64,000 nucleotides of DNA, taken from Lytechinus pictus. Its lineage: Eukaryota. Positions within the stretch are counted from its first letter, which is position 1, and every line of letters begins with the position of its first letter. Of this stretch, positions 1 through 64,000 are shown in pieces. Both the position numbers and the translations under genes were made by a program. The stretch is from the NCBI RefSeq assembly GCF_037042905.1, contig NC_087251.1, forward strand, positions 28,956,001-29,020,000, written 5' to 3'. The notes below the pieces were generated by a model, which worked only from the letters and a program-made list of their open reading frames with translations, did no database searches and was not told where the DNA came from.

Positions 1-40
1 ATTGACGCGCACTTCATTAACTTTATCATTATGACGTACT

Positions 41-225
41 CAGGGGCCTTGGAACGGGAGGGGGGGGGGGGCCTGGGGGGCTTCAGCCCCGCCCCCACTT
101 TTTTCCAAAACCGTGTACAAAAACGTAAAAAGGATCATATGATTGTGATTTTTAGCATGGTCAGCCCCCCTTCTTTTGGCTCAGCCCCCCCCCCCCCCAC
201 TTTGGAAATCGTTCCGCGGCCCCTG
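41..225 (+). mobile_element. ~185-bp MITE with CAGGGGCC termini (copy A)
   Basis: Imperfect TIR CAGGGGCCTTGGAACG / CGTTCCGCGGCCCCTG with poly-G/poly-C interior. Flanks gacgtact / gactact resemble a degenerate TSD. An inverted second copy lies at 8323-8504. Confidence 0.8.
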
Positions 226-430
226 GACTACTTGTAAGAGCACGGAGCCAGCGCTGTCTTTATGAAGTATATTGTTGGTGCGCGGATCATTTCAGGTTTT
301 GCAACGAGAGACGATTCTACACCGCGAGCTGTGACAGCGTGTAAACGCGGTGCAAGATAAACCAAAAGTCGATTCTGCATCGGCTTTTGATTCTGAACCG
401 CGAGCCGATGCACGTTTAAACACGGTAATG

Positions 431-565
431 ATGACACAATGGTCAATAGGGTATGCACACTGATTCTTCTACGCTATGACACAATGGTCAATAGGGTATG
501 CACACTGATTCTTCTACGCTATGACACAATGGTCAATAGGGTATGCACACTGATTCTTCTACGCT
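431..565 (+). repeat. 3 x 45-bp perfect tandem repeat of a segment of the kinase upstream region
   Basis: ATGACACAATGGTCAATAGGGTATGCACACTGATTCTTCTACGCT starts at 431, 476 and 521. The segment is single-copy in the array units (e.g. ~13572-13615). Confidence 0.95.
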
Positions 566-578
566 TTCATCCGTAGAT

Positions 579-980
579 GTGCTGTTGGGTACGCGTTTTC
601 ATTTGCGGAAAGTTTTGAGCTAATGACGAAACAATGGTTGACAAGGGCGCACTTTGAATGGTAACTTTGAGTTAAAACAGTGACGTTCCTTGTCTCAGTT
701 TTGATTTAGATTTGGGAGTGCAACTATTACTTCTTCCTCGCTTTCGAAACTTTTCTTTAATGGCAAATGATCCTGATCACCGCCCAAATCACCATCCAAA
801 CTCAAATCGACAATCTCCAACGGCCAAGTATAGATGGAGGCGTGTCAAGCGATGGTTCGGAAGAAAACTACATCTACGCAGAAAGTAGTCCCTTTATCAC
901 TCATATTTTGGCATCATTTGATAATAAAATCACCATTAAAAAGCATTCATTGTTTATCATTGTTTTCTTTCGCTTACATT
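579..980 (+). pseudogene. Internally deleted relic of the kinase gene (upstream region fused to a frameshifted 3' part of the last exon)
   Basis: About 579-759 is a diverged match to the unit upstream region. It joins directly at ~760 to ATGGCAAATGATCCTGATCACCGCCC...AGAAAGTAG (760-888), which matches the last exon with a small deletion and a 2-bp insertion. 3' UTR homology follows. Coding exons 1-3 are absent. Confidence 0.9.
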
Positions 981-983
981 ATA

Positions 984-1958
984 CAGTGCGTATCAAAAAA
1001 AAGTTTACACTTAGAAAAAATCCTGTAAAATTATACATTTGTTATATCCTAAAGATTTTCCACATTTTAACATTGGTACAGGTCCATTTAAGCAAATTAC
1101 GATATAACTGTCGAAAAATATTTCCGCTTGAGTGCGCACCACTGATTTTTGGAAAGTTAGTGAAAAATGATTTGCGCAGAACTTTGAAATAGTAATGCAA
1201 ATAAAAGTAGACCTTAATCATGAAGAACACGTGGAATTTAGCTAGTAAAATTGATTTGAAGATATCTTTTACCTTTTTAAACTTGTTTCCTTGCCCAAAA
1301 CACTTCGAAGAGTGCATTGCGCCCCACCCCACTCCCCCACACACCGATGCCATAATGACGATATTTACTTTACACTGAGCTGTGATTTACATGAAATGGC
1401 TTAGGCTTGATTTTCATTTTGTTGACCATTGTCAAGCTTGGGAAAAATGTGGAGAAACAAGTATTAAACGAAAAATAAAATGTAAACCCACTTTAAATGA
1501 TAAAAACTTAGTGAAAAAATGCTGGAGATGTCTGATATTAACGTTTGTTCAGATTCAGTTATGTCCTCAGATCCAGCTGACACAAAAAGGGTAAAGGTTG
1601 TGCTTACTAAGTGTTGAAATTTCAATTTGGGTAAAAAAATGCTTGAATGTATCCATTTTATTTCAATTGACTAAAAGTGCAAGGAAAATGCATGAGAAAT
1701 GTTTCGCAGGGTAAGTTTGATTTCGCCCTTTCCCCTCGACACAGCGTGAAAACGAGCATTTCTGCGCAAACAGATTTCTACGAGCGTCACAAAAATGGAC
1801 AGTGCTCACTCAAGTCTAACATTCTGTCAAAACTTTAACTTTCATTGGATAGATGAGACCCAAACCCAAGATTATATGTGAAAAAATTACCCACATGTTG
1901 TATATTTTTTAATTCCCATGGCTTTTTCAAAGTGTAAACTTTTTTTTGATACGCACTG
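984..1958. mobile_element. 975-bp non-autonomous Tc1/mariner-type element (MITE)
   Basis: Perfect 29-bp TIR CAGTGCGTATCAAAAAAAAGTTTACACTT. TA lies on both sides (982-983, 1959-1960), and the homologous empty site in array units has one TA (cattcTAgaagaaa). No transposase ORF. Confidence 0.92.
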
Positions 1959-3807
1959 TAGAAGAAAATTTTATCAAAGTTAAGATTTTCCATCTTCAAG
2001 ATGTTTCTCTTGATAACCCTATCCACTTCATGAGATTTTATTCCATGTTGAGGTTTACTGGTATTATTTTCAACTAGAAAACAAAATGAGCTCCAAATAA
2101 ATAATAAGAACAGCAGCAGATGTAATGATGGCGACGACGATTGTGAGGAAAAGGGGGAGTAAATCATAATATCAATGATATTAAGAATAATGACAAAATG
2201 ATAAGGAGGATGTCTATTATTCTCACAAATATCACTCAAAACAATAGTAGAGATAGTGAGAAGAGGGAGAGAGGTACAAAGAGACATCGAGGGAAAGCGC
2301 GTGTGCATTTTTGCGGAAGTGAGAGTAGAATAAAAGATAGAAAGAGAGAGGGGGGGGGGATAGGGTTGTGGTGGCTATGTCTGAAGATACATAATAAAAA
2401 CGTAACCTTGAGAGGGAGACATTTAAAATTTCAAAGTGGTATCGTTATACCGTGCTCTATCTGCTATCAGCGGTAGATTCCCAACACTCCCTTAATAATT
2501 TGTACCTTAAGCCTTAATAAAATTTTCATTATAAACCATCATTGCATTATTCAAGATAATCATGAATTGTTATTCCCTCTCCTTAAGTCTACCCACTCTG
2601 AGACCTATAATTATCCTTCACTGAATGTCTCAAAATCGATATTCAAGCAGAAAGATCACTCCCTAGCAATTTCTCATCCGGCGCTGACAAGATTGATATC
2701 CAAATTCTCCTATGAAGCTTGTTTTGAAAAAATACTAGAATCACATTTTACTTCCTACATACAAAAAAATACTAACGAGCAAAATGTGTTTTAAAGGTTA
2801 TTCAACAAAAACATATAAATCATCAGAAAGTTACAGAAACTAGAATCTTACCCCGCCCCCCCCCCCCCATCACGTATTTTCATCTGTCGCTTGTCATTCT
2901 TTCTCCCTCTCCCTCAAACGTGAAATAGGCATAATTACAATGATCAAATGAAAAACACAGGAACATAACATCTGATTCGGACAAATAAAGCTCATAAAAG
3001 TGCAAGTAAGGAAAAACATGCGAATCGACACTCTTGTGTTTTCGAATCGCCAGAAAATTTTGGTTTTGTACGCTGATTCTCCGGCGCGCACAATATATTG
3101 GGAAATGTGCCGTTTGATACGCGCTCTCATTCGCTGAAAGTTTTGACCTAATATGACGACACAATGGTCAATAGGGTATGCAACACTGATTCTTCTACGC
3201 TCATGTTGGGTACGCGTTTTCATTGGCTGAAAGTTTTAAGCTAATGACGAAACAATGGTTGACAAGGGCGCACTTTGAATGGTATCTTTGAGTAACAAAC
3301 AGTGACGTTCCTTGCCTCAGTTTTGATTTAGCTCTCGGAGTGCAACTATTGCTTCTTCCTCGCTTTCGAAACTTTTCTTCAATTGAATTACCCAACTCAA
3401 TCGATTCGTTCTCAAGTAAATTGGCCATTTCTGACCAGGTAATCGAATTGCAACGGATCGCTCCTGAAAACTATCAAGTCTTATTAGATTGAGTTAAATT
3501 AATTCTTTTTACACAATAGTTTTACACCTATTCAACATGTTTTAACAAGTTATTTGCAAGAAATCCAAAATATCTAGTCAATTTACACAAGACGTAAAGA
3601 TTGACGGGAAATAATTATATTGAGGGAGAAGGAGAGAGTGAAAGAAAGAAAAAAAAGTCAAGTGATTTTCTAGTCATGTTGCTTGAAATCGAATCTAAGA
3701 ATACATATGTCGACTTACTGAACCTAACTTGTTTCAGAGCATCGCATGATTATGTCACAAATGATTTTACGTATCATTATCCAATAACTATCTCAGAAAC
3801 TTTGAAA

Positions 3808-6800
3808 ATGGCAGACATCAGTATGTCAGCTCAGAGAAAACGAAGAGCTCAACGCATGGCAAATCGGCCTCGACGACTAGCCCAAGGACCAGTGTCGGAT
3901 CACGGTGATGAGATCCTTCAAGCCATTGAGTTAGTCAAAGCTAAGCAAGAAGCTGAAGCTTACCCTGGTGGTGATTTCCTTGAGGCGAAGGACCAGGAAA
4001 CCCACACTCCTGAAAAATCGACCTCTATCTTAAGGTAGGACTTTTTTAGGGGGGGGGTGTGTTACACCCACAAATGTAATAATCGCCCACAAATGTAATA
4101 ACGCCCATAAATGTAATAACACTTTACCCACAAATGTAATAACGCCCACAAATGTAATAACACTTTACCCACAAATGTAATAATTTCACCCACAAATGTA
4201 ATAATGCACTTTACCCACAAATGTAATAATTTTGGATCGCCCACAAATGTAATAATGACTTTACCCACAAATGTAATAAATTTGAAGGGATTTTTGGCGA
4301 ATCCGTTCTCAACTAAAATCCTATAGTAATGCGTTCATATACCCATGGACCTATTGTAATAGGTCCATGATATAGCACAAAAGGGCAGTCTTTTTTCCAG
4401 ACCCGGTTAATTCGAAAATTATTATAAAAGTCCAAAGTCTTTTATCCAGACCCAGTTGTTTCAAAAATTATAATTTAAGTCCAAAGTCTTTTTCCAGACC
4501 CAGTTGTTTCAACAATTATAATATAAGTCCAAAGTCTTTTTCCAGACCCAGTTGTTTCAAAAATTATAATATAAGTCCAAAGTCTTTTTTCCAGACCCGG
4601 TTGTTTAAAAAAAAATAATACAAGTCCAAAGTCTTTTTTCCAGACCTGGTTGTTTAAAAAATAATAATACAAGTCCAAAGTCTTTTCTCCAGACCTCGTT
4701 ATTTAAAAAATGATAATACAAGTCCAAAGTCTTTTTTCAAGACCCGGTTGTTTCCAAAATTATAATATAAGTCCAAAGTCTTTTTTCCAGACCCAGTTCT
4801 TTAAAAAATTATAATATAAGTCCAAAGTCTTTTTTCCAGACCCAGTTGTTTCAAAAATTACAATATAAGTCCAAAGTATTTTTTCCAGACCCGGTCGTTT
4901 TAATAATTATAATATAAGTCCAAACTAAGATACGATAATGATATTCCAGTAGAATGGAAATGAGATTCGAGCTTAGTCTTTTCTCCAGACCCAGTTAATT
5001 AAAACTGGTGGAATTAATGTGTTTGTTGTTGTGTTAACTTATACGGCACATATTGTGAATATATATGCTAAGAGTAAATTGAGAATCAAGCAAAGTCTTT
5101 TCTCCAGACCCGTTAACTAAAAACTAAAACCATATAGTAATGCGTTCATATAGCACAAAGTGCAAAGTTTTTTTTCCAGACCTGCTTAATTCAAAAATGA
5201 TAATATAAGTCAAAGTCTTTTTTCCAGACCCGGTTGTTAAAAAAATTATAATATAAGTCCAAACGAAGATACGATAATGATATTCCAGTGGAATAAAATG
5301 TTGTTGTTTTAGCTCATACGGCACGTATCATTCAGCGGTGAATATTTGCGCAAATAAAAATAAGAATCGAGCTAAGTCTTTTCTCCAGACCCAGTTAATT
5401 AAAACTGGTGGAATAAATGTCTTTGTTGTTGTTTTAACTTATACGGCACCTATTGTGAATATATGCGCTAAGAGTAAATTGAGAATCAAGCGTAGTCTTT
5501 TCTCCAGACCCGGTTACTAAAAACTAAAAACTAAAACCCTTTACCCCACAAATGCAATAATTTCACCCATGAATGTAATAATGCATTTTACCCACATATG
5601 TAATAATTTTGATCGCCCACAAATGTAATAATGACTTTATTCACAAATGTTATAAATTTGAAGAGATTTTTGGCGATTCTGTTCTAAACTAAAACCCTAT
5701 AGTAATGCATATAGCGCAAAGTCTCAGTCTTTTTTCTCCAGACCCGGTTATATAAAACATTTAAACAATCTTCCATATAAAGATCCCAAAATTAATTCTT
5801 CTTAATGTTGAATAACATAGAAGTTTAGCGTAGTCTTTCCTCCAAACCCAAATATTTCAAATAGCAAATAAAAAATAATAAATAATAATAAAAATAAAAA
5901 AAGACCCCACGATGTTATCAATGTTGAACAAGATGTAAATATAACAAATTCTTTCCTCCAGACACAGTTATAAAAAAAATCATTCAAAAATAAAACAACA
6001 ACAACCAAAAACAGACCCGCAATCTTTTCAACATTGAATAGCGTATGTGTGTGTGTATTTGAGTTTTGTCAGACGAGTATCAATCAGATATGATTATTCA
6101 TGTCTGGGACCAACCTTTAACGTCACCATCCGAAAGACGTGACCAAGGCTCGAACCTCGAACCTCTGCATCAATTTGTATCTTCCCCACATAGCTTGGAT
6201 TACTGGCGCATGCCACAACGCCTAGTTAGCATCGAAATATGGTGAAGTCTTTGTTCCAGCCGCGGTTATTTCAAAATAGCATATCATAAAGAACAATATT
6301 AACAAAGACCCAATTATCTCATTGATGCTGAATAACCTGAAAATATAGCGTAGTCTTTCTTCAAGACCCAGTTATTTTAAAATAACAAATCATAGAAAAG
6401 ATATATAATAATAATAAAACAAAGGCCCCACAGTCTTATTGATGTTGAATAACGGGGGGGGGGGTTCTTATTTTTATTTGGCAACCAGTCAAATTTGACT
6501 ATTTTTGCCATCATAAATATTATATTATTAACGTTTGTTTTCTTTGAAGAAATAAAAAATACATGAGTAAAGTAAAATTCAAATATTTATTTATTTTCCT
6601 TTCTTTTTTTCTTCTTTTCTATGTCCTTTTTTATAGGATACCTACTAGGATTTATAGTCGAGTAGGTGTGTCTCTCAATTTAAAATCAGGGCTTTTACTG
6701 AAAATATGTTATATGGACCTACTAAGTATGCAAGGAATACCTAGGATGGAGATGACAGAGAAAGAAATTAGGAAAATCACAGCTCCAATCCTAAACCCGT

Positions 6801-9800
6801 ACGTATGGGGATACGTCTGTCCCGTTGATGTGAACATCAACGTCAGTGAAGTCTCGACCTTTCCCGGAGACAAGACGCCTTTAAATCCTAACAAGGAAAT
6901 ATAGCGTAGTCTTTCCTCCAGACCCACTTATTTCAAAATTACATATAATTTTTTAAAGAGTCAACAAGAAACAAAGACCCCCACTATCTTATTAATGTAA
7001 AAAAATAACATGGAAATATAGTGTAGTCTTTCATCCAGACCCAGATCTTTCAAATAACAAATGATGAATAATGATAATAAATTAATAATAATTATTAAAA
7101 GAACAAAAACCCACGATCCTATTCATGTTGAATAACATGGAAATATAGCGTGGTCTTTTCTCCAGACCCAGTTATAAAAAACACAGCAACAACAAAACAA
7201 AGGCCCTGCAATCTTATCAACATTGAATAGCATGGAAATATGGTGTAGTCTTTGCTCCAGACCCAGTTATTTCAAAATAGGAAAATATAAGAAACAATAA
7301 AAACAAACAGTATCAGCAAAGACCCCACAATATCACTGATGTAGAATAACGTTGTTGTTGTTGTTGTTATCTTGGATTATAAGGCGCGTATCATATGAAT
7401 AGTTACGCCTATGATTAATTTGTTGTCTTTGTGGTATGTGTTATCACATGGTTTTTATAGTTTGAAGATGTTGGGGTCTAAGTTTTAAGATTAATGTTTC
7501 CCTTAATTTGTATTTTTAAGAGAACTGGGTGTGGGGTATAGACAACACTCAAAACCCAAGCATTTTAACTGGGTTTAATTTTGAAGATTGGTCTTAGCCT
7601 TGATTTTTTTAAAATATTTGTTTATCTTTTAAATAACCGGGTCTAGACGAAAGACTAAGCATAATACTCGTGTTATTCCACAGGAATAAGAATATGACAA
7701 AGTTTTATGTTTTTAAGATTGTTGACATTATTTTTTTAAATGACTGTGTTTGAAATAAAGACAACGATCTAAACATGTGCTTTTCTACATGGTCTCAATT
7801 TGGAGGATTGTTGGTTCTTAGATTCGTTGTTGGGGGTTGGGTTTATTGCTTTTTTATTCTTGAAATAACTGTGTCTGGAGGAAAGTCTACAATCGATCTT
7901 CGTGTTACCCACAGTAATTCGATTATTGGGTATTCGTTTTGGAATATTTGTAAAAACTATTTTATTTTTTTCAAATAATAACCAAGTCTGGAGAAAAGAT
8001 GTTTGATTTACCCATGCATTATTACAATGTTTTGTAGGGGTCTTAGTATTAAAAAAAAAAAAAAAACTGGGTGTGGGGTAAAGACATATTTTTTTATTGG
8101 GTGTAACTATTGAAGATTGGTCTTAGATTTGAAGTTTTTTTAAATTCATTTTTTAAATAACCGGGTCTAGTGGAAAGAGTACGTTTTAAAACTCGTGTTA
8201 TTCCACAAGAATGAGAATATGATAGGGTCTTACGTTAGAAATATTTTTTGGTGATTTTTTACTGATTAGGTCTGGAATAAAGACAACGCTCTTAACCTCT
8301 TTTTAAAACAGGTTCTTAGGTTCAGGGACCCTGGAACGGTTTTCAAAGTGGGGGGGGGGGGCTGAGCCAAAAGTTGGGGGGCTGACCATGCTAAACATCA
8401 CAATATTATGGTCATTTTTACGTTTTTGTACACGGTTTTGGAAAAAAGTGGGGGGGGGGGGGGCTGAAGCCCCCCCAGCCCCCCCCCCGGTTCCGCGGCC
8501 CCTGAGGTTGAAGGATTGCTTGGTCTTAGATTTTTAGTTTTTTATTATTACTATTTGCGTTATTTGGAAAAAAATAACTGGGTCTGGCTGAAAGACTACG
8601 CTTTATGTCCTTGTTATCCTGCATTAATAAGATAATGGGGTCTTTATACTGTTTTTGTTGTTGTATTGTTATTTATAATTTTGGAATAACAGGGTTTGGA
8701 GAAGAGACTAAGCTCGATTTTCATTTTTATTCCACTGGAATATCATTATGGTATCTTAGTTTGGACTTATATTTTATTTTTTTAAATAACCGGGTCTGGA
8801 AAAAAGACTTTGAACTTATATTATAATTTTTGAAACAACCGGGTCTGGAAAAAAGACTTTGGACTTATATTATAATTTTTGAAACAACCGGGTCTGGAAA
8901 AAAGGCCTTGGACTTATATATTTTTTTTAATCAACCGGGTCTGAAAAAAGACTTTGACTTATATTATGATTTTTGAATTAACCAGGTCTGAAAAAAAGAC
9001 TTTGCACTTTTGTGCTATATAAATGCATTACTATAGGGTTTTAGTTTTTAGTTTTAAGTAACCGGGTCTGGAGGAGACTACGCTTGGTTCTGAATTTACT
9101 CTTAGCGCATATATTCACAATACGCGCCATATAACTTGAAACAACAACAAAGACATTTAGTCCACCAGCTTTAATTAAGTGGGTCTGGAAAAAAGACTAA
9201 GCTTGATTCTCATTTTCATTCCACTGGAATATCATTATCGTATCTTAGTTTGGGTTTGGACTTATATTATGATTTTTGAAATAACCGGGTCTGGAAAAAA
9301 CTATGGACTTATATTATAATTTTTTAAACAATTGGGTCTGGAAAAAAGACTTTGGACTTATGTTATATTTTTTTAATAACCGGGTCTGGAAAAAAGACTG
9401 CACTTTTGTGCTAAATGAACGCATTACTACAGGGTTTTAGTTTTTAATTTTAAGTAACTGGGTCTGGAGAAAAGACTACGCTTGATTCTCAATTTACTCT
9501 TAGCGCATATATTCACAATACGCGCCGTATAAGTTAAAACAACAACAAGACATTAATTCCACAAGTTTTAATCACCTGGGTCTGGAGCAAAGACTAAGCT
9601 TGATTCTCATTTTTATTCCACTGGAATATCATTATCGTATCTTAGTTTGGACTTATATTATAATTTTCTAAATAACCGGGTCTGGAAAAAAAGACTTTGG
9701 AATTATATTATAATTTTTGAAATAACCTGGTCTGGAAAAAAAGACTTTGGACGTATTTCATATTTTTTTAACAACCGGGTCTGGAAAAAAGACTTTGGAC

Positions 9801-11825
9801 TTATATTATAATTTTCAAATTAAACGGGTCTGGAAAAAAGACTTTGCACTTTTGTGCTATATCATGGACCTATTACAATAGGTCCATGGCTATATAAACG
9901 CATTACCATAGGATCTTAGTTTAGAACGGATTCGCCAAAAATCCCACCAAATTTATTACATTTGTGGGTAAAGTCATTATTACATTTGTGGGCGATCCAA
10001 AATTATTACATTTGTGGGTAAAGTGCATTATTACATTTGTGGGTGAAAGTATTACATTTGTGGGTAAAGTGTTATTACATTTGTGGGCGTTATTACATTT
10101 GTGGGTAAAGTGTTATTACATTTGTTGGCGTTATTACATTTGTGGGCGTTATTACATTAGTGGGTGCAACAGGGTGTAGCTTCTAAAATTGCATTCACTT
10201 TGAATGTTGCCTATTTGACGAATCGATGTTTCATTGAAAAGTCAGTTACTAAATACTTTATAAAATCTCCACGGATATAGCTATTCACAGCCTTCATTCT
10301 GCGATATATAAGAGCTTAGTTTTCGGGGGTAATAACTATGCATAATGTATTTTGTTCTTACCTTGTAGTCACTGTGACAGCAAGCCGACAACGCAGATAC
10401 CTGTCCACGAGAACAAGAGTGTTGACGAAGAGGTCATCCAAATGCTGCAAACCAGCGTCACATGTCAAACTCTCAAACTCGATGACCTCTCGACCTTTGA
10501 CATGGAATGGACTGTAAAGGTAATGCCGATCAAAATCATCTTTAATACATGCACAATATCTCAAATATGACACTGATTTAGATCGGAAAGACAAGTTAAA
10601 ATAGATAATGATAATGTTGTATTAATTTTATTTTTACTTAAGATTTGAACCCTAAATGTAAACACAAAACATTGACACACACTTCAATCGATTAATACGA
10701 ATTACCCTTTCTATATAGTTGGATTGAAGGACATTTTTTCATTCATTTGGCAGAGCCTGGAAACGCTCGTGGAGATTGGGCGGGGCAGCTACGGTCGCGT
10801 CCTTCTAGCACGTCATCGTTCCACAGGCGTCCCTCTTGCGGTCAAAGAACCGTCTTGGTCAGACGATTTTGCCTCGCCCGGTGAAATGGTTGAGGAACTC
10901 AAGGCAACAAGGACCAGAGCTACAAAGGAGGCACTGATCCAACAGTTGTTGTCAGGAAGTCCCTACTTTCCAAAGTTATGGGGTACGCTAGACCTCGGAA
11001 ACGAACTCTGCCAGGCCGTCGAGTTCATCGGATGCAAGAAGACAGGCACTGGCTACCCTCTCCACGCACCACCACGTCTATCAGTCAGCAACGTTGTCAA
11101 GATCGCAGAGGATATCGTCAAGGGAATGAAGGAGTTCCATGATCACGGACTTCTCCATAATGACTTGAAGAATGATAACGTGCTGTTAGAAAAACGCGGC
11201 AAACGATACAACGCCGTCATCATCGATTTCGGCATGGCGAGCACAATGACGGCACCAGCAAAAATGGTTGGGGTCACCAAAGAACTGAAAATGGCATATG
11301 TGCACGGAGGGGAGGCGGACTACATAGCACCTGAGGTTGTCCTGGATGAACAGCCGACATCAGTTGCTTCAGACGTGTTTTCGATCGGCCGTATCTTTTC
11401 GGATATGGGAGAGATATTCGAAGGTAATTATCGAATCTTTATCACCATCTCATATATTGAATGGAAAACTCGCTGTTCACAAAATAATACATGTCTAAAA
11501 AAAAATCTGTTCATGAAATATTTAAACCGCAACCATTTTCTTGATTCTCCTTTTGATTTTCACCCATTCATTGAATATCATTTTGTTCAATGCATAATTA
11601 TCTCCGTTTCCTTTGCTTCTCTTTATGTTTCTCCTAACTTCAGATCTCCACTCTCCCGTGGTTCGAACACTGACCAAGATAGGATCTAAGTGCATGGCAA
11701 ATGATCCTGATCACCGCCCAAGCCTTGATACCATCCAAACTCAAATCGACAAACTCCAACGGCCAAGTAGATGGAGGCGTGTCAAGCGATGGTTCGCAAG
11801 AAAACTACATCTACGCAGAAAGTAG
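3808..11825 (+). CDS. Ser/Thr protein kinase, copy 1: join(3808..4034,10369..10519,10754..11423,11644..11825); intron 1 expanded by a foldback insertion
   Basis: Exons and GT-AG sites are intact as in the other copies. Intron 1 is 6334 bp rather than ~219 bp. Whether this copy is expressed is unknown. Confidence 0.75.
4066..4280 (+). repeat. Outer-arm minisatellite with CCCACAAATGTAATAA core (left arm)
   Basis: About 9 copies of the core with short variable linkers. The reverse complement lies at ~9953-10165. Confidence 0.92.
4387..4925 (+). repeat. Inner-arm ~53-bp tandem repeat (CCAGACCC.GTTGTTT..AAAATTATAATATAAGTCCAAAGTCTTTTT)
   Basis: About 10 consecutive copies, with degenerate derivatives continuing to ~7270. 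Reverse-complement copies (GGGTCTGG) occupy ~7520-9850. Confidence 0.9.
6043..6226 (-). mobile_element. ~184-bp SINE: 7SL/Alu-like head, Pol III A and B boxes, Deu-like core motif, (CA)n tail
   Basis: The minus strand reads ACTAGGCGTTGTGGCATGCGCCAGTAATCCAAGCTATGTGGGG...GGTTCGAGCC...CGTCTTTCGGATGGTGACGTTAAA...ACACACACACATAC. It is flanked by TAGC repeats (6039-6042, 6227-6230). The paralogous empty site at ~7220-7245 lacks it. Confidence 0.75.
6454..6888. other. ~435-bp insertion of unrelated sequence inside the foldback arm
   Basis: It interrupts the arm motif gttgaataac|atggaaatatagcg and has TAAC on both sides (6450-6453, 6889-6892). It begins with a G-run and has no evident TIR. Confidence 0.6.
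8323..8504 (-). mobile_element. MITE copy B (same family as 41-225, inverted), nested in the foldback
   Basis: Reverse-complement match to 41-225 with termini CAGGGACC...GGCCCCTG. AGGTT is duplicated on both sides. Confidence 0.85.
9953..10165 (-). repeat. Outer-arm minisatellite (right arm), TTATTACATTTGTGGG core
   Basis: Reverse complement of 4066-4280. The spurious ORFs 4062..4268(-) and 9964..10179(+) give nearly the same translation. Confidence 0.92.
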
Positions 11826-13531
11826 TCCCACTATAACTCATATTTTGGCACCATCTGATAATAAAATCACCATGAAAACATTCATTGTTCCTCATTGTTT
11901 TCTTTCGCTCACATTCTAGAAGAAAATGTTATCAAAGTTAAGATTTTCCATCTTCAAGATGTTTCTCTGGATAACCCTATCCACTTCATGAGATTTTATT
12001 CCATGTTGAGGTTTACTGGTATTATTTTCAACTAGAAAACAAAATGTGCTCCAAATAAATAATAAGAACAGCAGCAGATGTAATGATGGCGACGACGATT
12101 GTGAGGAAAAGGGGGAGTAAATCATAATATCAATGATATTAAGAATAATGACAAAATGATAAGGAGGATGTCTATTATTCTCACAAATATCACTCAAAAC
12201 AATAGTAGAGATAGTGAGAAGAGGGAGAGAGATAAAAAGAGACATCGAGGGAAAGTGGGTGCACATTTTTGCGGAAGTCAGAGTAGAATAAAAGATAGAA
12301 AGAGAGAGGGAGGGGCTAGGGTTGTGGTGGCTATGTTTGAAGATACATAATAAAAACGTGACCTTGAGAGGGAGACATTTAAGTTTCAAAGCGGTATCGT
12401 TATGGTGTCACGCGCGTAAAACATTCCCCATAGACTTGTGTGTTAAAATGACACTTTTGAAAAATTCATAAAAAATAAACGTGAAATTAGAGGGCCGAAT
12501 GTTTACTACCATTGGATAGGATATATATCTGACCAGAGAAGGGTATCGTAGCCGGCTCATTTTAAAAATAAATCGCCATTTATGAAGATAACTATGATGG
12601 GATCAAATTTATCGACTGTAACAGTAAAATAGCCCTAATTCGTCCGCCAGTCAAAAAAATAGTTCCAAAGTCATTTTATATCTTCCCGATTTGGGCAAGG
12701 GAAGTTCAGTAGTTACCATTTTTAGAATCAGTGTTAGATTTTCAATCATATTCATACACTTTTGTCAATCAGCAATATCTAATTGAAAAAAAATTCGAAT
12801 GGGTTGGGTCGAATGAATATCTTTAGCCCTCCTGTTGTAATTAGGCTCATGGAACCTTTATATACCCTGCTCTGTCTGCTATCAGCGGTAGATTCCCAAC
12901 ACTCCCCTAATAATTTGTACCTTAAGCCTTAATAAAATTTTCATTACAAACCATCATTGCATTATTCAAGATAATCATGAATTGTTATTCCCTCTCCTTA
13001 AGTCTACCCACTCTGAGACCTATAATTATCCTTCACTGAATGTCTCAACATCGATATTCAAGCAGAAAGATCACTCCCTAGCAATTTCTCATCCGGCGCT
13101 GACAAGATTGATATCCAAATTCTCCTATGAAGCTTGTTTTGAAAAAATACTAGAATCACATTTTACTTCCTACATACAAAAAAATACTAACGAGCAAAAT
13201 GTGTTTTAAAGGTTATTCAACAAAAACATATAAATCATCAGAAAGTTACAGAAACTAGAATCTTACCCCGCCCCCCCCCCCCATCACGTATTTTCATCTG
13301 TCGCTTGTCATTCTTTCTCCCTCTCCCTCAAACGTGAAATAGGCATAATTACAATGATCAAATGAAAAACACAGGAACATAACATCTGATTCGGACAAAT
13401 AAAGCTCATAAAAGTGCAAGTAAGGAAAAACATGCGAATCGACACTCTTGTGTTTTCGAATCGCCAGAAAATTTTGGTTTTGTACGCTGATTCTCCGGCG
13501 CGCACAATATATTGGGAAATGTGCCGTTTGA

Positions 13532-13860
13532 TACGCGCTCTCATTCGCTGAAAGTTTTGACCTAATATGACGACACAATGGTCAATAGGGTATGCAACAC
13601 TGATTCTTCTACGCTCATGTTGGGTACGCGTTTTCATTGGCTGAAAGTTTTAAGCTAATGACGAAACAATGGTTGACAAGGGCGCACTTTGAATGGTATC
13701 TTTGAGTAACAAACAGTGACGTTCCTTGTCTCAGTTTTGATTTAGCTCTCGGAGTGCAACTATTGCTTCTTCCTCGCTTTCGAAACTTTTCTTCAATTGA
13801 ATTACCCAATTCAATCGATTCGTTCTCAAGTAAATTGGCCATTTCTGACCAGGTAATCGA
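13532..13860 (+). promoter_or_regulatory. Putative promoter / 5' non-coding exon region of the kinase unit (shown for copy 2)
   Basis: Locally CpG-rich, with two diverged direct repeats (ACGCG...CATT.GCTGAAAGTTTT...TGACGA.ACAATGGT), a reverse CCAAT (ATTGG) and TGACG half-sites. A candidate donor CAG|GTAATC lies at 13852/13853, with candidate acceptors at 14152 or 14211. No transcript evidence. Confidence 0.35.
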
Positions 13861-14222
13861 ATTGCAACGGATCGCTCCTGAAAACTATCAAATCTTATTA
13901 GATTGAGTTAAATTAATTCTTTTTACACAATAGTTTAACACCTATTCAACATGTTTTAACAAGTTATTTGCAAGAAATCCAAAATATCTAGTCAATTTAC
14001 ACAAGACGTAAAGATTGACGGGAAATTAATTATATTGAGGGAGAAGGAGAGAGTGAAAGAAAGAAAAAAAAGTCAAGTGATTTTCTAGTCATGTTGCTTG
14101 AAATCGAATCTAAGAATACATATGTCGACTTACTGAACCTAACTTGTTTCAGAGCATCGCATGATTATGTCACAAATGATTTTACGTATCATTATCCAAT
14201 AACTATCTCAGAAACTTTGAAA

Positions 14223-16125
14223 ATGGCAGACATCAGTATGTCAGCTCAGAGAAAACGAAGAGCTCAACGCATGGCAAATCGGCCTCGACGACTAGCCCAA
14301 GGACCAGTGTCGGATCACGGTGATGAGATCCTTCAAGCCATTGAGTTAGTCAAAGCTAAGCAAGAAGCTGAAGCTTACCCTGGTGGTGATTTCCTTGAGG
14401 CGAAGGACCAGGAAACCCACACTCCTGAAAAATCGACCTCTATCTTAAGGTAGGACTTTTTTAGGGGGGGGGGGTGTAGCTTCTAAAATTGCATTCACTT
14501 TGAATGTTGCCTATTTGACGAATCGATGTTTCATTGAAATGTCAGTTACTAAATACTTTATAAAATCTCCACGGATATAGCTATTCACAGCCTTCATTCT
14601 GCGATATATAAGAGCTTAGTTTTCGGGGGTAATAACTATGCATAATGTATTTTGTTCTTACCTTGTAGCCACTGTGACAGCAAGCCGACAACGCAGATAC
14701 CTGTCCACGAGAACAAGAGTGTTGACGAAGAGGTCATCCAAATGCTGCAAACCAGCGTCACATGTCAAACTCTCAAACTCGATGACCTCTCGACCTTTGA
14801 CATGGAATGGACTGTAAAGGTAATGCCGATCAAAATCATCTTTAATACATGCACAATATCTCAAATATGACACTGATTTAGATCGGAAAGACAAGTTAAA
14901 ATAGATAATGATAATGTTGTATTAATTTTATTTTTACTTAAGATTTGAACCCTAAATGTAAACACAAAACATTGACACACACTTCAATCGATTAATACGA
15001 ATTACCCTTTCTATATAGTTGGATTGAAGGACATTTTTTCATTCATTTGGCAGAGCCTGGAAACGCTCGTGGAGATTGGGCGGGGCAGCTACGGTCGCGT
15101 CCTTCTAGCACGTCATCGTTCCACAGGCGTCCCTCTTGCGGTCAAAGAACCGTCTTGGTCAGACGATTTTGCCTCGCCCGGTGAAATGGTTGAGGAACTC
15201 AAGGCAACAAGGACCAGAGCTACAAAGGAGGCACTGATCCAACAGTTGTTGTCAGGAAGTCCCTACTTTCCAAAGTTATGGGGTACGCTAGACCTCGGAA
15301 ACGAACTCTGCCAGGCCGTCGAGTTCATCGGATGCAAGAAGACAGGCACTGGCTACCCTCTCCACGCACCACCACGTCTATCAGTCAGCAACGTTGTCAA
15401 GATCGCAGAGGATATCGTCAAGGGAATGAAGGAGTTCCATGATCACGGACTTCTCCATAATGACTTGAAGAATGATAACGTGCTGTTAGAAAAACGCGGC
15501 AAACGATACAACGCCGTCATCATCGATTTCGGCATGGCGAGCACAATGACGGCACCAGCAAAAATGGTTGGGGTCACCAAAGAACTGAAAATGGCATATG
15601 TGCACGGAGGGGAGGCGGACTACATAGCACCTGAGGTTGTCCTGGATGAACAGCCGACATCAGTTGCTTCAGACGTGTTTTCGATCGGCCGTATCTTTTC
15701 GGATATGGGAGAGATATTCGAAGGTAATTATCGAATCTTTATCACCATCTCATATATTGAATGGAAAACTCGCTGTTCACAAAATAATACATGTCTAAAA
15801 AAAAATCTGTTCATGAAATATTTAAACCGCAACCATTTTCTTGATTCTCCTTTTGATTTTCACCCATTCATTGAATATCATTTTGTTCAATGCATAATTA
15901 TCTCCGTTTCCTTTGCTTCTCTTTATGTTTCTCCTAACTTCAGATCTCCACTCTCCCGTGGTTCGAACACTGACCAAGATAGGATCTAAGTGCATGGCAA
16001 ATGATCCTGATCACCGCCCAAGCCTTGATACCATCCAAACTCAAATCGACAAACTCCAACGGCCAAGTAGATGGAGGCGTGTCAAGCGATGGTTCGCAAG
16101 AAAACTACATCTACGCAGAAAGTAG
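14223..16125 (+). CDS. Ser/Thr protein kinase (non-RD), copy 2: join(14223..14449,14669..14819,15054..15723,15944..16125), 409 aa
   Basis: GT-AG introns of 219, 234 and 220 bp with matching phases 2/0/1 give a spliced length of 1230 nt. Motifs GRGSYG, AVK, alphaC E (TKEA), HNDLKNDN, DFG, YIAPE and DVFSIG are present, and subdomain XI (DPDHRPS) comes from exon 4. The start codon is inferred. Confidence 0.9.
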
Positions 16126-16159
16126 TCCCACTATAACTCATATTTTGGCACCATCTGAT

Positions 16160-16165
16160 AATAAA
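16160..16165 (+). terminator. Polyadenylation signal AATAAA (shown for copy 2; present in every unit)
   Basis: AATAAA lies ~35 nt after the TAG stop and is followed by T/GT-rich sequence. Confidence 0.55.
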
Positions 16166-18202
16166 ATCACCATGAAAACATTCATTGTTCCTCATTGTTT
16201 TCTTTCGCTCACATTCTAGAAGAAAATGTTATCAAAGTTAAGATTTTCCATCTTCAAGATGTTTCTCTGGATAACCCTATCCACTTCATGAGATTTTATT
16301 CCATGTTGAGGTTTACTGGTATTATTTTCAACTAGAAAACAAAATGTGCTCCAAATAAAAAATAAGAACAGCAGCAGATGTAATGATGGCGACGACGATT
16401 GTGAGGAAAAGGGGGAGTAAATCATAATATCAATGATATTAAGAATAATGACAAAATGATAAGGAGGATGTCTATTATTCTCACAAATATCACTCAAAAC
16501 AATAGTAGAGATAGTGAGAAGAGGGAGAGAGATAAAAAGAGACATCGAGGGAAAGTGGGTGCACATTTTTGCGGAAGTCAGAGTAGAATAAAAGATAGAA
16601 AGAGAGAGGGAGGGGGGGGGAGGGGCTAGGGTTGTGGTGGCTATGTTTGAAGATACATAATAAAAACGTGACCTTGAGAGGGAGACATTTAAGTTTCAAA
16701 GCGGTATCGTTATGGTGTCACGCGCGTAAAACATTCCCCATAGACTTGTGTGTTAAAATGACACTTTTGAAAAATTCATAAAAAATAAACGTGAAATTAG
16801 AGGGCCGAATGTTTACTACCATTGGATAGGATATATATCTGACCAGAGAAGGGTATCGTAGCCGGCTCATTTTAAAAATAAATCGCCATTTATGAAGATA
16901 ACTATGATGGGATCAAATTTATCGACTGTAACAGTAAAATAGCCCTAATTCGTCCGCCAGTCAAAAAAATAGTTCCAAAGTCATTTTATATCTTCCCGAT
17001 TTGGGCAAGGGAAGTTCAGTTGTTACCATTTTTAGAATCAGTGTTAGATTTTCAATCATATTCATACACTTTTGTCAATCAGCAATATCTAATTGAAAAA
17101 AAATTCGAATGGGTTGGGTCGAATGAATATCTTTAGCCCTCCTGTTGTAATTAGGCTCATGGAACCTTTATATACCCTGCTCTGTCTGCTATCAGCGGTA
17201 GATTCCCAACACTCCCCTAATAATTTGTACCTTAAGCCTTAATAAAATTTTCATTACAAACCATCATTGCATTATTCAAGATAATCATGAATTGTTATTC
17301 CCTCTCCTTAAGTCTACCCACTCTGAGACCTATAATTATCCTTCACTGAATGTCTCAACATCGATATTCAAGCAGAAAGATCACTCCCTAGCAATTTCTC
17401 ATCCGACGCTGACAAGATTGATATCCAAATTCTCCTATGAAGCTTGTTTTGAAAAAATACTAGAATCACATTTTACTTCCTACATACAAAAAAATACTAA
17501 CGAGCAAAATGTGTTTTAAAGGTTATTCAACAAAAACATATAAATCATCAGAAAGTTACAGAAACTAGAATCTTACCCCGCCCCCCCCCCCCCATCACGT
17601 ATTTTCATCTGTCGCTTGTCATTCTTTCTCCCTCTCCCTCAAACGTGAAATAGGCATAATTACAATGATCAAATGAAAAACACAGGAACATAACATCTGA
17701 TTCGGACAAATAAAGCTCATAAAAGTGCAAGTAAGGAAAAACATGCGAATCGACACTCTTGTGTTTTCGAATCGCCAGAAAATTTTGGTTTTGTACGCTG
17801 ATTCTCCGGCGCGCACAATATATTGGGAAATGTGCCGTTTGATACGCGCTCTCATTCGCTGAAAGTTTTGACCTAATATGACGACACAATGGTCAATAGG
17901 GTATGCAACACTGTTTAACACCTATTCAACATGTTTTAACAAGTTATTTGCAAGAAATCCAAAATATCTAGTCAATTTACACAAGACGTAAAGATTGACG
18001 GGAAATTAATTATATTGAGGGAGAAGGAGAGAGTGAAAGAAAGAAAAAAAAGTCAAGTGATTTTCTAGTCATGTTGCTTGAAATCGAATCTAAGAATACA
18101 TATGTCGACTTACTGAACCTAACTTGTTTCAGAGCATCGCATGATTATGTCACAAATGATTTTACGTATCATTATCCAATAACTATCTCAGAAACTTTGA
18201 AA

Positions 18203-20104
18203 ATGGCAGACATCAGTATGTCAGCTCAGAGAAAACGAAGAGCTCAACGCATGGCAAATCGGCCTCGACGACTAGCCCAAGGACCAGTGTCGGATCACGG
18301 TGATGAGATCCTTCAAGCCATTGAGTTAGTCAAAGCTAAGCAAGAAGCTGAAGCTTACCCTGGTGGTGATTTCCTTGAGGCGAAGGACCAGGAAACCCAC
18401 ACTCCTGAAAAATCGACCTCTATCTTAAGGTAGGACTTTTTTAGGGGGGGGGGTGTAGCTTCTAAAATTGCATTCACTTTGAATGTTGCCTATTTGACGA
18501 ATCGATGTTTCATTGAAATGTCAGTTACTAAATACTTTATAAAATCTCCACGGATATAGCTATTCACAGCCTTCATTCTGCGATATATAAGAGCTTAGTT
18601 TTCGGGGGTAATAACTATGCATAATGTATTTTGTTCTTACCTTGTAGCCACTGTGACAGCAAGCCGACAACGCAGATACCTGTCCACGAGAACAAGAGTG
18701 TTGACGAAGAGGTCATCCAAATGCTGCAAACCAGCGTCACATGTCAAACTCTCAAACTCGATGACCTCTCGACCTTTGACATGGAATGGACTGTAAAGGT
18801 AATGCCGATCAAAATCATCTTTAATACATGCACAATATCTCAAATATGACACTGATTTAGATCGGAAAGACAAGTTAAAATAGATAATGATAATGTTGTA
18901 TTAATTTTATTTTTACTTAAGATTTGAACCCTAAATGTAAACACAAAACATTGACACACACTTCAATCGATTAATACGAATTACCCTTTCTATATAGTTG
19001 GATTGAAGGACATTTTTTCATTCATTTGGCAGAGCCTGGAAACGCTCGTGGAGATTGGGCGGGGCAGCTACGGTCGCGTCCTTCTAGCACGTCATCGTTC
19101 CACAGGCGTCCCTCTTGCGGTCAAAGAACCGTCTTGGTCAGACGATTTTGCCTCGCCCGGTGAAATGGTTGAGGAACTCAAGGCAACAAGGACCAGAGCT
19201 ACAAAGGAGGTACTGATCCAACAGTTGTTGTCAGGAAGTCCCTACTTTCCAAAGTTATGGGGTACGCTAGACCTCGGAAACGAACTCTGCCAGGCCGTCG
19301 AGTTCATCGGATGCAAGAAGACAGGCACTGGCTACCCTCTCCACGCACCACCACGTCTATCAGTCAGCAACGTTGTCAAGATCGCAGAGGATATCGTCAA
19401 GGGAATGAAGGAGTTCCATGATCACGGACTTCTCCATAATGACTTGAAGAATGATAACGTGCTGTTAGAAAAACGCGGCAAACGATACAACGCCGTCATC
19501 ATCGATTTCGGCATGGCGAGCACAATGACGGCACCAGCAAAAATGGTTGGGGTCACCAAAGAACTGAAAATGGCATATGTGCACGGAGGGGAGGCGGACT
19601 ACATAGCACCTGAGGTTGTCCTGGATGAACAGCCGACATCAGTTGCTTCAGACGTGTTTTCGATCGGCCGTATCTTTTCGGATATGGGAGAGATATTCGA
19701 AGGTAATTATCGAATCTTTATCACCATCTCATATATTGAATGGAAAACTCGCTGTTCACAAAATAATACATGTCTAAAAAAAAATCTGTTCATGAAATAT
19801 TTAAACCGCAACCATTTTCTTGATTCTCCTTTTGATTTTCACCCATTCATTGAATATCATTTTGTTCAATGCATAATTATCTCCGTTTCCTTTGCTTCTC
19901 TTTATGTTTCTCCTAACTTCAGATCTCCACTCTCCCGTGGTTCGAACACTGACCAAGATAGGATCTAAGTGCATGGCAAATGATCCTGATCACCGCCCAA
20001 GCCTTGATACCATCCAAACTCAAATCGACAAACTCCAACGGCCAAGTAGATGGAGGCGTGTCAAGCGATGGTTCGCAAGAAAACTACATCTACGCAGAAA
20101 GTAG
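18203..20104 (+). CDS. Kinase copy 3: join(18203..18429,18648..18798,19033..19702,19923..20104); Ala>Val after the alphaC Glu
   Basis: Same structure as copy 2. GCA>GTA at 19211 changes KEAL to KEVL. Preceded by the 331-bp deletion. Confidence 0.88.
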
Positions 20105-22169
20105 TCCCACTATAACTCATATTTTGGCACCATCTGATAATAAAATCACCATGAAAACATTCATTGTTCCTCATTGTTTTCTTTCGCTCACATTCTAGAA
20201 GAAAATGTTATCAAAGTTAAGATTTTCCATCTTCAAGATGTTTCTCTGGATAACCCTATCCACTTCATGAGATTTTATTCCATGTTGAGGTTTACTGGTA
20301 TTATTTTCAACTAGAAAACAAAATGTGCTCCAAATAAATAATAAGAACAGCAGCAGATGTAATGATGGCGACGACGATTGTGAGGAAAAGGGGGAGTAAA
20401 TCATAATATCAATGATATTAAGAATAATGACAAAATGATAAGGAGGATGTCTATTATTCTCACAAATATCACTCAAAACAATAGTAGAGATAGTGAGAAG
20501 AGGGAGAGAGATAAAAAGAGACATCGAGGGAAAGTGGGTGCACATTTTTGCGGAAGTCAGAGTAGAATAAAAGATAGAAAGAGAGAGGGAGGGGCTAGGG
20601 TTGTGGTGGCTATGTTTGAAGATACATAATAAAAACGTGACCTTGAGAGGGAGACATTTAAGTTTCAAAGCGGTATCGTTATGGTGTCACGCGCGTAAAA
20701 CATTCCCCATAGACTTGTGTGTTAAAATGACACTTTTGAAAAATTCATAAAAAATAAACGTGAAATTAGAGGGCCGAATGTTTACTACCATTGGATAGGA
20801 TATATATCTGACCAGAGAAGGGTATCGTAGCCGGCTCATTTTAAAAATAAATCGCCATTTATGAAGATAACTATGATGGGATCAAATTTATCGACTGTAA
20901 CAGTAAAATAGCCCTAATTCGTCCGCCAGTCAAAAAAATAGTTCCAAAGTCATTTTATATCTTCCCGATTTGGGCAAGGGAAGTTCAGTAGTTACCATTT
21001 TTAGAATCAGTGTTAGATTTTCAATCATATTCATACACTTTTGTCAATCAGCAATATCTAATTGAAAAAAAATTCGAATGGGTTGGGTCGAATGAATATC
21101 TTTAGCCCTCCTGTTGTAATTAGGCTCATGGAACCTTTATATACCCTGCTCTGTCTGCTATCAGCGGTAGATTCCCAACACTCCCCTAATAATTTGTACC
21201 TTAAGCCTTAATAAAATTTTCATTACAAACCATCATTGCATTATTCAAGATAATCATGAATTGTTATTCCCTCTCCTTAAGTCTACCCACTCTGAGACCT
21301 ATAATTATCCTTCACTGAATGTCTCAACATCGATATTCAAGCAGAAAGATCACTCCCTAGCAATTTCTCATCCGACGCTGACAAGATTGATATCCAAATT
21401 CTCCTATGAAGCTTGTTTTGAAAAAATACTAGAATCACATTTTACTTCCTACATACAAAAAAATACTAACGAGCAAAATGTGTTTTAAAGGTTATTCAAC
21501 AAAAACATATAAATCATCAGAAAGTTACAGAAACTAGAATCTTACCCCGCCCCCCCCCCCATCACGTATTTTCATCTGTCGCTTGTCATTCTTTCTCCCT
21601 CTCCCTCAAACGTGAAATAGGCATAATTACAATGATCAAATGAAAAACACAGGAACATAACATCTGATTCGGACAAATAAAGCTCATAAAAGTGCAAGTA
21701 AGGAAAAACATGCGAATCGACACTCTTGTGTTTTCGAATCGCCAGAAAATTTTGGTTTTGTACGCTGATTCTCCGGCGCGCACAATATATTGGGAAATGT
21801 GCCGTTTGATACGCGCTCTCATTCGCTGAAAGTTTTGACCTAATATGACGACACAATGGTCAATAGGGTATGCAACACTGTTTAACACCTATTCAACATG
21901 TTTTAACAAGTTATTTGCAAGAAATCCAAAATATCTAGTCAATTTACACAAGACGTAAAGATTGACGGGAAATTAATTATATTGAGGGAGAAGGAGAGAG
22001 TGAAAGAAAGAAAAAAAAGTCAAGTGATTTTCTAGTCATGTTGCTTGAAATCGAATCTAAGAATACATATGTCGACTTACTGAACCTAACTTGTTTCAGA
22101 GCATCGCATGATTATGTCACAAATGATTTTACGTATCATTATCCAATAACTATCTCAGAAACTTTGAAA

Positions 22170-24071
22170 ATGGCAGACATCAGTATGTCAGCTCAGAGAA
22201 AACGAAGAGCTCAACGCATGGCAAATCGGCCTCGACGACTAGCCCAAGGACCAGTGTCGGATCACGGTGATGAGATCCTTCAAGCCATTGAGTTAGTCAA
22301 AGCTAAGCAAGAAGCTGAAGCTTACCCTGGTGGTGATTTCCTTGAGGCGAAGGACCAGGAAACCCACACTCCTGAAAAATCGACCTCTATCTTAAGGTAG
22401 GACTTTTTTAGGGGGGGGGGTGTAGCTTCTAAAATTGCATTCACTTTGAATGTTGCCTATTTGACGAATCGATGTTTCATTGAAATGTCAGTTACTAAAT
22501 ACTTTATAAAATCTCCACGGATATAGCTATTCACAGCCTTCATTCTGCGATATATAAGAGCTTAGTTTTCGGGGGTAATAACTATGCATAATGTATTTTG
22601 TTCTTACCTTGTAGCCACTGTGACAGCAAGCCGACAACGCAGATACCTGTCCACGAGAACAAGAGTGTTGACGAAGAGGTCATCCAAATGCTGCAAACCA
22701 GCGTCACATGTCAAACTCTCAAACTCGATGACCTCTCGACCTTTGACATGGAATGGACTGTAAAGGTAATGCCGATCAAAATCATCTTTAATACATGCAC
22801 AATATCTCAAATATGACACTGATTTAGATCGGAAAGACAAGTTAAAATAGATAATGATAATGTTGTATTAATTTTATTTTTACTTAAGATTTGAACCCTA
22901 AATGTAAACACAAAACATTGACACACACTTCAATCGATTAATACGAATTACCCTTTCTATATAGTTGGATTGAAGGACATTTTTTCATTCATTTGGCAGA
23001 GCCTGGAAACGCTCGTGGAGATTGGGCGGGGCAGCTACGGTCGCGTCCTTCTAGCACGTCATCGTTCCACAGGCGTCCCTCTTGCGGTCAAAGAACCGTC
23101 TTGGTCAGACGATTTTGCCTCGCCCGGTGAAATGGTTGAGGAACTCAAGGCAACAAGGACCAGAGCTACAAAGGAGGCACTGATCCAACAGTTGTTGTCA
23201 GGAAGTCCCTACTTTCCAAAGTTATGGGGTACGCTAGACCTCGGAAACGAACTCTGCCAGGCCGTCGAGTTCATCGGATGCAAGAAGACAGGCACTGGCT
23301 ACCCTCTCCACGCACCACCACGTCTATCAGTCAGCAACGTTGTCAAGATCGCAGAGGATATCGTCAAGGGAATGAAGGAGTTCCATGATCACGGACTTCT
23401 CCATAATGACTTGAAGAATGATAACGTGCTGTTAGAAAAACGCGGCAAACGATACAACGCCGTCATCATCGATTTCGGCATGGCGAGCACAATGACGGCA
23501 CCAGCAAAAATGGTTGGGGTCACCAAAGAACTGAAAATGGCATATGTGCACGGAGGGGAGGCGGACTACATAGCACCTGAGGTTGTCCTGGATGAACAGC
23601 CGACATCAGTTGCTTCAGACGTGTTTTCGATCGGCCGTATCTTTTCGGATATGGGAGAGATATTCGAAGGTAATTATCGAATCTTTATCACCATCTCATA
23701 TATTGAATGGAAAACTCGCTGTTCACAAAATAATACATGTCTAAAAAAAAATCTGTTCATGAAATATTTAAACCGCAACCATTTTCTTGATTCTCCTTTT
23801 GATTTTCACCCATTCATTGAATATCATTTTGTTCAATGCATAATTATCTCCGTTTCCTTTGCTTCTCTTTATGTTTCTCCTAACTTCAGATCTCCACTCT
23901 CCCGTGGTTCGAACACTGACCAAGATAGGATCTAAGTGCATGGCAAATGATCCTGATCACCGCCCAAGCCTTGATACCATCCAAACTCAAATCGACAAAC
24001 TCCAACGGCCAAGTAGATGGAGGCGTGTCAAGCGATGGTTCGCAAGAAAACTACATCTACGCAGAAAGTAG
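22170..24071 (+). CDS. Kinase copy 4: join(22170..22396,22615..22765,23000..23669,23890..24071)
   Basis: Same exons and translation as copy 2. Preceded by the 331-bp deletion. Confidence 0.88.
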
Positions 24072-26470
24072 TCCCACTATAACTCATATTTTGGCACCAT
24101 CTGATAATAAAATCACCATGAAAACATTCATTGTTCCTCATTGTTTTCTTTCGCTCACATTCTAGAAGAAAATGTTATCAAAGTTAAGATTTTCCATCTT
24201 CAAGATGTTTCTCTGGATAACCCTATCCACTTCATGAGATTTTATTCCATGTTGAGGTTTACTGGTATTATTTTCAACTAGAAAACAAAATGTGCTCCAA
24301 ATAAATAATAAGAACAGCAGCAGATGTAATGATGGCGACGACGATTGTGAGGAAAAGGGGGAGTAAATCATAATATCAATGATATTAAGAATAATGACAA
24401 AATGATAAGGAGGATGTCTATTATTCTCACAAATATCACTCAAAACAATAGTAGAGATAGTGAGAAGAGGGAGAGAGATAAAAAGAGACATCGAGGGAAA
24501 GTGGGTGCACATTTTTGCGGAAGTCAGAGTAGAATAAAAGATAGAAAGAGAGAGGGAGGGGCTAGGGTTGTGGTGGCTATGTTTGAAGATACATAATAAA
24601 AACGTGACCTTGAGAGGGAGACATTTAAGTTTCAAAGCGGTATCGTTATGGTGTCACGCGCGTAAAACATTCCCCATAGACTTGTGTGTTAAAATGACAC
24701 TTTTGAAAAATTCATAAAAAATAAACGTGAAATTAGAGGGCCGAATGTTTACTACCATTGGATAGGATATATATCTGACCAGAGAAGGGTATCGTAGCCG
24801 GCTCATTTTAAAAATAAATCGCCATTTATGAAGATAACTATGATGGGATCAAATTTATCGACTGTAACAGTAAAATAGCCCTAATTCGTCCGCCAGTCAA
24901 AAAAATAGTTCCAAAGTCATTTTATATCTTCCCGATTTGGGCAAGGGAAGTTCAGTAGTTACCATTTTTAGAATCAGTGTTAGATTTTCAATCATATTCA
25001 TACACTTTTGTCAATCAGCAATATCTAATTGAAAAAAAATTCGAATGGGTTGGGTCGAATGAATATCTTTAGCCCTCCTGTTGTAATTAGGCTCATGGAA
25101 CCTTTATATACCCTGCTCTGTCTGCTATCAGCGGTAGATTCCCAACACTCCCCTAATAATTTGTACCTTAAGCCTTAATAAAATTTTCATTACAAACCAT
25201 CATTGCATTATTCAAGATAATCATGAATTGTTATTCCCTCTCCTTAAGTCTACCCACTCTGAGACCTATAATTATCCTTCACTGAATGTCTCAACATCGA
25301 TATTCAAGCAGAAAGATCACTCCCTAGCAATTTCTCATCCGGCGCTGACAAGATTGATATCCAAATTCTCCTATGAAGCTTGTTTTGAAAAAATACTAGA
25401 ATCACATTTTACTTCCTACATACAAAAAAATACTAACGAGCAAAATGTGTTTTAAAGGTTATTCAACAAAAACATATAAATCATCAGAAAGTTACAGAAA
25501 CTAGAATCTTACCCCGCCCCCCCCCCCCCCATCACGTATTTTCATCTGTCGCTTGTCATTCTTTCTCCCTCTCCCTCAAACGTGAAATAGGCATAATTAC
25601 AATGATCAAATGAAAAACACAGGAACATAACATCTGATTCGGACAAATAAAGCTCATAAAAGTGCAAGTAAGGAAAAACATGCGAATCGACACTCTTGTG
25701 TTTTCGAATCGCCAGAAAATTTTGGTTTTGTACGCTGATTCTCCGGCGCGCACAATATATTGGGAAATGTGCCGTTTGATACGCGCTCTCATTCGCTGAA
25801 AGTTTTGACCTAATATGACGACACAATGGTCAATAGGGTATGCAACACTGATTCTTCTACGCTCATGTTGGGTACGCGTTTTCATTGGCTGAAAGTTTTA
25901 AGCTAATGACGAAACAATGGTTGACAAGGGCGCACTTTGAATGGTATCTTTGAGTAACAAACAGTGACGTTCCTTGTCTCAGTTTTGATTTAGCTCTCGG
26001 AGTGCAACTATTGCTTCTTCCTCGCTTTCGAAACTTTTCTTCAATTGAATTACCCAATTCAATCGATTCGTTCTCAAGTAAATTGGCCATTTCTGACCAG
26101 GTAATCGAATTGCAACGGATCGCTCCTGAAAACTATCAAATCTTATTAGATTGAGTTAAATTAATTCTTTTTACACAATAGTTTAACACCTATTCAACAT
26201 GTTTTAACAAGTTATTTGCAAGAAATCCAAAATATCTAGTCAATTTACACAAGACGTAAAGATTGACGGGAAATTAATTATATTGAGGGAGAAGGAGAGA
26301 GTGAAAGAAAGAAAAAAAAGTCAAGTGATTTTCTAGTCATGTTGCTTGAAATCGAATCTAAGAATACATATGTCGACTTACTGAACCTAACTTGTTTCAG
26401 AGCATCGCATGATTATGTCACAAATGATTTTACGTATCATTATCCAATAACTATCTCAGAAACTTTGAAA

Positions 26471-28372
26471 ATGGCAGACATCAGTATGTCAGCTCAGAGA
26501 AAACGAAGAGCTCAACGCATGGCAAATCGGCCTCGACGACTAGCCCAAGGACCAGTGTCGGATCACGGTGATGAGATCCTTCAAGCCATTGAGTTAGTCA
26601 AAGCTAAGCAAGAAGCTGAAGCTTACCCTGGTGGTGATTTCCTTGAGGCGAAGGACCAGGAAACCCACACTCCTGAAAAATCGACCTCTATCTTAAGGTA
26701 GGACTTTTTTAGGGGGGGGGGTGTAGCTTCTAAAATTGCATTCACTTTGAATGTTGCCTATTTGACGAATCGATGTTTCATTGAAATGTCAGTTACTAAA
26801 TACTTTATAAAATCTCCACGGATATAGCTATTCACAGCCTTCATTCTGCGATATATAAGAGCTTAGTTTTCGGGGGTAATAACTATGCATAATGTATTTT
26901 GTTCTTACCTTGTAGCCACTGTGACAGCAAGCCGACAACGCAGATACCTGTCCACGAGAACAAGAGTGTTGACGAAGAGGTCATCCAAATGCTGCAAACC
27001 AGCGTCACATGTCAAACTCTCAAACTCGATGACCTCTCGACCTTTGACATGGAATGGACTGTAAAGGTAATGCCGATCAAAATCATCTTTAATACATGCA
27101 CAATATCTCAAATATGACACTGATTTAGATCGGAAAGACAAGTTAAAATAGATAATGATAATGTTGTATTAATTTTATTTTTACTTAAGATTTGAACCCT
27201 AAATGTAAACACAAAACATTGACACACACTTCAATCGATTAATACGAATTACCCTTTCTATATAGTTGGATTGAAGGACATTTTTTCATTCATTTGGCAG
27301 AGCCTGGAAACGCTCGTGGAGATTGGGCGGGGCAGCTACGGTCGCGTCCTTCTAGCACGTCATCGTTCCACAGGCGTCCCTCTTGCGGTCAAAGAACCGT
27401 CTTGGTCAGACGATTTTGCCTCGCCCGGTGAAATGGTTGAGGAACTCAAGGCAACAAGGACCAGAGCTACAAAGGAGGCACTGATCCAACAGTTGTTGTC
27501 AGGAAGTCCCTACTTTCCAAAGTTATGGGGTACGCTAGACCTCGGAAACGAACTCTGCCAGGCCGTCGAGTTCATCGGATGCAAGAAGACAGGCACTGGC
27601 TACCCTCTCCACGCACCACCACGTCTATCAGTCAGCAACGTTGTCAAGATCGCAGAGGATATCGTCAAGGGAATGAAGGAGTTCCATGATCACGGACTTC
27701 TCCATAATGACTTGAAGAATGATAACGTGCTGTTAGAAAAACGCGGCAAACGATACAACGCCGTCATCATCGATTTCGGCATGGCGAGCACAATGACGGC
27801 ACCAGCAAAAATGGTTGGGGTCACCAAAGAACTGAAAATGGCATATGTGCACGGAGGGGAGGCGGACTACATAGCACCTGAGGTTGTCCTGGATGAACAG
27901 CCGACATCAGTTGCTTCAGACGTGTTTTCGATCGGCCGTATCTTTTCGGATATGGGAGAGATATTCGAAGGTAATTATCGAATCTTTATCACCATCTCAT
28001 ATATTGAATGGAAAACTCGCTGTTCACAAAATAATACATGTCTAAAAAAAAATCTGTTCATGAAATATTTAAACCGCAACCATTTTCTTGATTCTCCTTT
28101 TGATTTTCACCCATTCATTGAATATCATTTTGTTCAATGCATAATTATCTCCGTTTCCTTTGCTTCTCTTTATGTTTCTCCTAACTTCAGATCTCCACTC
28201 TCCCGTGGTTCGAACACTGACCAAGATAGGATCTAAGTGCATGGCAAATGATCCTGATCACCGCCCAAGCCTTGATACCATCCAAACTCAAATCGACAAA
28301 CTCCAACGGCCAAGTAGATGGAGGCGTGTCAAGCGATGGTTCGCAAGAAAACTACATCTACGCAGAAAGTAG
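26471..28372 (+). CDS. Kinase copy 5: join(26471..26697,26916..27066,27301..27970,28191..28372)
   Basis: Same exons and translation as copy 2, with the full upstream region. Confidence 0.9.
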
Positions 28373-30438
28373 TCCCACTATAACTCATATTTTGGCACCA
28401 TCTGATAATAAAATCACCATGAAAACATTCATTGTTCCTCATTGTTTTCTTTCGCTCACATTCTAGAAGAAAATGTTATCAAAGTTAAGATTTTCCATCT
28501 TCAAGATGTTTCTCTGGATAACCCTATCCACTTCATGAGATTTTATTCCATGTTGAGGTTTACTGGTATTATTTTCAACTAGAAAACAAAATGTGCTCCA
28601 AATAAATAATAAGAACAGCAGCAGATGTAATGATGGCGACGACGATTGTGAGGAAAAGGGGGAGTAAATCATAATATCAATGATATTAAGAATAATGACA
28701 AAATGATAAGGAGGATGTCTATTATTCTCACAAATATCACTCAAAACAATAGTAGAGATAGTGAGAAGAGGGAGAGAGATAAAAAGAGACATCGAGGGAA
28801 AGTGGGTGCACATTTTTGCGGAAGTCAGAGTAGAATAAAAGATAGAAAGAGAGAGGGAGGGGCTAGGGTTGTGGTGGCTATGTTTGAAGATACATAATAA
28901 AAACGTGACCTTGAGAGGGAGACATTTAAGTTTCAAAGCGGTATCGTTATGGTGTCACGCGCGTAAAACATTCCCCATAGACTTGTGTGTTAAAATGACA
29001 CTTTTGAAAAATTCATAAAAAATAAACGTGAAATTAGAGGGCCGAATGTTTACTACCATTGGATAGGATATATATCTGACCAGAGAAGGGTATCGTAGCC
29101 GGCTCATTTTAAAAATAAATCGCCATTTATGAAGATAACTATGATGGGATCAAATTTATCGACTGTAACAGTAAAATAGCCCTAATTCGTCCGCCAGTCA
29201 AAAAAATAGTTCCAAAGTCATTTTATATCTTCCCGATTTGGGCAAGGGAAGTTCAGTTGTTACCATTTTTAGAATCAGTGTTAGATTTTCAATCATATTC
29301 ATACACTTTTGTCAATCAGCAATATCTAATTGAAAAAAAATTCGAATGGGTTGGGTCGAATGAATATCTTTAGCCCTCCTGTTGTAATTAGGCTCATGGA
29401 ACCTTTATATACCCTGCTCTGTCTGCTATCAGCGGTAGATTCCCAACACTCCCCTAATAATTTGTACCTTAAGCCTTAATAAAATTTTCATTACAAACCA
29501 TCATTGCATTATTCAAGATAATCATGAATTGTTATTCCCTCTCCTTAAGTCTACCCACTCTGAGACCTATAATTATCCTTCACTGAATGTCTCAACATCG
29601 ATATTCAAGCAGAAAGATCACTCCCTAGCAATTTCTCATCCGACGCTGACAAGATTGATATCCAAATTCTCCTATGAAGCTTGTTTTGAAAAAATACTAG
29701 AATCACATTTTACTTCCTACATACAAAAAAATACTAACGAGCAAAATGTGTTTTAAAGGTTATTCAACAAAAACATATAAATCATCAGAAAGTTACAGAA
29801 ACTAGAATCTTACCCCGCCCCCCCCCCCCATCACGTATTTTCATCTGTCGCTTGTCATTCTTTCTCCCTCTCCCTCAAACGTGAAATAGGCATAATTACA
29901 ATGATCAAATGAAAAACACAGGAACATAACATCTGATTCGGACAAATAAAGCTCATAAAAGTGCAAGTAAGGAAAAACATGCGAATCGACACTCTTGTGT
30001 TTTCGAATCGCCAGAAAATTTTGGTTTTGTACGCTGATTCTCCGGCGCGCACAATATATTGGGATATGTGCCGTTTGATACGCGCTCTCATTCGCTGAAA
30101 GTTTTGACCTAATATGACGACACAATGGTCAATAGGGTATGCAACACTGTTTAACACCTATTCAACATGTTTTAACAAGTTATTTGCAAGAAATCCAAAA
30201 TATCTAGTCAATTTACACAAGACGTAAAGATTGACGGGAAATTAATTATATTGAGGGAGAAGGAGAGAGTGAAAGAAAGAAAAAAAAGTCAAGTGATTTT
30301 CTAGTCATGTTGCTTGAAATCGAATCTAAGAATACATATGTCGACTTACTGAACCTAACTTGTTTCAGAGCATCGCATGATTATGTCACAAATGATTTTA
30401 CGTATCATTATCCAATAACTATCTCAGAAACTTTGAAA

Positions 30439-32340
30439 ATGGCAGACATCAGTATGTCAGCTCAGAGAAAACGAAGAGCTCAACGCATGGCAAATCGGCC
30501 TCGACGACTAGCCCAAGGACCAGTGTCGGATCACGGTGATGAGATCCTTCAAGCCATTGAGTTAGTCAAAGCTAAGCAAGAAGCTGAAGCTTACCCTGGT
30601 GGTGATTTCCTTGAGGCGAAGGACCAGGAAACCCACACTCCTGAAAAATCGACCTCTATCTTAAGGTAGGACTTTTTTAGGGGGGGGGGTGTAGCTTCTA
30701 AAATTGCATTCACTTTGAATGTTGCCTATTTGACGAATCGATGTTTCATTGAAATGTCAGTTACTAAATACTTTATAAAATCTCCACGGATATAGCTATT
30801 CACAGCCTTCATTCTGCGATATATAAGAGCTTAGTTTTCGGGGGTAATAACTATGCATAATGTATTTTGTTCTTACCTTGTAGCCACTGTGACAGCAAGC
30901 CGACAACGCAGATACCTGTCCACGAGAACAAGAGTGTTGACGAAGAGGTCATCCAAATGCTGCAAACCAGCGTCACATGTCAAACTCTCAAACTCGATGA
31001 CCTCTCGACCTTTGACATGGAATGGACTGTAAAGGTAATGCCGATCAAAATCATCTTTAATACATGCACAATATCTCAAATATGACACTGATTTAGATCG
31101 GAAAGACAAGTTAAAATAGATAATGATAATGTTGTATTAATTTTATTTTTACTTAAGATTTGAACCCTAAATGTAAACACAAAACATTGACACACACTTC
31201 AATCGATTAATACGAATTACCCTTTCTATATAGTTGGATTGAAGGACATTTTTTCATTCATTTGGCAGAGCCTGGAAACGCTCGTGGAGATTGGGCGGGG
31301 CAGCTACGGTCGCGTCCTTCTAGCACGTCATCGTTCCACAGGCGTCCCTCTTGCGGTCAAAGAACCGTCTTGGTCAGACGATTTTGCCTCGCCCGGTGAA
31401 ATGGTTGAGGAACTCAAGGCAACAAGGACCAGAGCTACAAAGGAGGCACTGATCCAACAGTTGTTGTCAGGAAGTCCCTACTTTCCAAAGTTATGGGGTA
31501 CGCTAGACCTCGGAAACGAACTCTGCCAGGCCGTCGAGTTCATCGGATGCAAGAAGACAGGCACTGGCTACCCTCTCCACGCACCACCACGTCTATCAGT
31601 CAGCAACGTTGTCAAGATCGCAGAGGATATCGTCAAGGGAATGAAGGAGTTCCATGATCACGGACTTCTCCATAATGACTTGAAGAATGATAACGTGCTG
31701 TTAGAAAAACGCGGCAAACGATACAACGCCGTCATCATCGATTTCGGCATGGCGAGCACAATGACGGCACCAGCAAAAATGGTTGGGGTCACCAAAGAAC
31801 TGAAAATGGCATATGTGCACGGAGGGGAGGCGGACTACATAGCACCTGAGGTTGTCCTGGATGAACAGCCGACATCAGTTGCTTCAGACGTGTTTTCGAT
31901 CGGCCGTATCTTTTCGGATATGGGAGAGATATTCGAAGGTAATTATCGAATCTTTATCACCATCTCATATATTGAATGGAAAACTCGCTGTTCACAAAAT
32001 AATACATGTCTAAAAAAAAATCTGTTCATGAAATATTTAAACCGCAACCATTTTCTTGATTCTCCTTTTGATTTTCACCCATTCATTGAATATCATTTTG
32101 TTCAATGCATAATTATCTCCGTTTCCTTTGCTTCTCTTTATGTTTCTCCTAACTTCAGATCTCCACTCTCCCGTGGTTCGAACACTGACCAAGATAGGAT
32201 CTAAGTGCATGGCAAATGATCCTGATCACCGCCCAAGCCTTGATACCATCCAAACTCAAATCGACAAACTCCAACGGCCAAGTAGATGGAGGCGTGTCAA
32301 GCGATGGTTCGCAAGAAAACTACATCTACGCAGAAAGTAG
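30439..32340 (+). CDS. Kinase copy 6: join(30439..30665,30884..31034,31269..31938,32159..32340)
   Basis: Same exons and translation as copy 2. Preceded by the 331-bp deletion. Confidence 0.88.
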
Positions 32341-34404
32341 TCCCACTATAACTCATATTTTGGCACCATCTGATAATAAAATCACCATGAAAACATTAAT
32401 TGTTCCTCATTGTTTTCTTTCGCTCACATTCTAGAAGAAAATGTTATCAAAGTTAAGATTTTCCATCTTCAAGATGTTTCTCTGGATAACCCTATCCACT
32501 TCATGAGATTTTATTCCATGTTGAGGTTTACTGGTATTATTTTCAACTAGAAAACAAAATGTGCTCCAAATAAATAATAAGAACAGCAGCAGATGTAATG
32601 ATGGCGACGACGATTGTGAGGAAAAGGGGGAGTAAATCATAATATCAATGATATTAAGAATAATGACAAAATGATAAGGAGGATGTCTATTATTCTCACA
32701 AATATCACTCAAAACAATAGTAGAGATAGTGAGAAGAGGGAGAGAGATAAAAAGAGACATCGAGGGAAAGTGGGTGCACATTTTTGCGGAAGTCAGAGTA
32801 GAATAAAAGATAGAAAGAGAGAGGGAGGGGCTAGGGTTGTGGTGGCTATGTTTGAAGATACATAATAAAAACGTGACCTTGAGAGGGAGACATTTAAGTT
32901 TCAAAGCGGTATCGTTATGGTGTCACGCGCGTAAAACATTCCCCATAGACTTGTGTGTTAAAATGACACTTTTGAAAAATTCATAAAAAATAAACGTGAA
33001 ATTAGAGGGCCGAATGTTTACTACCATTGGATAGGATATATATCTGACCAGAGAAGGGTATCGTAGCCGGCTCATTTTAAAAATAAATCGCCATTTATGA
33101 AGATAACTATGATGGGATCAAATTTATCGACTGTAACAGTAAAATAGCCCTAATTCGTCCGCCAGTCAAAAAAATAGTTCCAAAGTCATTTTATATCTTC
33201 CCGATTTGGGCAAGGGAAGTTCAGTTGTTACCATTTTTAGAATCAGTGTTAGATTTTCAATCATATTCATACACTTTTGTCAATCAGCAATATCTAATTG
33301 AAAAAAAATTCGAATGGGTTGGGTCGAATGAATATCTTTAGCCCTCCTGTTGTAATTAGGCTCATGGAACCTTTATATACCCTGCTCTGTCTGCTATCAG
33401 CGGTAGATTCCCAACACTCCCCTAATAATTTGTACCTTAAGCCTTAATAAAATTTTCATTACAAACCATCATTGCATTATTCAAGATAATCATGAATTGT
33501 TATTCCCTCTCCTTAAGTCTACCCACTCTGAGACCTATAATTATCCTTCACTGAATGTCTCAACATCGATATTCAAGCAGAAAGATCACTCCCTAGCAAT
33601 TTCTCATCCGACGCTGACAAGATTGATATCCAAATTCTCCTATGAAGCTTGTTTTGAAAAAATACTAGAATCACATTTTACTTCCTACATACAAAAAAAT
33701 ACTAACGAGCAAAATGTGTTTTAAAGGTTATTCAACAAAAACATATAAATCATCAGAAAGTTACAGAAACTAGAATCTTACCCCGCCCCCCCCCCATCAC
33801 GTATTTTCATCTGTCGCTTGTCATTCTTTCTCCCTCTCCCTCAAACGTGAAATAGGCATAATTACAATGATCAAATGAAAAACACAGGAACATAACATCT
33901 GATTCGGACAAATAAAGCTCATAAAAGTGCAAGTAAGGAAAAACATGCGAATCGACACTCTTGTGTTTTCGAATCGCCAGAAAATTTTGGTTTTGTACGC
34001 TGATTCTCCGGCGCGCACAATATATTGGGATATGTGCCGTTTGATACGCGCTCTCATTCGCTGAAAGTTTTGACCTAATATGACGACACAATGGTCAATA
34101 GGGTATGCAACACTGTTTAACACCTATTCAACATGTTTTAACAAGTTATTTGCAAGAAATCCAAAATATCTAGTCAATTTACACAAGACGTAAAGATTGA
34201 CGGGAAATTAATTATATTGAGGGAGAAGGAGAGAGTGAAAGAAAGAAAAAAAAGTCAAGTGATTTTCTAGTCATGTTGCTTGAAATCGAATCTAAGAATA
34301 CATATGTCGACTTACTGAACCTAACTTGTTTCAGAGCATCGCATGATTATGTCACAAATGATTTTACGTATCATTATCCAATAACTATCTCAGAAACTTT
34401 GAAA

Positions 34405-36306
34405 ATGGCAGACATCAGTATGTCAGCTCAGAGAAAACGAAGAGCTCAACGCATGGCAAATCGGCCTCGACGACTAGCCCAAGGACCAGTGTCGGATCAC
34501 GGTGATGAGATCCTTCAAGCCATTGAGTTAGTCAAAGCTAAGCAAGAAGCTGAAGCTTACCCTGGTGGTGATTTCCTTGAGGCGAAGGACCAGGAAACCC
34601 ACACTCCTGAAAAATCGACCTCTATCTTAAGGTAGGACTTTTTTAGGGGGGGGGGTGTAGCTTCTAAAATTGCATTCACTTTGAATGTTGCCTATTTGAC
34701 GAATCGATGTTTCATTGAAATGTCAGTTACTAAATACTTTATAAAATCTCCACGGATATAGCTATTCACAGCCTTCATTCTGCGATATATAAGAGCTTAG
34801 TTTTCGGGGGTAATAACTATGCATAATGTATTTTGTTCTTACCTTGTAGCCACTGTGACAGCAAGCCGACAACGCAGATACCTGTCCACGAGAACAAGAG
34901 TGTTGACGAAGAGGTCATCCAAATGCTGCAAACCAGCGTCACATGTCAAACTCTCAAACTCGATGACCTCTCGACCTTTGACATGGAATGGACTGTAAAG
35001 GTAATGCCGATCAAAATCATCTTTAATACATGCACAATATCTCAAATATGACACTGATTTAGATCGGAAAGACAAGTTAAAATAGATAATGATAATGTTG
35101 TATTAATTTTATTTTTACTTAAGATTTGAACCCTAAATGTAAACACAAAACATTGACACACACTTCAATCGATTAATACGAATTACCCTTTCTATATAGT
35201 TGGATTGAAGGACATTTTTTCATTCATTTGGCAGAGCCTGGAAACGCTCGTGGAGATTGGGCGGGGCAGCTACGGTCGCGTCCTTCTAGCACGTCATCGT
35301 TCCACAGGCGTCCCTCTTGCGGTCAAAGAACCGTCTTGGTCAGACGATTTTGCCTCGCCCGGTGAAATGGTTGAGGAACTCAAGGCAACAAGGACCAGAG
35401 CTACAAAGGAGGCACTGATCCAACAGTTGTTGTCAGGAAGTCCCTACTTTCCAAAGTTATGGGGTACGCTAGACCTCGGAAACGAACTCTGCCAGGCCGT
35501 CGAGTTCATCGGATGCAAGAAGACAGGCACTGGCTACCCTCTCCACGCACCACCACGTCTATCAGTCAGCAACGTTGTCAAGATCGCAGAGGATATCGTC
35601 AAGGGAATGAAGGAGTTCCATGATCACGGACTTCTCCATAATGACTTGAAGAATGATAACGTGCTGTTAGAAAAACGCGGCAAACGATACAACGCCGTCA
35701 TCATCGATTTCGGCATGGCGAGCACAATGACGGCACCAGCAAAAATGGTTGGGGTCACCAAAGAACTGAAAATGGCATATGTGCACGGAGGGGAGGCGGA
35801 CTACATAGCACCTGAGGTTGTCCTGGATGAACAGCCGACATCAGTTGCTTCAGACGTGTTTTCGATCGGCCGTATCTTTTCGGATATGGGAGAGATATTC
35901 GAAGGTAATTATCGAATCTTTATCACCATCTCATATATTGAATGGAAAACTCGCTGTTCACAAAATAATACATGTCTAAAAAAAAATCTGTTCATGAAAT
36001 ATTTAAACCGCAACCATTTTCTTGATTCTCCTTTTGATTTTCACCCATTCATTGAATATCATTTTGTTCAATGCATAATTATCTCCGTTTCCTTTGCTTC
36101 TCTTTATGTTTCTCCTAACTTCAGATCTCCACTCTCCCGTGGTTCGAACACTGACCAAGATAGGATCTAAGTGCATGGCAAATGATCCTGATCACCGCCC
36201 AAGCCTTGATACCATCCAAACTCAAATCGACAAACTCCAACGGCCAAGTAGATGGAGGCGTGTCAAGCGATGGTTCGCAAGAAAACTACATCTACGCAGA
36301 AAGTAG
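34405..36306 (+). CDS. Kinase copy 7: join(34405..34631,34850..35000,35235..35904,36125..36306)
   Basis: Same exons and translation as copy 2. Preceded by the 331-bp deletion. Confidence 0.88.
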
Positions 36307-38706
36307 TCCCACTATAACTCATATTTTGGCACCATCTGATAATAAAATCACCATGAAAACATTCATTGTTCCTCATTGTTTTCTTTCGCTCACATTCTAG
36401 AAGAAAATGTTATCAAAGTTAAGATTTTCCATCTTCAAGATGTTTCTCTGGATAACCCTATCCACTTCATGAGATTTTATTCCATGTTGAGGTTTACTGG
36501 TATTATTTTCAACTAGAAAACAAAATGTGCTCCAAATAAATAATAAGAACAGCAGCAGATGTAATGATGGCGACGACGATTGTGAGGAAAAGGGGGAGTA
36601 AATCATAATATCAATGATATTAAGAATAATGACAAAATGATAAGGAGGATGTCTATTATTCTCACAAATATCACTCAAAACAATAGTAGAGATAGTGAGA
36701 AGAGGGAGAGAGATAAAAAGAGACATCGAGGGAAAGTGGGTGCACATTTTTGCGGAAGTCAGAGTAGAATAAAAGATAGAAAGAGAGAGGGAGGGGCTAG
36801 GGTTGTGGTGGCTATGTTTGAAGATACATAATAAAAACGTGACCTTGAGAGGGAGACATTTAAGTTTCAAAGCGGTATCGTTATGGTGTCACGCGCGTAA
36901 AACATTCCCCATAGACTTGTGTGTTAAAATGACACTTTTGAAAAATTCATAAAAAATAAACGTGAAATTAGAGGGCCGAATGTTTACTACCATTGGATAG
37001 GATATATATCTGACCAGAGAAGGGTATCGTAGCCGGCTCATTTTAAAAATAAATCGCCATTTATGAAGATAACTATGATGGGATCAAATTTATCGACTGT
37101 AACAGTAAAATAGCCCTAATTCGTCCGCCAGTCAAAAAAATAGTTCCAAAGTCATTTTATATCTTCCCGATTTGGGCAAGGGAAGTTCAGTTGTTACCAT
37201 TTTTAGAATCAGTGTTAGATTTTCAATCATATTCATACACTTTTGTCAATCAGCAATATCTAATTGAAAAAAAATTCGAATGGGTTGGGTCGAATGAATA
37301 TCTTTAGCCCTCCTGTTGTAATTAGGCTCATGGAACCTTTATATACCCTGCTCTGTCTGCTATCAGCGGTAGATTCCCAACACTCCCCTAATAATTTGTA
37401 CCTTAAGCCTTAATAAAATTTTCATTACAAACCATCATTGCATTATTCAAGATAATCATGAATTGTTATTCCCTCTCCTTAAGTCTACCCACTCTGAGAC
37501 CTATAATTATCCTTCACTGAATGTCTCAACATCGATATTCAAGCAGAAAGATCACTCCCTAGCAATTTCTCATCCGGCGCTGACAAGATTGATATCCAAA
37601 TTCTCCTATGAAGCTTGTTTTGAAAAAATACTAGAATCACATTTTACTTCCTACATACAAAAAAATACTAACGAGCAAAATGTGTTTTAAAGGTTATTCA
37701 ACAAAAACATATAAATCATCAGAAAGTTACAGAAACTAGAATCTTACCCCGCCCCCCCCCCCCCCCATCACGTATTTTCATCTGTCGCTTGTCATTCTTT
37801 CTCCCTCTCCCTCAAACGTGAAATAGGCATAATTACAATGATCAAATGAAAAACACAGGAACATAACATCTGATTCGGACAAATAAAGCTCATAAAAGTG
37901 CAAGTAAGGAAAAACATGCGAATCGACACTCTTGTGTTTTCGAATCGCCAGAAAATTTTGGTTTTGTACGCTGATTCTCCGGCGCGCACAATATATTGGG
38001 AAATGTGCCGTTTGATACGCGCTCTCATTCGCTGAAAGTTTTGACCTAATATGACGACACAATGGTCAATAGGGTATGCAACACTGATTCTTCTACGCTC
38101 ATGTTGGGTACGCGTTTTCATTGGCTGAAAGTTTTAAGCTAATGACGAAACAATGGTTGACAAGGGCGCACTTTGAATGGTATCTTTGAGTAACAAACAG
38201 TGACGTTCCTTGTCTCAGTTTTGATTTAGCTCTCGGAGTGCAACTATTGCTTCTTCCTCGCTTTCGAAACTTTTCTTCAATTGAATTACCCAATTCAATC
38301 GATTCGTTCTCAAGTAAATTGGCCATTTCTGACCAGGTAATCGAATTGCAACGGATCGCTCCTGAAAACTATCAAATCTTATTAGATTGAGTTAAATTAA
38401 TTCTTTTTACACAATAGTTTAACACCTATTCAACATGTTTTAACAAGTTATTTGCAAGAAATCCAAAATATCTAGTCAATTTACACAAGACGTAAAGATT
38501 GACGGGAAATTAATTATATTGAGGGAGAAGGAGAGAGTGAAAGAAAGAAAAAAAAGTCAAGTGATTTTCTAGTCATGTTGCTTGAAATCGAATCTAAGAA
38601 TACATATGTCGACTTACTGAACCTAACTTGTTTCAGAGCATCGCATGATTATGTCACAAATGATTTTACGTATCATTATCCAATAACTATCTCAGAAACT
38701 TTGAAA

Positions 38707-40609
38707 ATGGCAGACATCAGTATGTCAGCTCAGAGAAAACGAAGAGCTCAACGCATGGCAAATCGGCCTCGACGACTAGCCCAAGGACCAGTGTCGGATC
38801 ACGGTGATGAGATCCTTCAAGCCATTGAGTTAGTCAAAGCTAAGCAAGAAGCTGAAGCTTACCCTGGTGGTGATTTCCTTGAGGCGAAGGACCAGGAAAC
38901 CCACACTCCTGAAAAATCGACCTCTATCTTAAGGTAGGACTTTTTTAGGGGGGGGGGGTGTAGCTTCTAAAATTGCATTCACTTTGAATGTTGCCTATTT
39001 GACGAATCGATGTTTCATTGAAATGTCAGTTACTAAATACTTTATAAAATCTCCACGGATATAGCTATTCACAGCCTTCATTCTGCGATATATAAGAGCT
39101 TAGTTTTCGGGGGTAATAACTATGCATAATGTATTTTGTTCTTACCTTGTAGCCACTGTGACAGCAAGCCGACAACGCAGATACCTGTCCACGAGAACAA
39201 GAGTGTTGACGAAGAGGTCATCCAAATGCTGCAAACCAGCGTCACATGTCAAACTCTCAAACTCGATGACCTCTCGACCTTTGACATGGAATGGACTGTA
39301 AAGGTAATGCCGATCAAAATCATCTTTAATACATGCACAATATCTCAAATATGACACTGATTTAGATCGGAAAGACAAGTTAAAATAGATAATGATAATG
39401 TTGTATTAATTTTATTTTTACTTAAGATTTGAACCCTAAATGTAAACACAAAACATTGACACACACTTCAATCGATTAATACGAATTACCCTTTCTATAT
39501 AGTTGGATTGAAGGACATTTTTTCATTCATTTGGCAGAGCCTGGAAACGCTCGTGGAGATTGGGCGGGGCAGCTACGGTCGCGTCCTTCTAGCACGTCAT
39601 CGTTCCACAGGCGTCCCTCTTGCGGTCAAAGAACCGTCTTGGTCAGACGATTTTGCCTCGCCCGGTGAAATGGTTGAGGAACTCAAGGCAACAAGGACCA
39701 GAGCTACAAAGGAGGCACTGATCCAACAGTTGTTGTCAGGAAGTCCCTACTTTCCAAAGTTATGGGGTACGCTAGACCTCGGAAACGAACTCTGCCAGGC
39801 CGTCGAGTTCATCGGATGCAAGAAGACAGGCACTGGCTACCCTCTCCACGCACCACCACGTCTATCAGTCAGCAACGTTGTCAAGATCGCAGAGGATATC
39901 GTCAAGGGAATGAAGGAGTTCCATGATCACGGACTTCTCCATAATGACTTGAAGAATGATAACGTGCTGTTAGAAAAACGCGGCAAACGATACAACGCCG
40001 TCATCATCGATTTCGGCATGGCGAGCACAATGACGGCACCAGCAAAAATGGTTGGGGTCACCAAAGAACTGAAAATGGCATATGTGCACGGAGGGGAGGC
40101 GGACTACATAGCACCTGAGGTTGTCCTGGATGAACAGCCGACATCAGTTGCTTCAGACGTGTTTTCGATCGGCCGTATCTTTTCGGATATGGGAGAGATA
40201 TTCGAAGGTAATTATCGAATCTTTATCACCATCTCATATATTGAATGGAAAACTCGCTGTTCACAAAATAATACATGTCTAAAAAAAAATCTGTTCATGA
40301 AATATTTAAACCGCAACCATTTTCTTGATTCTCCTTTTGATTTTCACCCATTCATTGAATATCATTTTGTTCAATGCATAATTATCTCCGTTTCCTTTGC
40401 TTCTCTTTATGTTTCTCCTAACTTCAGATCTCCACTCTCCCGTGGTTCGAACACTGACCAAGATAGGATCTAAGTGCATGGCAAATGATCCTGATCACCG
40501 CCCAAGCCTTGATACCATCCAAACTCAAATCGACAAACTCCAACGGCCAAGTAGATGGAGGCGTGTCAAGCGATGGTTCGCAAGAAAACTACATCTACGC
40601 AGAAAGTAG
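38707..40609 (+). CDS. Kinase copy 8: join(38707..38933,39153..39303,39538..40207,40428..40609)
   Basis: Same exons and translation as copy 2, with the full upstream region. Confidence 0.9.
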
Positions 40610-43007
40610 TCCCACTATAACTCATATTTTGGCACCATCTGATAATAAAATCACCATGAAAACATTCATTGTTCCTCATTGTTTTCTTTCGCTCACATTC
40701 TAGAAGAAAATGTTATCAAAGTTAAGATTTTCCATCTTCAAGATGTTTCTCTGGATAACCCTATCCACTTCATGAGATTTTATTCCATGTTGAGGTTTAC
40801 TGGTATTATTTTCAACTAGAAAACAAAATGTGCTCCAAATAAATAATAAGAACAGCAGCAGATGTAATGATGGCGACGACGATTGTGAGGAAAAGGGGGA
40901 GTAAATCATAATATCAATGATATTAAGAATAATGACAAAATGATAAGGAGGATGTCTATTATTCTCACAAATATCACTCAAAACAATAGTAGAGATAGTG
41001 AGAAGAGGGAGAGAGATAAAAAGAGACATCGAGGGAAAGTGGGTGCACATTTTTGCGGAAGTCAGAGTAGAATAAAAGATAGAAAGAGAGAGGGAGGGGC
41101 TAGGGTTGTGGTGGCTATGTTTGAAGATACATAATAAAAACGTGACCTTGAGAGGGAGACATTTAAGTTTCAAAGCGGTATCGTTATGGTGTCACGCGCG
41201 TAAAACATTCCCCATAGACTTGTGTGTTAAAATGACACTTTTGAAAAATTCATAAAAAATAAACGTGAAATTAGAGGGCCGAATGTTTACTACCATTGGA
41301 TAGGATATATATCTGACCAGAGAAGGGTATCGTAGCCGGCTCATTTTAAAAATAAATCGCCATTTATGAAGATAACTATGATGGGATCAAATTTATCGAC
41401 TGTAACAGTAAAATAGCCCTAATTCGTCCGCCAGTCAAAAAAATAGTTCCAAAGTCATTTTATATCTTCCCGATTTGGGCAAGGGAAGTTCAGTTGTTAC
41501 CATTTTTAGAATCAGTGTTAGATTTTCAATCATATTCATACACTTTTGTCAATCAGCAATATCTAATTGAAAAAAAATTCGAATGGGTTGGGTCGAATGA
41601 ATATCTTTAGCCCTCCTGTTGTAATTAGGCTCATGGAACCTTTATATACCCTGCTCTGTCTGCTATCAGCGGTAGATTCCCAACACTCCCCTAATAATTT
41701 GTACCTTAAGCCTTAATAAAATTTTCATTACAAACCATCATTGCATTATTCAAGATAATCATGAATTGTTATTCCCTCTCCTTAAGTCTACCCACTCTGA
41801 GACCTATAATTATCCTTCACTGAATGTCTCAACATCGATATTCAAGCAGAAAGATCACTCCCTAGCAATTTCTCATCCGGCGCTGACAAGATTGATATCC
41901 AAATTCTCCTATGAAGCTTGTTTTGAAAAAATACTAGAATCACATTTTACTTCCTACATACAAAAAAATACTAACGAGCAAAATGTGTTTTAAAGGTTAT
42001 TCAACAAAAACATATAAATCATCAGAAAGTTACAGAAACTAGAATCTTACCCCGCCCCCCCCCCCCCATCACGTATTTTCATCTGTCGCTTGTCATTCTT
42101 TCTCCCTCTCCCTCAAACGTGAAATAGGCATAATTACAATGATCAAATGAAAAACACAGGAACATAACATCTGATTCGGACAAATAAAGCTCATAAAAGT
42201 GCAAGTAAGGAAAAACATGCGAATCGACACTCTTGTGTTTTCGAATCGCCAGAAAATTTTGGTTTTGTACGCTGATTCTCCGGCGCGCACAATATATTGG
42301 GAAATGTGCCGTTTGATACGCGCTCTCATTCGCTGAAAGTTTTGACCTAATATGACGACACAATGGTCAATAGGGTATGCAACACTGATTCTTCTACGCT
42401 CATGTTGGGTACGCGTTTTCATTGGCTGAAAGTTTTAAGCTAATGACGAAACAATGGTTGACAAGGGCGCACTTTGAATGGTATCTTTGAGTAACAAACA
42501 GTGACGTTCCTTGTCTCAGTTTTGATTTAGCTCTCGGAGTGCAACTATTGCTTCTTCCTCGCTTTCGAAACTTTTCTTCAATTGAATTACCCAATTCAAT
42601 CGATTCGTTCTCAAGTAAATTGGCCATTTCTGACCAGGTAATCGAATTGCAACGGATCGCTCCTGAAAACTATCAAATCTTATTAGATTGAGTTAAATTA
42701 ATTCTTTTTACACAATAGTTTAACACCTATTCAACATGTTTTAACAAGTTATTTGCAAGAAATCCAAAATATCTAGTCAATTTACACAAGACGTAAAGAT
42801 TGACGGGAAATTAATTATATTGAGGGAGAAGGAGAGAGTGAAAGAAAGAAAAAAAAGTCAAGTGATTTTCTAGTCATGTTGCTTGAAATCGAATCTAAGA
42901 ATACATATGTCGACTTACTGAACCTAACTTGTTTCAGAGCATCGCATGATTATGTCACAAATGATTTTACGTATCATTATCCAATAACTATCTCAGAAAC
43001 TTTGAAA

Positions 43008-44909
43008 ATGGCAGACATCAGTATGTCAGCTCAGAGAAAACGAAGAGCTCAACGCATGGCAAATCGGCCTCGACGACTAGCCCAAGGACCAGTGTCGGAT
43101 CACGGTGATGAGATCCTTCAAGCCATTGAGTTAGTCAAAGCTAAGCAAGAAGCTGAAGCTTACCCTGGTGGTGATTTCCTTGAGGCGAAGGACCAGGAAA
43201 CCCACACTCCTGAAAAATCGACCTCTATCTTAAGGTAGGACTTTTTTAGGGGGGGGGGTGTAGCTTCTAAAATTGCATTCACTTTGAATGTTGCCTATTT
43301 GACGAATCGATGTTTCATTGAAATGTCAGTTACTAAATACTTTATAAAATCTCCACGGATATAGCTATTCACAGCCTTCATTCTGCGATATATAAGAGCT
43401 TAGTTTTCGGGGGTAATAACTATGCATAATGTATTTTGTTCTTACCTTGTAGCCACTGTGACAGCAAGCCGACAACGCAGATACCTGTCCACGAGAACAA
43501 GAGTGTTGACGAAGAGGTCATCCAAATGCTGCAAACCAGCGTCACATGTCAAACTCTCAAACTCGATGACCTCTCGACCTTTGACATGGAATGGACTGTA
43601 AAGGTAATGCCGATCAAAATCATCTTTAATACATGCACAATATCTCAAATATGACACTGATTTAGATCGGAAAGACAAGTTAAAATAGATAATGATAATG
43701 TTGTATTAATTTTATTTTTACTTAAGATTTGAACCCTAAATGTAAACACAAAACATTGACACACACTTCAATCGATTAATACGAATTACCCTTTCTATAT
43801 AGTTGGATTGAAGGACATTTTTTCATTCATTTGGCAGAGCCTGGAAACGCTCGTGGAGATTGGGCGGGGCAGCTACGGTCGCGTCCTTCTAGCACGTCAT
43901 CGTTCCACAGGCGTCCCTCTTGCGGTCAAAGAACCGTCTTGGTCAGACGATTTTGCCTCGCCCGGTGAAATGGTTGAGGAACTCAAGGCAACAAGGACCA
44001 GAGCTACAAAGGAGGCACTGATCCAACAGTTGTTGTCAGGAAGTCCCTACTTTCCAAAGTTATGGGGTACGCTAGACCTCGGAAACGAACTCTGCCAGGC
44101 CGTCGAGTTCATCGGATGCAAGAAGACAGGCACTGGCTACCCTCTCCACGCACCACCACGTCTATCAGTCAGCAACGTTGTCAAGATCGCAGAGGATATC
44201 GTCAAGGGAATGAAGGAGTTCCATGATCACGGACTTCTCCATAATGACTTGAAGAATGATAACGTGCTGTTAGAAAAACGCGGCAAACGATACAACGCCG
44301 TCATCATCGATTTCGGCATGGCGAGCACAATGACGGCACCAGCAAAAATGGTTGGGGTCACCAAAGAACTGAAAATGGCATATGTGCACGGAGGGGAGGC
44401 GGACTACATAGCACCTGAGGTTGTCCTGGATGAACAGCCGACATCAGTTGCTTCAGACGTGTTTTCGATCGGCCGTATCTTTTCGGATATGGGAGAGATA
44501 TTCGAAGGTAATTATCGAATCTTTATCACCATCTCATATATTGAATGGAAAACTCGCTGTTCACAAAATAATACATGTCTAAAAAAAAATCTGTTCATGA
44601 AATATTTAAACCGCAACCATTTTCTTGATTCTCCTTTTGATTTTCACCCATTCATTGAATATCATTTTGTTCAATGCATAATTATCTCCGTTTCCTTTGC
44701 TTCTCTTTATGTTTCTCCTAACTTCAGATCTCCACTCTCCCGTGGTTCGAACACTGACCAAGATAGGATCTAAGTGCATGGCAAATGATCCTGATCACCG
44801 CCCAAGCCTTGATACCATCCAAACTCAAATCGACAAACTCCAACGGCCAAGTAGATGGAGGCGTGTCAAGCGATGGTTCGCAAGAAAACTACATCTACGC
44901 AGAAAGTAG
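43008..44909 (+). CDS. Kinase copy 9: join(43008..43234,43453..43603,43838..44507,44728..44909)
   Basis: Same exons and translation as copy 2, with the full upstream region. Confidence 0.9.
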
Positions 44910-47307
44910 TCCCACTATAACTCATATTTTGGCACCATCTGATAATAAAATCACCATGAAAACATTCATTGTTCCTCATTGTTTTCTTTCGCTCACATTC
45001 TAGAAGAAAATGTTATCAAAGTTAAGATTTTCCATCTTCAAGATGTTTCTCTGGATAACCCTATCCACTTCATGAGATTTTATTCCATGTTGAGGTTTAC
45101 TGGTATTATTTTCAACTAGAAAACAAAATGTGCTCCAAATAAATAATAAGAACAGCAGCAGATGTAATGATGGCGACGACGATTGTGAGGAAAAGGGGGA
45201 GTAAATCATAATATCAATGATATTAAGAATAATGACAAAATGATAAGGAGGATGTCTATTATTCTCACAAATATCACTCAAAACAATAGTAGAGATAGTG
45301 AGAAGAGGGAGAGAGATAAAAAGAGACATCGAGGGAAAGTGGGTGCACATTTTTGCGGAAGTCAGAGTAGAATAAAAGATAGAAAGAGAGAGGGAGGGGC
45401 TAGGGTTGTGGTGGCTATGTTTGAAGATACATAATAAAAACGTGACCTTGAGAGGGAGACATTTAAGTTTCAAAGCGGTATCGTTATGGTGTCACGCGCG
45501 TAAAACATTCCCCATAGACTTGTGTGTTAAAATGACACTTTTGAAAAATTCATAAAAAATAAACGTGAAATTAGAGGGCCGAATGTTTACTACCATTGGA
45601 TAGGATATATATCTGACCAGAGAAGGGTATCGTAGCCGGCTCATTTTAAAAATAAATCGCCATTTATGAAGATAACTATGATGGGATCAAATTTATCGAC
45701 TGTAACAGTAAAATAGCCCTAATTCGTCCGCCAGTCAAAAAAATAGTTCCAAAGTCATTTTATATCTTCCCGATTTGGGCAAGGGAAGTTCAGTTGTTAC
45801 CATTTTTAGAATCAGTGTTAGATTTTCAATCATATTCATACACTTTTGTCAATCAGCAATATCTAATTGAAAAAAAATTCGAATGGGTTGGGTCGAATGA
45901 ATATCTTTAGCCCTCCTGTTGTAATTAGGCTCATGGAACCTTTATATACCCTGCTCTGTCTGCTATCAGCGGTAGATTCCCAACACTCCCCTAATAATTT
46001 GTACCTTAAGCCTTAATAAAATTTTCATTACAAACCATCATTGCATTATTCAAGATAATCATGAATTGTTATTCCCTCTCCTTAAGTCTACCCACTCTGA
46101 GACCTATAATTATCCTTCACTGAATGTCTCAACATCGATATTCAAGCAGAAAGATCACTCCCTAGCAATTTCTCATCCGGCGCTGACAAGATTGATATCC
46201 AAATTCTCCTATGAAGCTTGTTTTGAAAAAATACTAGAATCACATTTTACTTCCTACATACAAAAAAATACTAACGAGCAAAATGTGTTTTAAAGGTTAT
46301 TCAACAAAAACATATAAATCATCAGAAAGTTACAGAAACTAGAATCTTACCCCGCCCCCCCCCCCCCATCACGTATTTTCATCTGTCGCTTGTCATTCTT
46401 TCTCCCTCTCCCTCAAACGTGAAATAGGCATAATTACAATGATCAAATGAAAAACACAGGAACATAACATCTGATTCGGACAAATAAAGCTCATAAAAGT
46501 GCAAGTAAGGAAAAACATGCGAATCGACACTCTTGTGTTTTCGAATCGCCAGAAAATTTTGGTTTTGTACGCTGATTCTCCGGCGCGCACAATATATTGG
46601 GAAATGTGCCGTTTGATACGCGCTCTCATTCGCTGAAAGTTTTGACCTAATATGACGACACAATGGTCAATAGGGTATGCAACACTGATTCTTCTACGCT
46701 CATGTTGGGTACGCGTTTTCATTGGCTGAAAGTTTTAAGCTAATGACGAAACAATGGTTGACAAGGGCGCACTTTGAATGGTATCTTTGAGTAACAAACA
46801 GTGACGTTCCTTGTCTCAGTTTTGATTTAGCTCTCGGAGTGCAACTATTGCTTCTTCCTCGCTTTCGAAACTTTTCTTCAATTGAATTACCCAATTCAAT
46901 CGATTCGTTCTCAAGTAAATTGGCCATTTCTGACCAGGTAATCGAATTGCAACGGATCGCTCCTGAAAACTATCAAATCTTATTAGATTGAGTTAAATTA
47001 ATTCTTTTTACACAATAGTTTAACACCTATTCAACATGTTTTAACAAGTTATTTGCAAGAAATCCAAAATATCTAGTCAATTTACACAAGACGTAAAGAT
47101 TGACGGGAAATTAATTATATTGAGGGAGAAGGAGAGAGTGAAAGAAAGAAAAAAAAGTCAAGTGATTTTCTAGTCATGTTGCTTGAAATCGAATCTAAGA
47201 ATACATATGTCGACTTACTGAACCTAACTTGTTTCAGAGCATCGCATGATTATGTCACAAATGATTTTACGTATCATTATCCAATAACTATCTCAGAAAC
47301 TTTGAAA

Positions 47308-49209
47308 ATGGCAGACATCAGTATGTCAGCTCAGAGAAAACGAAGAGCTCAACGCATGGCAAATCGGCCTCGACGACTAGCCCAAGGACCAGTGTCGGAT
47401 CACGGTGATGAGATCCTTCAAGCCATTGAGTTAGTCAAAGCTAAGCAAGAAGCTGAAGCTTACCCTGGTGGTGATTTCCTTGAGGCGAAGGACCAGGAAA
47501 CCCACACTCCTGAAAAATCGACCTCTATCTTAAGGTAGGACTTTTTTAGGGGGGGGGGTGTAGCTTCTAAAATTGCATTCACTTTGAATGTTGCCTATTT
47601 GACGAATCGATGTTTCATTGAAATGTCAGTTACTAAATACTTTATAAAATCTCCACGGATATAGCTATTCACAGCCTTCATTCTGCGATATATAAGAGCT
47701 TAGTTTTCGGGGGTAATAACTATGCATAATGTATTTTGTTCTTACCTTGTAGCCACTGTGACAGCAAGCCGACAACGCAGATACCTGTCCACGAGAACAA
47801 GAGTGTTGACGAAGAGGTCATCCAAATGCTGCAAACCAGCGTCACATGTCAAACTCTCAAACTCGATGACCTCTCGACCTTTGACATGGAATGGACTGTA
47901 AAGGTAATGCCGATCAAAATCATCTTTAATACATGCACAATATCTCAAATATGACACTGATTTAGATCGGAAAGACAAGTTAAAATAGATAATGATAATG
48001 TTGTATTAATTTTATTTTTACTTAAGATTTGAACCCTAAATGTAAACACAAAACATTGACACACACTTCAATCGATTAATACGAATTACCCTTTCTATAT
48101 AGTTGGATTGAAGGACATTTTTTCATTCATTTGGCAGAGCCTGGAAACGCTCGTGGAGATTGGGCGGGGCAGCTACGGTCGCGTCCTTCTAGCACGTCAT
48201 CGTTCCACAGGCGTCCCTCTTGCGGTCAAAGAACCGTCTTGGTCAGACGATTTTGCCTCGCCCGGTGAAATGGTTGAGGAACTCAAGGCAACAAGGACCA
48301 GAGCTACAAAGGAGGCACTGATCCAACAGTTGTTGTCAGGAAGTCCCTACTTTCCAAAGTTATGGGGTACGCTAGACCTCGGAAACGAACTCTGCCAGGC
48401 CGTCGAGTTCATCGGATGCAAGAAGACAGGCACTGGCTACCCTCTCCACGCACCACCACGTCTATCAGTCAGCAACGTTGTCAAGATCGCAGAGGATATC
48501 GTCAAGGGAATGAAGGAGTTCCATGATCACGGACTTCTCCATAATGACTTGAAGAATGATAACGTGCTGTTAGAAAAACGCGGCAAACGATACAACGCCG
48601 TCATCATCGATTTCGGCATGGCGAGCACAATGACGGCACCAGCAAAAATGGTTGGGGTCACCAAAGAACTGAAAATGGCATATGTGCACGGAGGGGAGGC
48701 GGACTACATAGCACCTGAGGTTGTCCTGGATGAACAGCCGACATCAGTTGCTTCAGACGTGTTTTCGATCGGCCGTATCTTTTCGGATATGGGAGAGATA
48801 TTCGAAGGTAATTATCGAATCTTTATCACCATCTCATATATTGAATGGAAAACTCGCTGTTCACAAAATAATACATGTCTAAAAAAAAATCTGTTCATGA
48901 AATATTTAAACCGCAACCATTTTCTTGATTCTCCTTTTGATTTTCACCCATTCATTGAATATCATTTTGTTCAATGCATAATTATCTCCGTTTCCTTTGC
49001 TTCTCTTTATGTTTCTCCTAACTTCAGATCTCCACTCTCCCGTGGTTCGAACACTGACCAAGATAGGATCTAAGTGCATGGCAAATGATCCTGATCACCG
49101 CCCAAGCCTTGATACCATCCAAACTCAAATCGACAAACTCCAACGGCCAAGTAGATGGAGGCGTGTCAAGCGATGGTTCGCAAGAAAACTACATCTACGC
49201 AGAAAGTAG
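47308..49209 (+). CDS. Kinase copy 10: join(47308..47534,47753..47903,48138..48807,49028..49209)
   Basis: Same exons and translation as copy 2, with the full upstream region. Confidence 0.9.
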
Positions 49210-51607
49210 TCCCACTATAACTCATATTTTGGCACCATCTGATAATAAAATCACCATGAAAACATTCATTGTTCCTCATTGTTTTCTTTCGCTCACATTC
49301 TAGAAGAAAATGTTATCAAAGTTAAGATTTTCCATCTTCAAGATGTTTCTCTGGATAACCCTATCCACTTCATGAGATTTTATTCCATGTTGAGGTTTAC
49401 TGGTATTATTTTCAACTAGAAAACAAAATGTGCTCCAAATAAATAATAAGAACAGCAGCAGATGTAATGATGGCGACGACGATTGTGAGGAAAAGGGGGA
49501 GTAAATCATAATATCAATGATATTAAGAATAATGACAAAATGATAAGGAGGATGTCTATTATTCTCACAAATATCACTCAAAACAATAGTAGAGATAGTG
49601 AGAAGAGGGAGAGAGATAAAAAGAGACATCGAGGGAAAGTGGGTGCACATTTTTGCGGAAGTCAGAGTAGAATAAAAGATAGAAAGAGAGAGGGAGGGGC
49701 TAGGGTTGTGGTGGCTATGTTTGAAGATACATAATAAAAACGTGACCTTGAGAGGGAGACATTTAAGTTTCAAAGCGGTATCGTTATGGTGTCACGCGCG
49801 TAAAACATTCCCCATAGACTTGTGTGTTAAAATGACACTTTTGAAAAATTCATAAAAAATAAACGTGAAATTAGAGGGCCGAATGTTTACTACCATTGGA
49901 TAGGATATATATCTGACCAGAGAAGGGTATCGTAGCCGGCTCATTTTAAAAATAAATCGCCATTTATGAAGATAACTATGATGGGATCAAATTTATCGAC
50001 TGTAACAGTAAAATAGCCCTAATTCGTCCGCCAGTCAAAAAAATAGTTCCAAAGTCATTTTATATCTTCCCGATTTGGGCAAGGGAAGTTCAGTTGTTAC
50101 CATTTTTAGAATCAGTGTTAGATTTTCAATCATATTCATACACTTTTGTCAATCAGCAATATCTAATTGAAAAAAAATTCGAATGGGTTGGGTCGAATGA
50201 ATATCTTTAGCCCTCCTGTTGTAATTAGGCTCATGGAACCTTTATATACCCTGCTCTGTCTGCTATCAGCGGTAGATTCCCAACACTCCCCTAATAATTT
50301 GTACCTTAAGCCTTAATAAAATTTTCATTACAAACCATCATTGCATTATTCAAGATAATCATGAATTGTTATTCCCTCTCCTTAAGTCTACCCACTCTGA
50401 GACCTATAATTATCCTTCACTGAATGTCTCAACATCGATATTCAAGCAGAAAGATCACTCCCTAGCAATTTCTCATCCGGCGCTGACAAGATTGATATCC
50501 AAATTCTCCTATGAAGCTTGTTTTGAAAAAATACTAGAATCACATTTTACTTCCTACATACAAAAAAATACTAACGAGCAAAATGTGTTTTAAAGGTTAT
50601 TCAACAAAAACATATAAATCATCAGAAAGTTACAGAAACTAGAATCTTACCCCGCCCCCCCCCCCCCATCACGTATTTTCATCTGTCGCTTGTCATTCTT
50701 TCTCCCTCTCCCTCAAACGTGAAATAGGCATAATTACAATGATCAAATGAAAAACACAGGAACATAACATCTGATTCGGACAAATAAAGCTCATAAAAGT
50801 GCAAGTAAGGAAAAACATGCGAATCGACACTCTTGTGTTTTCGAATCGCCAGAAAATTTTGGTTTTGTACGCTGATTCTCCGGCGCGCACAATATATTGG
50901 GAAATGTGCCGTTTGATACGCGCTCTCATTCGCTGAAAGTTTTGACCTAATATGACGACACAATGGTCAATAGGGTATGCAACACTGATTCTTCTACGCT
51001 CATGTTGGGTACGCGTTTTCATTGGCTGAAAGTTTTAAGCTAATGACGAAACAATGGTTGACAAGGGCGCACTTTGAATGGTATCTTTGAGTAACAAACA
51101 GTGACGTTCCTTGTCTCAGTTTTGATTTAGCTCTCGGAGTGCAACTATTGCTTCTTCCTCGCTTTCGAAACTTTTCTTCAATTGAATTACCCAATTCAAT
51201 CGATTCGTTCTCAAGTAAATTGGCCATTTCTGACCAGGTAATCGAATTGCAACGGATCGCTCCTGAAAACTATCAAATCTTATTAGATTGAGTTAAATTA
51301 ATTCTTTTTACACAATAGTTTAACACCTATTCAACATGTTTTAACAAGTTATTTGCAAGAAATCCAAAATATCTAGTCAATTTACACAAGACGTAAAGAT
51401 TGACGGGAAATTAATTATATTGAGGGAGAAGGAGAGAGTGAAAGAAAGAAAAAAAAGTCAAGTGATTTTCTAGTCATGTTGCTTGAAATCGAATCTAAGA
51501 ATACATATGTCGACTTACTGAACCTAACTTGTTTCAGAGCATCGCATGATTATGTCACAAATGATTTTACGTATCATTATCCAATAACTATCTCAGAAAC
51601 TTTGAAA

Positions 51608-53509
51608 ATGGCAGACATCAGTATGTCAGCTCAGAGAAAACGAAGAGCTCAACGCATGGCAAATCGGCCTCGACGACTAGCCCAAGGACCAGTGTCGGAT
51701 CACGGTGATGAGATCCTTCAAGCCATTGAGTTAGTCAAAGCTAAGCAAGAAGCTGAAGCTTACCCTGGTGGTGATTTCCTTGAGGCGAAGGACCAGGAAA
51801 CCCACACTCCTGAAAAATCGACCTCTATCTTAAGGTAGGACTTTTTTAGGGGGGGGGGTGTAGCTTCTAAAATTGCATTCACTTTGAATGTTGCCTATTT
51901 GACGAATCGATGTTTCATTGAAATGTCAGTTACTAAATACTTTATAAAATCTCCACGGATATAGCTATTCACAGCCTTCATTCTGCGATATATAAGAGCT
52001 TAGTTTTCGGGGGTAATAACTATGCATAATGTATTTTGTTCTTACCTTGTAGCCACTGTGACAGCAAGCCGACAACGCAGATACCTGTCCACGAGAACAA
52101 GAGTGTTGACGAAGAGGTCATCCAAATGCTGCAAACCAGCGTCACATGTCAAACTCTCAAACTCGATGACCTCTCGACCTTTGACATGGAATGGACTGTA
52201 AAGGTAATGCCGATCAAAATCATCTTTAATACATGCACAATATCTCAAATATGACACTGATTTAGATCGGAAAGACAAGTTAAAATAGATAATGATAATG
52301 TTGTATTAATTTTATTTTTACTTAAGATTTGAACCCTAAATGTAAACACAAAACATTGACACACACTTCAATCGATTAATACGAATTACCCTTTCTATAT
52401 AGTTGGATTGAAGGACATTTTTTCATTCATTTGGCAGAGCCTGGAAACGCTCGTGGAGATTGGGCGGGGCAGCTACGGTCGCGTCCTTCTAGCACGTCAT
52501 CGTTCCACAGGCGTCCCTCTTGCGGTCAAAGAACCGTCTTGGTCAGACGATTTTGCCTCGCCCGGTGAAATGGTTGAGGAACTCAAGGCAACAAGGACCA
52601 GAGCTACAAAGGAGGCACTGATCCAACAGTTGTTGTCAGGAAGTCCCTACTTTCCAAAGTTATGGGGTACGCTAGACCTCGGAAACGAACTCTGCCAGGC
52701 CGTCGAGTTCATCGGATGCAAGAAGACAGGCACTGGCTACCCTCTCCACGCACCACCACGTCTATCAGTCAGCAACGTTGTCAAGATCGCAGAGGATATC
52801 GTCAAGGGAATGAAGGAGTTCCATGATCACGGACTTCTCCATAATGACTTGAAGAATGATAACGTGCTGTTAGAAAAACGCGGCAAACGATACAACGCCG
52901 TCATCATCGATTTCGGCATGGCGAGCACAATGACGGCACCAGCAAAAATGGTTGGGGTCACCAAAGAACTGAAAATGGCATATGTGCACGGAGGGGAGGC
53001 GGACTACATAGCACCTGAGGTTGTCCTGGATGAACAGCCGACATCAGTTGCTTCAGACGTGTTTTCGATCGGCCGTATCTTTTCGGATATGGGAGAGATA
53101 TTCGAAGGTAATTATCGAATCTTTATCACCATCTCATATATTGAATGGAAAACTCGCTGTTCACAAAATAATACATGTCTAAAAAAAAATCTGTTCATGA
53201 AATATTTAAACCGCAACCATTTTCTTGATTCTCCTTTTGATTTTCACCCATTCATTGAATATCATTTTGTTCAATGCATAATTATCTCCGTTTCCTTTGC
53301 TTCTCTTTATGTTTCTCCTAACTTCAGATCTCCACTCTCCCGTGGTTCGAACACTGACCAAGATAGGATCTAAGTGCATGGCAAATGATCCTGATCACCG
53401 CCCAAGCCTTGATACCATCCAAACTCAAATCGACAAACTCCAACGGCCAAGTAGATGGAGGCGTGTCAAGCGATGGTTCGCAAGAAAACTACATCTACGC
53501 AGAAAGTAG
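51608..53509 (+). CDS. Kinase copy 11: join(51608..51834,52053..52203,52438..53107,53328..53509)
   Basis: Same exons and translation as copy 2. This is the last complete copy before the satellite. Confidence 0.9.
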
Positions 53510-55534
53510 TCCCACTATAACTCATATTTTGGCACCATCTGATAATAAAATCACCATGAAAACATTCATTGTTCCTCATTGTTTTCTTTCGCTCACATTC
53601 TAGAAGAAAATGTTATCAAAGTTAAGATTTTCCATCTTCAAGATGTTTCTCTGGATAACCCTATCCACTTCATGAGATTTTATTCCATGTTGAGGTTTAC
53701 TGGTATTATTTTCAACTAGAAAACAAAATGTGCTCCAAATAAATAATAAGAACAGCAGCAGATGTAATGATGGCGACGACGATTGTGAGGAAAAGGGGGA
53801 GTAAATCATAATATCAATGATATTAAGAATAATGACAAAATGATAAGGAGGATGTCTATTATTCTCACAAATATCACTCAAAACAATAGTAGAGATAGTG
53901 AGAAGAGGGAGAGAGATAAAAAGAGACATCGAGGGAAAGTGGGTGCACATTTTTGCGGAAGTCAGAGTAGAATAAAAGATAGAAAGAGAGAGGGAGGGGC
54001 TAGGGTTGTGGTGGCTATGTTTGAAGATACATAATAAAAACGTGACCTTGAGAGGGAGACATTTAAGTTTCAAAGCGGTATCGTTATGGTGTCACGCGCG
54101 TAAAACATTCCCCATAGACTTGTGTGTTAAAATGACACTTTTGAAAAATTCATAAAAAATAAACGTGAAATTAGAGGGCCGAATGTTTACTACCATTGGA
54201 TAGGATATATATCTGACCAGAGAAGGGTATCGTAGCCGGCTCATTTTAAAAATAAATCGCCATTTATGAAGATAACTATGATGGGATCAAATTTATCGAC
54301 TGTAACAGTAAAATAGCCCTAATTCGTCCGCCAGTCAAAAAAATAGTTCCAAAGTCATTTTATATCTTCCCGATTTGGGCAAGGGAAGTTCAGTTGTTAC
54401 CATTTTTAGAATCAGTGTTAGATTTTCAATCATATTCATACACTTTTGTCAATCAGCAATATCTAATTGAAAAAAAATTCGAATGGGTTGGGTCGAATGA
54501 ATATCTTTAGCCCTCCTGTTGTAATTAGGCTCATGGAACCTTTATATACCCTGCTCTGTCTGCTATCAGCGGTAGATTCCCAACACTCCCCTAATAATTT
54601 GTACCTTAAGCCTTAATAAAATTTTCATTACAAACCATCATTGCATTATTCAAGATAATCATGAATTGTTATTCCCTCTCCTTAAGTCTACCCACTCTGA
54701 GACCTATAATTATCCTTCACTGAATGTCTCAACATCGATATTCAAGCAGAAAGATCACTCCCTAGCAATTTCTCATCCGGCGCTGACAAGATTGATATCC
54801 AAATTCTCCTATGAAGCTTGTTTTGAAAAAATACTAGAATCACATTTTACTTCCTACATACAAAAAAATACTAACGAGCAAAATGTGTTTTAAAGGTTAT
54901 TCAACAAAAACATATAAATCATCAGAAAGTTACAGAAACTAGAATCTTACCCCGCCCCCCCCCCCCCCCATCACGTATTTTCATCTGTCGCTTGTCATTC
55001 TTTCTCCCTCTCCCTCAAACGTGAAATAGGCATAATTACAATGATCAAATGAAAAACACAGGAACATAACATCTGATTCGGACAAATAAAGCTCATAAAA
55101 GTGCAAGTAAGGAAAAACATGCGAATCGACACTCTTGTGTTTTCGAATCGCCAGAAAATTTTGGTTTTGTACGCTGATTCTCCGGCGCGCACAATATATT
55201 GGGAAATGTGCCGTTTGATACGCGCTCTCATTCGCTGAAAGTTTTGACCTAATATGACGACACAATGGTCAATAGGGTATGCAACACTGATTCTTCTACG
55301 CTCATGTTGGGTACGCGTTTTCATTGGCTGAAAGTTTTAAGCTAATGACGAAACAATGGTTGACAAGGGCGCACTTTGAATGGTATCTTTGAGTAACAAA
55401 CAGTGACGTTCCTTGTCTCAGTTTTGATTTAGCTCTCGGAGTGCAACTATTGCTTCTTCCTCGCTTTCGAAACTTTTCTTCAATTGAATTACCCAATTCA
55501 ATCGATTCGTTCTCAAAAAAAATTGGCCATTTCT

Positions 55535-55602
55535 GACCTATAATTATCCTTCACTGAATGTCTCAACATCGATATTCAAGCAGAAAGATCACTCCCTAGC
55601 AA
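55535..55602 (+). other. 68-bp templated insertion at the array/satellite junction
   Basis: Exact copy of a unit segment (54701-54768 in the nearest unit, GACCTATAATTATCC...CCCTAGCAA), joined through shared GACC. Confidence 0.9.
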
Positions 55603-58600
55603 ATTGGGCAAAATTGGCCAAAATTGAGCAAAATAATATTTGTTTAATATTTCCCCCGAAACACCCCAAATCAGCCGTCTTCGCTCCCTGGGATGTTTTA
55701 GCATCCTAACCGATTATTACAGCGAGAATCAACAGGATCCAGGGAGTTTGAATTTTCGACCCCCTTGCCCCACCTGCGGCATGGAAAATTTGGCAAAATT
55801 GGCCAAAATTGAGCAAAATAACATTTGTTAAATATTTCCCCCGAAAACCCCCCAAATCAGCCGTCTTCGCTCCCTGGGATGTTTTAGCATCCTAACCGAT
55901 TATTACAGCGAGAATCAACAGGATCCAGGGAGTTTGAATTTTCGACCCCCTCGCCCCACCCGCGACATGGAAAATTGGGCAAAATTGGCCAAAATTGAGC
56001 AAAATAATATTTGTTCAATATTTCCCCCGAAACCCCCCCAAATCAGCCGTCTTCGCTCCCTGGGATGTTTTAGCATCCTAACCGATTATTACAGCGAGAA
56101 TCAAGAGGATCCAGGGAGTTTGAATTTTCGACCCCCTCGCCCCATCCGCGACATGGAAAATTGGGCAAAATTGGCCAAATAGAGCAAAATAATATTTGTT
56201 CAATATTTCCCCCGAAACCCCCCCAAATCAGCCGTCTTCGCTCCCTGGGATGTTTTAGCATCCTAACCGATTATTACAGCGAGAATCAAGAGGATCCAGG
56301 GAGTTTGAATTTTCGACCCCCTCGCCCCACCCGCGACATGGAAAATTGGGCAAAATTGGCCAAATAGAGCAAAATAATATTTGTTCAATATTTCCCCCGA
56401 AACCCCCCCAAATCAGCCGTCTTCGCTCCTTGGGATGTTTTAGCATCCTAACCGATTATTACAGCTAGAATCAAGAGGATCCAGGGAGTTTGAATTTTCG
56501 ACCCCCTCGCTCCACCTGCGACATGGAAAATTTGGCAAAATTTGCCAAAATTGAGCAAAATAATATTTGTTCAGTATTTCCCCCGAAACTCCCCCAAATC
56601 AGCCGTCTTTGCTCCCTGGAATGTTTTAGTATCCTAACCGATTATTACAGCGAGAATCAACAGGATCCAGGGGGTTTGAATTTTCGACCCCCTCGCCCAA
56701 CCCGCGACATGGAAAATTGGGCAAAATTGGCCAAAATTGAGCAAAATAATATTTGTTTAATATTTCCCCTGAAACCCCCCCAAATCAGCCGTCTTCGCTC
56801 CCTGGGATGTTTTAGCATCCTAACCGATTATTACAGCGAGAATCAAGAGAATCAAGAGGATCCAGGGAGTTTGAATTTTCGACCCCCTCGCCCCACCCGC
56901 GACATGGAAAATTTGGCAAAATTGGCCAAAATTGAGCAAAATAATATTTGTTCAATATTTCCCCCGAAACCCCCCCAAATCAGCCGTCTTCGCTCCCTGG
57001 GATGTTTTAGCATCCTAACCGATTATTACAGCGAGAATCAAGAGGATCCAGGGAGTTTGAATTTTCGACCCCATTGCCCCACCCGCGACATGGAAAATTG
57101 GGCAAAATTGAGCAAAATAACATTTGTTAAATATTTCCCCCGAAAACCCCCCAAATCAGCCGTCTTCGCTCCCTGGGATGTTTTAGCATCCTAACCGATT
57201 ATTACAGCGAGAATAAACTGGATCCAGGGAGTTTGAATTTTCGACCCCCTCGCCCCACCCGCGACATGGAAAATTGGGCAAAATTGGCCAAAATTGAGCA
57301 AAATAATATTTGTTCAATATTTCCCCCGAAACCCCCCCAAATCAGCCGTCTTCGCTCCCTGGAATGTTTTAGCATCCTTACCGATTATTACAGCGAGAAT
57401 CCAGAGGATCCAGAGAGTTTGAATTTTCGACCCCTTCGCCCCACCCACGACATGGAAAATTGGGCAAAATTGGGCAAAATTGAGCAAAATAATATTTGTT
57501 CAATATTTCCCCCGAAACCCCCTCAAATCAGCCGTCTTCGCTCCCTGGGATGTTTTAGCATCCTAACCGATTATTACAGCGAGAATCAAGAGAATCAAGA
57601 GGATCCAGGGAGTTTGAATTTTCGACCCCCTCGCCCCACCCGCGACATGGAAAATTGGGCAAAATTGGCCAAAATTGAGCAAAATAATATTTGTTCAATA
57701 TTTCCCCCGAAACCCCCCCAAATCAGCCGTCTTCGCTCCCTTGGATGTTTTAGCATCCTAACCGATTATTACAGCGAGAATCAAGAGGATCCAGGGAGTT
57801 TGAATTTTCGACCCCCTCGCCCCACCCGCGACATGGAAAATTGGGCAAAATTTGCCAAAATTGAGCAAAATAATATTTGTTCAATATTTCCCCCGAAACC
57901 CCCCGAAATCAGCCGTCTTCGCTCCCTGGAATGTTTTAGTATCCTAACCGATTATTACAGCGAGAATCAACAGGATCCAGGGGGTTTGAATTTTCGACCC
58001 CCTCGCCCAACCCGCGACATGGAAAATTGGGCAAAATTGGCCAAAATTGAGCAAAATAATATTTGTTTAATATTTCCCCTGAAACCCCCCCAAATCAGCC
58101 GTCTTCGCTCCCTGGGATGTTTTAGCATCCTAACCGATTATTACAGCGAGAATCAAGAGAATCAAGAGGATCCAGGGAGTTTGAATTTTCGACCCCCTCG
58201 CCCCACCCGCGACATGGAAAATTTGGCAAAATTGGCCAAAATTGAGCAAAATAATATTTGTTCAATATTTCCCCCGAAACCCCCCCAAATCAGCCGTCTT
58301 CGCTCCCTGGGATGTTTTAGCATCCTAACCGATTATTACAGCGAGAATCAAGAGGATCCAGGGAGTTTGAATTTTCGACCCCATTGCCCCACCCGCGACA
58401 TGGAAAATTGGGCAAAATTGAGCAAAATAACATTTGTTAAATATTTCCCCCGAAAACCCCCCAAATCAGCCGTCTTCGCTCCCTGGGATGTTTTAGCATC
58501 CTAACCGATTATTACAGCGAGAATAAACAGGATCCAGGGAGTTTGAATTTTCGACCCCCTCGCCCCACCCGCGACATGGAAAATTGGGCAAAATTGGCCA

Positions 58601-61600
58601 AAATTGAGCAAAATAATATTTGTTCAATATTTCCCCCAAAACCCCCTCAAATCAGCCGTCTTCGCTCCCTGGGATGTTTTAGCATCCTAACCGATTATTA
58701 CAGCGAGAATCAAGAGGATCCAGGGAGTTTGAATTTTCGACCCCCTCGCCCCACCCGCGACATGGAAAATTGGGCAAAATTGGCCAAATAGAGCAAAATA
58801 ATATTTGTTCAATATTTCCCCCGAAACCCCCCCAAATCAGCCGTCTTCGCTCCCTGGGATGTTTTAGCATCCTAACCGATTATTATAGCGAGAATCAAGA
58901 GGTTCCAGGGAGTTTGAATTTTCGACCCCCTCGCCCCACCCGCGACATGGAAAATTGGGCAAAATTGGCGAAAATTGAGCAAAATAATATTTGTTCAATA
59001 TTTCCCCCGAAACCCCCCCAAATCAGCCGTCTTCGCTCCCTGGAATGTTTTAGCATCCTTACCGATTATTACAGCGAGAATCCAGAGGATCCAGAGAGTT
59101 TGAATTTTCGACCCCTTCGCCCCACCCACGACATGGAAAATTGGGCAAAATTGGGCAAAATTGAGCAAAATAATATTTGTTCAATATTTCCCCCGAAACC
59201 CCCTCAAATCAGCCGTCTTCGCTCCCTGGGATGTTTTAGCATCCTAACCGATTATTACAGCGAGAATCAAGAGAATCAAGAGGATCCAGGGAGTTTGAAT
59301 TTTCGACCCCCTCGCCCCACCCGCGACATGGAAAATTGGGCAAAATTGGCCAAAATTGAGCAAAATAATATTTGTTCAATATTTCCCCCGAAACCCCCCC
59401 AAATCAGCCGTCTTCGCTCCCTTGGATGTTTTAGCATCCTAACCGATTATTACAGCGAGAATCAAGAGGATCCAGGGAGTTTGAATTTTCGACCCCCTCG
59501 CCCCACCCGCGACATGGAAAATTGGGCAAAATTTGCCAAAATTGAGCAAAATAATATTTGTTCAATATTTCCCCCGAAACCCCCCGAAATCAGCCGTCTT
59601 CGCTCCCTGGAATGTTTTAGCATCCTAACCGATTATTACATCGAGAATCAAGAGGATCCAGGGAGTTTGAATTTTCGACCCCCTCACCCCACCCACGACA
59701 TGGAAAATTGGGCAAAATTGGCCAAATAGAGCAAAATAATATTTGTTCAATATTTCCCCCGAAACCCCCCCAAATCAGCCGTCTTCGCTCCCTGGGATGT
59801 TTTAGCATCCTAACCGATTATTATAGCGAGAATCAAGAGGTTCCAGGGAGTTTGAATTTTCGACCCCCTCGCCCCACCCGCGACATGGAAAATTGGGCAA
59901 AATTGGCCAAAATTGAGCAAAATAATATTTGTTCAATATTTCCCCCGAAACCCCCCCAAATCAGCCGTCTTCGCTCCCTGGAATGTTTTAGCATCCTAAC
60001 CGATTATTACATCGAGAATCAAGAGGATCCAGGGAGTTTGAATTTTCGACCCCCTCACCCCACCCACGACATGGAAAATTGGACAAAATTGGCCAAAATT
60101 GAGCAAAATAATATTTGTTCAATATTTCCCCCGAAACCCCCCCAAATCAGCCGTCTTCACTCCCTGGGATGTTTTAGCATCCTAACCGATTATTACAGCG
60201 AGAATCATGAGGATCCAGGGAGTTTGAATTTTTGACCCCCTCGCCCCACCCGCGACATGGAAAATTGGGCAAAATTGGCCAAAATTGAGCAAAATAATAT
60301 TTGTTCAATATTTCCCCCGAAACCCCCCCAAATCAGCCGTCTTTGCTCCCTGGAATGTTTTAGCATCCTTACCGATTATTACAGCGAGAATCCAGAGGAT
60401 CCAGAGAGTTTGAATTTTCGACCCCTTCGCCCCACCCACGACATGGAAAATTGGGCAAAATTGGGCAAAATTGAGCAAAATAATATTTGTTCAATATTTC
60501 CCCCGAAACCCCCTCAAATCAGCCGTCTTCGCTCCCTGGGATGTTTTAGCATCCTAACCGATTATTACAGCGAGAATCAAGAGAATCAAGAGGATCCAGG
60601 GAGTTTGAATTTTCGACCCCCTCGCCCCACCCGCGACATGGAAAATTGGGCAAATTTGGCCAAAATTGAGCAAAATAATATTTGTTCAATATTTCCCCCG
60701 AAACCCCCCCAAATCAGCCGTCTTCGCTCCCTGGGATGTTTTAGCATCCTAACCGATTATTACAGCGAGAATCAAGAGAATCAAGAGGATCCAGGGAGTT
60801 TGAATTTTCGACCCCCTCGCCCCACCCGCGACATGGAAAATTTGGCAAAATTGGGCAAAATTGGCCAAAATTGAGCAAAATAATATTTGTTCAATATTCC
60901 CCCCGAAACCCCCCCAAATCAGCCGTCTTCGCTCCCTGGGATGTTTTAGCATCCTAACCGATTATTACAGCGAGAATCAAGAGGATCCAGGGAGTTTGAA
61001 TTTTCGACCCCATTGCCCCACCCGCGACATGGAAAACTGGGCAAAATTGGGCAAAATTGAGCAAAATAATATTTGTTTAATATTTCCCCCGAAACCCCCC
61101 CAAATCAGCCGTCTTCGCTCCCTGGGATGTTTTAGCATCCTAACCGATTATTACAGCAAGAATCAAGAGGATCCAGGGAGTTTGAATTTTCGACCCCATT
61201 GCCCCACCCGCGACATGGAAAATTGGGCAAAATTGAGCAAAATAACATTTGTTAAATATTTCCCCCGAAAACCCCCCAAATCAGCCGTCTTCGCTCCCTG
61301 GGATGTTTTAGCATCCTAACCGATTATTACAGCGAGAATAAACAGGATCCAGGGAGTTTGAATTTTCGACCCCCTCGCCCCACCCGCGACATGGAAAATT
61401 GGGCAAAATTGGCCAAAATTGAGCAAAATAATATTTGTTCAATATTTCCCCCAAAACCCCCTCAAATCAGCCGTCTTCGCTCCCTGGGATGTTTTAGCAT
61501 CCTAACCGATTATTACAGCGAGAATCAAGAGGATCCAGGGAGTTTGAATTTTCGACCCCCTCGCCCCACCCGCGACATGGAAAATTGGGCAAAATTGGCC

Positions 61601-64000
61601 AAATAGAGCAAAATAATATTTGTTCAATATTTCCCCCGAAACCCCCCCAAATCAGCCGTCTTCGCTCCCTGGGATGTTTTAGCATCCTAACCGATTATTA
61701 TAGCGAGAATCAAGAGGTTCCAGGGAGTTTGAATTTTCGACCCCCTCGCCCCACCCGCGACATGGAAAATTGGGCAAAATTGGCCAAAATTGAGCAAAAT
61801 AATATTTGTTCAATATTTCCCCCGAAACCCCCCCAAATCAGCCGTCTTCGCTCCCTGGAATGTTTTAGCATCCTTACCGATTATTACAGCGAGAATCCAG
61901 AGGATCCAGAGAGTTTGAATTTTCGACCCCTTCGCCCCACCCACGACATGGAAAATTGGGCAAAATTGGGCAAAATTGAGCAAAATAATATTTGTTCAAT
62001 ATTTCCCCCGAAACCCCCTCAAATCAGCCGTCTTCGCTCCCTGGGATGTTTTAGCATCCTAACCGATTATTACAGCGAGAATCAAGAGAATCAAGAGGAT
62101 CCAGGGAGTTTGAATTTTCGACCCCCTCGCCCCACCCGCGACATGGAAAATTGGGCAAAATTGGCCAAAATTGAGCAAAATAATATTTGTTCAATATTTC
62201 CCCCGAAACCCCCCCAAATCAGCCGTCTTCGCTCCCTTGGATGTTTTAGCATCCTAACCGATTATTACAGCGAGAATCAAGAGGATCCAGGGAGTTTGAA
62301 TTTTCGACCCCCTCGCCCCACCCGCGACATGGAAAATTGGGCAAAATTTGCCAAAATTGAGCAAAATAATATTTGTTCAATATTTCCCCCGAAACCCCCC
62401 GAAATCAGCCGTCTTCGCTCCCTGGAATGTTTTAGCATCCTAACCGATTATTACATCGAGAATCAAGAGGATCCAGGGAGTTTGAATTTTCGACCCCCTC
62501 ACCCCACCCACGACATGGAAAATTGGGCAAAATTGGCCAAATAGAGCAAAATAATATTTGTTCAATATTTCCCCCGAAACCCCCCCAAATCAGCCGTCTT
62601 CGCTCCCTGGGATGTTTTAGCATCCTAACCGATTATTATAGCGAGAATCAAGAGGTTCCAGGGAGTTTGAATTTTCGACCCCCTCGCCCCACCCGCGACA
62701 TGGAAAATTGGGCAAAATTGGCCAAAATTGAGCAAAATAATATTTGTTCAATATTTCCCCCGAAACCCCCCCAAATCAGCCGTCTTCGCTCCCTGGAATG
62801 TTTTAGCATCCTAACCGATTATTACATCGAGAATCAAGAGGATCCAGGGAGTTTGAATTTTCGACCCCCTCACCCCACCCACGACATGGAAAATTGGACA
62901 AAATTGGCCAAAATTGAGCAAAATAATATTTGTTCAATATTTCCCCCGAAACCCCCCCAAATCAGCCGTCTTCACTCCCTGGGATGTTTTAGCATCCTAA
63001 CCGATTATTACAGCGAGAATCATGAGGATCCAGGGAGTTTGAATTTTTGACCCCCTCGCCCCACCCGCGACATGGAAAATTGGGCAAAATTGGCCAAAAT
63101 TGAGCAAAATAATATTTGTTCAATATTTCCCCCGAAACCCCCCCAAATCAGCCGTCTTTGCTCCCTGGAATGTTTTAGCATCCTTACCGATTATTACAGC
63201 GAGAATCCAGAGGATCCAGAGAGTTTGAATTTTCGACCCCTTCGCCCCACCCACGACATGGAAAATTGGGCAAAATTGGGCAAAATTGAGCAAAATAATA
63301 TTTGTTCAATATTTCCCCCGAAACCCCCTCAAATCAGCCGTCTTCGCTCCCTGGGATGTTTTAGCATCCTAACCGATTATTACAGCGAGAATCAAGAGAA
63401 TCAAGAGGATCCAGGGAGTTTGAATTTTCGACCCCCTCGCCCCACCCGCGACATGGAAAATTGGGCAAATTTGGCCAAAATTGAGCAAAATAATATTTGT
63501 TCAATATTTCCCCCGAAACCCCCCCAAATCAGCCGTCTTCGCTCCCTGGGATGTTTTAGCATCCTAACCGATTATTACAGCGAGAATCAAGAGAATCAAG
63601 AGGATCCAGGGAGTTTGAATTTTCGACCCCCTCGCCCCACCCGCGACATGGAAAATTTGGCAAAATTGGGCAAAATTGGCCAAAATTGAGCAAAATAATA
63701 TTTGTTCAATATTCCCCCCGAAACCCCCCCAAATCAGCCGTCTTCGCTCCCTGGGATGTTTTAGCATCCTAACCGATTATTACAGCGAGAATCAAGAGGA
63801 TCCAGGGAGTTTGAATTTTCGACCCCATTGCCCCACCCGCGACATGGAAAACTGGGCAAAATTGGGCAAAATTGAGCAAAATAATATTTGTTTAATATTT
63901 CCCCCGAAACCCCCCCAAATCAGCCGTCTTCGCTCCCTGGGATGTTTTAGCATCCTAACCGATTATTACAGCGAGAATCAACAGGATCCAAGGAGTTTGA
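55603..64000 (+). repeat. 186-bp satellite DNA array (~45 monomers, runs off the window) with higher-order repeats
   Basis: The monomer period is 186 (55934 to 56120), and most monomers contain GGATCC. Length variants come from a 9-bp GAGAATCAA duplication, gain or loss of a 10-bp AAAATTGGNC subrepeat, and a 1-bp deletion. Variant patterns recur at 1310 and 2815 bp. Confidence 0.98.

Follow-up and report, generated by a model that had tools for sequence, protein, structure and literature searches.

A recently homogenised macrosatellite-type array of eleven kinase genes bordering satellite DNA in Lytechinus pictus

The window analysed here, a stretch of 64,000 nucleotides from the sea urchin Lytechinus pictus, contains a head-to-tail array of kinase genes, which was identified by self-BLAST of one unit and extends from position 1959 to 55538, with all copies on the + strand and units of 4.0 or 4.3 kb. 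With 11 genes, each lying whole in a unit of 3966-4303 bp, the array is a macrosatellite in the sense of a whole gene per head-to-tail unit of at least 1 kb at high identity; the number of copies is derived from one assembly only. A sequence-only reading had described 11 intact, intron-containing copies with one amino-acid difference at 3808-55538. The description was borne out by self-BLAST, reading frames and splice sites, and the span given corresponds precisely to the stretch between the first ATG and the end of the array; however, the array proper starts further left, near 1959, its first spacer being diverged. Neither Rfam matches at the gathering score nor tRNAs were identified in the whole window. 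The following features were assigned:

583-980, + strand: relic of an older unit, of which 583-761 is a piece of the 331-bp segment (94%)
1959-3807, + strand: left-edge spacer of unit 1, diverged and without the 460-bp repeat
3808-11825, + strand: kinase gene copy 1 (exons 3808-4034, 10369-10519, 10754-11423, 11644-11825)
4063-10171, no strand assigned: non-autonomous foldback-type transposon of 6.1 kb in intron 1 of copy 1
13603-13932, + strand: 331-bp spacer segment, present in long units and absent from short units
3189, 25851, 38087, 42388, 46688, 50988: further copies of the 331-bp segment, with a partial copy at 55290-55538
14223-16125, + strand: kinase gene copy 2 (ATG to stop, four exons, 409 amino acids)
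18203-20104, + strand: kinase gene copy 3 (A186V from one C/T difference in exon 3)
22170-24071, + strand: kinase gene copy 4, the reference model (exons 22170-22396, 22615-22765, 23000-23669, 23890-24071)
24647-25106, + strand: 460-bp high-copy interspersed repeat, TA-flanked, one of 11 copies
12401, 16711, 20680, 28948, 32916, 36882, 41185, 45485, 49785, 54085: starts of the other 460-bp repeats
26471-28372, + strand: kinase gene copy 5
30439-32340, + strand: kinase gene copy 6
34405-36306, + strand: kinase gene copy 7
38707-40609, + strand: kinase gene copy 8
43008-44909, + strand: kinase gene copy 9
47308-49209, + strand: kinase gene copy 10
51608-53509, + strand: kinase gene copy 11
55535-55602, + strand: 68-bp junction patch with the same sequence as unit position 21296-21363
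55601-64000, + strand: 186-bp satellite (dimer 371 bp; further periodicity 2815 bp)

The gene model consists of four exons encoding 409 amino acids, and all 11 copies read 409 codons without an internal stop, with GT-AG borders at 33 of 33 introns. For exon 1, self-BLAST revealed 11 matches, all at 100%, and the same was found for exon 2, where one match is aligned from base 2 with its first base and AG acceptor present. Exon 3 gave 11 matches, ten at 100% and one with a single mismatch, while the 12 matches of exon 4 comprise 11 at 100% and a relic at 760-888 (92%, 3 gaps). The sole difference among the 11 proteins is the A186V exchange in copy 3. In copy 4, an AATAAA signal is located at 24106. 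The exons of copy 1 are intact, and its intron 1 has a length of 6334 nt because of the transposon inserted at 4063-10171. This element has inverted arms at 4084-4396 and 9836-10148 (313 nt, 95%) and, further in, tandem sub-repeats of 49 and 41 bp in inverted orientation; no open reading frame in it exceeds 118 amino acids, and at its junctions the sequence GGGTGT is duplicated.

Ten full units were aligned, four of 3966-3979 bp and six of 4300-4303 bp, the gap in size being one 331-bp segment, which is lacking before copies 3, 4, 6 and 7. The alignment of 4314 columns contains six substitution columns and four indel loci. The mean pairwise divergence is 0.049%, with a maximum of 4 differences over 45 pairs, so that introns and spacers are homogenised too, as had been proposed. 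Polishing of long-read assemblies may exaggerate the likeness of repeat copies. Along the array, long (L) and short (S) units follow the pattern L L S S L S S L L L L; all short units share an A at alignment column 1387, units 6 and 7 share a T at column 1812, and a 10-bp insert is present in one unit. The 460-bp repeat occurs once in each of the 11 internal spacers (units 2-12), and of the 12 spacers only the left-edge one lacks it (empty site at 2345-2545). It is also absent in a sister species, whose genomic contig joins 24646 to 25107. Divergence of the left-edge spacer amounts to 16/484 sites at its left and drops to about 0.2% rightwards. In the older-unit relic, 760-980 corresponds to the 3' part of exon 4 and its flank at 90-92%, with gaps.

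The last array position on the right is 55538, and the 186-bp satellite, which starts at 55601 and fills the remainder of the window, is present in 44.8 copies with 93% matches. This satellite extends about 21 kb past the window, forming a block of about 30 kb altogether, beyond which a related satellite of 178 bp occupies 72 kb or more, confirming that the array abuts satellite DNA. Both joints of the junction patch were formed via 4-5 bp of shared letters. A subtelomeric position had also been considered, as an alternative to a pericentromeric one; however, the locus is found mid-chromosome, at 29.0 Mb on a contig of 49.7 Mb, and therefore is not subtelomeric.

In Pfam, exon 3 alone matched Pkinase (PF00069) with 94.7 bits compared to a cut-off of 31.7 (E 8.1e-27), and the record P0001 matched it with 91.9 bits, only kinase models being matched. 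The catalytic set is complete, comprising the glycine loop, the VAIK Lys, the helix-C Glu, the catalytic Asp/Asn, the DFG Asp, the APE Glu and the Arg of subdomain XI. In an alignment of 19 family members, K157, E185, N262, D263, N268, D284, E320, D333 and R374 are invariant, and the glycine loop residues G135, G137 and G140 are invariant or nearly so. HND replaces HRD, with N262-D263 in 19 of 19 members, which characterises the protein as a non-RD kinase. The stretch from D333 to R374 is short. In the AF2 model (pLDDT 82.7), residues 91-409 are ordered and residues 1-90 are predicted to be disordered; its bilobal kinase fold is matched by at least 500 PDB kinase chains at E <= 0.001. The exon 1 and exon 2 products gave no Pfam match at E <= 1, and an accessory domain is absent from the protein. 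Immune domains such as death, TIR or CARD were identified neither in the protein nor in 34 wider relatives. Across the four exon products and these relatives, Pfam returned kinase-type models only, apart from some long proteins that are obviously fused or unrelated and weak matches of the coiled-coil type.

Among solved structures, the best profile matches were JAK, RIPK1 (1.6e-22), IRAK4 (3e-22) and BRAF, and the scores of JAK, RIPK1, BRAF and PKC theta differ by no more than about 14 bits. The best fold matches were IRAK4 and LIMK1, with E values of about 7e-15 and TM scores of 0.62-0.69 depending on the target; identity to TKL kinases in the fold alignments is 16-22%. A single-sequence search of the PDB ranked CDPK, PKC, MST and CDK first, and only generic kinase clusters were returned from the ESM Atlas. 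By profile and predicted fold, the kinase thus appears nearest to IRAK4, RIPK1 and LIMK, a weakly held assignment in which the placement in the TKL group is loose. Like IRAK4, RIPK1 and LIMK1/TESK, it has a Ser/Thr-type catalytic loop; unlike these, it is without a death, RHIM, LIM or PDZ domain and carries HND instead of HRD. The N-terminal death domain of the IRAK/Pelle family was not found, as this region gave no Pfam match and residues 1-90 are predicted to be disordered. Nor were the features of the LIMK/TESK family, the source of an automatic name, recovered, since LIM or PDZ matches are absent and identity to LIMK1 in the fold alignment is 21-22%.

All named relatives found in protein searches are from echinoderms. 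Their database names are automatic only and contradict each other, in line with the earlier remark that the protein belongs to no named family. The only product identical to that of the array in these searches was a partial model of 239 amino acids, and no record of 409 amino acids was returned. In Lytechinus variegatus, relatives of 409 amino acids with 95-96% identity are named 'dual specificity testis-specific protein kinase 2-like' (XP_041467706 and 08-12), and six accessions are located on one contig. Strongylocentrotus purpuratus contains relatives of 414 amino acids with ~80% identity under several automatic names, in a cluster of 24 members. Compared as proteins, the genes of both species are orthologous members of the same family, with similar length and several near-identical copies per genome; however, the S. 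purpuratus copies are more diverged (92-98% alike) and are spread over contigs of three different lengths. Relatives in two other urchin genera were already annotated as multi-copy, which speaks in part against the novelty of the amplification. 'Testis-specific' was rejected as a functional clue, being an automatic name at low identity, and so was a lead to the Smok kinases, since the label 'sperm motility kinase X-like' was assigned automatically to a crinoid protein of 27% identity. A full-text literature search, which did not cover the sea urchin kinome of Bradham et al. 2006, revealed no publication on the family or the array, nor is the family referred to where PMC10855541 deals with the kinome.

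Reads were used to follow the unit in further samples. The word depth of the unit was about 4.5-5.2 in run X1 and 150-377 in runs X2 and X6, values which have no single-copy control and do not represent copy number. In X17, a run from a relative which is guessed to be RNA, zero depth was found in all three intron bins while the exons were covered, and a contig joins 23667 to 23888, a skip of 220 nt corresponding to intron 3. Splicing and expression of the gene in this relative are thus probable. Of the small-share runs X12-X20, X17 alone was used, and the runs listed included no RNA run from L. pictus itself. The exonic pieces of X17 differ at 35/1035 sites (3.4%), compared to 92/1287 and 78/1329 sites in genomic contigs from that organism; from these comparisons, the exons appear to be under more sequence constraint than the unit as a whole.

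Throughout the array, every one of the 11 copies carries the derived residues A60, E122 and L201. At these positions, T60, G122 and F201 are present in another record named L. pictus and in all three full-length L. variegatus proteins, and F201 is retained in Strongylocentrotus and Diadema as well. Run X1, which carries the same species label, has the F codon at 23224 and differs from the unit at 11/2183 sites (0.5%). The units are therefore far closer to each other (0.049%) than to X1, the pattern of concerted evolution. Clustering by species is also seen for the proteins, with 99.3-99.8% identity among the L. variegatus copies compared to 95% between the two Lytechinus species. Since the 460-bp insertion, present in 11 of 12 spacers, is absent at the edge and in the sister species, and since derived residues are fixed in 11 of 11 copies, the suggested recent amplification or concerted evolution is upheld. 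Judged from the sequences, one ancestral unit type spread after speciation, and the array was homogenised very recently.

The locus is best described as a recently homogenised, macrosatellite-type tandem array that probably provides an 11-fold dose of one kinase of an echinoderm family, predicted to be active and of the non-RD type. The dose is considered most likely because every unit is equipped with an upstream spacer, four exons separated by three short introns, and a polyadenylation signal of its own. Very recently, a single unit type was probably spread across the whole array by unequal exchange or gene conversion, with the homogenisation fading towards the left edge, and the right edge was probably joined to the satellite block by a rearrangement patched by microhomology. 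The product would be a soluble Ser/Thr kinase with Lys157 for ATP binding and Asp263 as catalytic residue, the activity of which may be independent of the RD-type switch in the activation loop. Targeting or regulation is the probable function of two basic elements, a conserved motif at the N-terminus (about residues 1-57) and an amphipathic helix at the C-terminus (390-408). As a best guess, the kinase would serve signalling in bulk, either in gametes or the early embryo or in innate immunity.

The gene may instead have been caught in a segment duplicating through instability on the satellite side, its extra copies being tolerated rather than needed. The 30-kb satellite block directly adjoining the array with the 178-bp satellite beyond it, the microhomology patchwork at the joint and the transposon already residing in copy 1 are all consistent with such a neutral by-product. 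However, open frames and splice sites are kept in all 11 copies, although units this young would be expected to be intact even without selection; in addition, relatives are multi-copy in two other genera, and the exons are better conserved than the whole unit. A neutral origin is regarded as unlikely. Very improbable is an expansion of one or two real copies by mis-assembly, for which the near-identity of the units and the uncalibrated read depth could be quoted: the order of long and short units and the shared letters at columns 1387 and 1812 are structured, single units are marked by the transposon or the 10-bp insert, the edge is diverged, and several copies are also present in independent assemblies of two other species.

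Repeated array-wide sweeps could also be driven by selection on an arms-race or selfish locus acting in immune signalling, gamete competition or drive. The derived L201 is fixed array-wide but in one haplotype only, and the exon-2 linker changes fast, with 9/51 residues differing between the two Lytechinus species compared to 5/223 in exon 3. This genome contains at least 33 matches to the kinase exon, the family is restricted to its lineage, and IRAK4 and RIPK1 are among the nearest solved kinases, together with a non-RD catalytic loop. However, the immune domains mentioned above are absent from the protein and its 34 wider relatives, and the linker is predicted to be disordered in the AF2 model and may just be unconstrained; this explanation is judged distinctly improbable. 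In a related reading, which is likewise improbable, variants of the L201 type would sweep through the units of one haplotype of a fast-cycling conflict locus, so that L. pictus haplotypes would represent functionally distinct, uniform 11-fold kinase 'alleles' with a part in competition between gametes or embryos or in the signalling of innate immunity. If this were true, variant sweeps would take a small fraction of the age of the species, in an unstudied non-RD family so far seen in echinoderms only.

Arrays of this type are not new in kind. The human D4Z4/DUX4 and RS447/USP17 arrays consist of head-to-tail units on the kb scale, each with a complete gene, at very high identity and beside other repeats. 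DUX4 and USP17 are intronless, and their arrays have been characterised by copy-number polymorphism and chromatin state. The array described here resembles them in its near-identical, gene-bearing kb-scale units and adjoining repeats, but its gene is interrupted by three introns and comes with a spacer of its own, and the array is not subtelomeric. The early histone repeats of sea urchins are tandem units of a few kb which undergo concerted evolution and serve bulk production, with five intronless genes per unit in hundreds of copies. In common with these, the array is an echinoid tandem of few-kb units kept uniform; however, it contains 11 copies of one spliced kinase gene. The Smok kinases of the mouse t haplotype are also a multi-copy kinase gene family, but the PDB matches do not single out their lineage, and no likeness past the kinase fold was seen.

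L. pictus is under development as a genetic sea-urchin model. As a recently homogenised source of what is probably an 11-fold dose of one kinase, the compact, marker-rich array offers a tractable case for timing the homogenisation of a coding tandem array within a species. Its history is marked by the gradient at the edge, one repeat insertion common to the units, the two unit lengths and fixed residues specific to a haplotype. Moreover, the array points to an unstudied kinase family, which is so far found in echinoderms only.

When one unit was compared with the window by BLAST, a head-to-tail series of matches with 99.7-100% identity was identified, spanning roughly 10.2-55.3 kb, in addition to a split first unit. 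In unit 4, which serves as the reference, the gene model built from the sequence codes for 409 amino acids in four exons; the three introns between them measure 218, 234 and 220 nt and have GT-AG borders.

Exons of the kinase gene in copy 4 (window positions)
22170-22396, exon 1
22615-22765, exon 2
23000-23669, exon 3
23890-24071, exon 4

Searches of the window returned 11 matches for each exon. For exons 1 and 2, all 11 were identical to the query; for exon 3, ten were at 100% and one carried a single mismatch; for exon 4, the 11 matches at 100% were accompanied by a gapped 92% relic at 760-888. Copy-by-copy rebuilding gave 409 codons without an internal stop for 11 of 11 genes and GT-AG borders for 33 of 33 introns, the sole protein difference being A186V in copy 3. 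The ten full units comprise four short ones of 3966-3979 bp and six long ones of 4300-4303 bp, which differ by a 331-bp spacer segment. Aligned over 4314 columns, they show six substitution columns and four indel loci, with at most four differences in every one of the 45 pairs and a mean pairwise divergence of 0.049%, an identity that assembly polishing may have inflated. The sequence-only reading had described 11 intact, near-identical kinase genes with a 409-aa product, one visible amino acid difference, and introns and spacers homogenised as well; each of these points was confirmed, the copy count of 11 being taken from one assembly. A 45-bp unit present in three perfect copies at 431-565 recurs in diverged form where the 331-bp spacer segment begins.

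The array ends at 55538, and its true start lies near 1959, with a diverged spacer. This start had been overlooked, as had the length of intron 1 in copy 1, which is 6334 nt and contains a large insertion.

4063-10171, foldback-type transposon in intron 1 of copy 1, 6.1 kb

The element has 313-nt inverted ends (95%), inner inverted arrays of 49- and 41-bp sub-repeats, and a duplicated GGGTGT at its junctions. Within its 6.1 kb, no open reading frame longer than 118 aa was found. It is a non-autonomous foldback-type transposon, which we take to resemble the TU elements of sea urchins.

That one unit type spread recently, as proposed earlier under recent amplification or concerted evolution, is shown by four lines of evidence. 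A TA-flanked 460-bp repeat, which the genome holds in very many copies, is present in 11 of 11 spacers of units 2-12. The unit-1 spacer contains an empty site for it (2345-2545) that matches the joined flanks with 94% identity, and in a genomic contig of organism B, a close relative with about 93% identity, 24646 is joined directly to 25107, without the repeat. From these empty sites it follows that the 11 copies stem from one insertion, multiplied after the species had separated. The second line is the edge of the array. At the left end of unit 1, 16 of 484 sites depart from the consensus, and over its gene 3 of 1613 do so; a homogenised array is expected to show such a gradient at its edge. 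Beyond unit 1 on the left, a relic of an older unit with 90-94% identity was identified.

The third line concerns residues A60, E122 and L201, which are present in 11 of 11 copies. The other L. pictus record of full length has T60, G122 and F201, as do three of three full-length L. variegatus proteins, and F201 is also retained in Strongylocentrotus and Diadema. Run X1, reads carrying the window's own organism label, differs from the window at 11 of 2183 bases (about 99.5% identity); at 23224 it has the F codon, and at 22702 the letter of the relative. The derived states are thus present in every window copy and missing from other members of the species. This divergence of 0.5% between individuals is about ten times the 0.049% between units. 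As the fourth line, copies cluster by species in sequence comparisons: identity is 99.3-99.8% within L. variegatus and 92-98% within S. purpuratus, and between species it is 95% for the two Lytechinus and 80% to Strongylocentrotus.

The copy of the 460-bp repeat at 24647-25106, like the ten others, one per spacer, is without obvious inverted ends. Its summed word depth reaches about 5e5 in runs of a related species, which places it among the most abundant repeats of these genomes.

At its right end the array adjoins a higher-order satellite, as had been noted before. The joint is a patchwork: the unit breaks within the 331-bp segment, and a 68-bp piece (55535-55602), identical to unit position 21296-21363, precedes the satellite. 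Both joins of this piece show 4-5 shared letters, and its source lies about 770 bp upstream in the unit. This suggests that the joint was made by template switching or end joining. The satellite has a 186-bp unit, with a 371-bp dimer scored as well; it begins at 55601, fills the rest of the window and continues to C7:29,041,238, about 29.6 kb in total. Its self-match peaks at 2815 bp, with an ungapped identity of 0.685 versus 0.36-0.55 at most other multiples; this higher-order signal (about 15 monomers) is stronger than that of the dimer.

The window (C7:28,956,001-29,020,000) is located on a 49.7-Mb contig of an 812-Mb assembly, so that the locus, about 29.0 Mb into the contig, is mid-chromosome and a subtelomeric position, which had been considered, does not hold. 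About 10 kb of other sequence separates the 186-bp block from a related 178/357-bp satellite, which starts at C7:29,051,372, is still present at 29,124,000 and is gone by 29,220,001. The 178-bp satellite covers at least 72 kb (357-bp dimer, 96-97% matches), shares a core with the 186-bp satellite and is directly preceded by an 18-bp tandem repeat of 39 copies with 83% matches. With 40 of 975 candidates scored, further 186-bp blocks were identified at 32.9, 36.7, 37.8 and 38.8-38.95 Mb on C7 and at 7.4-7.5 Mb on C16. On the other side, 8-20 kb upstream of the window start (C7:28.94-28.95 Mb), open reading frames match F-box (E 8.5e-10) and, weakly, LRR domains; these frames probably belong to a single F-box/LRR gene, and no ordinary gene was seen closer to the array. 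No Rfam families or tRNAs were found within the 64-kb window.

Exon 3 alone matches Pfam Pkinase with an E-value of 8.1e-27, and the products of exons 1 and 2 match no Pfam family at E <= 1. Of 913 candidates in a word-indexed protein search, 28 proteins reached E <= 0.001, and all ten named ones are from echinoderms (Lytechinus, Strongylocentrotus, Diadema, Antedon).

Closest relatives of the spliced product
XP_063957533.1, L. pictus, 239 aa, 100% over residues 171-409
XP_054759286.1, L. pictus, 407 aa, 97.8%
XP_041467708.1, L. variegatus, 409 aa, 95.6%, ungapped
several records, S. purpuratus, 414 aa, about 79-80%

The gene model is supported by the ungapped full-length relative. An exhaustive search gave 37,828 kinases at E <= 0.001 and only 17 cluster representatives at E <= 1e-30, so that the family is small and isolated. 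In the window's genome, exon-3 DNA occurs 11 times, always inside the window, with two additional matches at 66-71% on C2 and C5; its protein matches 33 places at E <= 1e-20, the 11 array copies and 22 paralogues of 33-56% identity distributed over eight contigs, some in small clusters. For both L. variegatus and S. purpuratus, existing annotation already gives several copies of these relatives, with automatic names that disagree. A full-text literature search, outside which the 2006 kinome paper lay, returned no paper on the family. The sole returned protein identical to the array product is the 239-aa model, which starts at an internal Met. Since no 409-aa L. pictus product was among the proteins returned, the 11 genes look under-annotated, perhaps due to repeat masking of the array.

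In an alignment of 19 family members, K157, E185, N262, D263, N268, D284, G286, E320, D333, R374 and the glycine loop are invariant or nearly so, and because these catalytic residues are kept, the kinase is predicted to be active. All 19 members have HND, with Asn for Arg before the catalytic Asp, and it is therefore a non-RD kinase. A profile built from this alignment was scored against solved structures.

Profile matches among solved structures
a JAK chain, E 3.7e-25
RIPK1, E 1.6e-22
IRAK4, E 3e-22
BRAF, E about 2e-21
PKC theta, E 5.7e-21

With a single sequence, CDPK, PKC, MST and CDK were on top at about 1e-9. The AlphaFold2 model (mean pLDDT 82.7, pTM 0.74) consists of a mostly disordered stretch (residues 1-90), the kinase (91-389) and a helix (390-408), and its top PDB fold matches are IRAK4 and LIMK1 (E about 7e-15, TM 0.62-0.69 by target, 16-22% identity). 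We read the kinase as probably loosely TKL-like and outside every named family. At first reading the protein had likewise been assigned to none. Neither the protein nor 34 wider relatives showed a death, LIM or other accessory domain. Conservation between Lytechinus and Strongylocentrotus, shared in part by Diadema, covers the first ~57 residues and the basic C-terminal tail; the exon-2 linker shows none.

The runs listed for organism A, the window's own, include none of RNA, which counts neither for nor against expression. Expression was followed in run X17 of organism B, which is guessed, not stated, to be RNA. Its exon bins are covered, with zero depth in intron bins 22417-22547, 22810-22940 and 23727-23857; in the DNA runs X2 and X6, most of these three bins are covered. 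A contig of X17 joins 23667 to 23888, a 220-nt skip that corresponds to intron 3 when the shared AG is allowed for, and coverage stops in the bin containing AATAAA at 24106. Spliced transcripts, on which the sequence-only reading had made its proposal depend, thus occur in the relative's probable RNA. In its exonic pieces, X17 departs from the window at 35 of 1035 sites, and genomic contigs of organism B do so at 92 of 1287 and 78 of 1329. Between the Lytechinus species, 5 of 223 residues differ in exon 3 versus 9 of 51 in the exon-2 linker, from which we infer that the kinase domain is probably under purifying selection, with the linker free or fast-changing.

Taken as a whole, the locus is probably a real tandem array, homogenised very recently, whose kinase gene is intact, expressed and active, the splicing being taken from the relative and the activity from the kept catalytic residues. 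Unequal exchange or conversion would have carried one unit type over the array. The long (L) and short (S) units follow the order L L S S L S S L L L L. At alignment column 1387 an A is common to the short units (3, 4, 6, 7), and at column 1812 a T is common to units 6 and 7. This suggests block duplications and disfavours a simple expansion in assembly, and an assembly artefact is highly improbable.

A neutral by-product of instability on the side of the satellite, which the array meets at its patchwork joint, is unlikely. A locus of conflict or immunity in which sweeps were selected, a reading that overlaps with the homogenised array, is in itself very unlikely; haplotype-specific, selection-driven turnover of a conflict kinase is distinctly doubtful.

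In form, the recently homogenised array belongs with the gene-bearing macrosatellites, or tandemly arrayed gene clusters, that undergo concerted evolution. D4Z4/DUX4, RS447/USP17 and the urchin histone repeats are of similar form; the array differs from them in that its gene is a spliced kinase. The N-terminal motif and C-terminal basic helix of this kinase may serve as targeting or regulatory modules, its activity would be independent of an RD-type switch, and the array may function in providing an 11-fold dose of the kinase.

Follow-up and report, generated by a model that had tools for sequence, protein, structure and literature searches.

A sea-urchin SINE with a short 5′ part like SRP (7SL) RNA, a tRNA-type B box and a body shared with families under tRNA-like heads

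From 2446 to 55538 the window, i.e. the whole stretch of 64 000 nucleotides of Lytechinus pictus DNA that was analysed, is occupied by units of 4.0 or 4.3 kb arrayed in tandem, which are >99% alike and differ in length by ∼330 bp; the array carries a Ser/Thr kinase exon 11 times. For one of the kinase frames (10727-11422), 20 relatives reach E 1e-20 or better, the four named ones all being from sea urchins; the frame is 85% identical over 230 residues to Strongylocentrotus purpuratus XP_030830369.1, a member of the cluster of the best match. This one gene would place the host probably among sea urchins near Strongylocentrotus. A 186-bp satellite (about 45 copies, 93% match) extends from 55601 to 64000 and continues past the end of the window. 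One unit of the kinase array is split by a foldback-type element of 6110 bp (4061-10170), whose long inverted arms are built of 18-49-bp repeats and which is flanked by a near-perfect 7-bp duplication. This element contains the SINE that is the subject of this report.

The SINE copy, the only one in the window, lies on the minus strand at 6043-6226 (184 nt) and is bordered by a 4-bp target duplication, TAGC; its immediate surroundings are a degenerate AT-rich satellite, itself within the 6.1-kb inverted-repeat element. A sequence-only reading had proposed here a SINE in a non-mammalian genome, with a head starting at 6226, A and B boxes, a Deu-like motif, a (CA)n tail and TAGC flanks; all these features are present and the proposal of a non-mammalian SINE is borne out. 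The two copies of the duplication read TAGC on the plus strand, at 6227-6230 next to the 5′ end of the SINE and at 6039-6042 next to its 3′ end. An empty site exists in a paralogous satellite unit (7212-7260, plus strand), with a single TAGC at 7228-7231, from which it follows that the retroposon is a true insertion, whose ends are exact and which duplicated 4 bp of its target. When 6043-6230 was deleted by script and the flanks were aligned to the window, they matched the satellite unit 7110-7307 across the junction (76% match), and the same empty form is found in one contig of the sequencing run X1, which skips from 6042 to 6246.

Some words of the stretch are shared by 20 of the 24 listed sequencing runs (six organisms, 12 studies), the largest share being 0.22 and no RNA run among those listed having a substantial one. 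Four of the 24 were aligned to the stretch: X1 (organism A), X3 (B), X12 (D) and the RNA run X23 (A). This placed 3841, 1733 and 4838 contigs for X1, X3 and X12, respectively, and 1886 RNA reads for X23; run depth and contig counts on the SINE are not to be taken as copy number, and the zero depth at 5820-6017 reflects the skipping of repeats there and is no evidence. Depth climbs sharply at 6040-6061, and in all four runs loose ends with unlike flanks cluster at 6046-6050. To the right of 6238, depth is 0 up to 6325 in B and D; in A the satellite found there is itself repeated. The supposition that the SINE is multi-copy is supported: the contigs of organisms A, B and D together number in the thousands, and at the tail they pass into many unlike flanks; the SINE is a short, interspersed, non-tandem repeat with a target duplication, as SINEs are characterized in SINEBase. 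Single contigs join head, spacer, body and tail, over 6070-6219 in A and 6078-6226 in B. At 10 or more of its 184 sites, the copy in the window has a letter other than the majority one of X1. The family probably belongs to sea urchins.

Upstream of the tail, 37 nt (6107-6143, minus strand) resemble the 5′ start of the Deu/Nin domain as given for AmnSINE1 by Kojima 2020 (Fig. S4): 28 of the first 36 letters of the Deu row are matched, with one gap, in a count made by eye. The remainder of the domain is absent, and the length falls short of the 70-330 bp that define a DeuSINE. Thus, of the DeuSINE core claimed earlier, the likeness at the 5′ start of the domain stands, but what is present is a remnant of 37 nt. 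It is followed by a stem-loop (6070-6106, minus strand), a candidate LINE-recognition signal delimited from the folds of two related loci, L001 and L002, and from the letters that the family carries in the runs (family letters). It is a two-part hairpin, with a folding z of -3.1 in L001, -1.5 in L002 and -0.2 in the worn window copy; the family letters at 6076, 6099 and 6101 restore its outer stem, and the differences between L001 and L002 within it are confined to the loop and bulges. After the stem-loop come an A-rich stretch and a (CA)n tail (6043-6069, minus strand; delimited from the sequence and the pile-up of loose ends), and there is no poly(A) tail. The CR1 and L2 enzymes recognise a 3′ stem-loop of such a type. 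Pattern scans of bacterial and archaeal genomes and of viral contigs revealed no LINE with the tail of the SINE.

L001 and L002 are the two loci brought by a scan of metagenomes with a motif of the body. Pattern scans of bacterial and archaeal genomes gave 0 matches, and four scans of viral contigs gave 0, 0, 1 and 0; the sole viral match, L003, was rejected as a relative, being a chance 19-mer with unrelated flanks. Body and tail of the SINE show 77 and 79 identities over 88 nt to L001 and L002, respectively (0/1000 shuffles as good in each case), and the Deu remnant is near-invariant in both. The first part of the head (6180-6226) has no likeness to their upstream parts, 2315 and 1036 of 5000 shuffles being as good. 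L001 (436-592) and L002 (165-372) represent two more SINE families that carry this body and tail, each with a tRNA-like head of its own. The L001 head has a B box and that of L002 both a B box and an A box; neither ARAGORN nor Rfam finds a tRNA in them (L001 has a weak mascRNA match, E 1.9), and we call them tRNA-like as a reading of their boxes and arms alone.

The segment that joins the body to the 5′ end of the SINE (6144-6179, minus strand) resembles the 3′ half of such a tRNA-like head, i.e. a spacer and a T-arm-like part, judging by the alignment to L002 and by loose ends in organism D. The spacer (6157-6179) aligns to L002 226-250 with identity in 16 of 25 columns (1/5000 shuffles as good; the anchor was set by eye) and has no likeness to L001 (2830/5000 shuffles as good). 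The likeness to L002 starts at 6179, the base directly after the closing helix described below. The B box, GTTCGAGCC (6147-6155, minus strand), sits in the part common to the tRNA-like heads of L001, L002 and organism D. The B box named in the sequence-only reading is present, but its region is not derived from SRP RNA. Another B-like unit precedes the B box by 7 nt, forming a tandem 7-mer that is missing in 276 of 969 RNA reads. The head is not tRNA-derived over its full length, as SINE2 elements are defined: there is no tRNA match and only its 3′ half is tRNA-like. The candidate Pol III A box (6205-6222, minus strand) was located by comparison with a printed 7SL box A motif, that of Kojima 2020, with which 6213-6222 agrees at 8 of 10 positions; the earlier placement was 6205-6215, TGGCATGCGCC, which is 60 nt from the B box. 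The RNA reads of X23 fall in equal numbers on both strands, 82% of them run on into unlike sequence, and there are no defined RNA start sites on the SINE in this run; since this is read-through without starts, the run is uninformative on Pol III transcripts.

The first 47 nt of the SINE (6180-6226, minus strand) appear to derive from SRP (7SL) RNA, as suggested by the alignment to Rfam RF00017, the family letters and a count of base pairs. They resemble its 5′ Alu domain, with the closing helix, helices 3 and 4, the GUAA turn, the loop-loop pairing and the A-box region. The match to Metazoa_SRP (RF00017) starts at model position 1, which falls on 6226, the first base of the SINE. It is weak: 13 bits for a gathering score of 70, with E 0.091 in a search with 121 nt and E 0.2 with 63 nt; the model is not among the matches of a 1.3-kb Rfam search, and in the window Rfam gives no match at gathering level. 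ARAGORN finds no tRNA across the window and no Rfam tRNA model matches the head; the Infernal/Rfam comparison proposed along with the sequence-only reading has thus come out in favour of SRP RNA as a better fit than tRNA for the 5′ end. Taking the Rfam model as the reference, in place of the human 7SL sequence quoted in the sequence-only reading, we counted by eye on the alignment 27 identities over model positions 1-36, with one inserted base, and 31 over positions 1-44, i.e. 70% of the 5′ domain. By a binomial estimate, at least 27/36 would be reached by chance with a probability of 1.5e-7 to 1.2e-5 at the 5′ end of a SINE, and of 0.002 to 0.15 anywhere in the window; the exact 5′-end position therefore carries much of the weight for the 7SL likeness. 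A 7SL-like 5′ end had been claimed, and it stands as a match from position 1 of RF00017, but the likeness is limited to 47 nt: it stops at 6180, the end of the 5′ Alu domain.

The family letters bring the head nearer to the model. The letter at 6223 agrees with it in all four runs (76-100% of depth), that at 6204 at 53-98% across the four, and that at 6211 at 65-84% in three runs and 36% in X3; with these three swapped in, identity rises to 30 of 36 model positions. A fourth family letter, at 6180 (97-100%, all four runs), pairs with base 1 and closes pair 1-47, so that the closing helix 1-47, 2-46, 3-45 is whole. Two pairs of this helix are changed on both sides relative to the model, provided that the window copy has the family letter at bases 1 and 3, and the differing letters may be those of the host's own 7SL. 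Of 17 pairs (14 from the model and three loop-loop pairs of the SRP structure), 13 hold in the window copy, and 211 of the 127,908 positions compared in the window score no worse. With family letters two broken pairs are restored and 15 hold; model pairs 10-17 and 11-16 are broken even then. The loop-loop complementarity noted earlier is indeed kept, but in the window copy it consists of two Watson-Crick pairs and one G-U. The folding energy of the head is ordinary (z -0.74). A 2-nt loop deletion is present in 131 RNA reads and 26 X1 contigs, and a variant of helix 3, at 6204-6205, in ∼40% of RNA reads and <1% of X1 depth.

The runs also differ in how far the head accompanies the body. Depth drops over the head ∼6-fold in A and ∼120-fold in B, of which loose ends account for a part only; those at 6187-6190 in A and B continue into SRP-like sequence. 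In organism D the drop from body to head is ∼1900-fold, from 2.4 million at 6106-6127 to 1,285 at 6194-6215, and loose ends at 6142-6157 run into a T-arm-like head resembling that of L002. At least two distinct loose-end consensus sequences are found in X12 at 6142-6157, where the head joins. This suggests several head variants on one body in organism D. Four to five contigs of D cover the SRP-like head; they may stem from rare copies with an SRP-like head or from the organism's own 7SL genes.

The element is a true insertion, and it belongs to a multi-copy family of modular build that occurs in several organisms; a 7SL origin of its head is strongly indicated by the likeness described above. 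We consider it quite probable that the family was born by a head swap, in which a 47-nt 7SL 5′ domain was placed on an older tRNA-type element. The ancestor would have been a SINE with a tRNA-type head, the 37-nt Deu remnant, the 3′ stem-loop and a simple-repeat tail. Its head would have lost the 5′ half and gained bases 1-47 of 7SL, the cut falling where the closing helix ends, and the joining may have occurred by template switch or recombination. The order of these events is a tentative reading. The spacer likeness covers 25 columns, in L002 only. The resulting promoter would be a hybrid, Pol III using the A box of the 7SL piece and the B box of the tRNA piece. The transcript would then be copied, via target-primed reverse transcription, by a LINE recognising the 3′ stem-loop. 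The partner is likelier to be of CR1 or L2 type than L1 or RTE, given a 4-bp duplication (one case), the lack of poly(A) and the partners of other S. purpuratus SINEs: in the Ohshima 2013 table, these are CR1 or L2, and all the SINEs are classed as tRNA-derived. Finally, the 5′ domain may still fold and bind SRP9/14, which would carry the RNA to ribosomes; we lean slightly towards such binding.

The 7SL-derived head could instead serve as a mere A-box donor, SRP9/14 binding being lost or irrelevant, since a LINE that reads a stem-loop would need no ribosome docking. This agrees with the loop and helix variants among copies, with the two broken model pairs and with the whole 3′ stem-loop, which suggests stringent LINE recognition; there is also a precedent, as 5S replaced tRNA heads as promoter donor in Deu-SINEs (PMC4758252). 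However, an A box alone would need ∼22 nt and the retained piece stops exactly at the closing helix, and the family letters keep pairs 1-47, 2-46 and 3-45, helix 4 and the loop-loop pairs, although this could also be put down, with no selection involved, to the family being young. We regard such a passive role as possible, if somewhat doubtful. That the SINE derives from tRNA throughout, with a 5′ half that came by drift to resemble SRP RNA by chance, appears improbable: the Rfam score is weak, B box and spacer are of tRNA type and the S. purpuratus SINEs of the Ohshima table are classed as tRNA-derived without exception, but 27/36 from base 1, or 30 with family letters, has a binomial probability in the range of 1e-7 to 1e-5, no tRNA matches, and the head bears no likeness to the 5′ halves found in the tRNA-like heads of the sister families.

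A question of another kind, compatible with a head swap, is whether the family is already catalogued, e.g. as a Repbase SINE2-n_SP entry or in Dfam, its 7SL origin perhaps unnoticed. There is a considerable chance of this, though we would rather expect the contrary: the family is abundant, its lineage lies close to a well-studied genome for which Repbase has several SINE entries, and a 47-nt head misses the 60-nt overlap required by SINEBase. On the other hand, SINE2-n_SP entries 1 and 2 are classed in the literature as Meta, entry 3 as Deu with a Nin domain and SP-4 to SP-6 as CORE, and the 7SL SINEs named in a 2026 paper (PMC13023118) are those of supraprimates, hagfish and shrew mole only; SINE2-7_SP was not mentioned in the literature searched. 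Contamination by human Alu, or a chimeric 7SL retrocopy standing by itself, would be favoured by the presence of a single copy in the window and by a weak match to the Alu-derived mir-1268. This explanation is refuted, unless the runs were mislabelled, by the host satellite setting with its empty site and by the contigs of A and B in which head, spacer, body and tail are joined, and we give it hardly any weight.

The proposal that the SINE is Alu-like has to be qualified: the 5′ end is 7SL-like, but the build is not that of Alu, as there is no 3′ Alu segment and the B box is of tRNA type. According to PMC7245038 and PMC13023118, Alu, B1 and Urop have, like the urchin SINE, the 5′ Alu domain at the extreme 5′ end of a Pol III-type retroposon; they differ in being internally deleted 7SL with both Alu segments, in their A-rich tails and in their use of L1. 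Members of the group formed by these elements and the hagfish SINE1-1_EBu have 5′ and 3′ Alu segments with the S domain deleted, whereas here the likeness ends at 6180, and where Alu, B1 and Urop have an A-rich tail and an L1 partner, the urchin SINE has (CA)n after a stem-loop. According to Kojima 2020 (PMC7245038), a 3′ Alu-domain segment is present in both the Euarchontoglires SINE1 and the hagfish element. The SINE can be placed in SINE1 in the broad sense (a 7SL-derived 5′ end) by the RF00017 match, which has a model as reference and, though weak alone, is strengthened by its position and by the family letters; for SINEBase, which asks for at least 60% identity over at least 60 nt to tRNA, 5S or 7SL, it has 70% over 47 nt only.

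SINE1-1_EBu, as described by Kojima 2020 (PMC7245038), shares the principle of a 7SL 5′ end placed on what was the body and tail of an older SINE with a tRNA head, the simple-repeat tail and the independence from Alu. It has retained 96 nt from the 5′ end of 7SL, with both boxes, and the 3′ Alu segment, compared with 47 nt in the urchin SINE; it has RTE-derived parts and ∼17-bp duplications, as the RTE-driven hagfish SINEs do, in contrast with the B box of a tRNA-type parent and the 4-bp duplication found here. The Tu SINEs of tree shrews, likened by description (PMC7245038, PMC13023118), also mix 7SL and tRNA units but are di- or trimeric and descend from the Euarchontoglires ancestor. DeuSINEs, including SINE2-3_SP and the 5S-headed subgroup, have the first 36 Deu letters in common with the urchin SINE, and the 5S-headed ones are an earlier example of a small RNA being fused as a new head in front of a tRNA head, 5S in their case and 7SL here (PMC4824008, PMC4758252); members described by Nishihara 2016 keep 70-330 bp of the Deu/Nin domain, which is absent beyond 37 nt in the urchin SINE. 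It is very likely that the origin of the SINE is independent of Alu.

The closest in extent is an engineered construct, the minimal 5′ Alu domain SA46/AY46 of Moldovan 2025 (PMC12199147), which equally comprises 46-47 nt up to the closing helix. According to that paper, a 46-nt 5′ Alu domain is the minimum for SRP9/14 binding and retrotransposition and has no B box, and the authors argue that the bare 46-nt piece failed in evolution for want of one; SA46 relies on an outside promoter, a poly(A) tail and L1 ORF2p, whereas the urchin SINE has a tRNA-type B box. A natural domain of the 46-nt type supplied with a B box would answer a point left open by that study. Independent 7SL-derived SINEs are called ‘extremely rare’ in the 2026 paper (PMC13023118), which knows them from supraprimates, hagfish and shrew mole with a near-identical internal deletion, and the literature searched, with subscription papers and Repbase Reports outside its range, held no report of one in an echinoderm or other invertebrate. 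To these the family would add a case from an invertebrate, built differently. The fullest reading, i.e. the first invertebrate 7SL SINE, a natural ‘SA46’ with a borrowed B box that is present in several sea urchins, has a CR1/L2-type partner and is kept through SRP9/14-mediated ribosome docking, is put forward tentatively; we would give it a little less than an even chance. If true, such docking would aid even a reverse transcriptase that reads a stem-loop.

Since the sister families combine the same body and tail with tRNA-type heads, comparison within the lineage offers a natural control on the question whether a SINE gains in success from a head that binds SRP9/14, and whether it does so outside the L1 system too. 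The two sisters are themselves not uniform at the 3′ end: in L002 a terminal 4-nt repeat replaces (CA)n, and the tail loop contains a 9-nt duplication.
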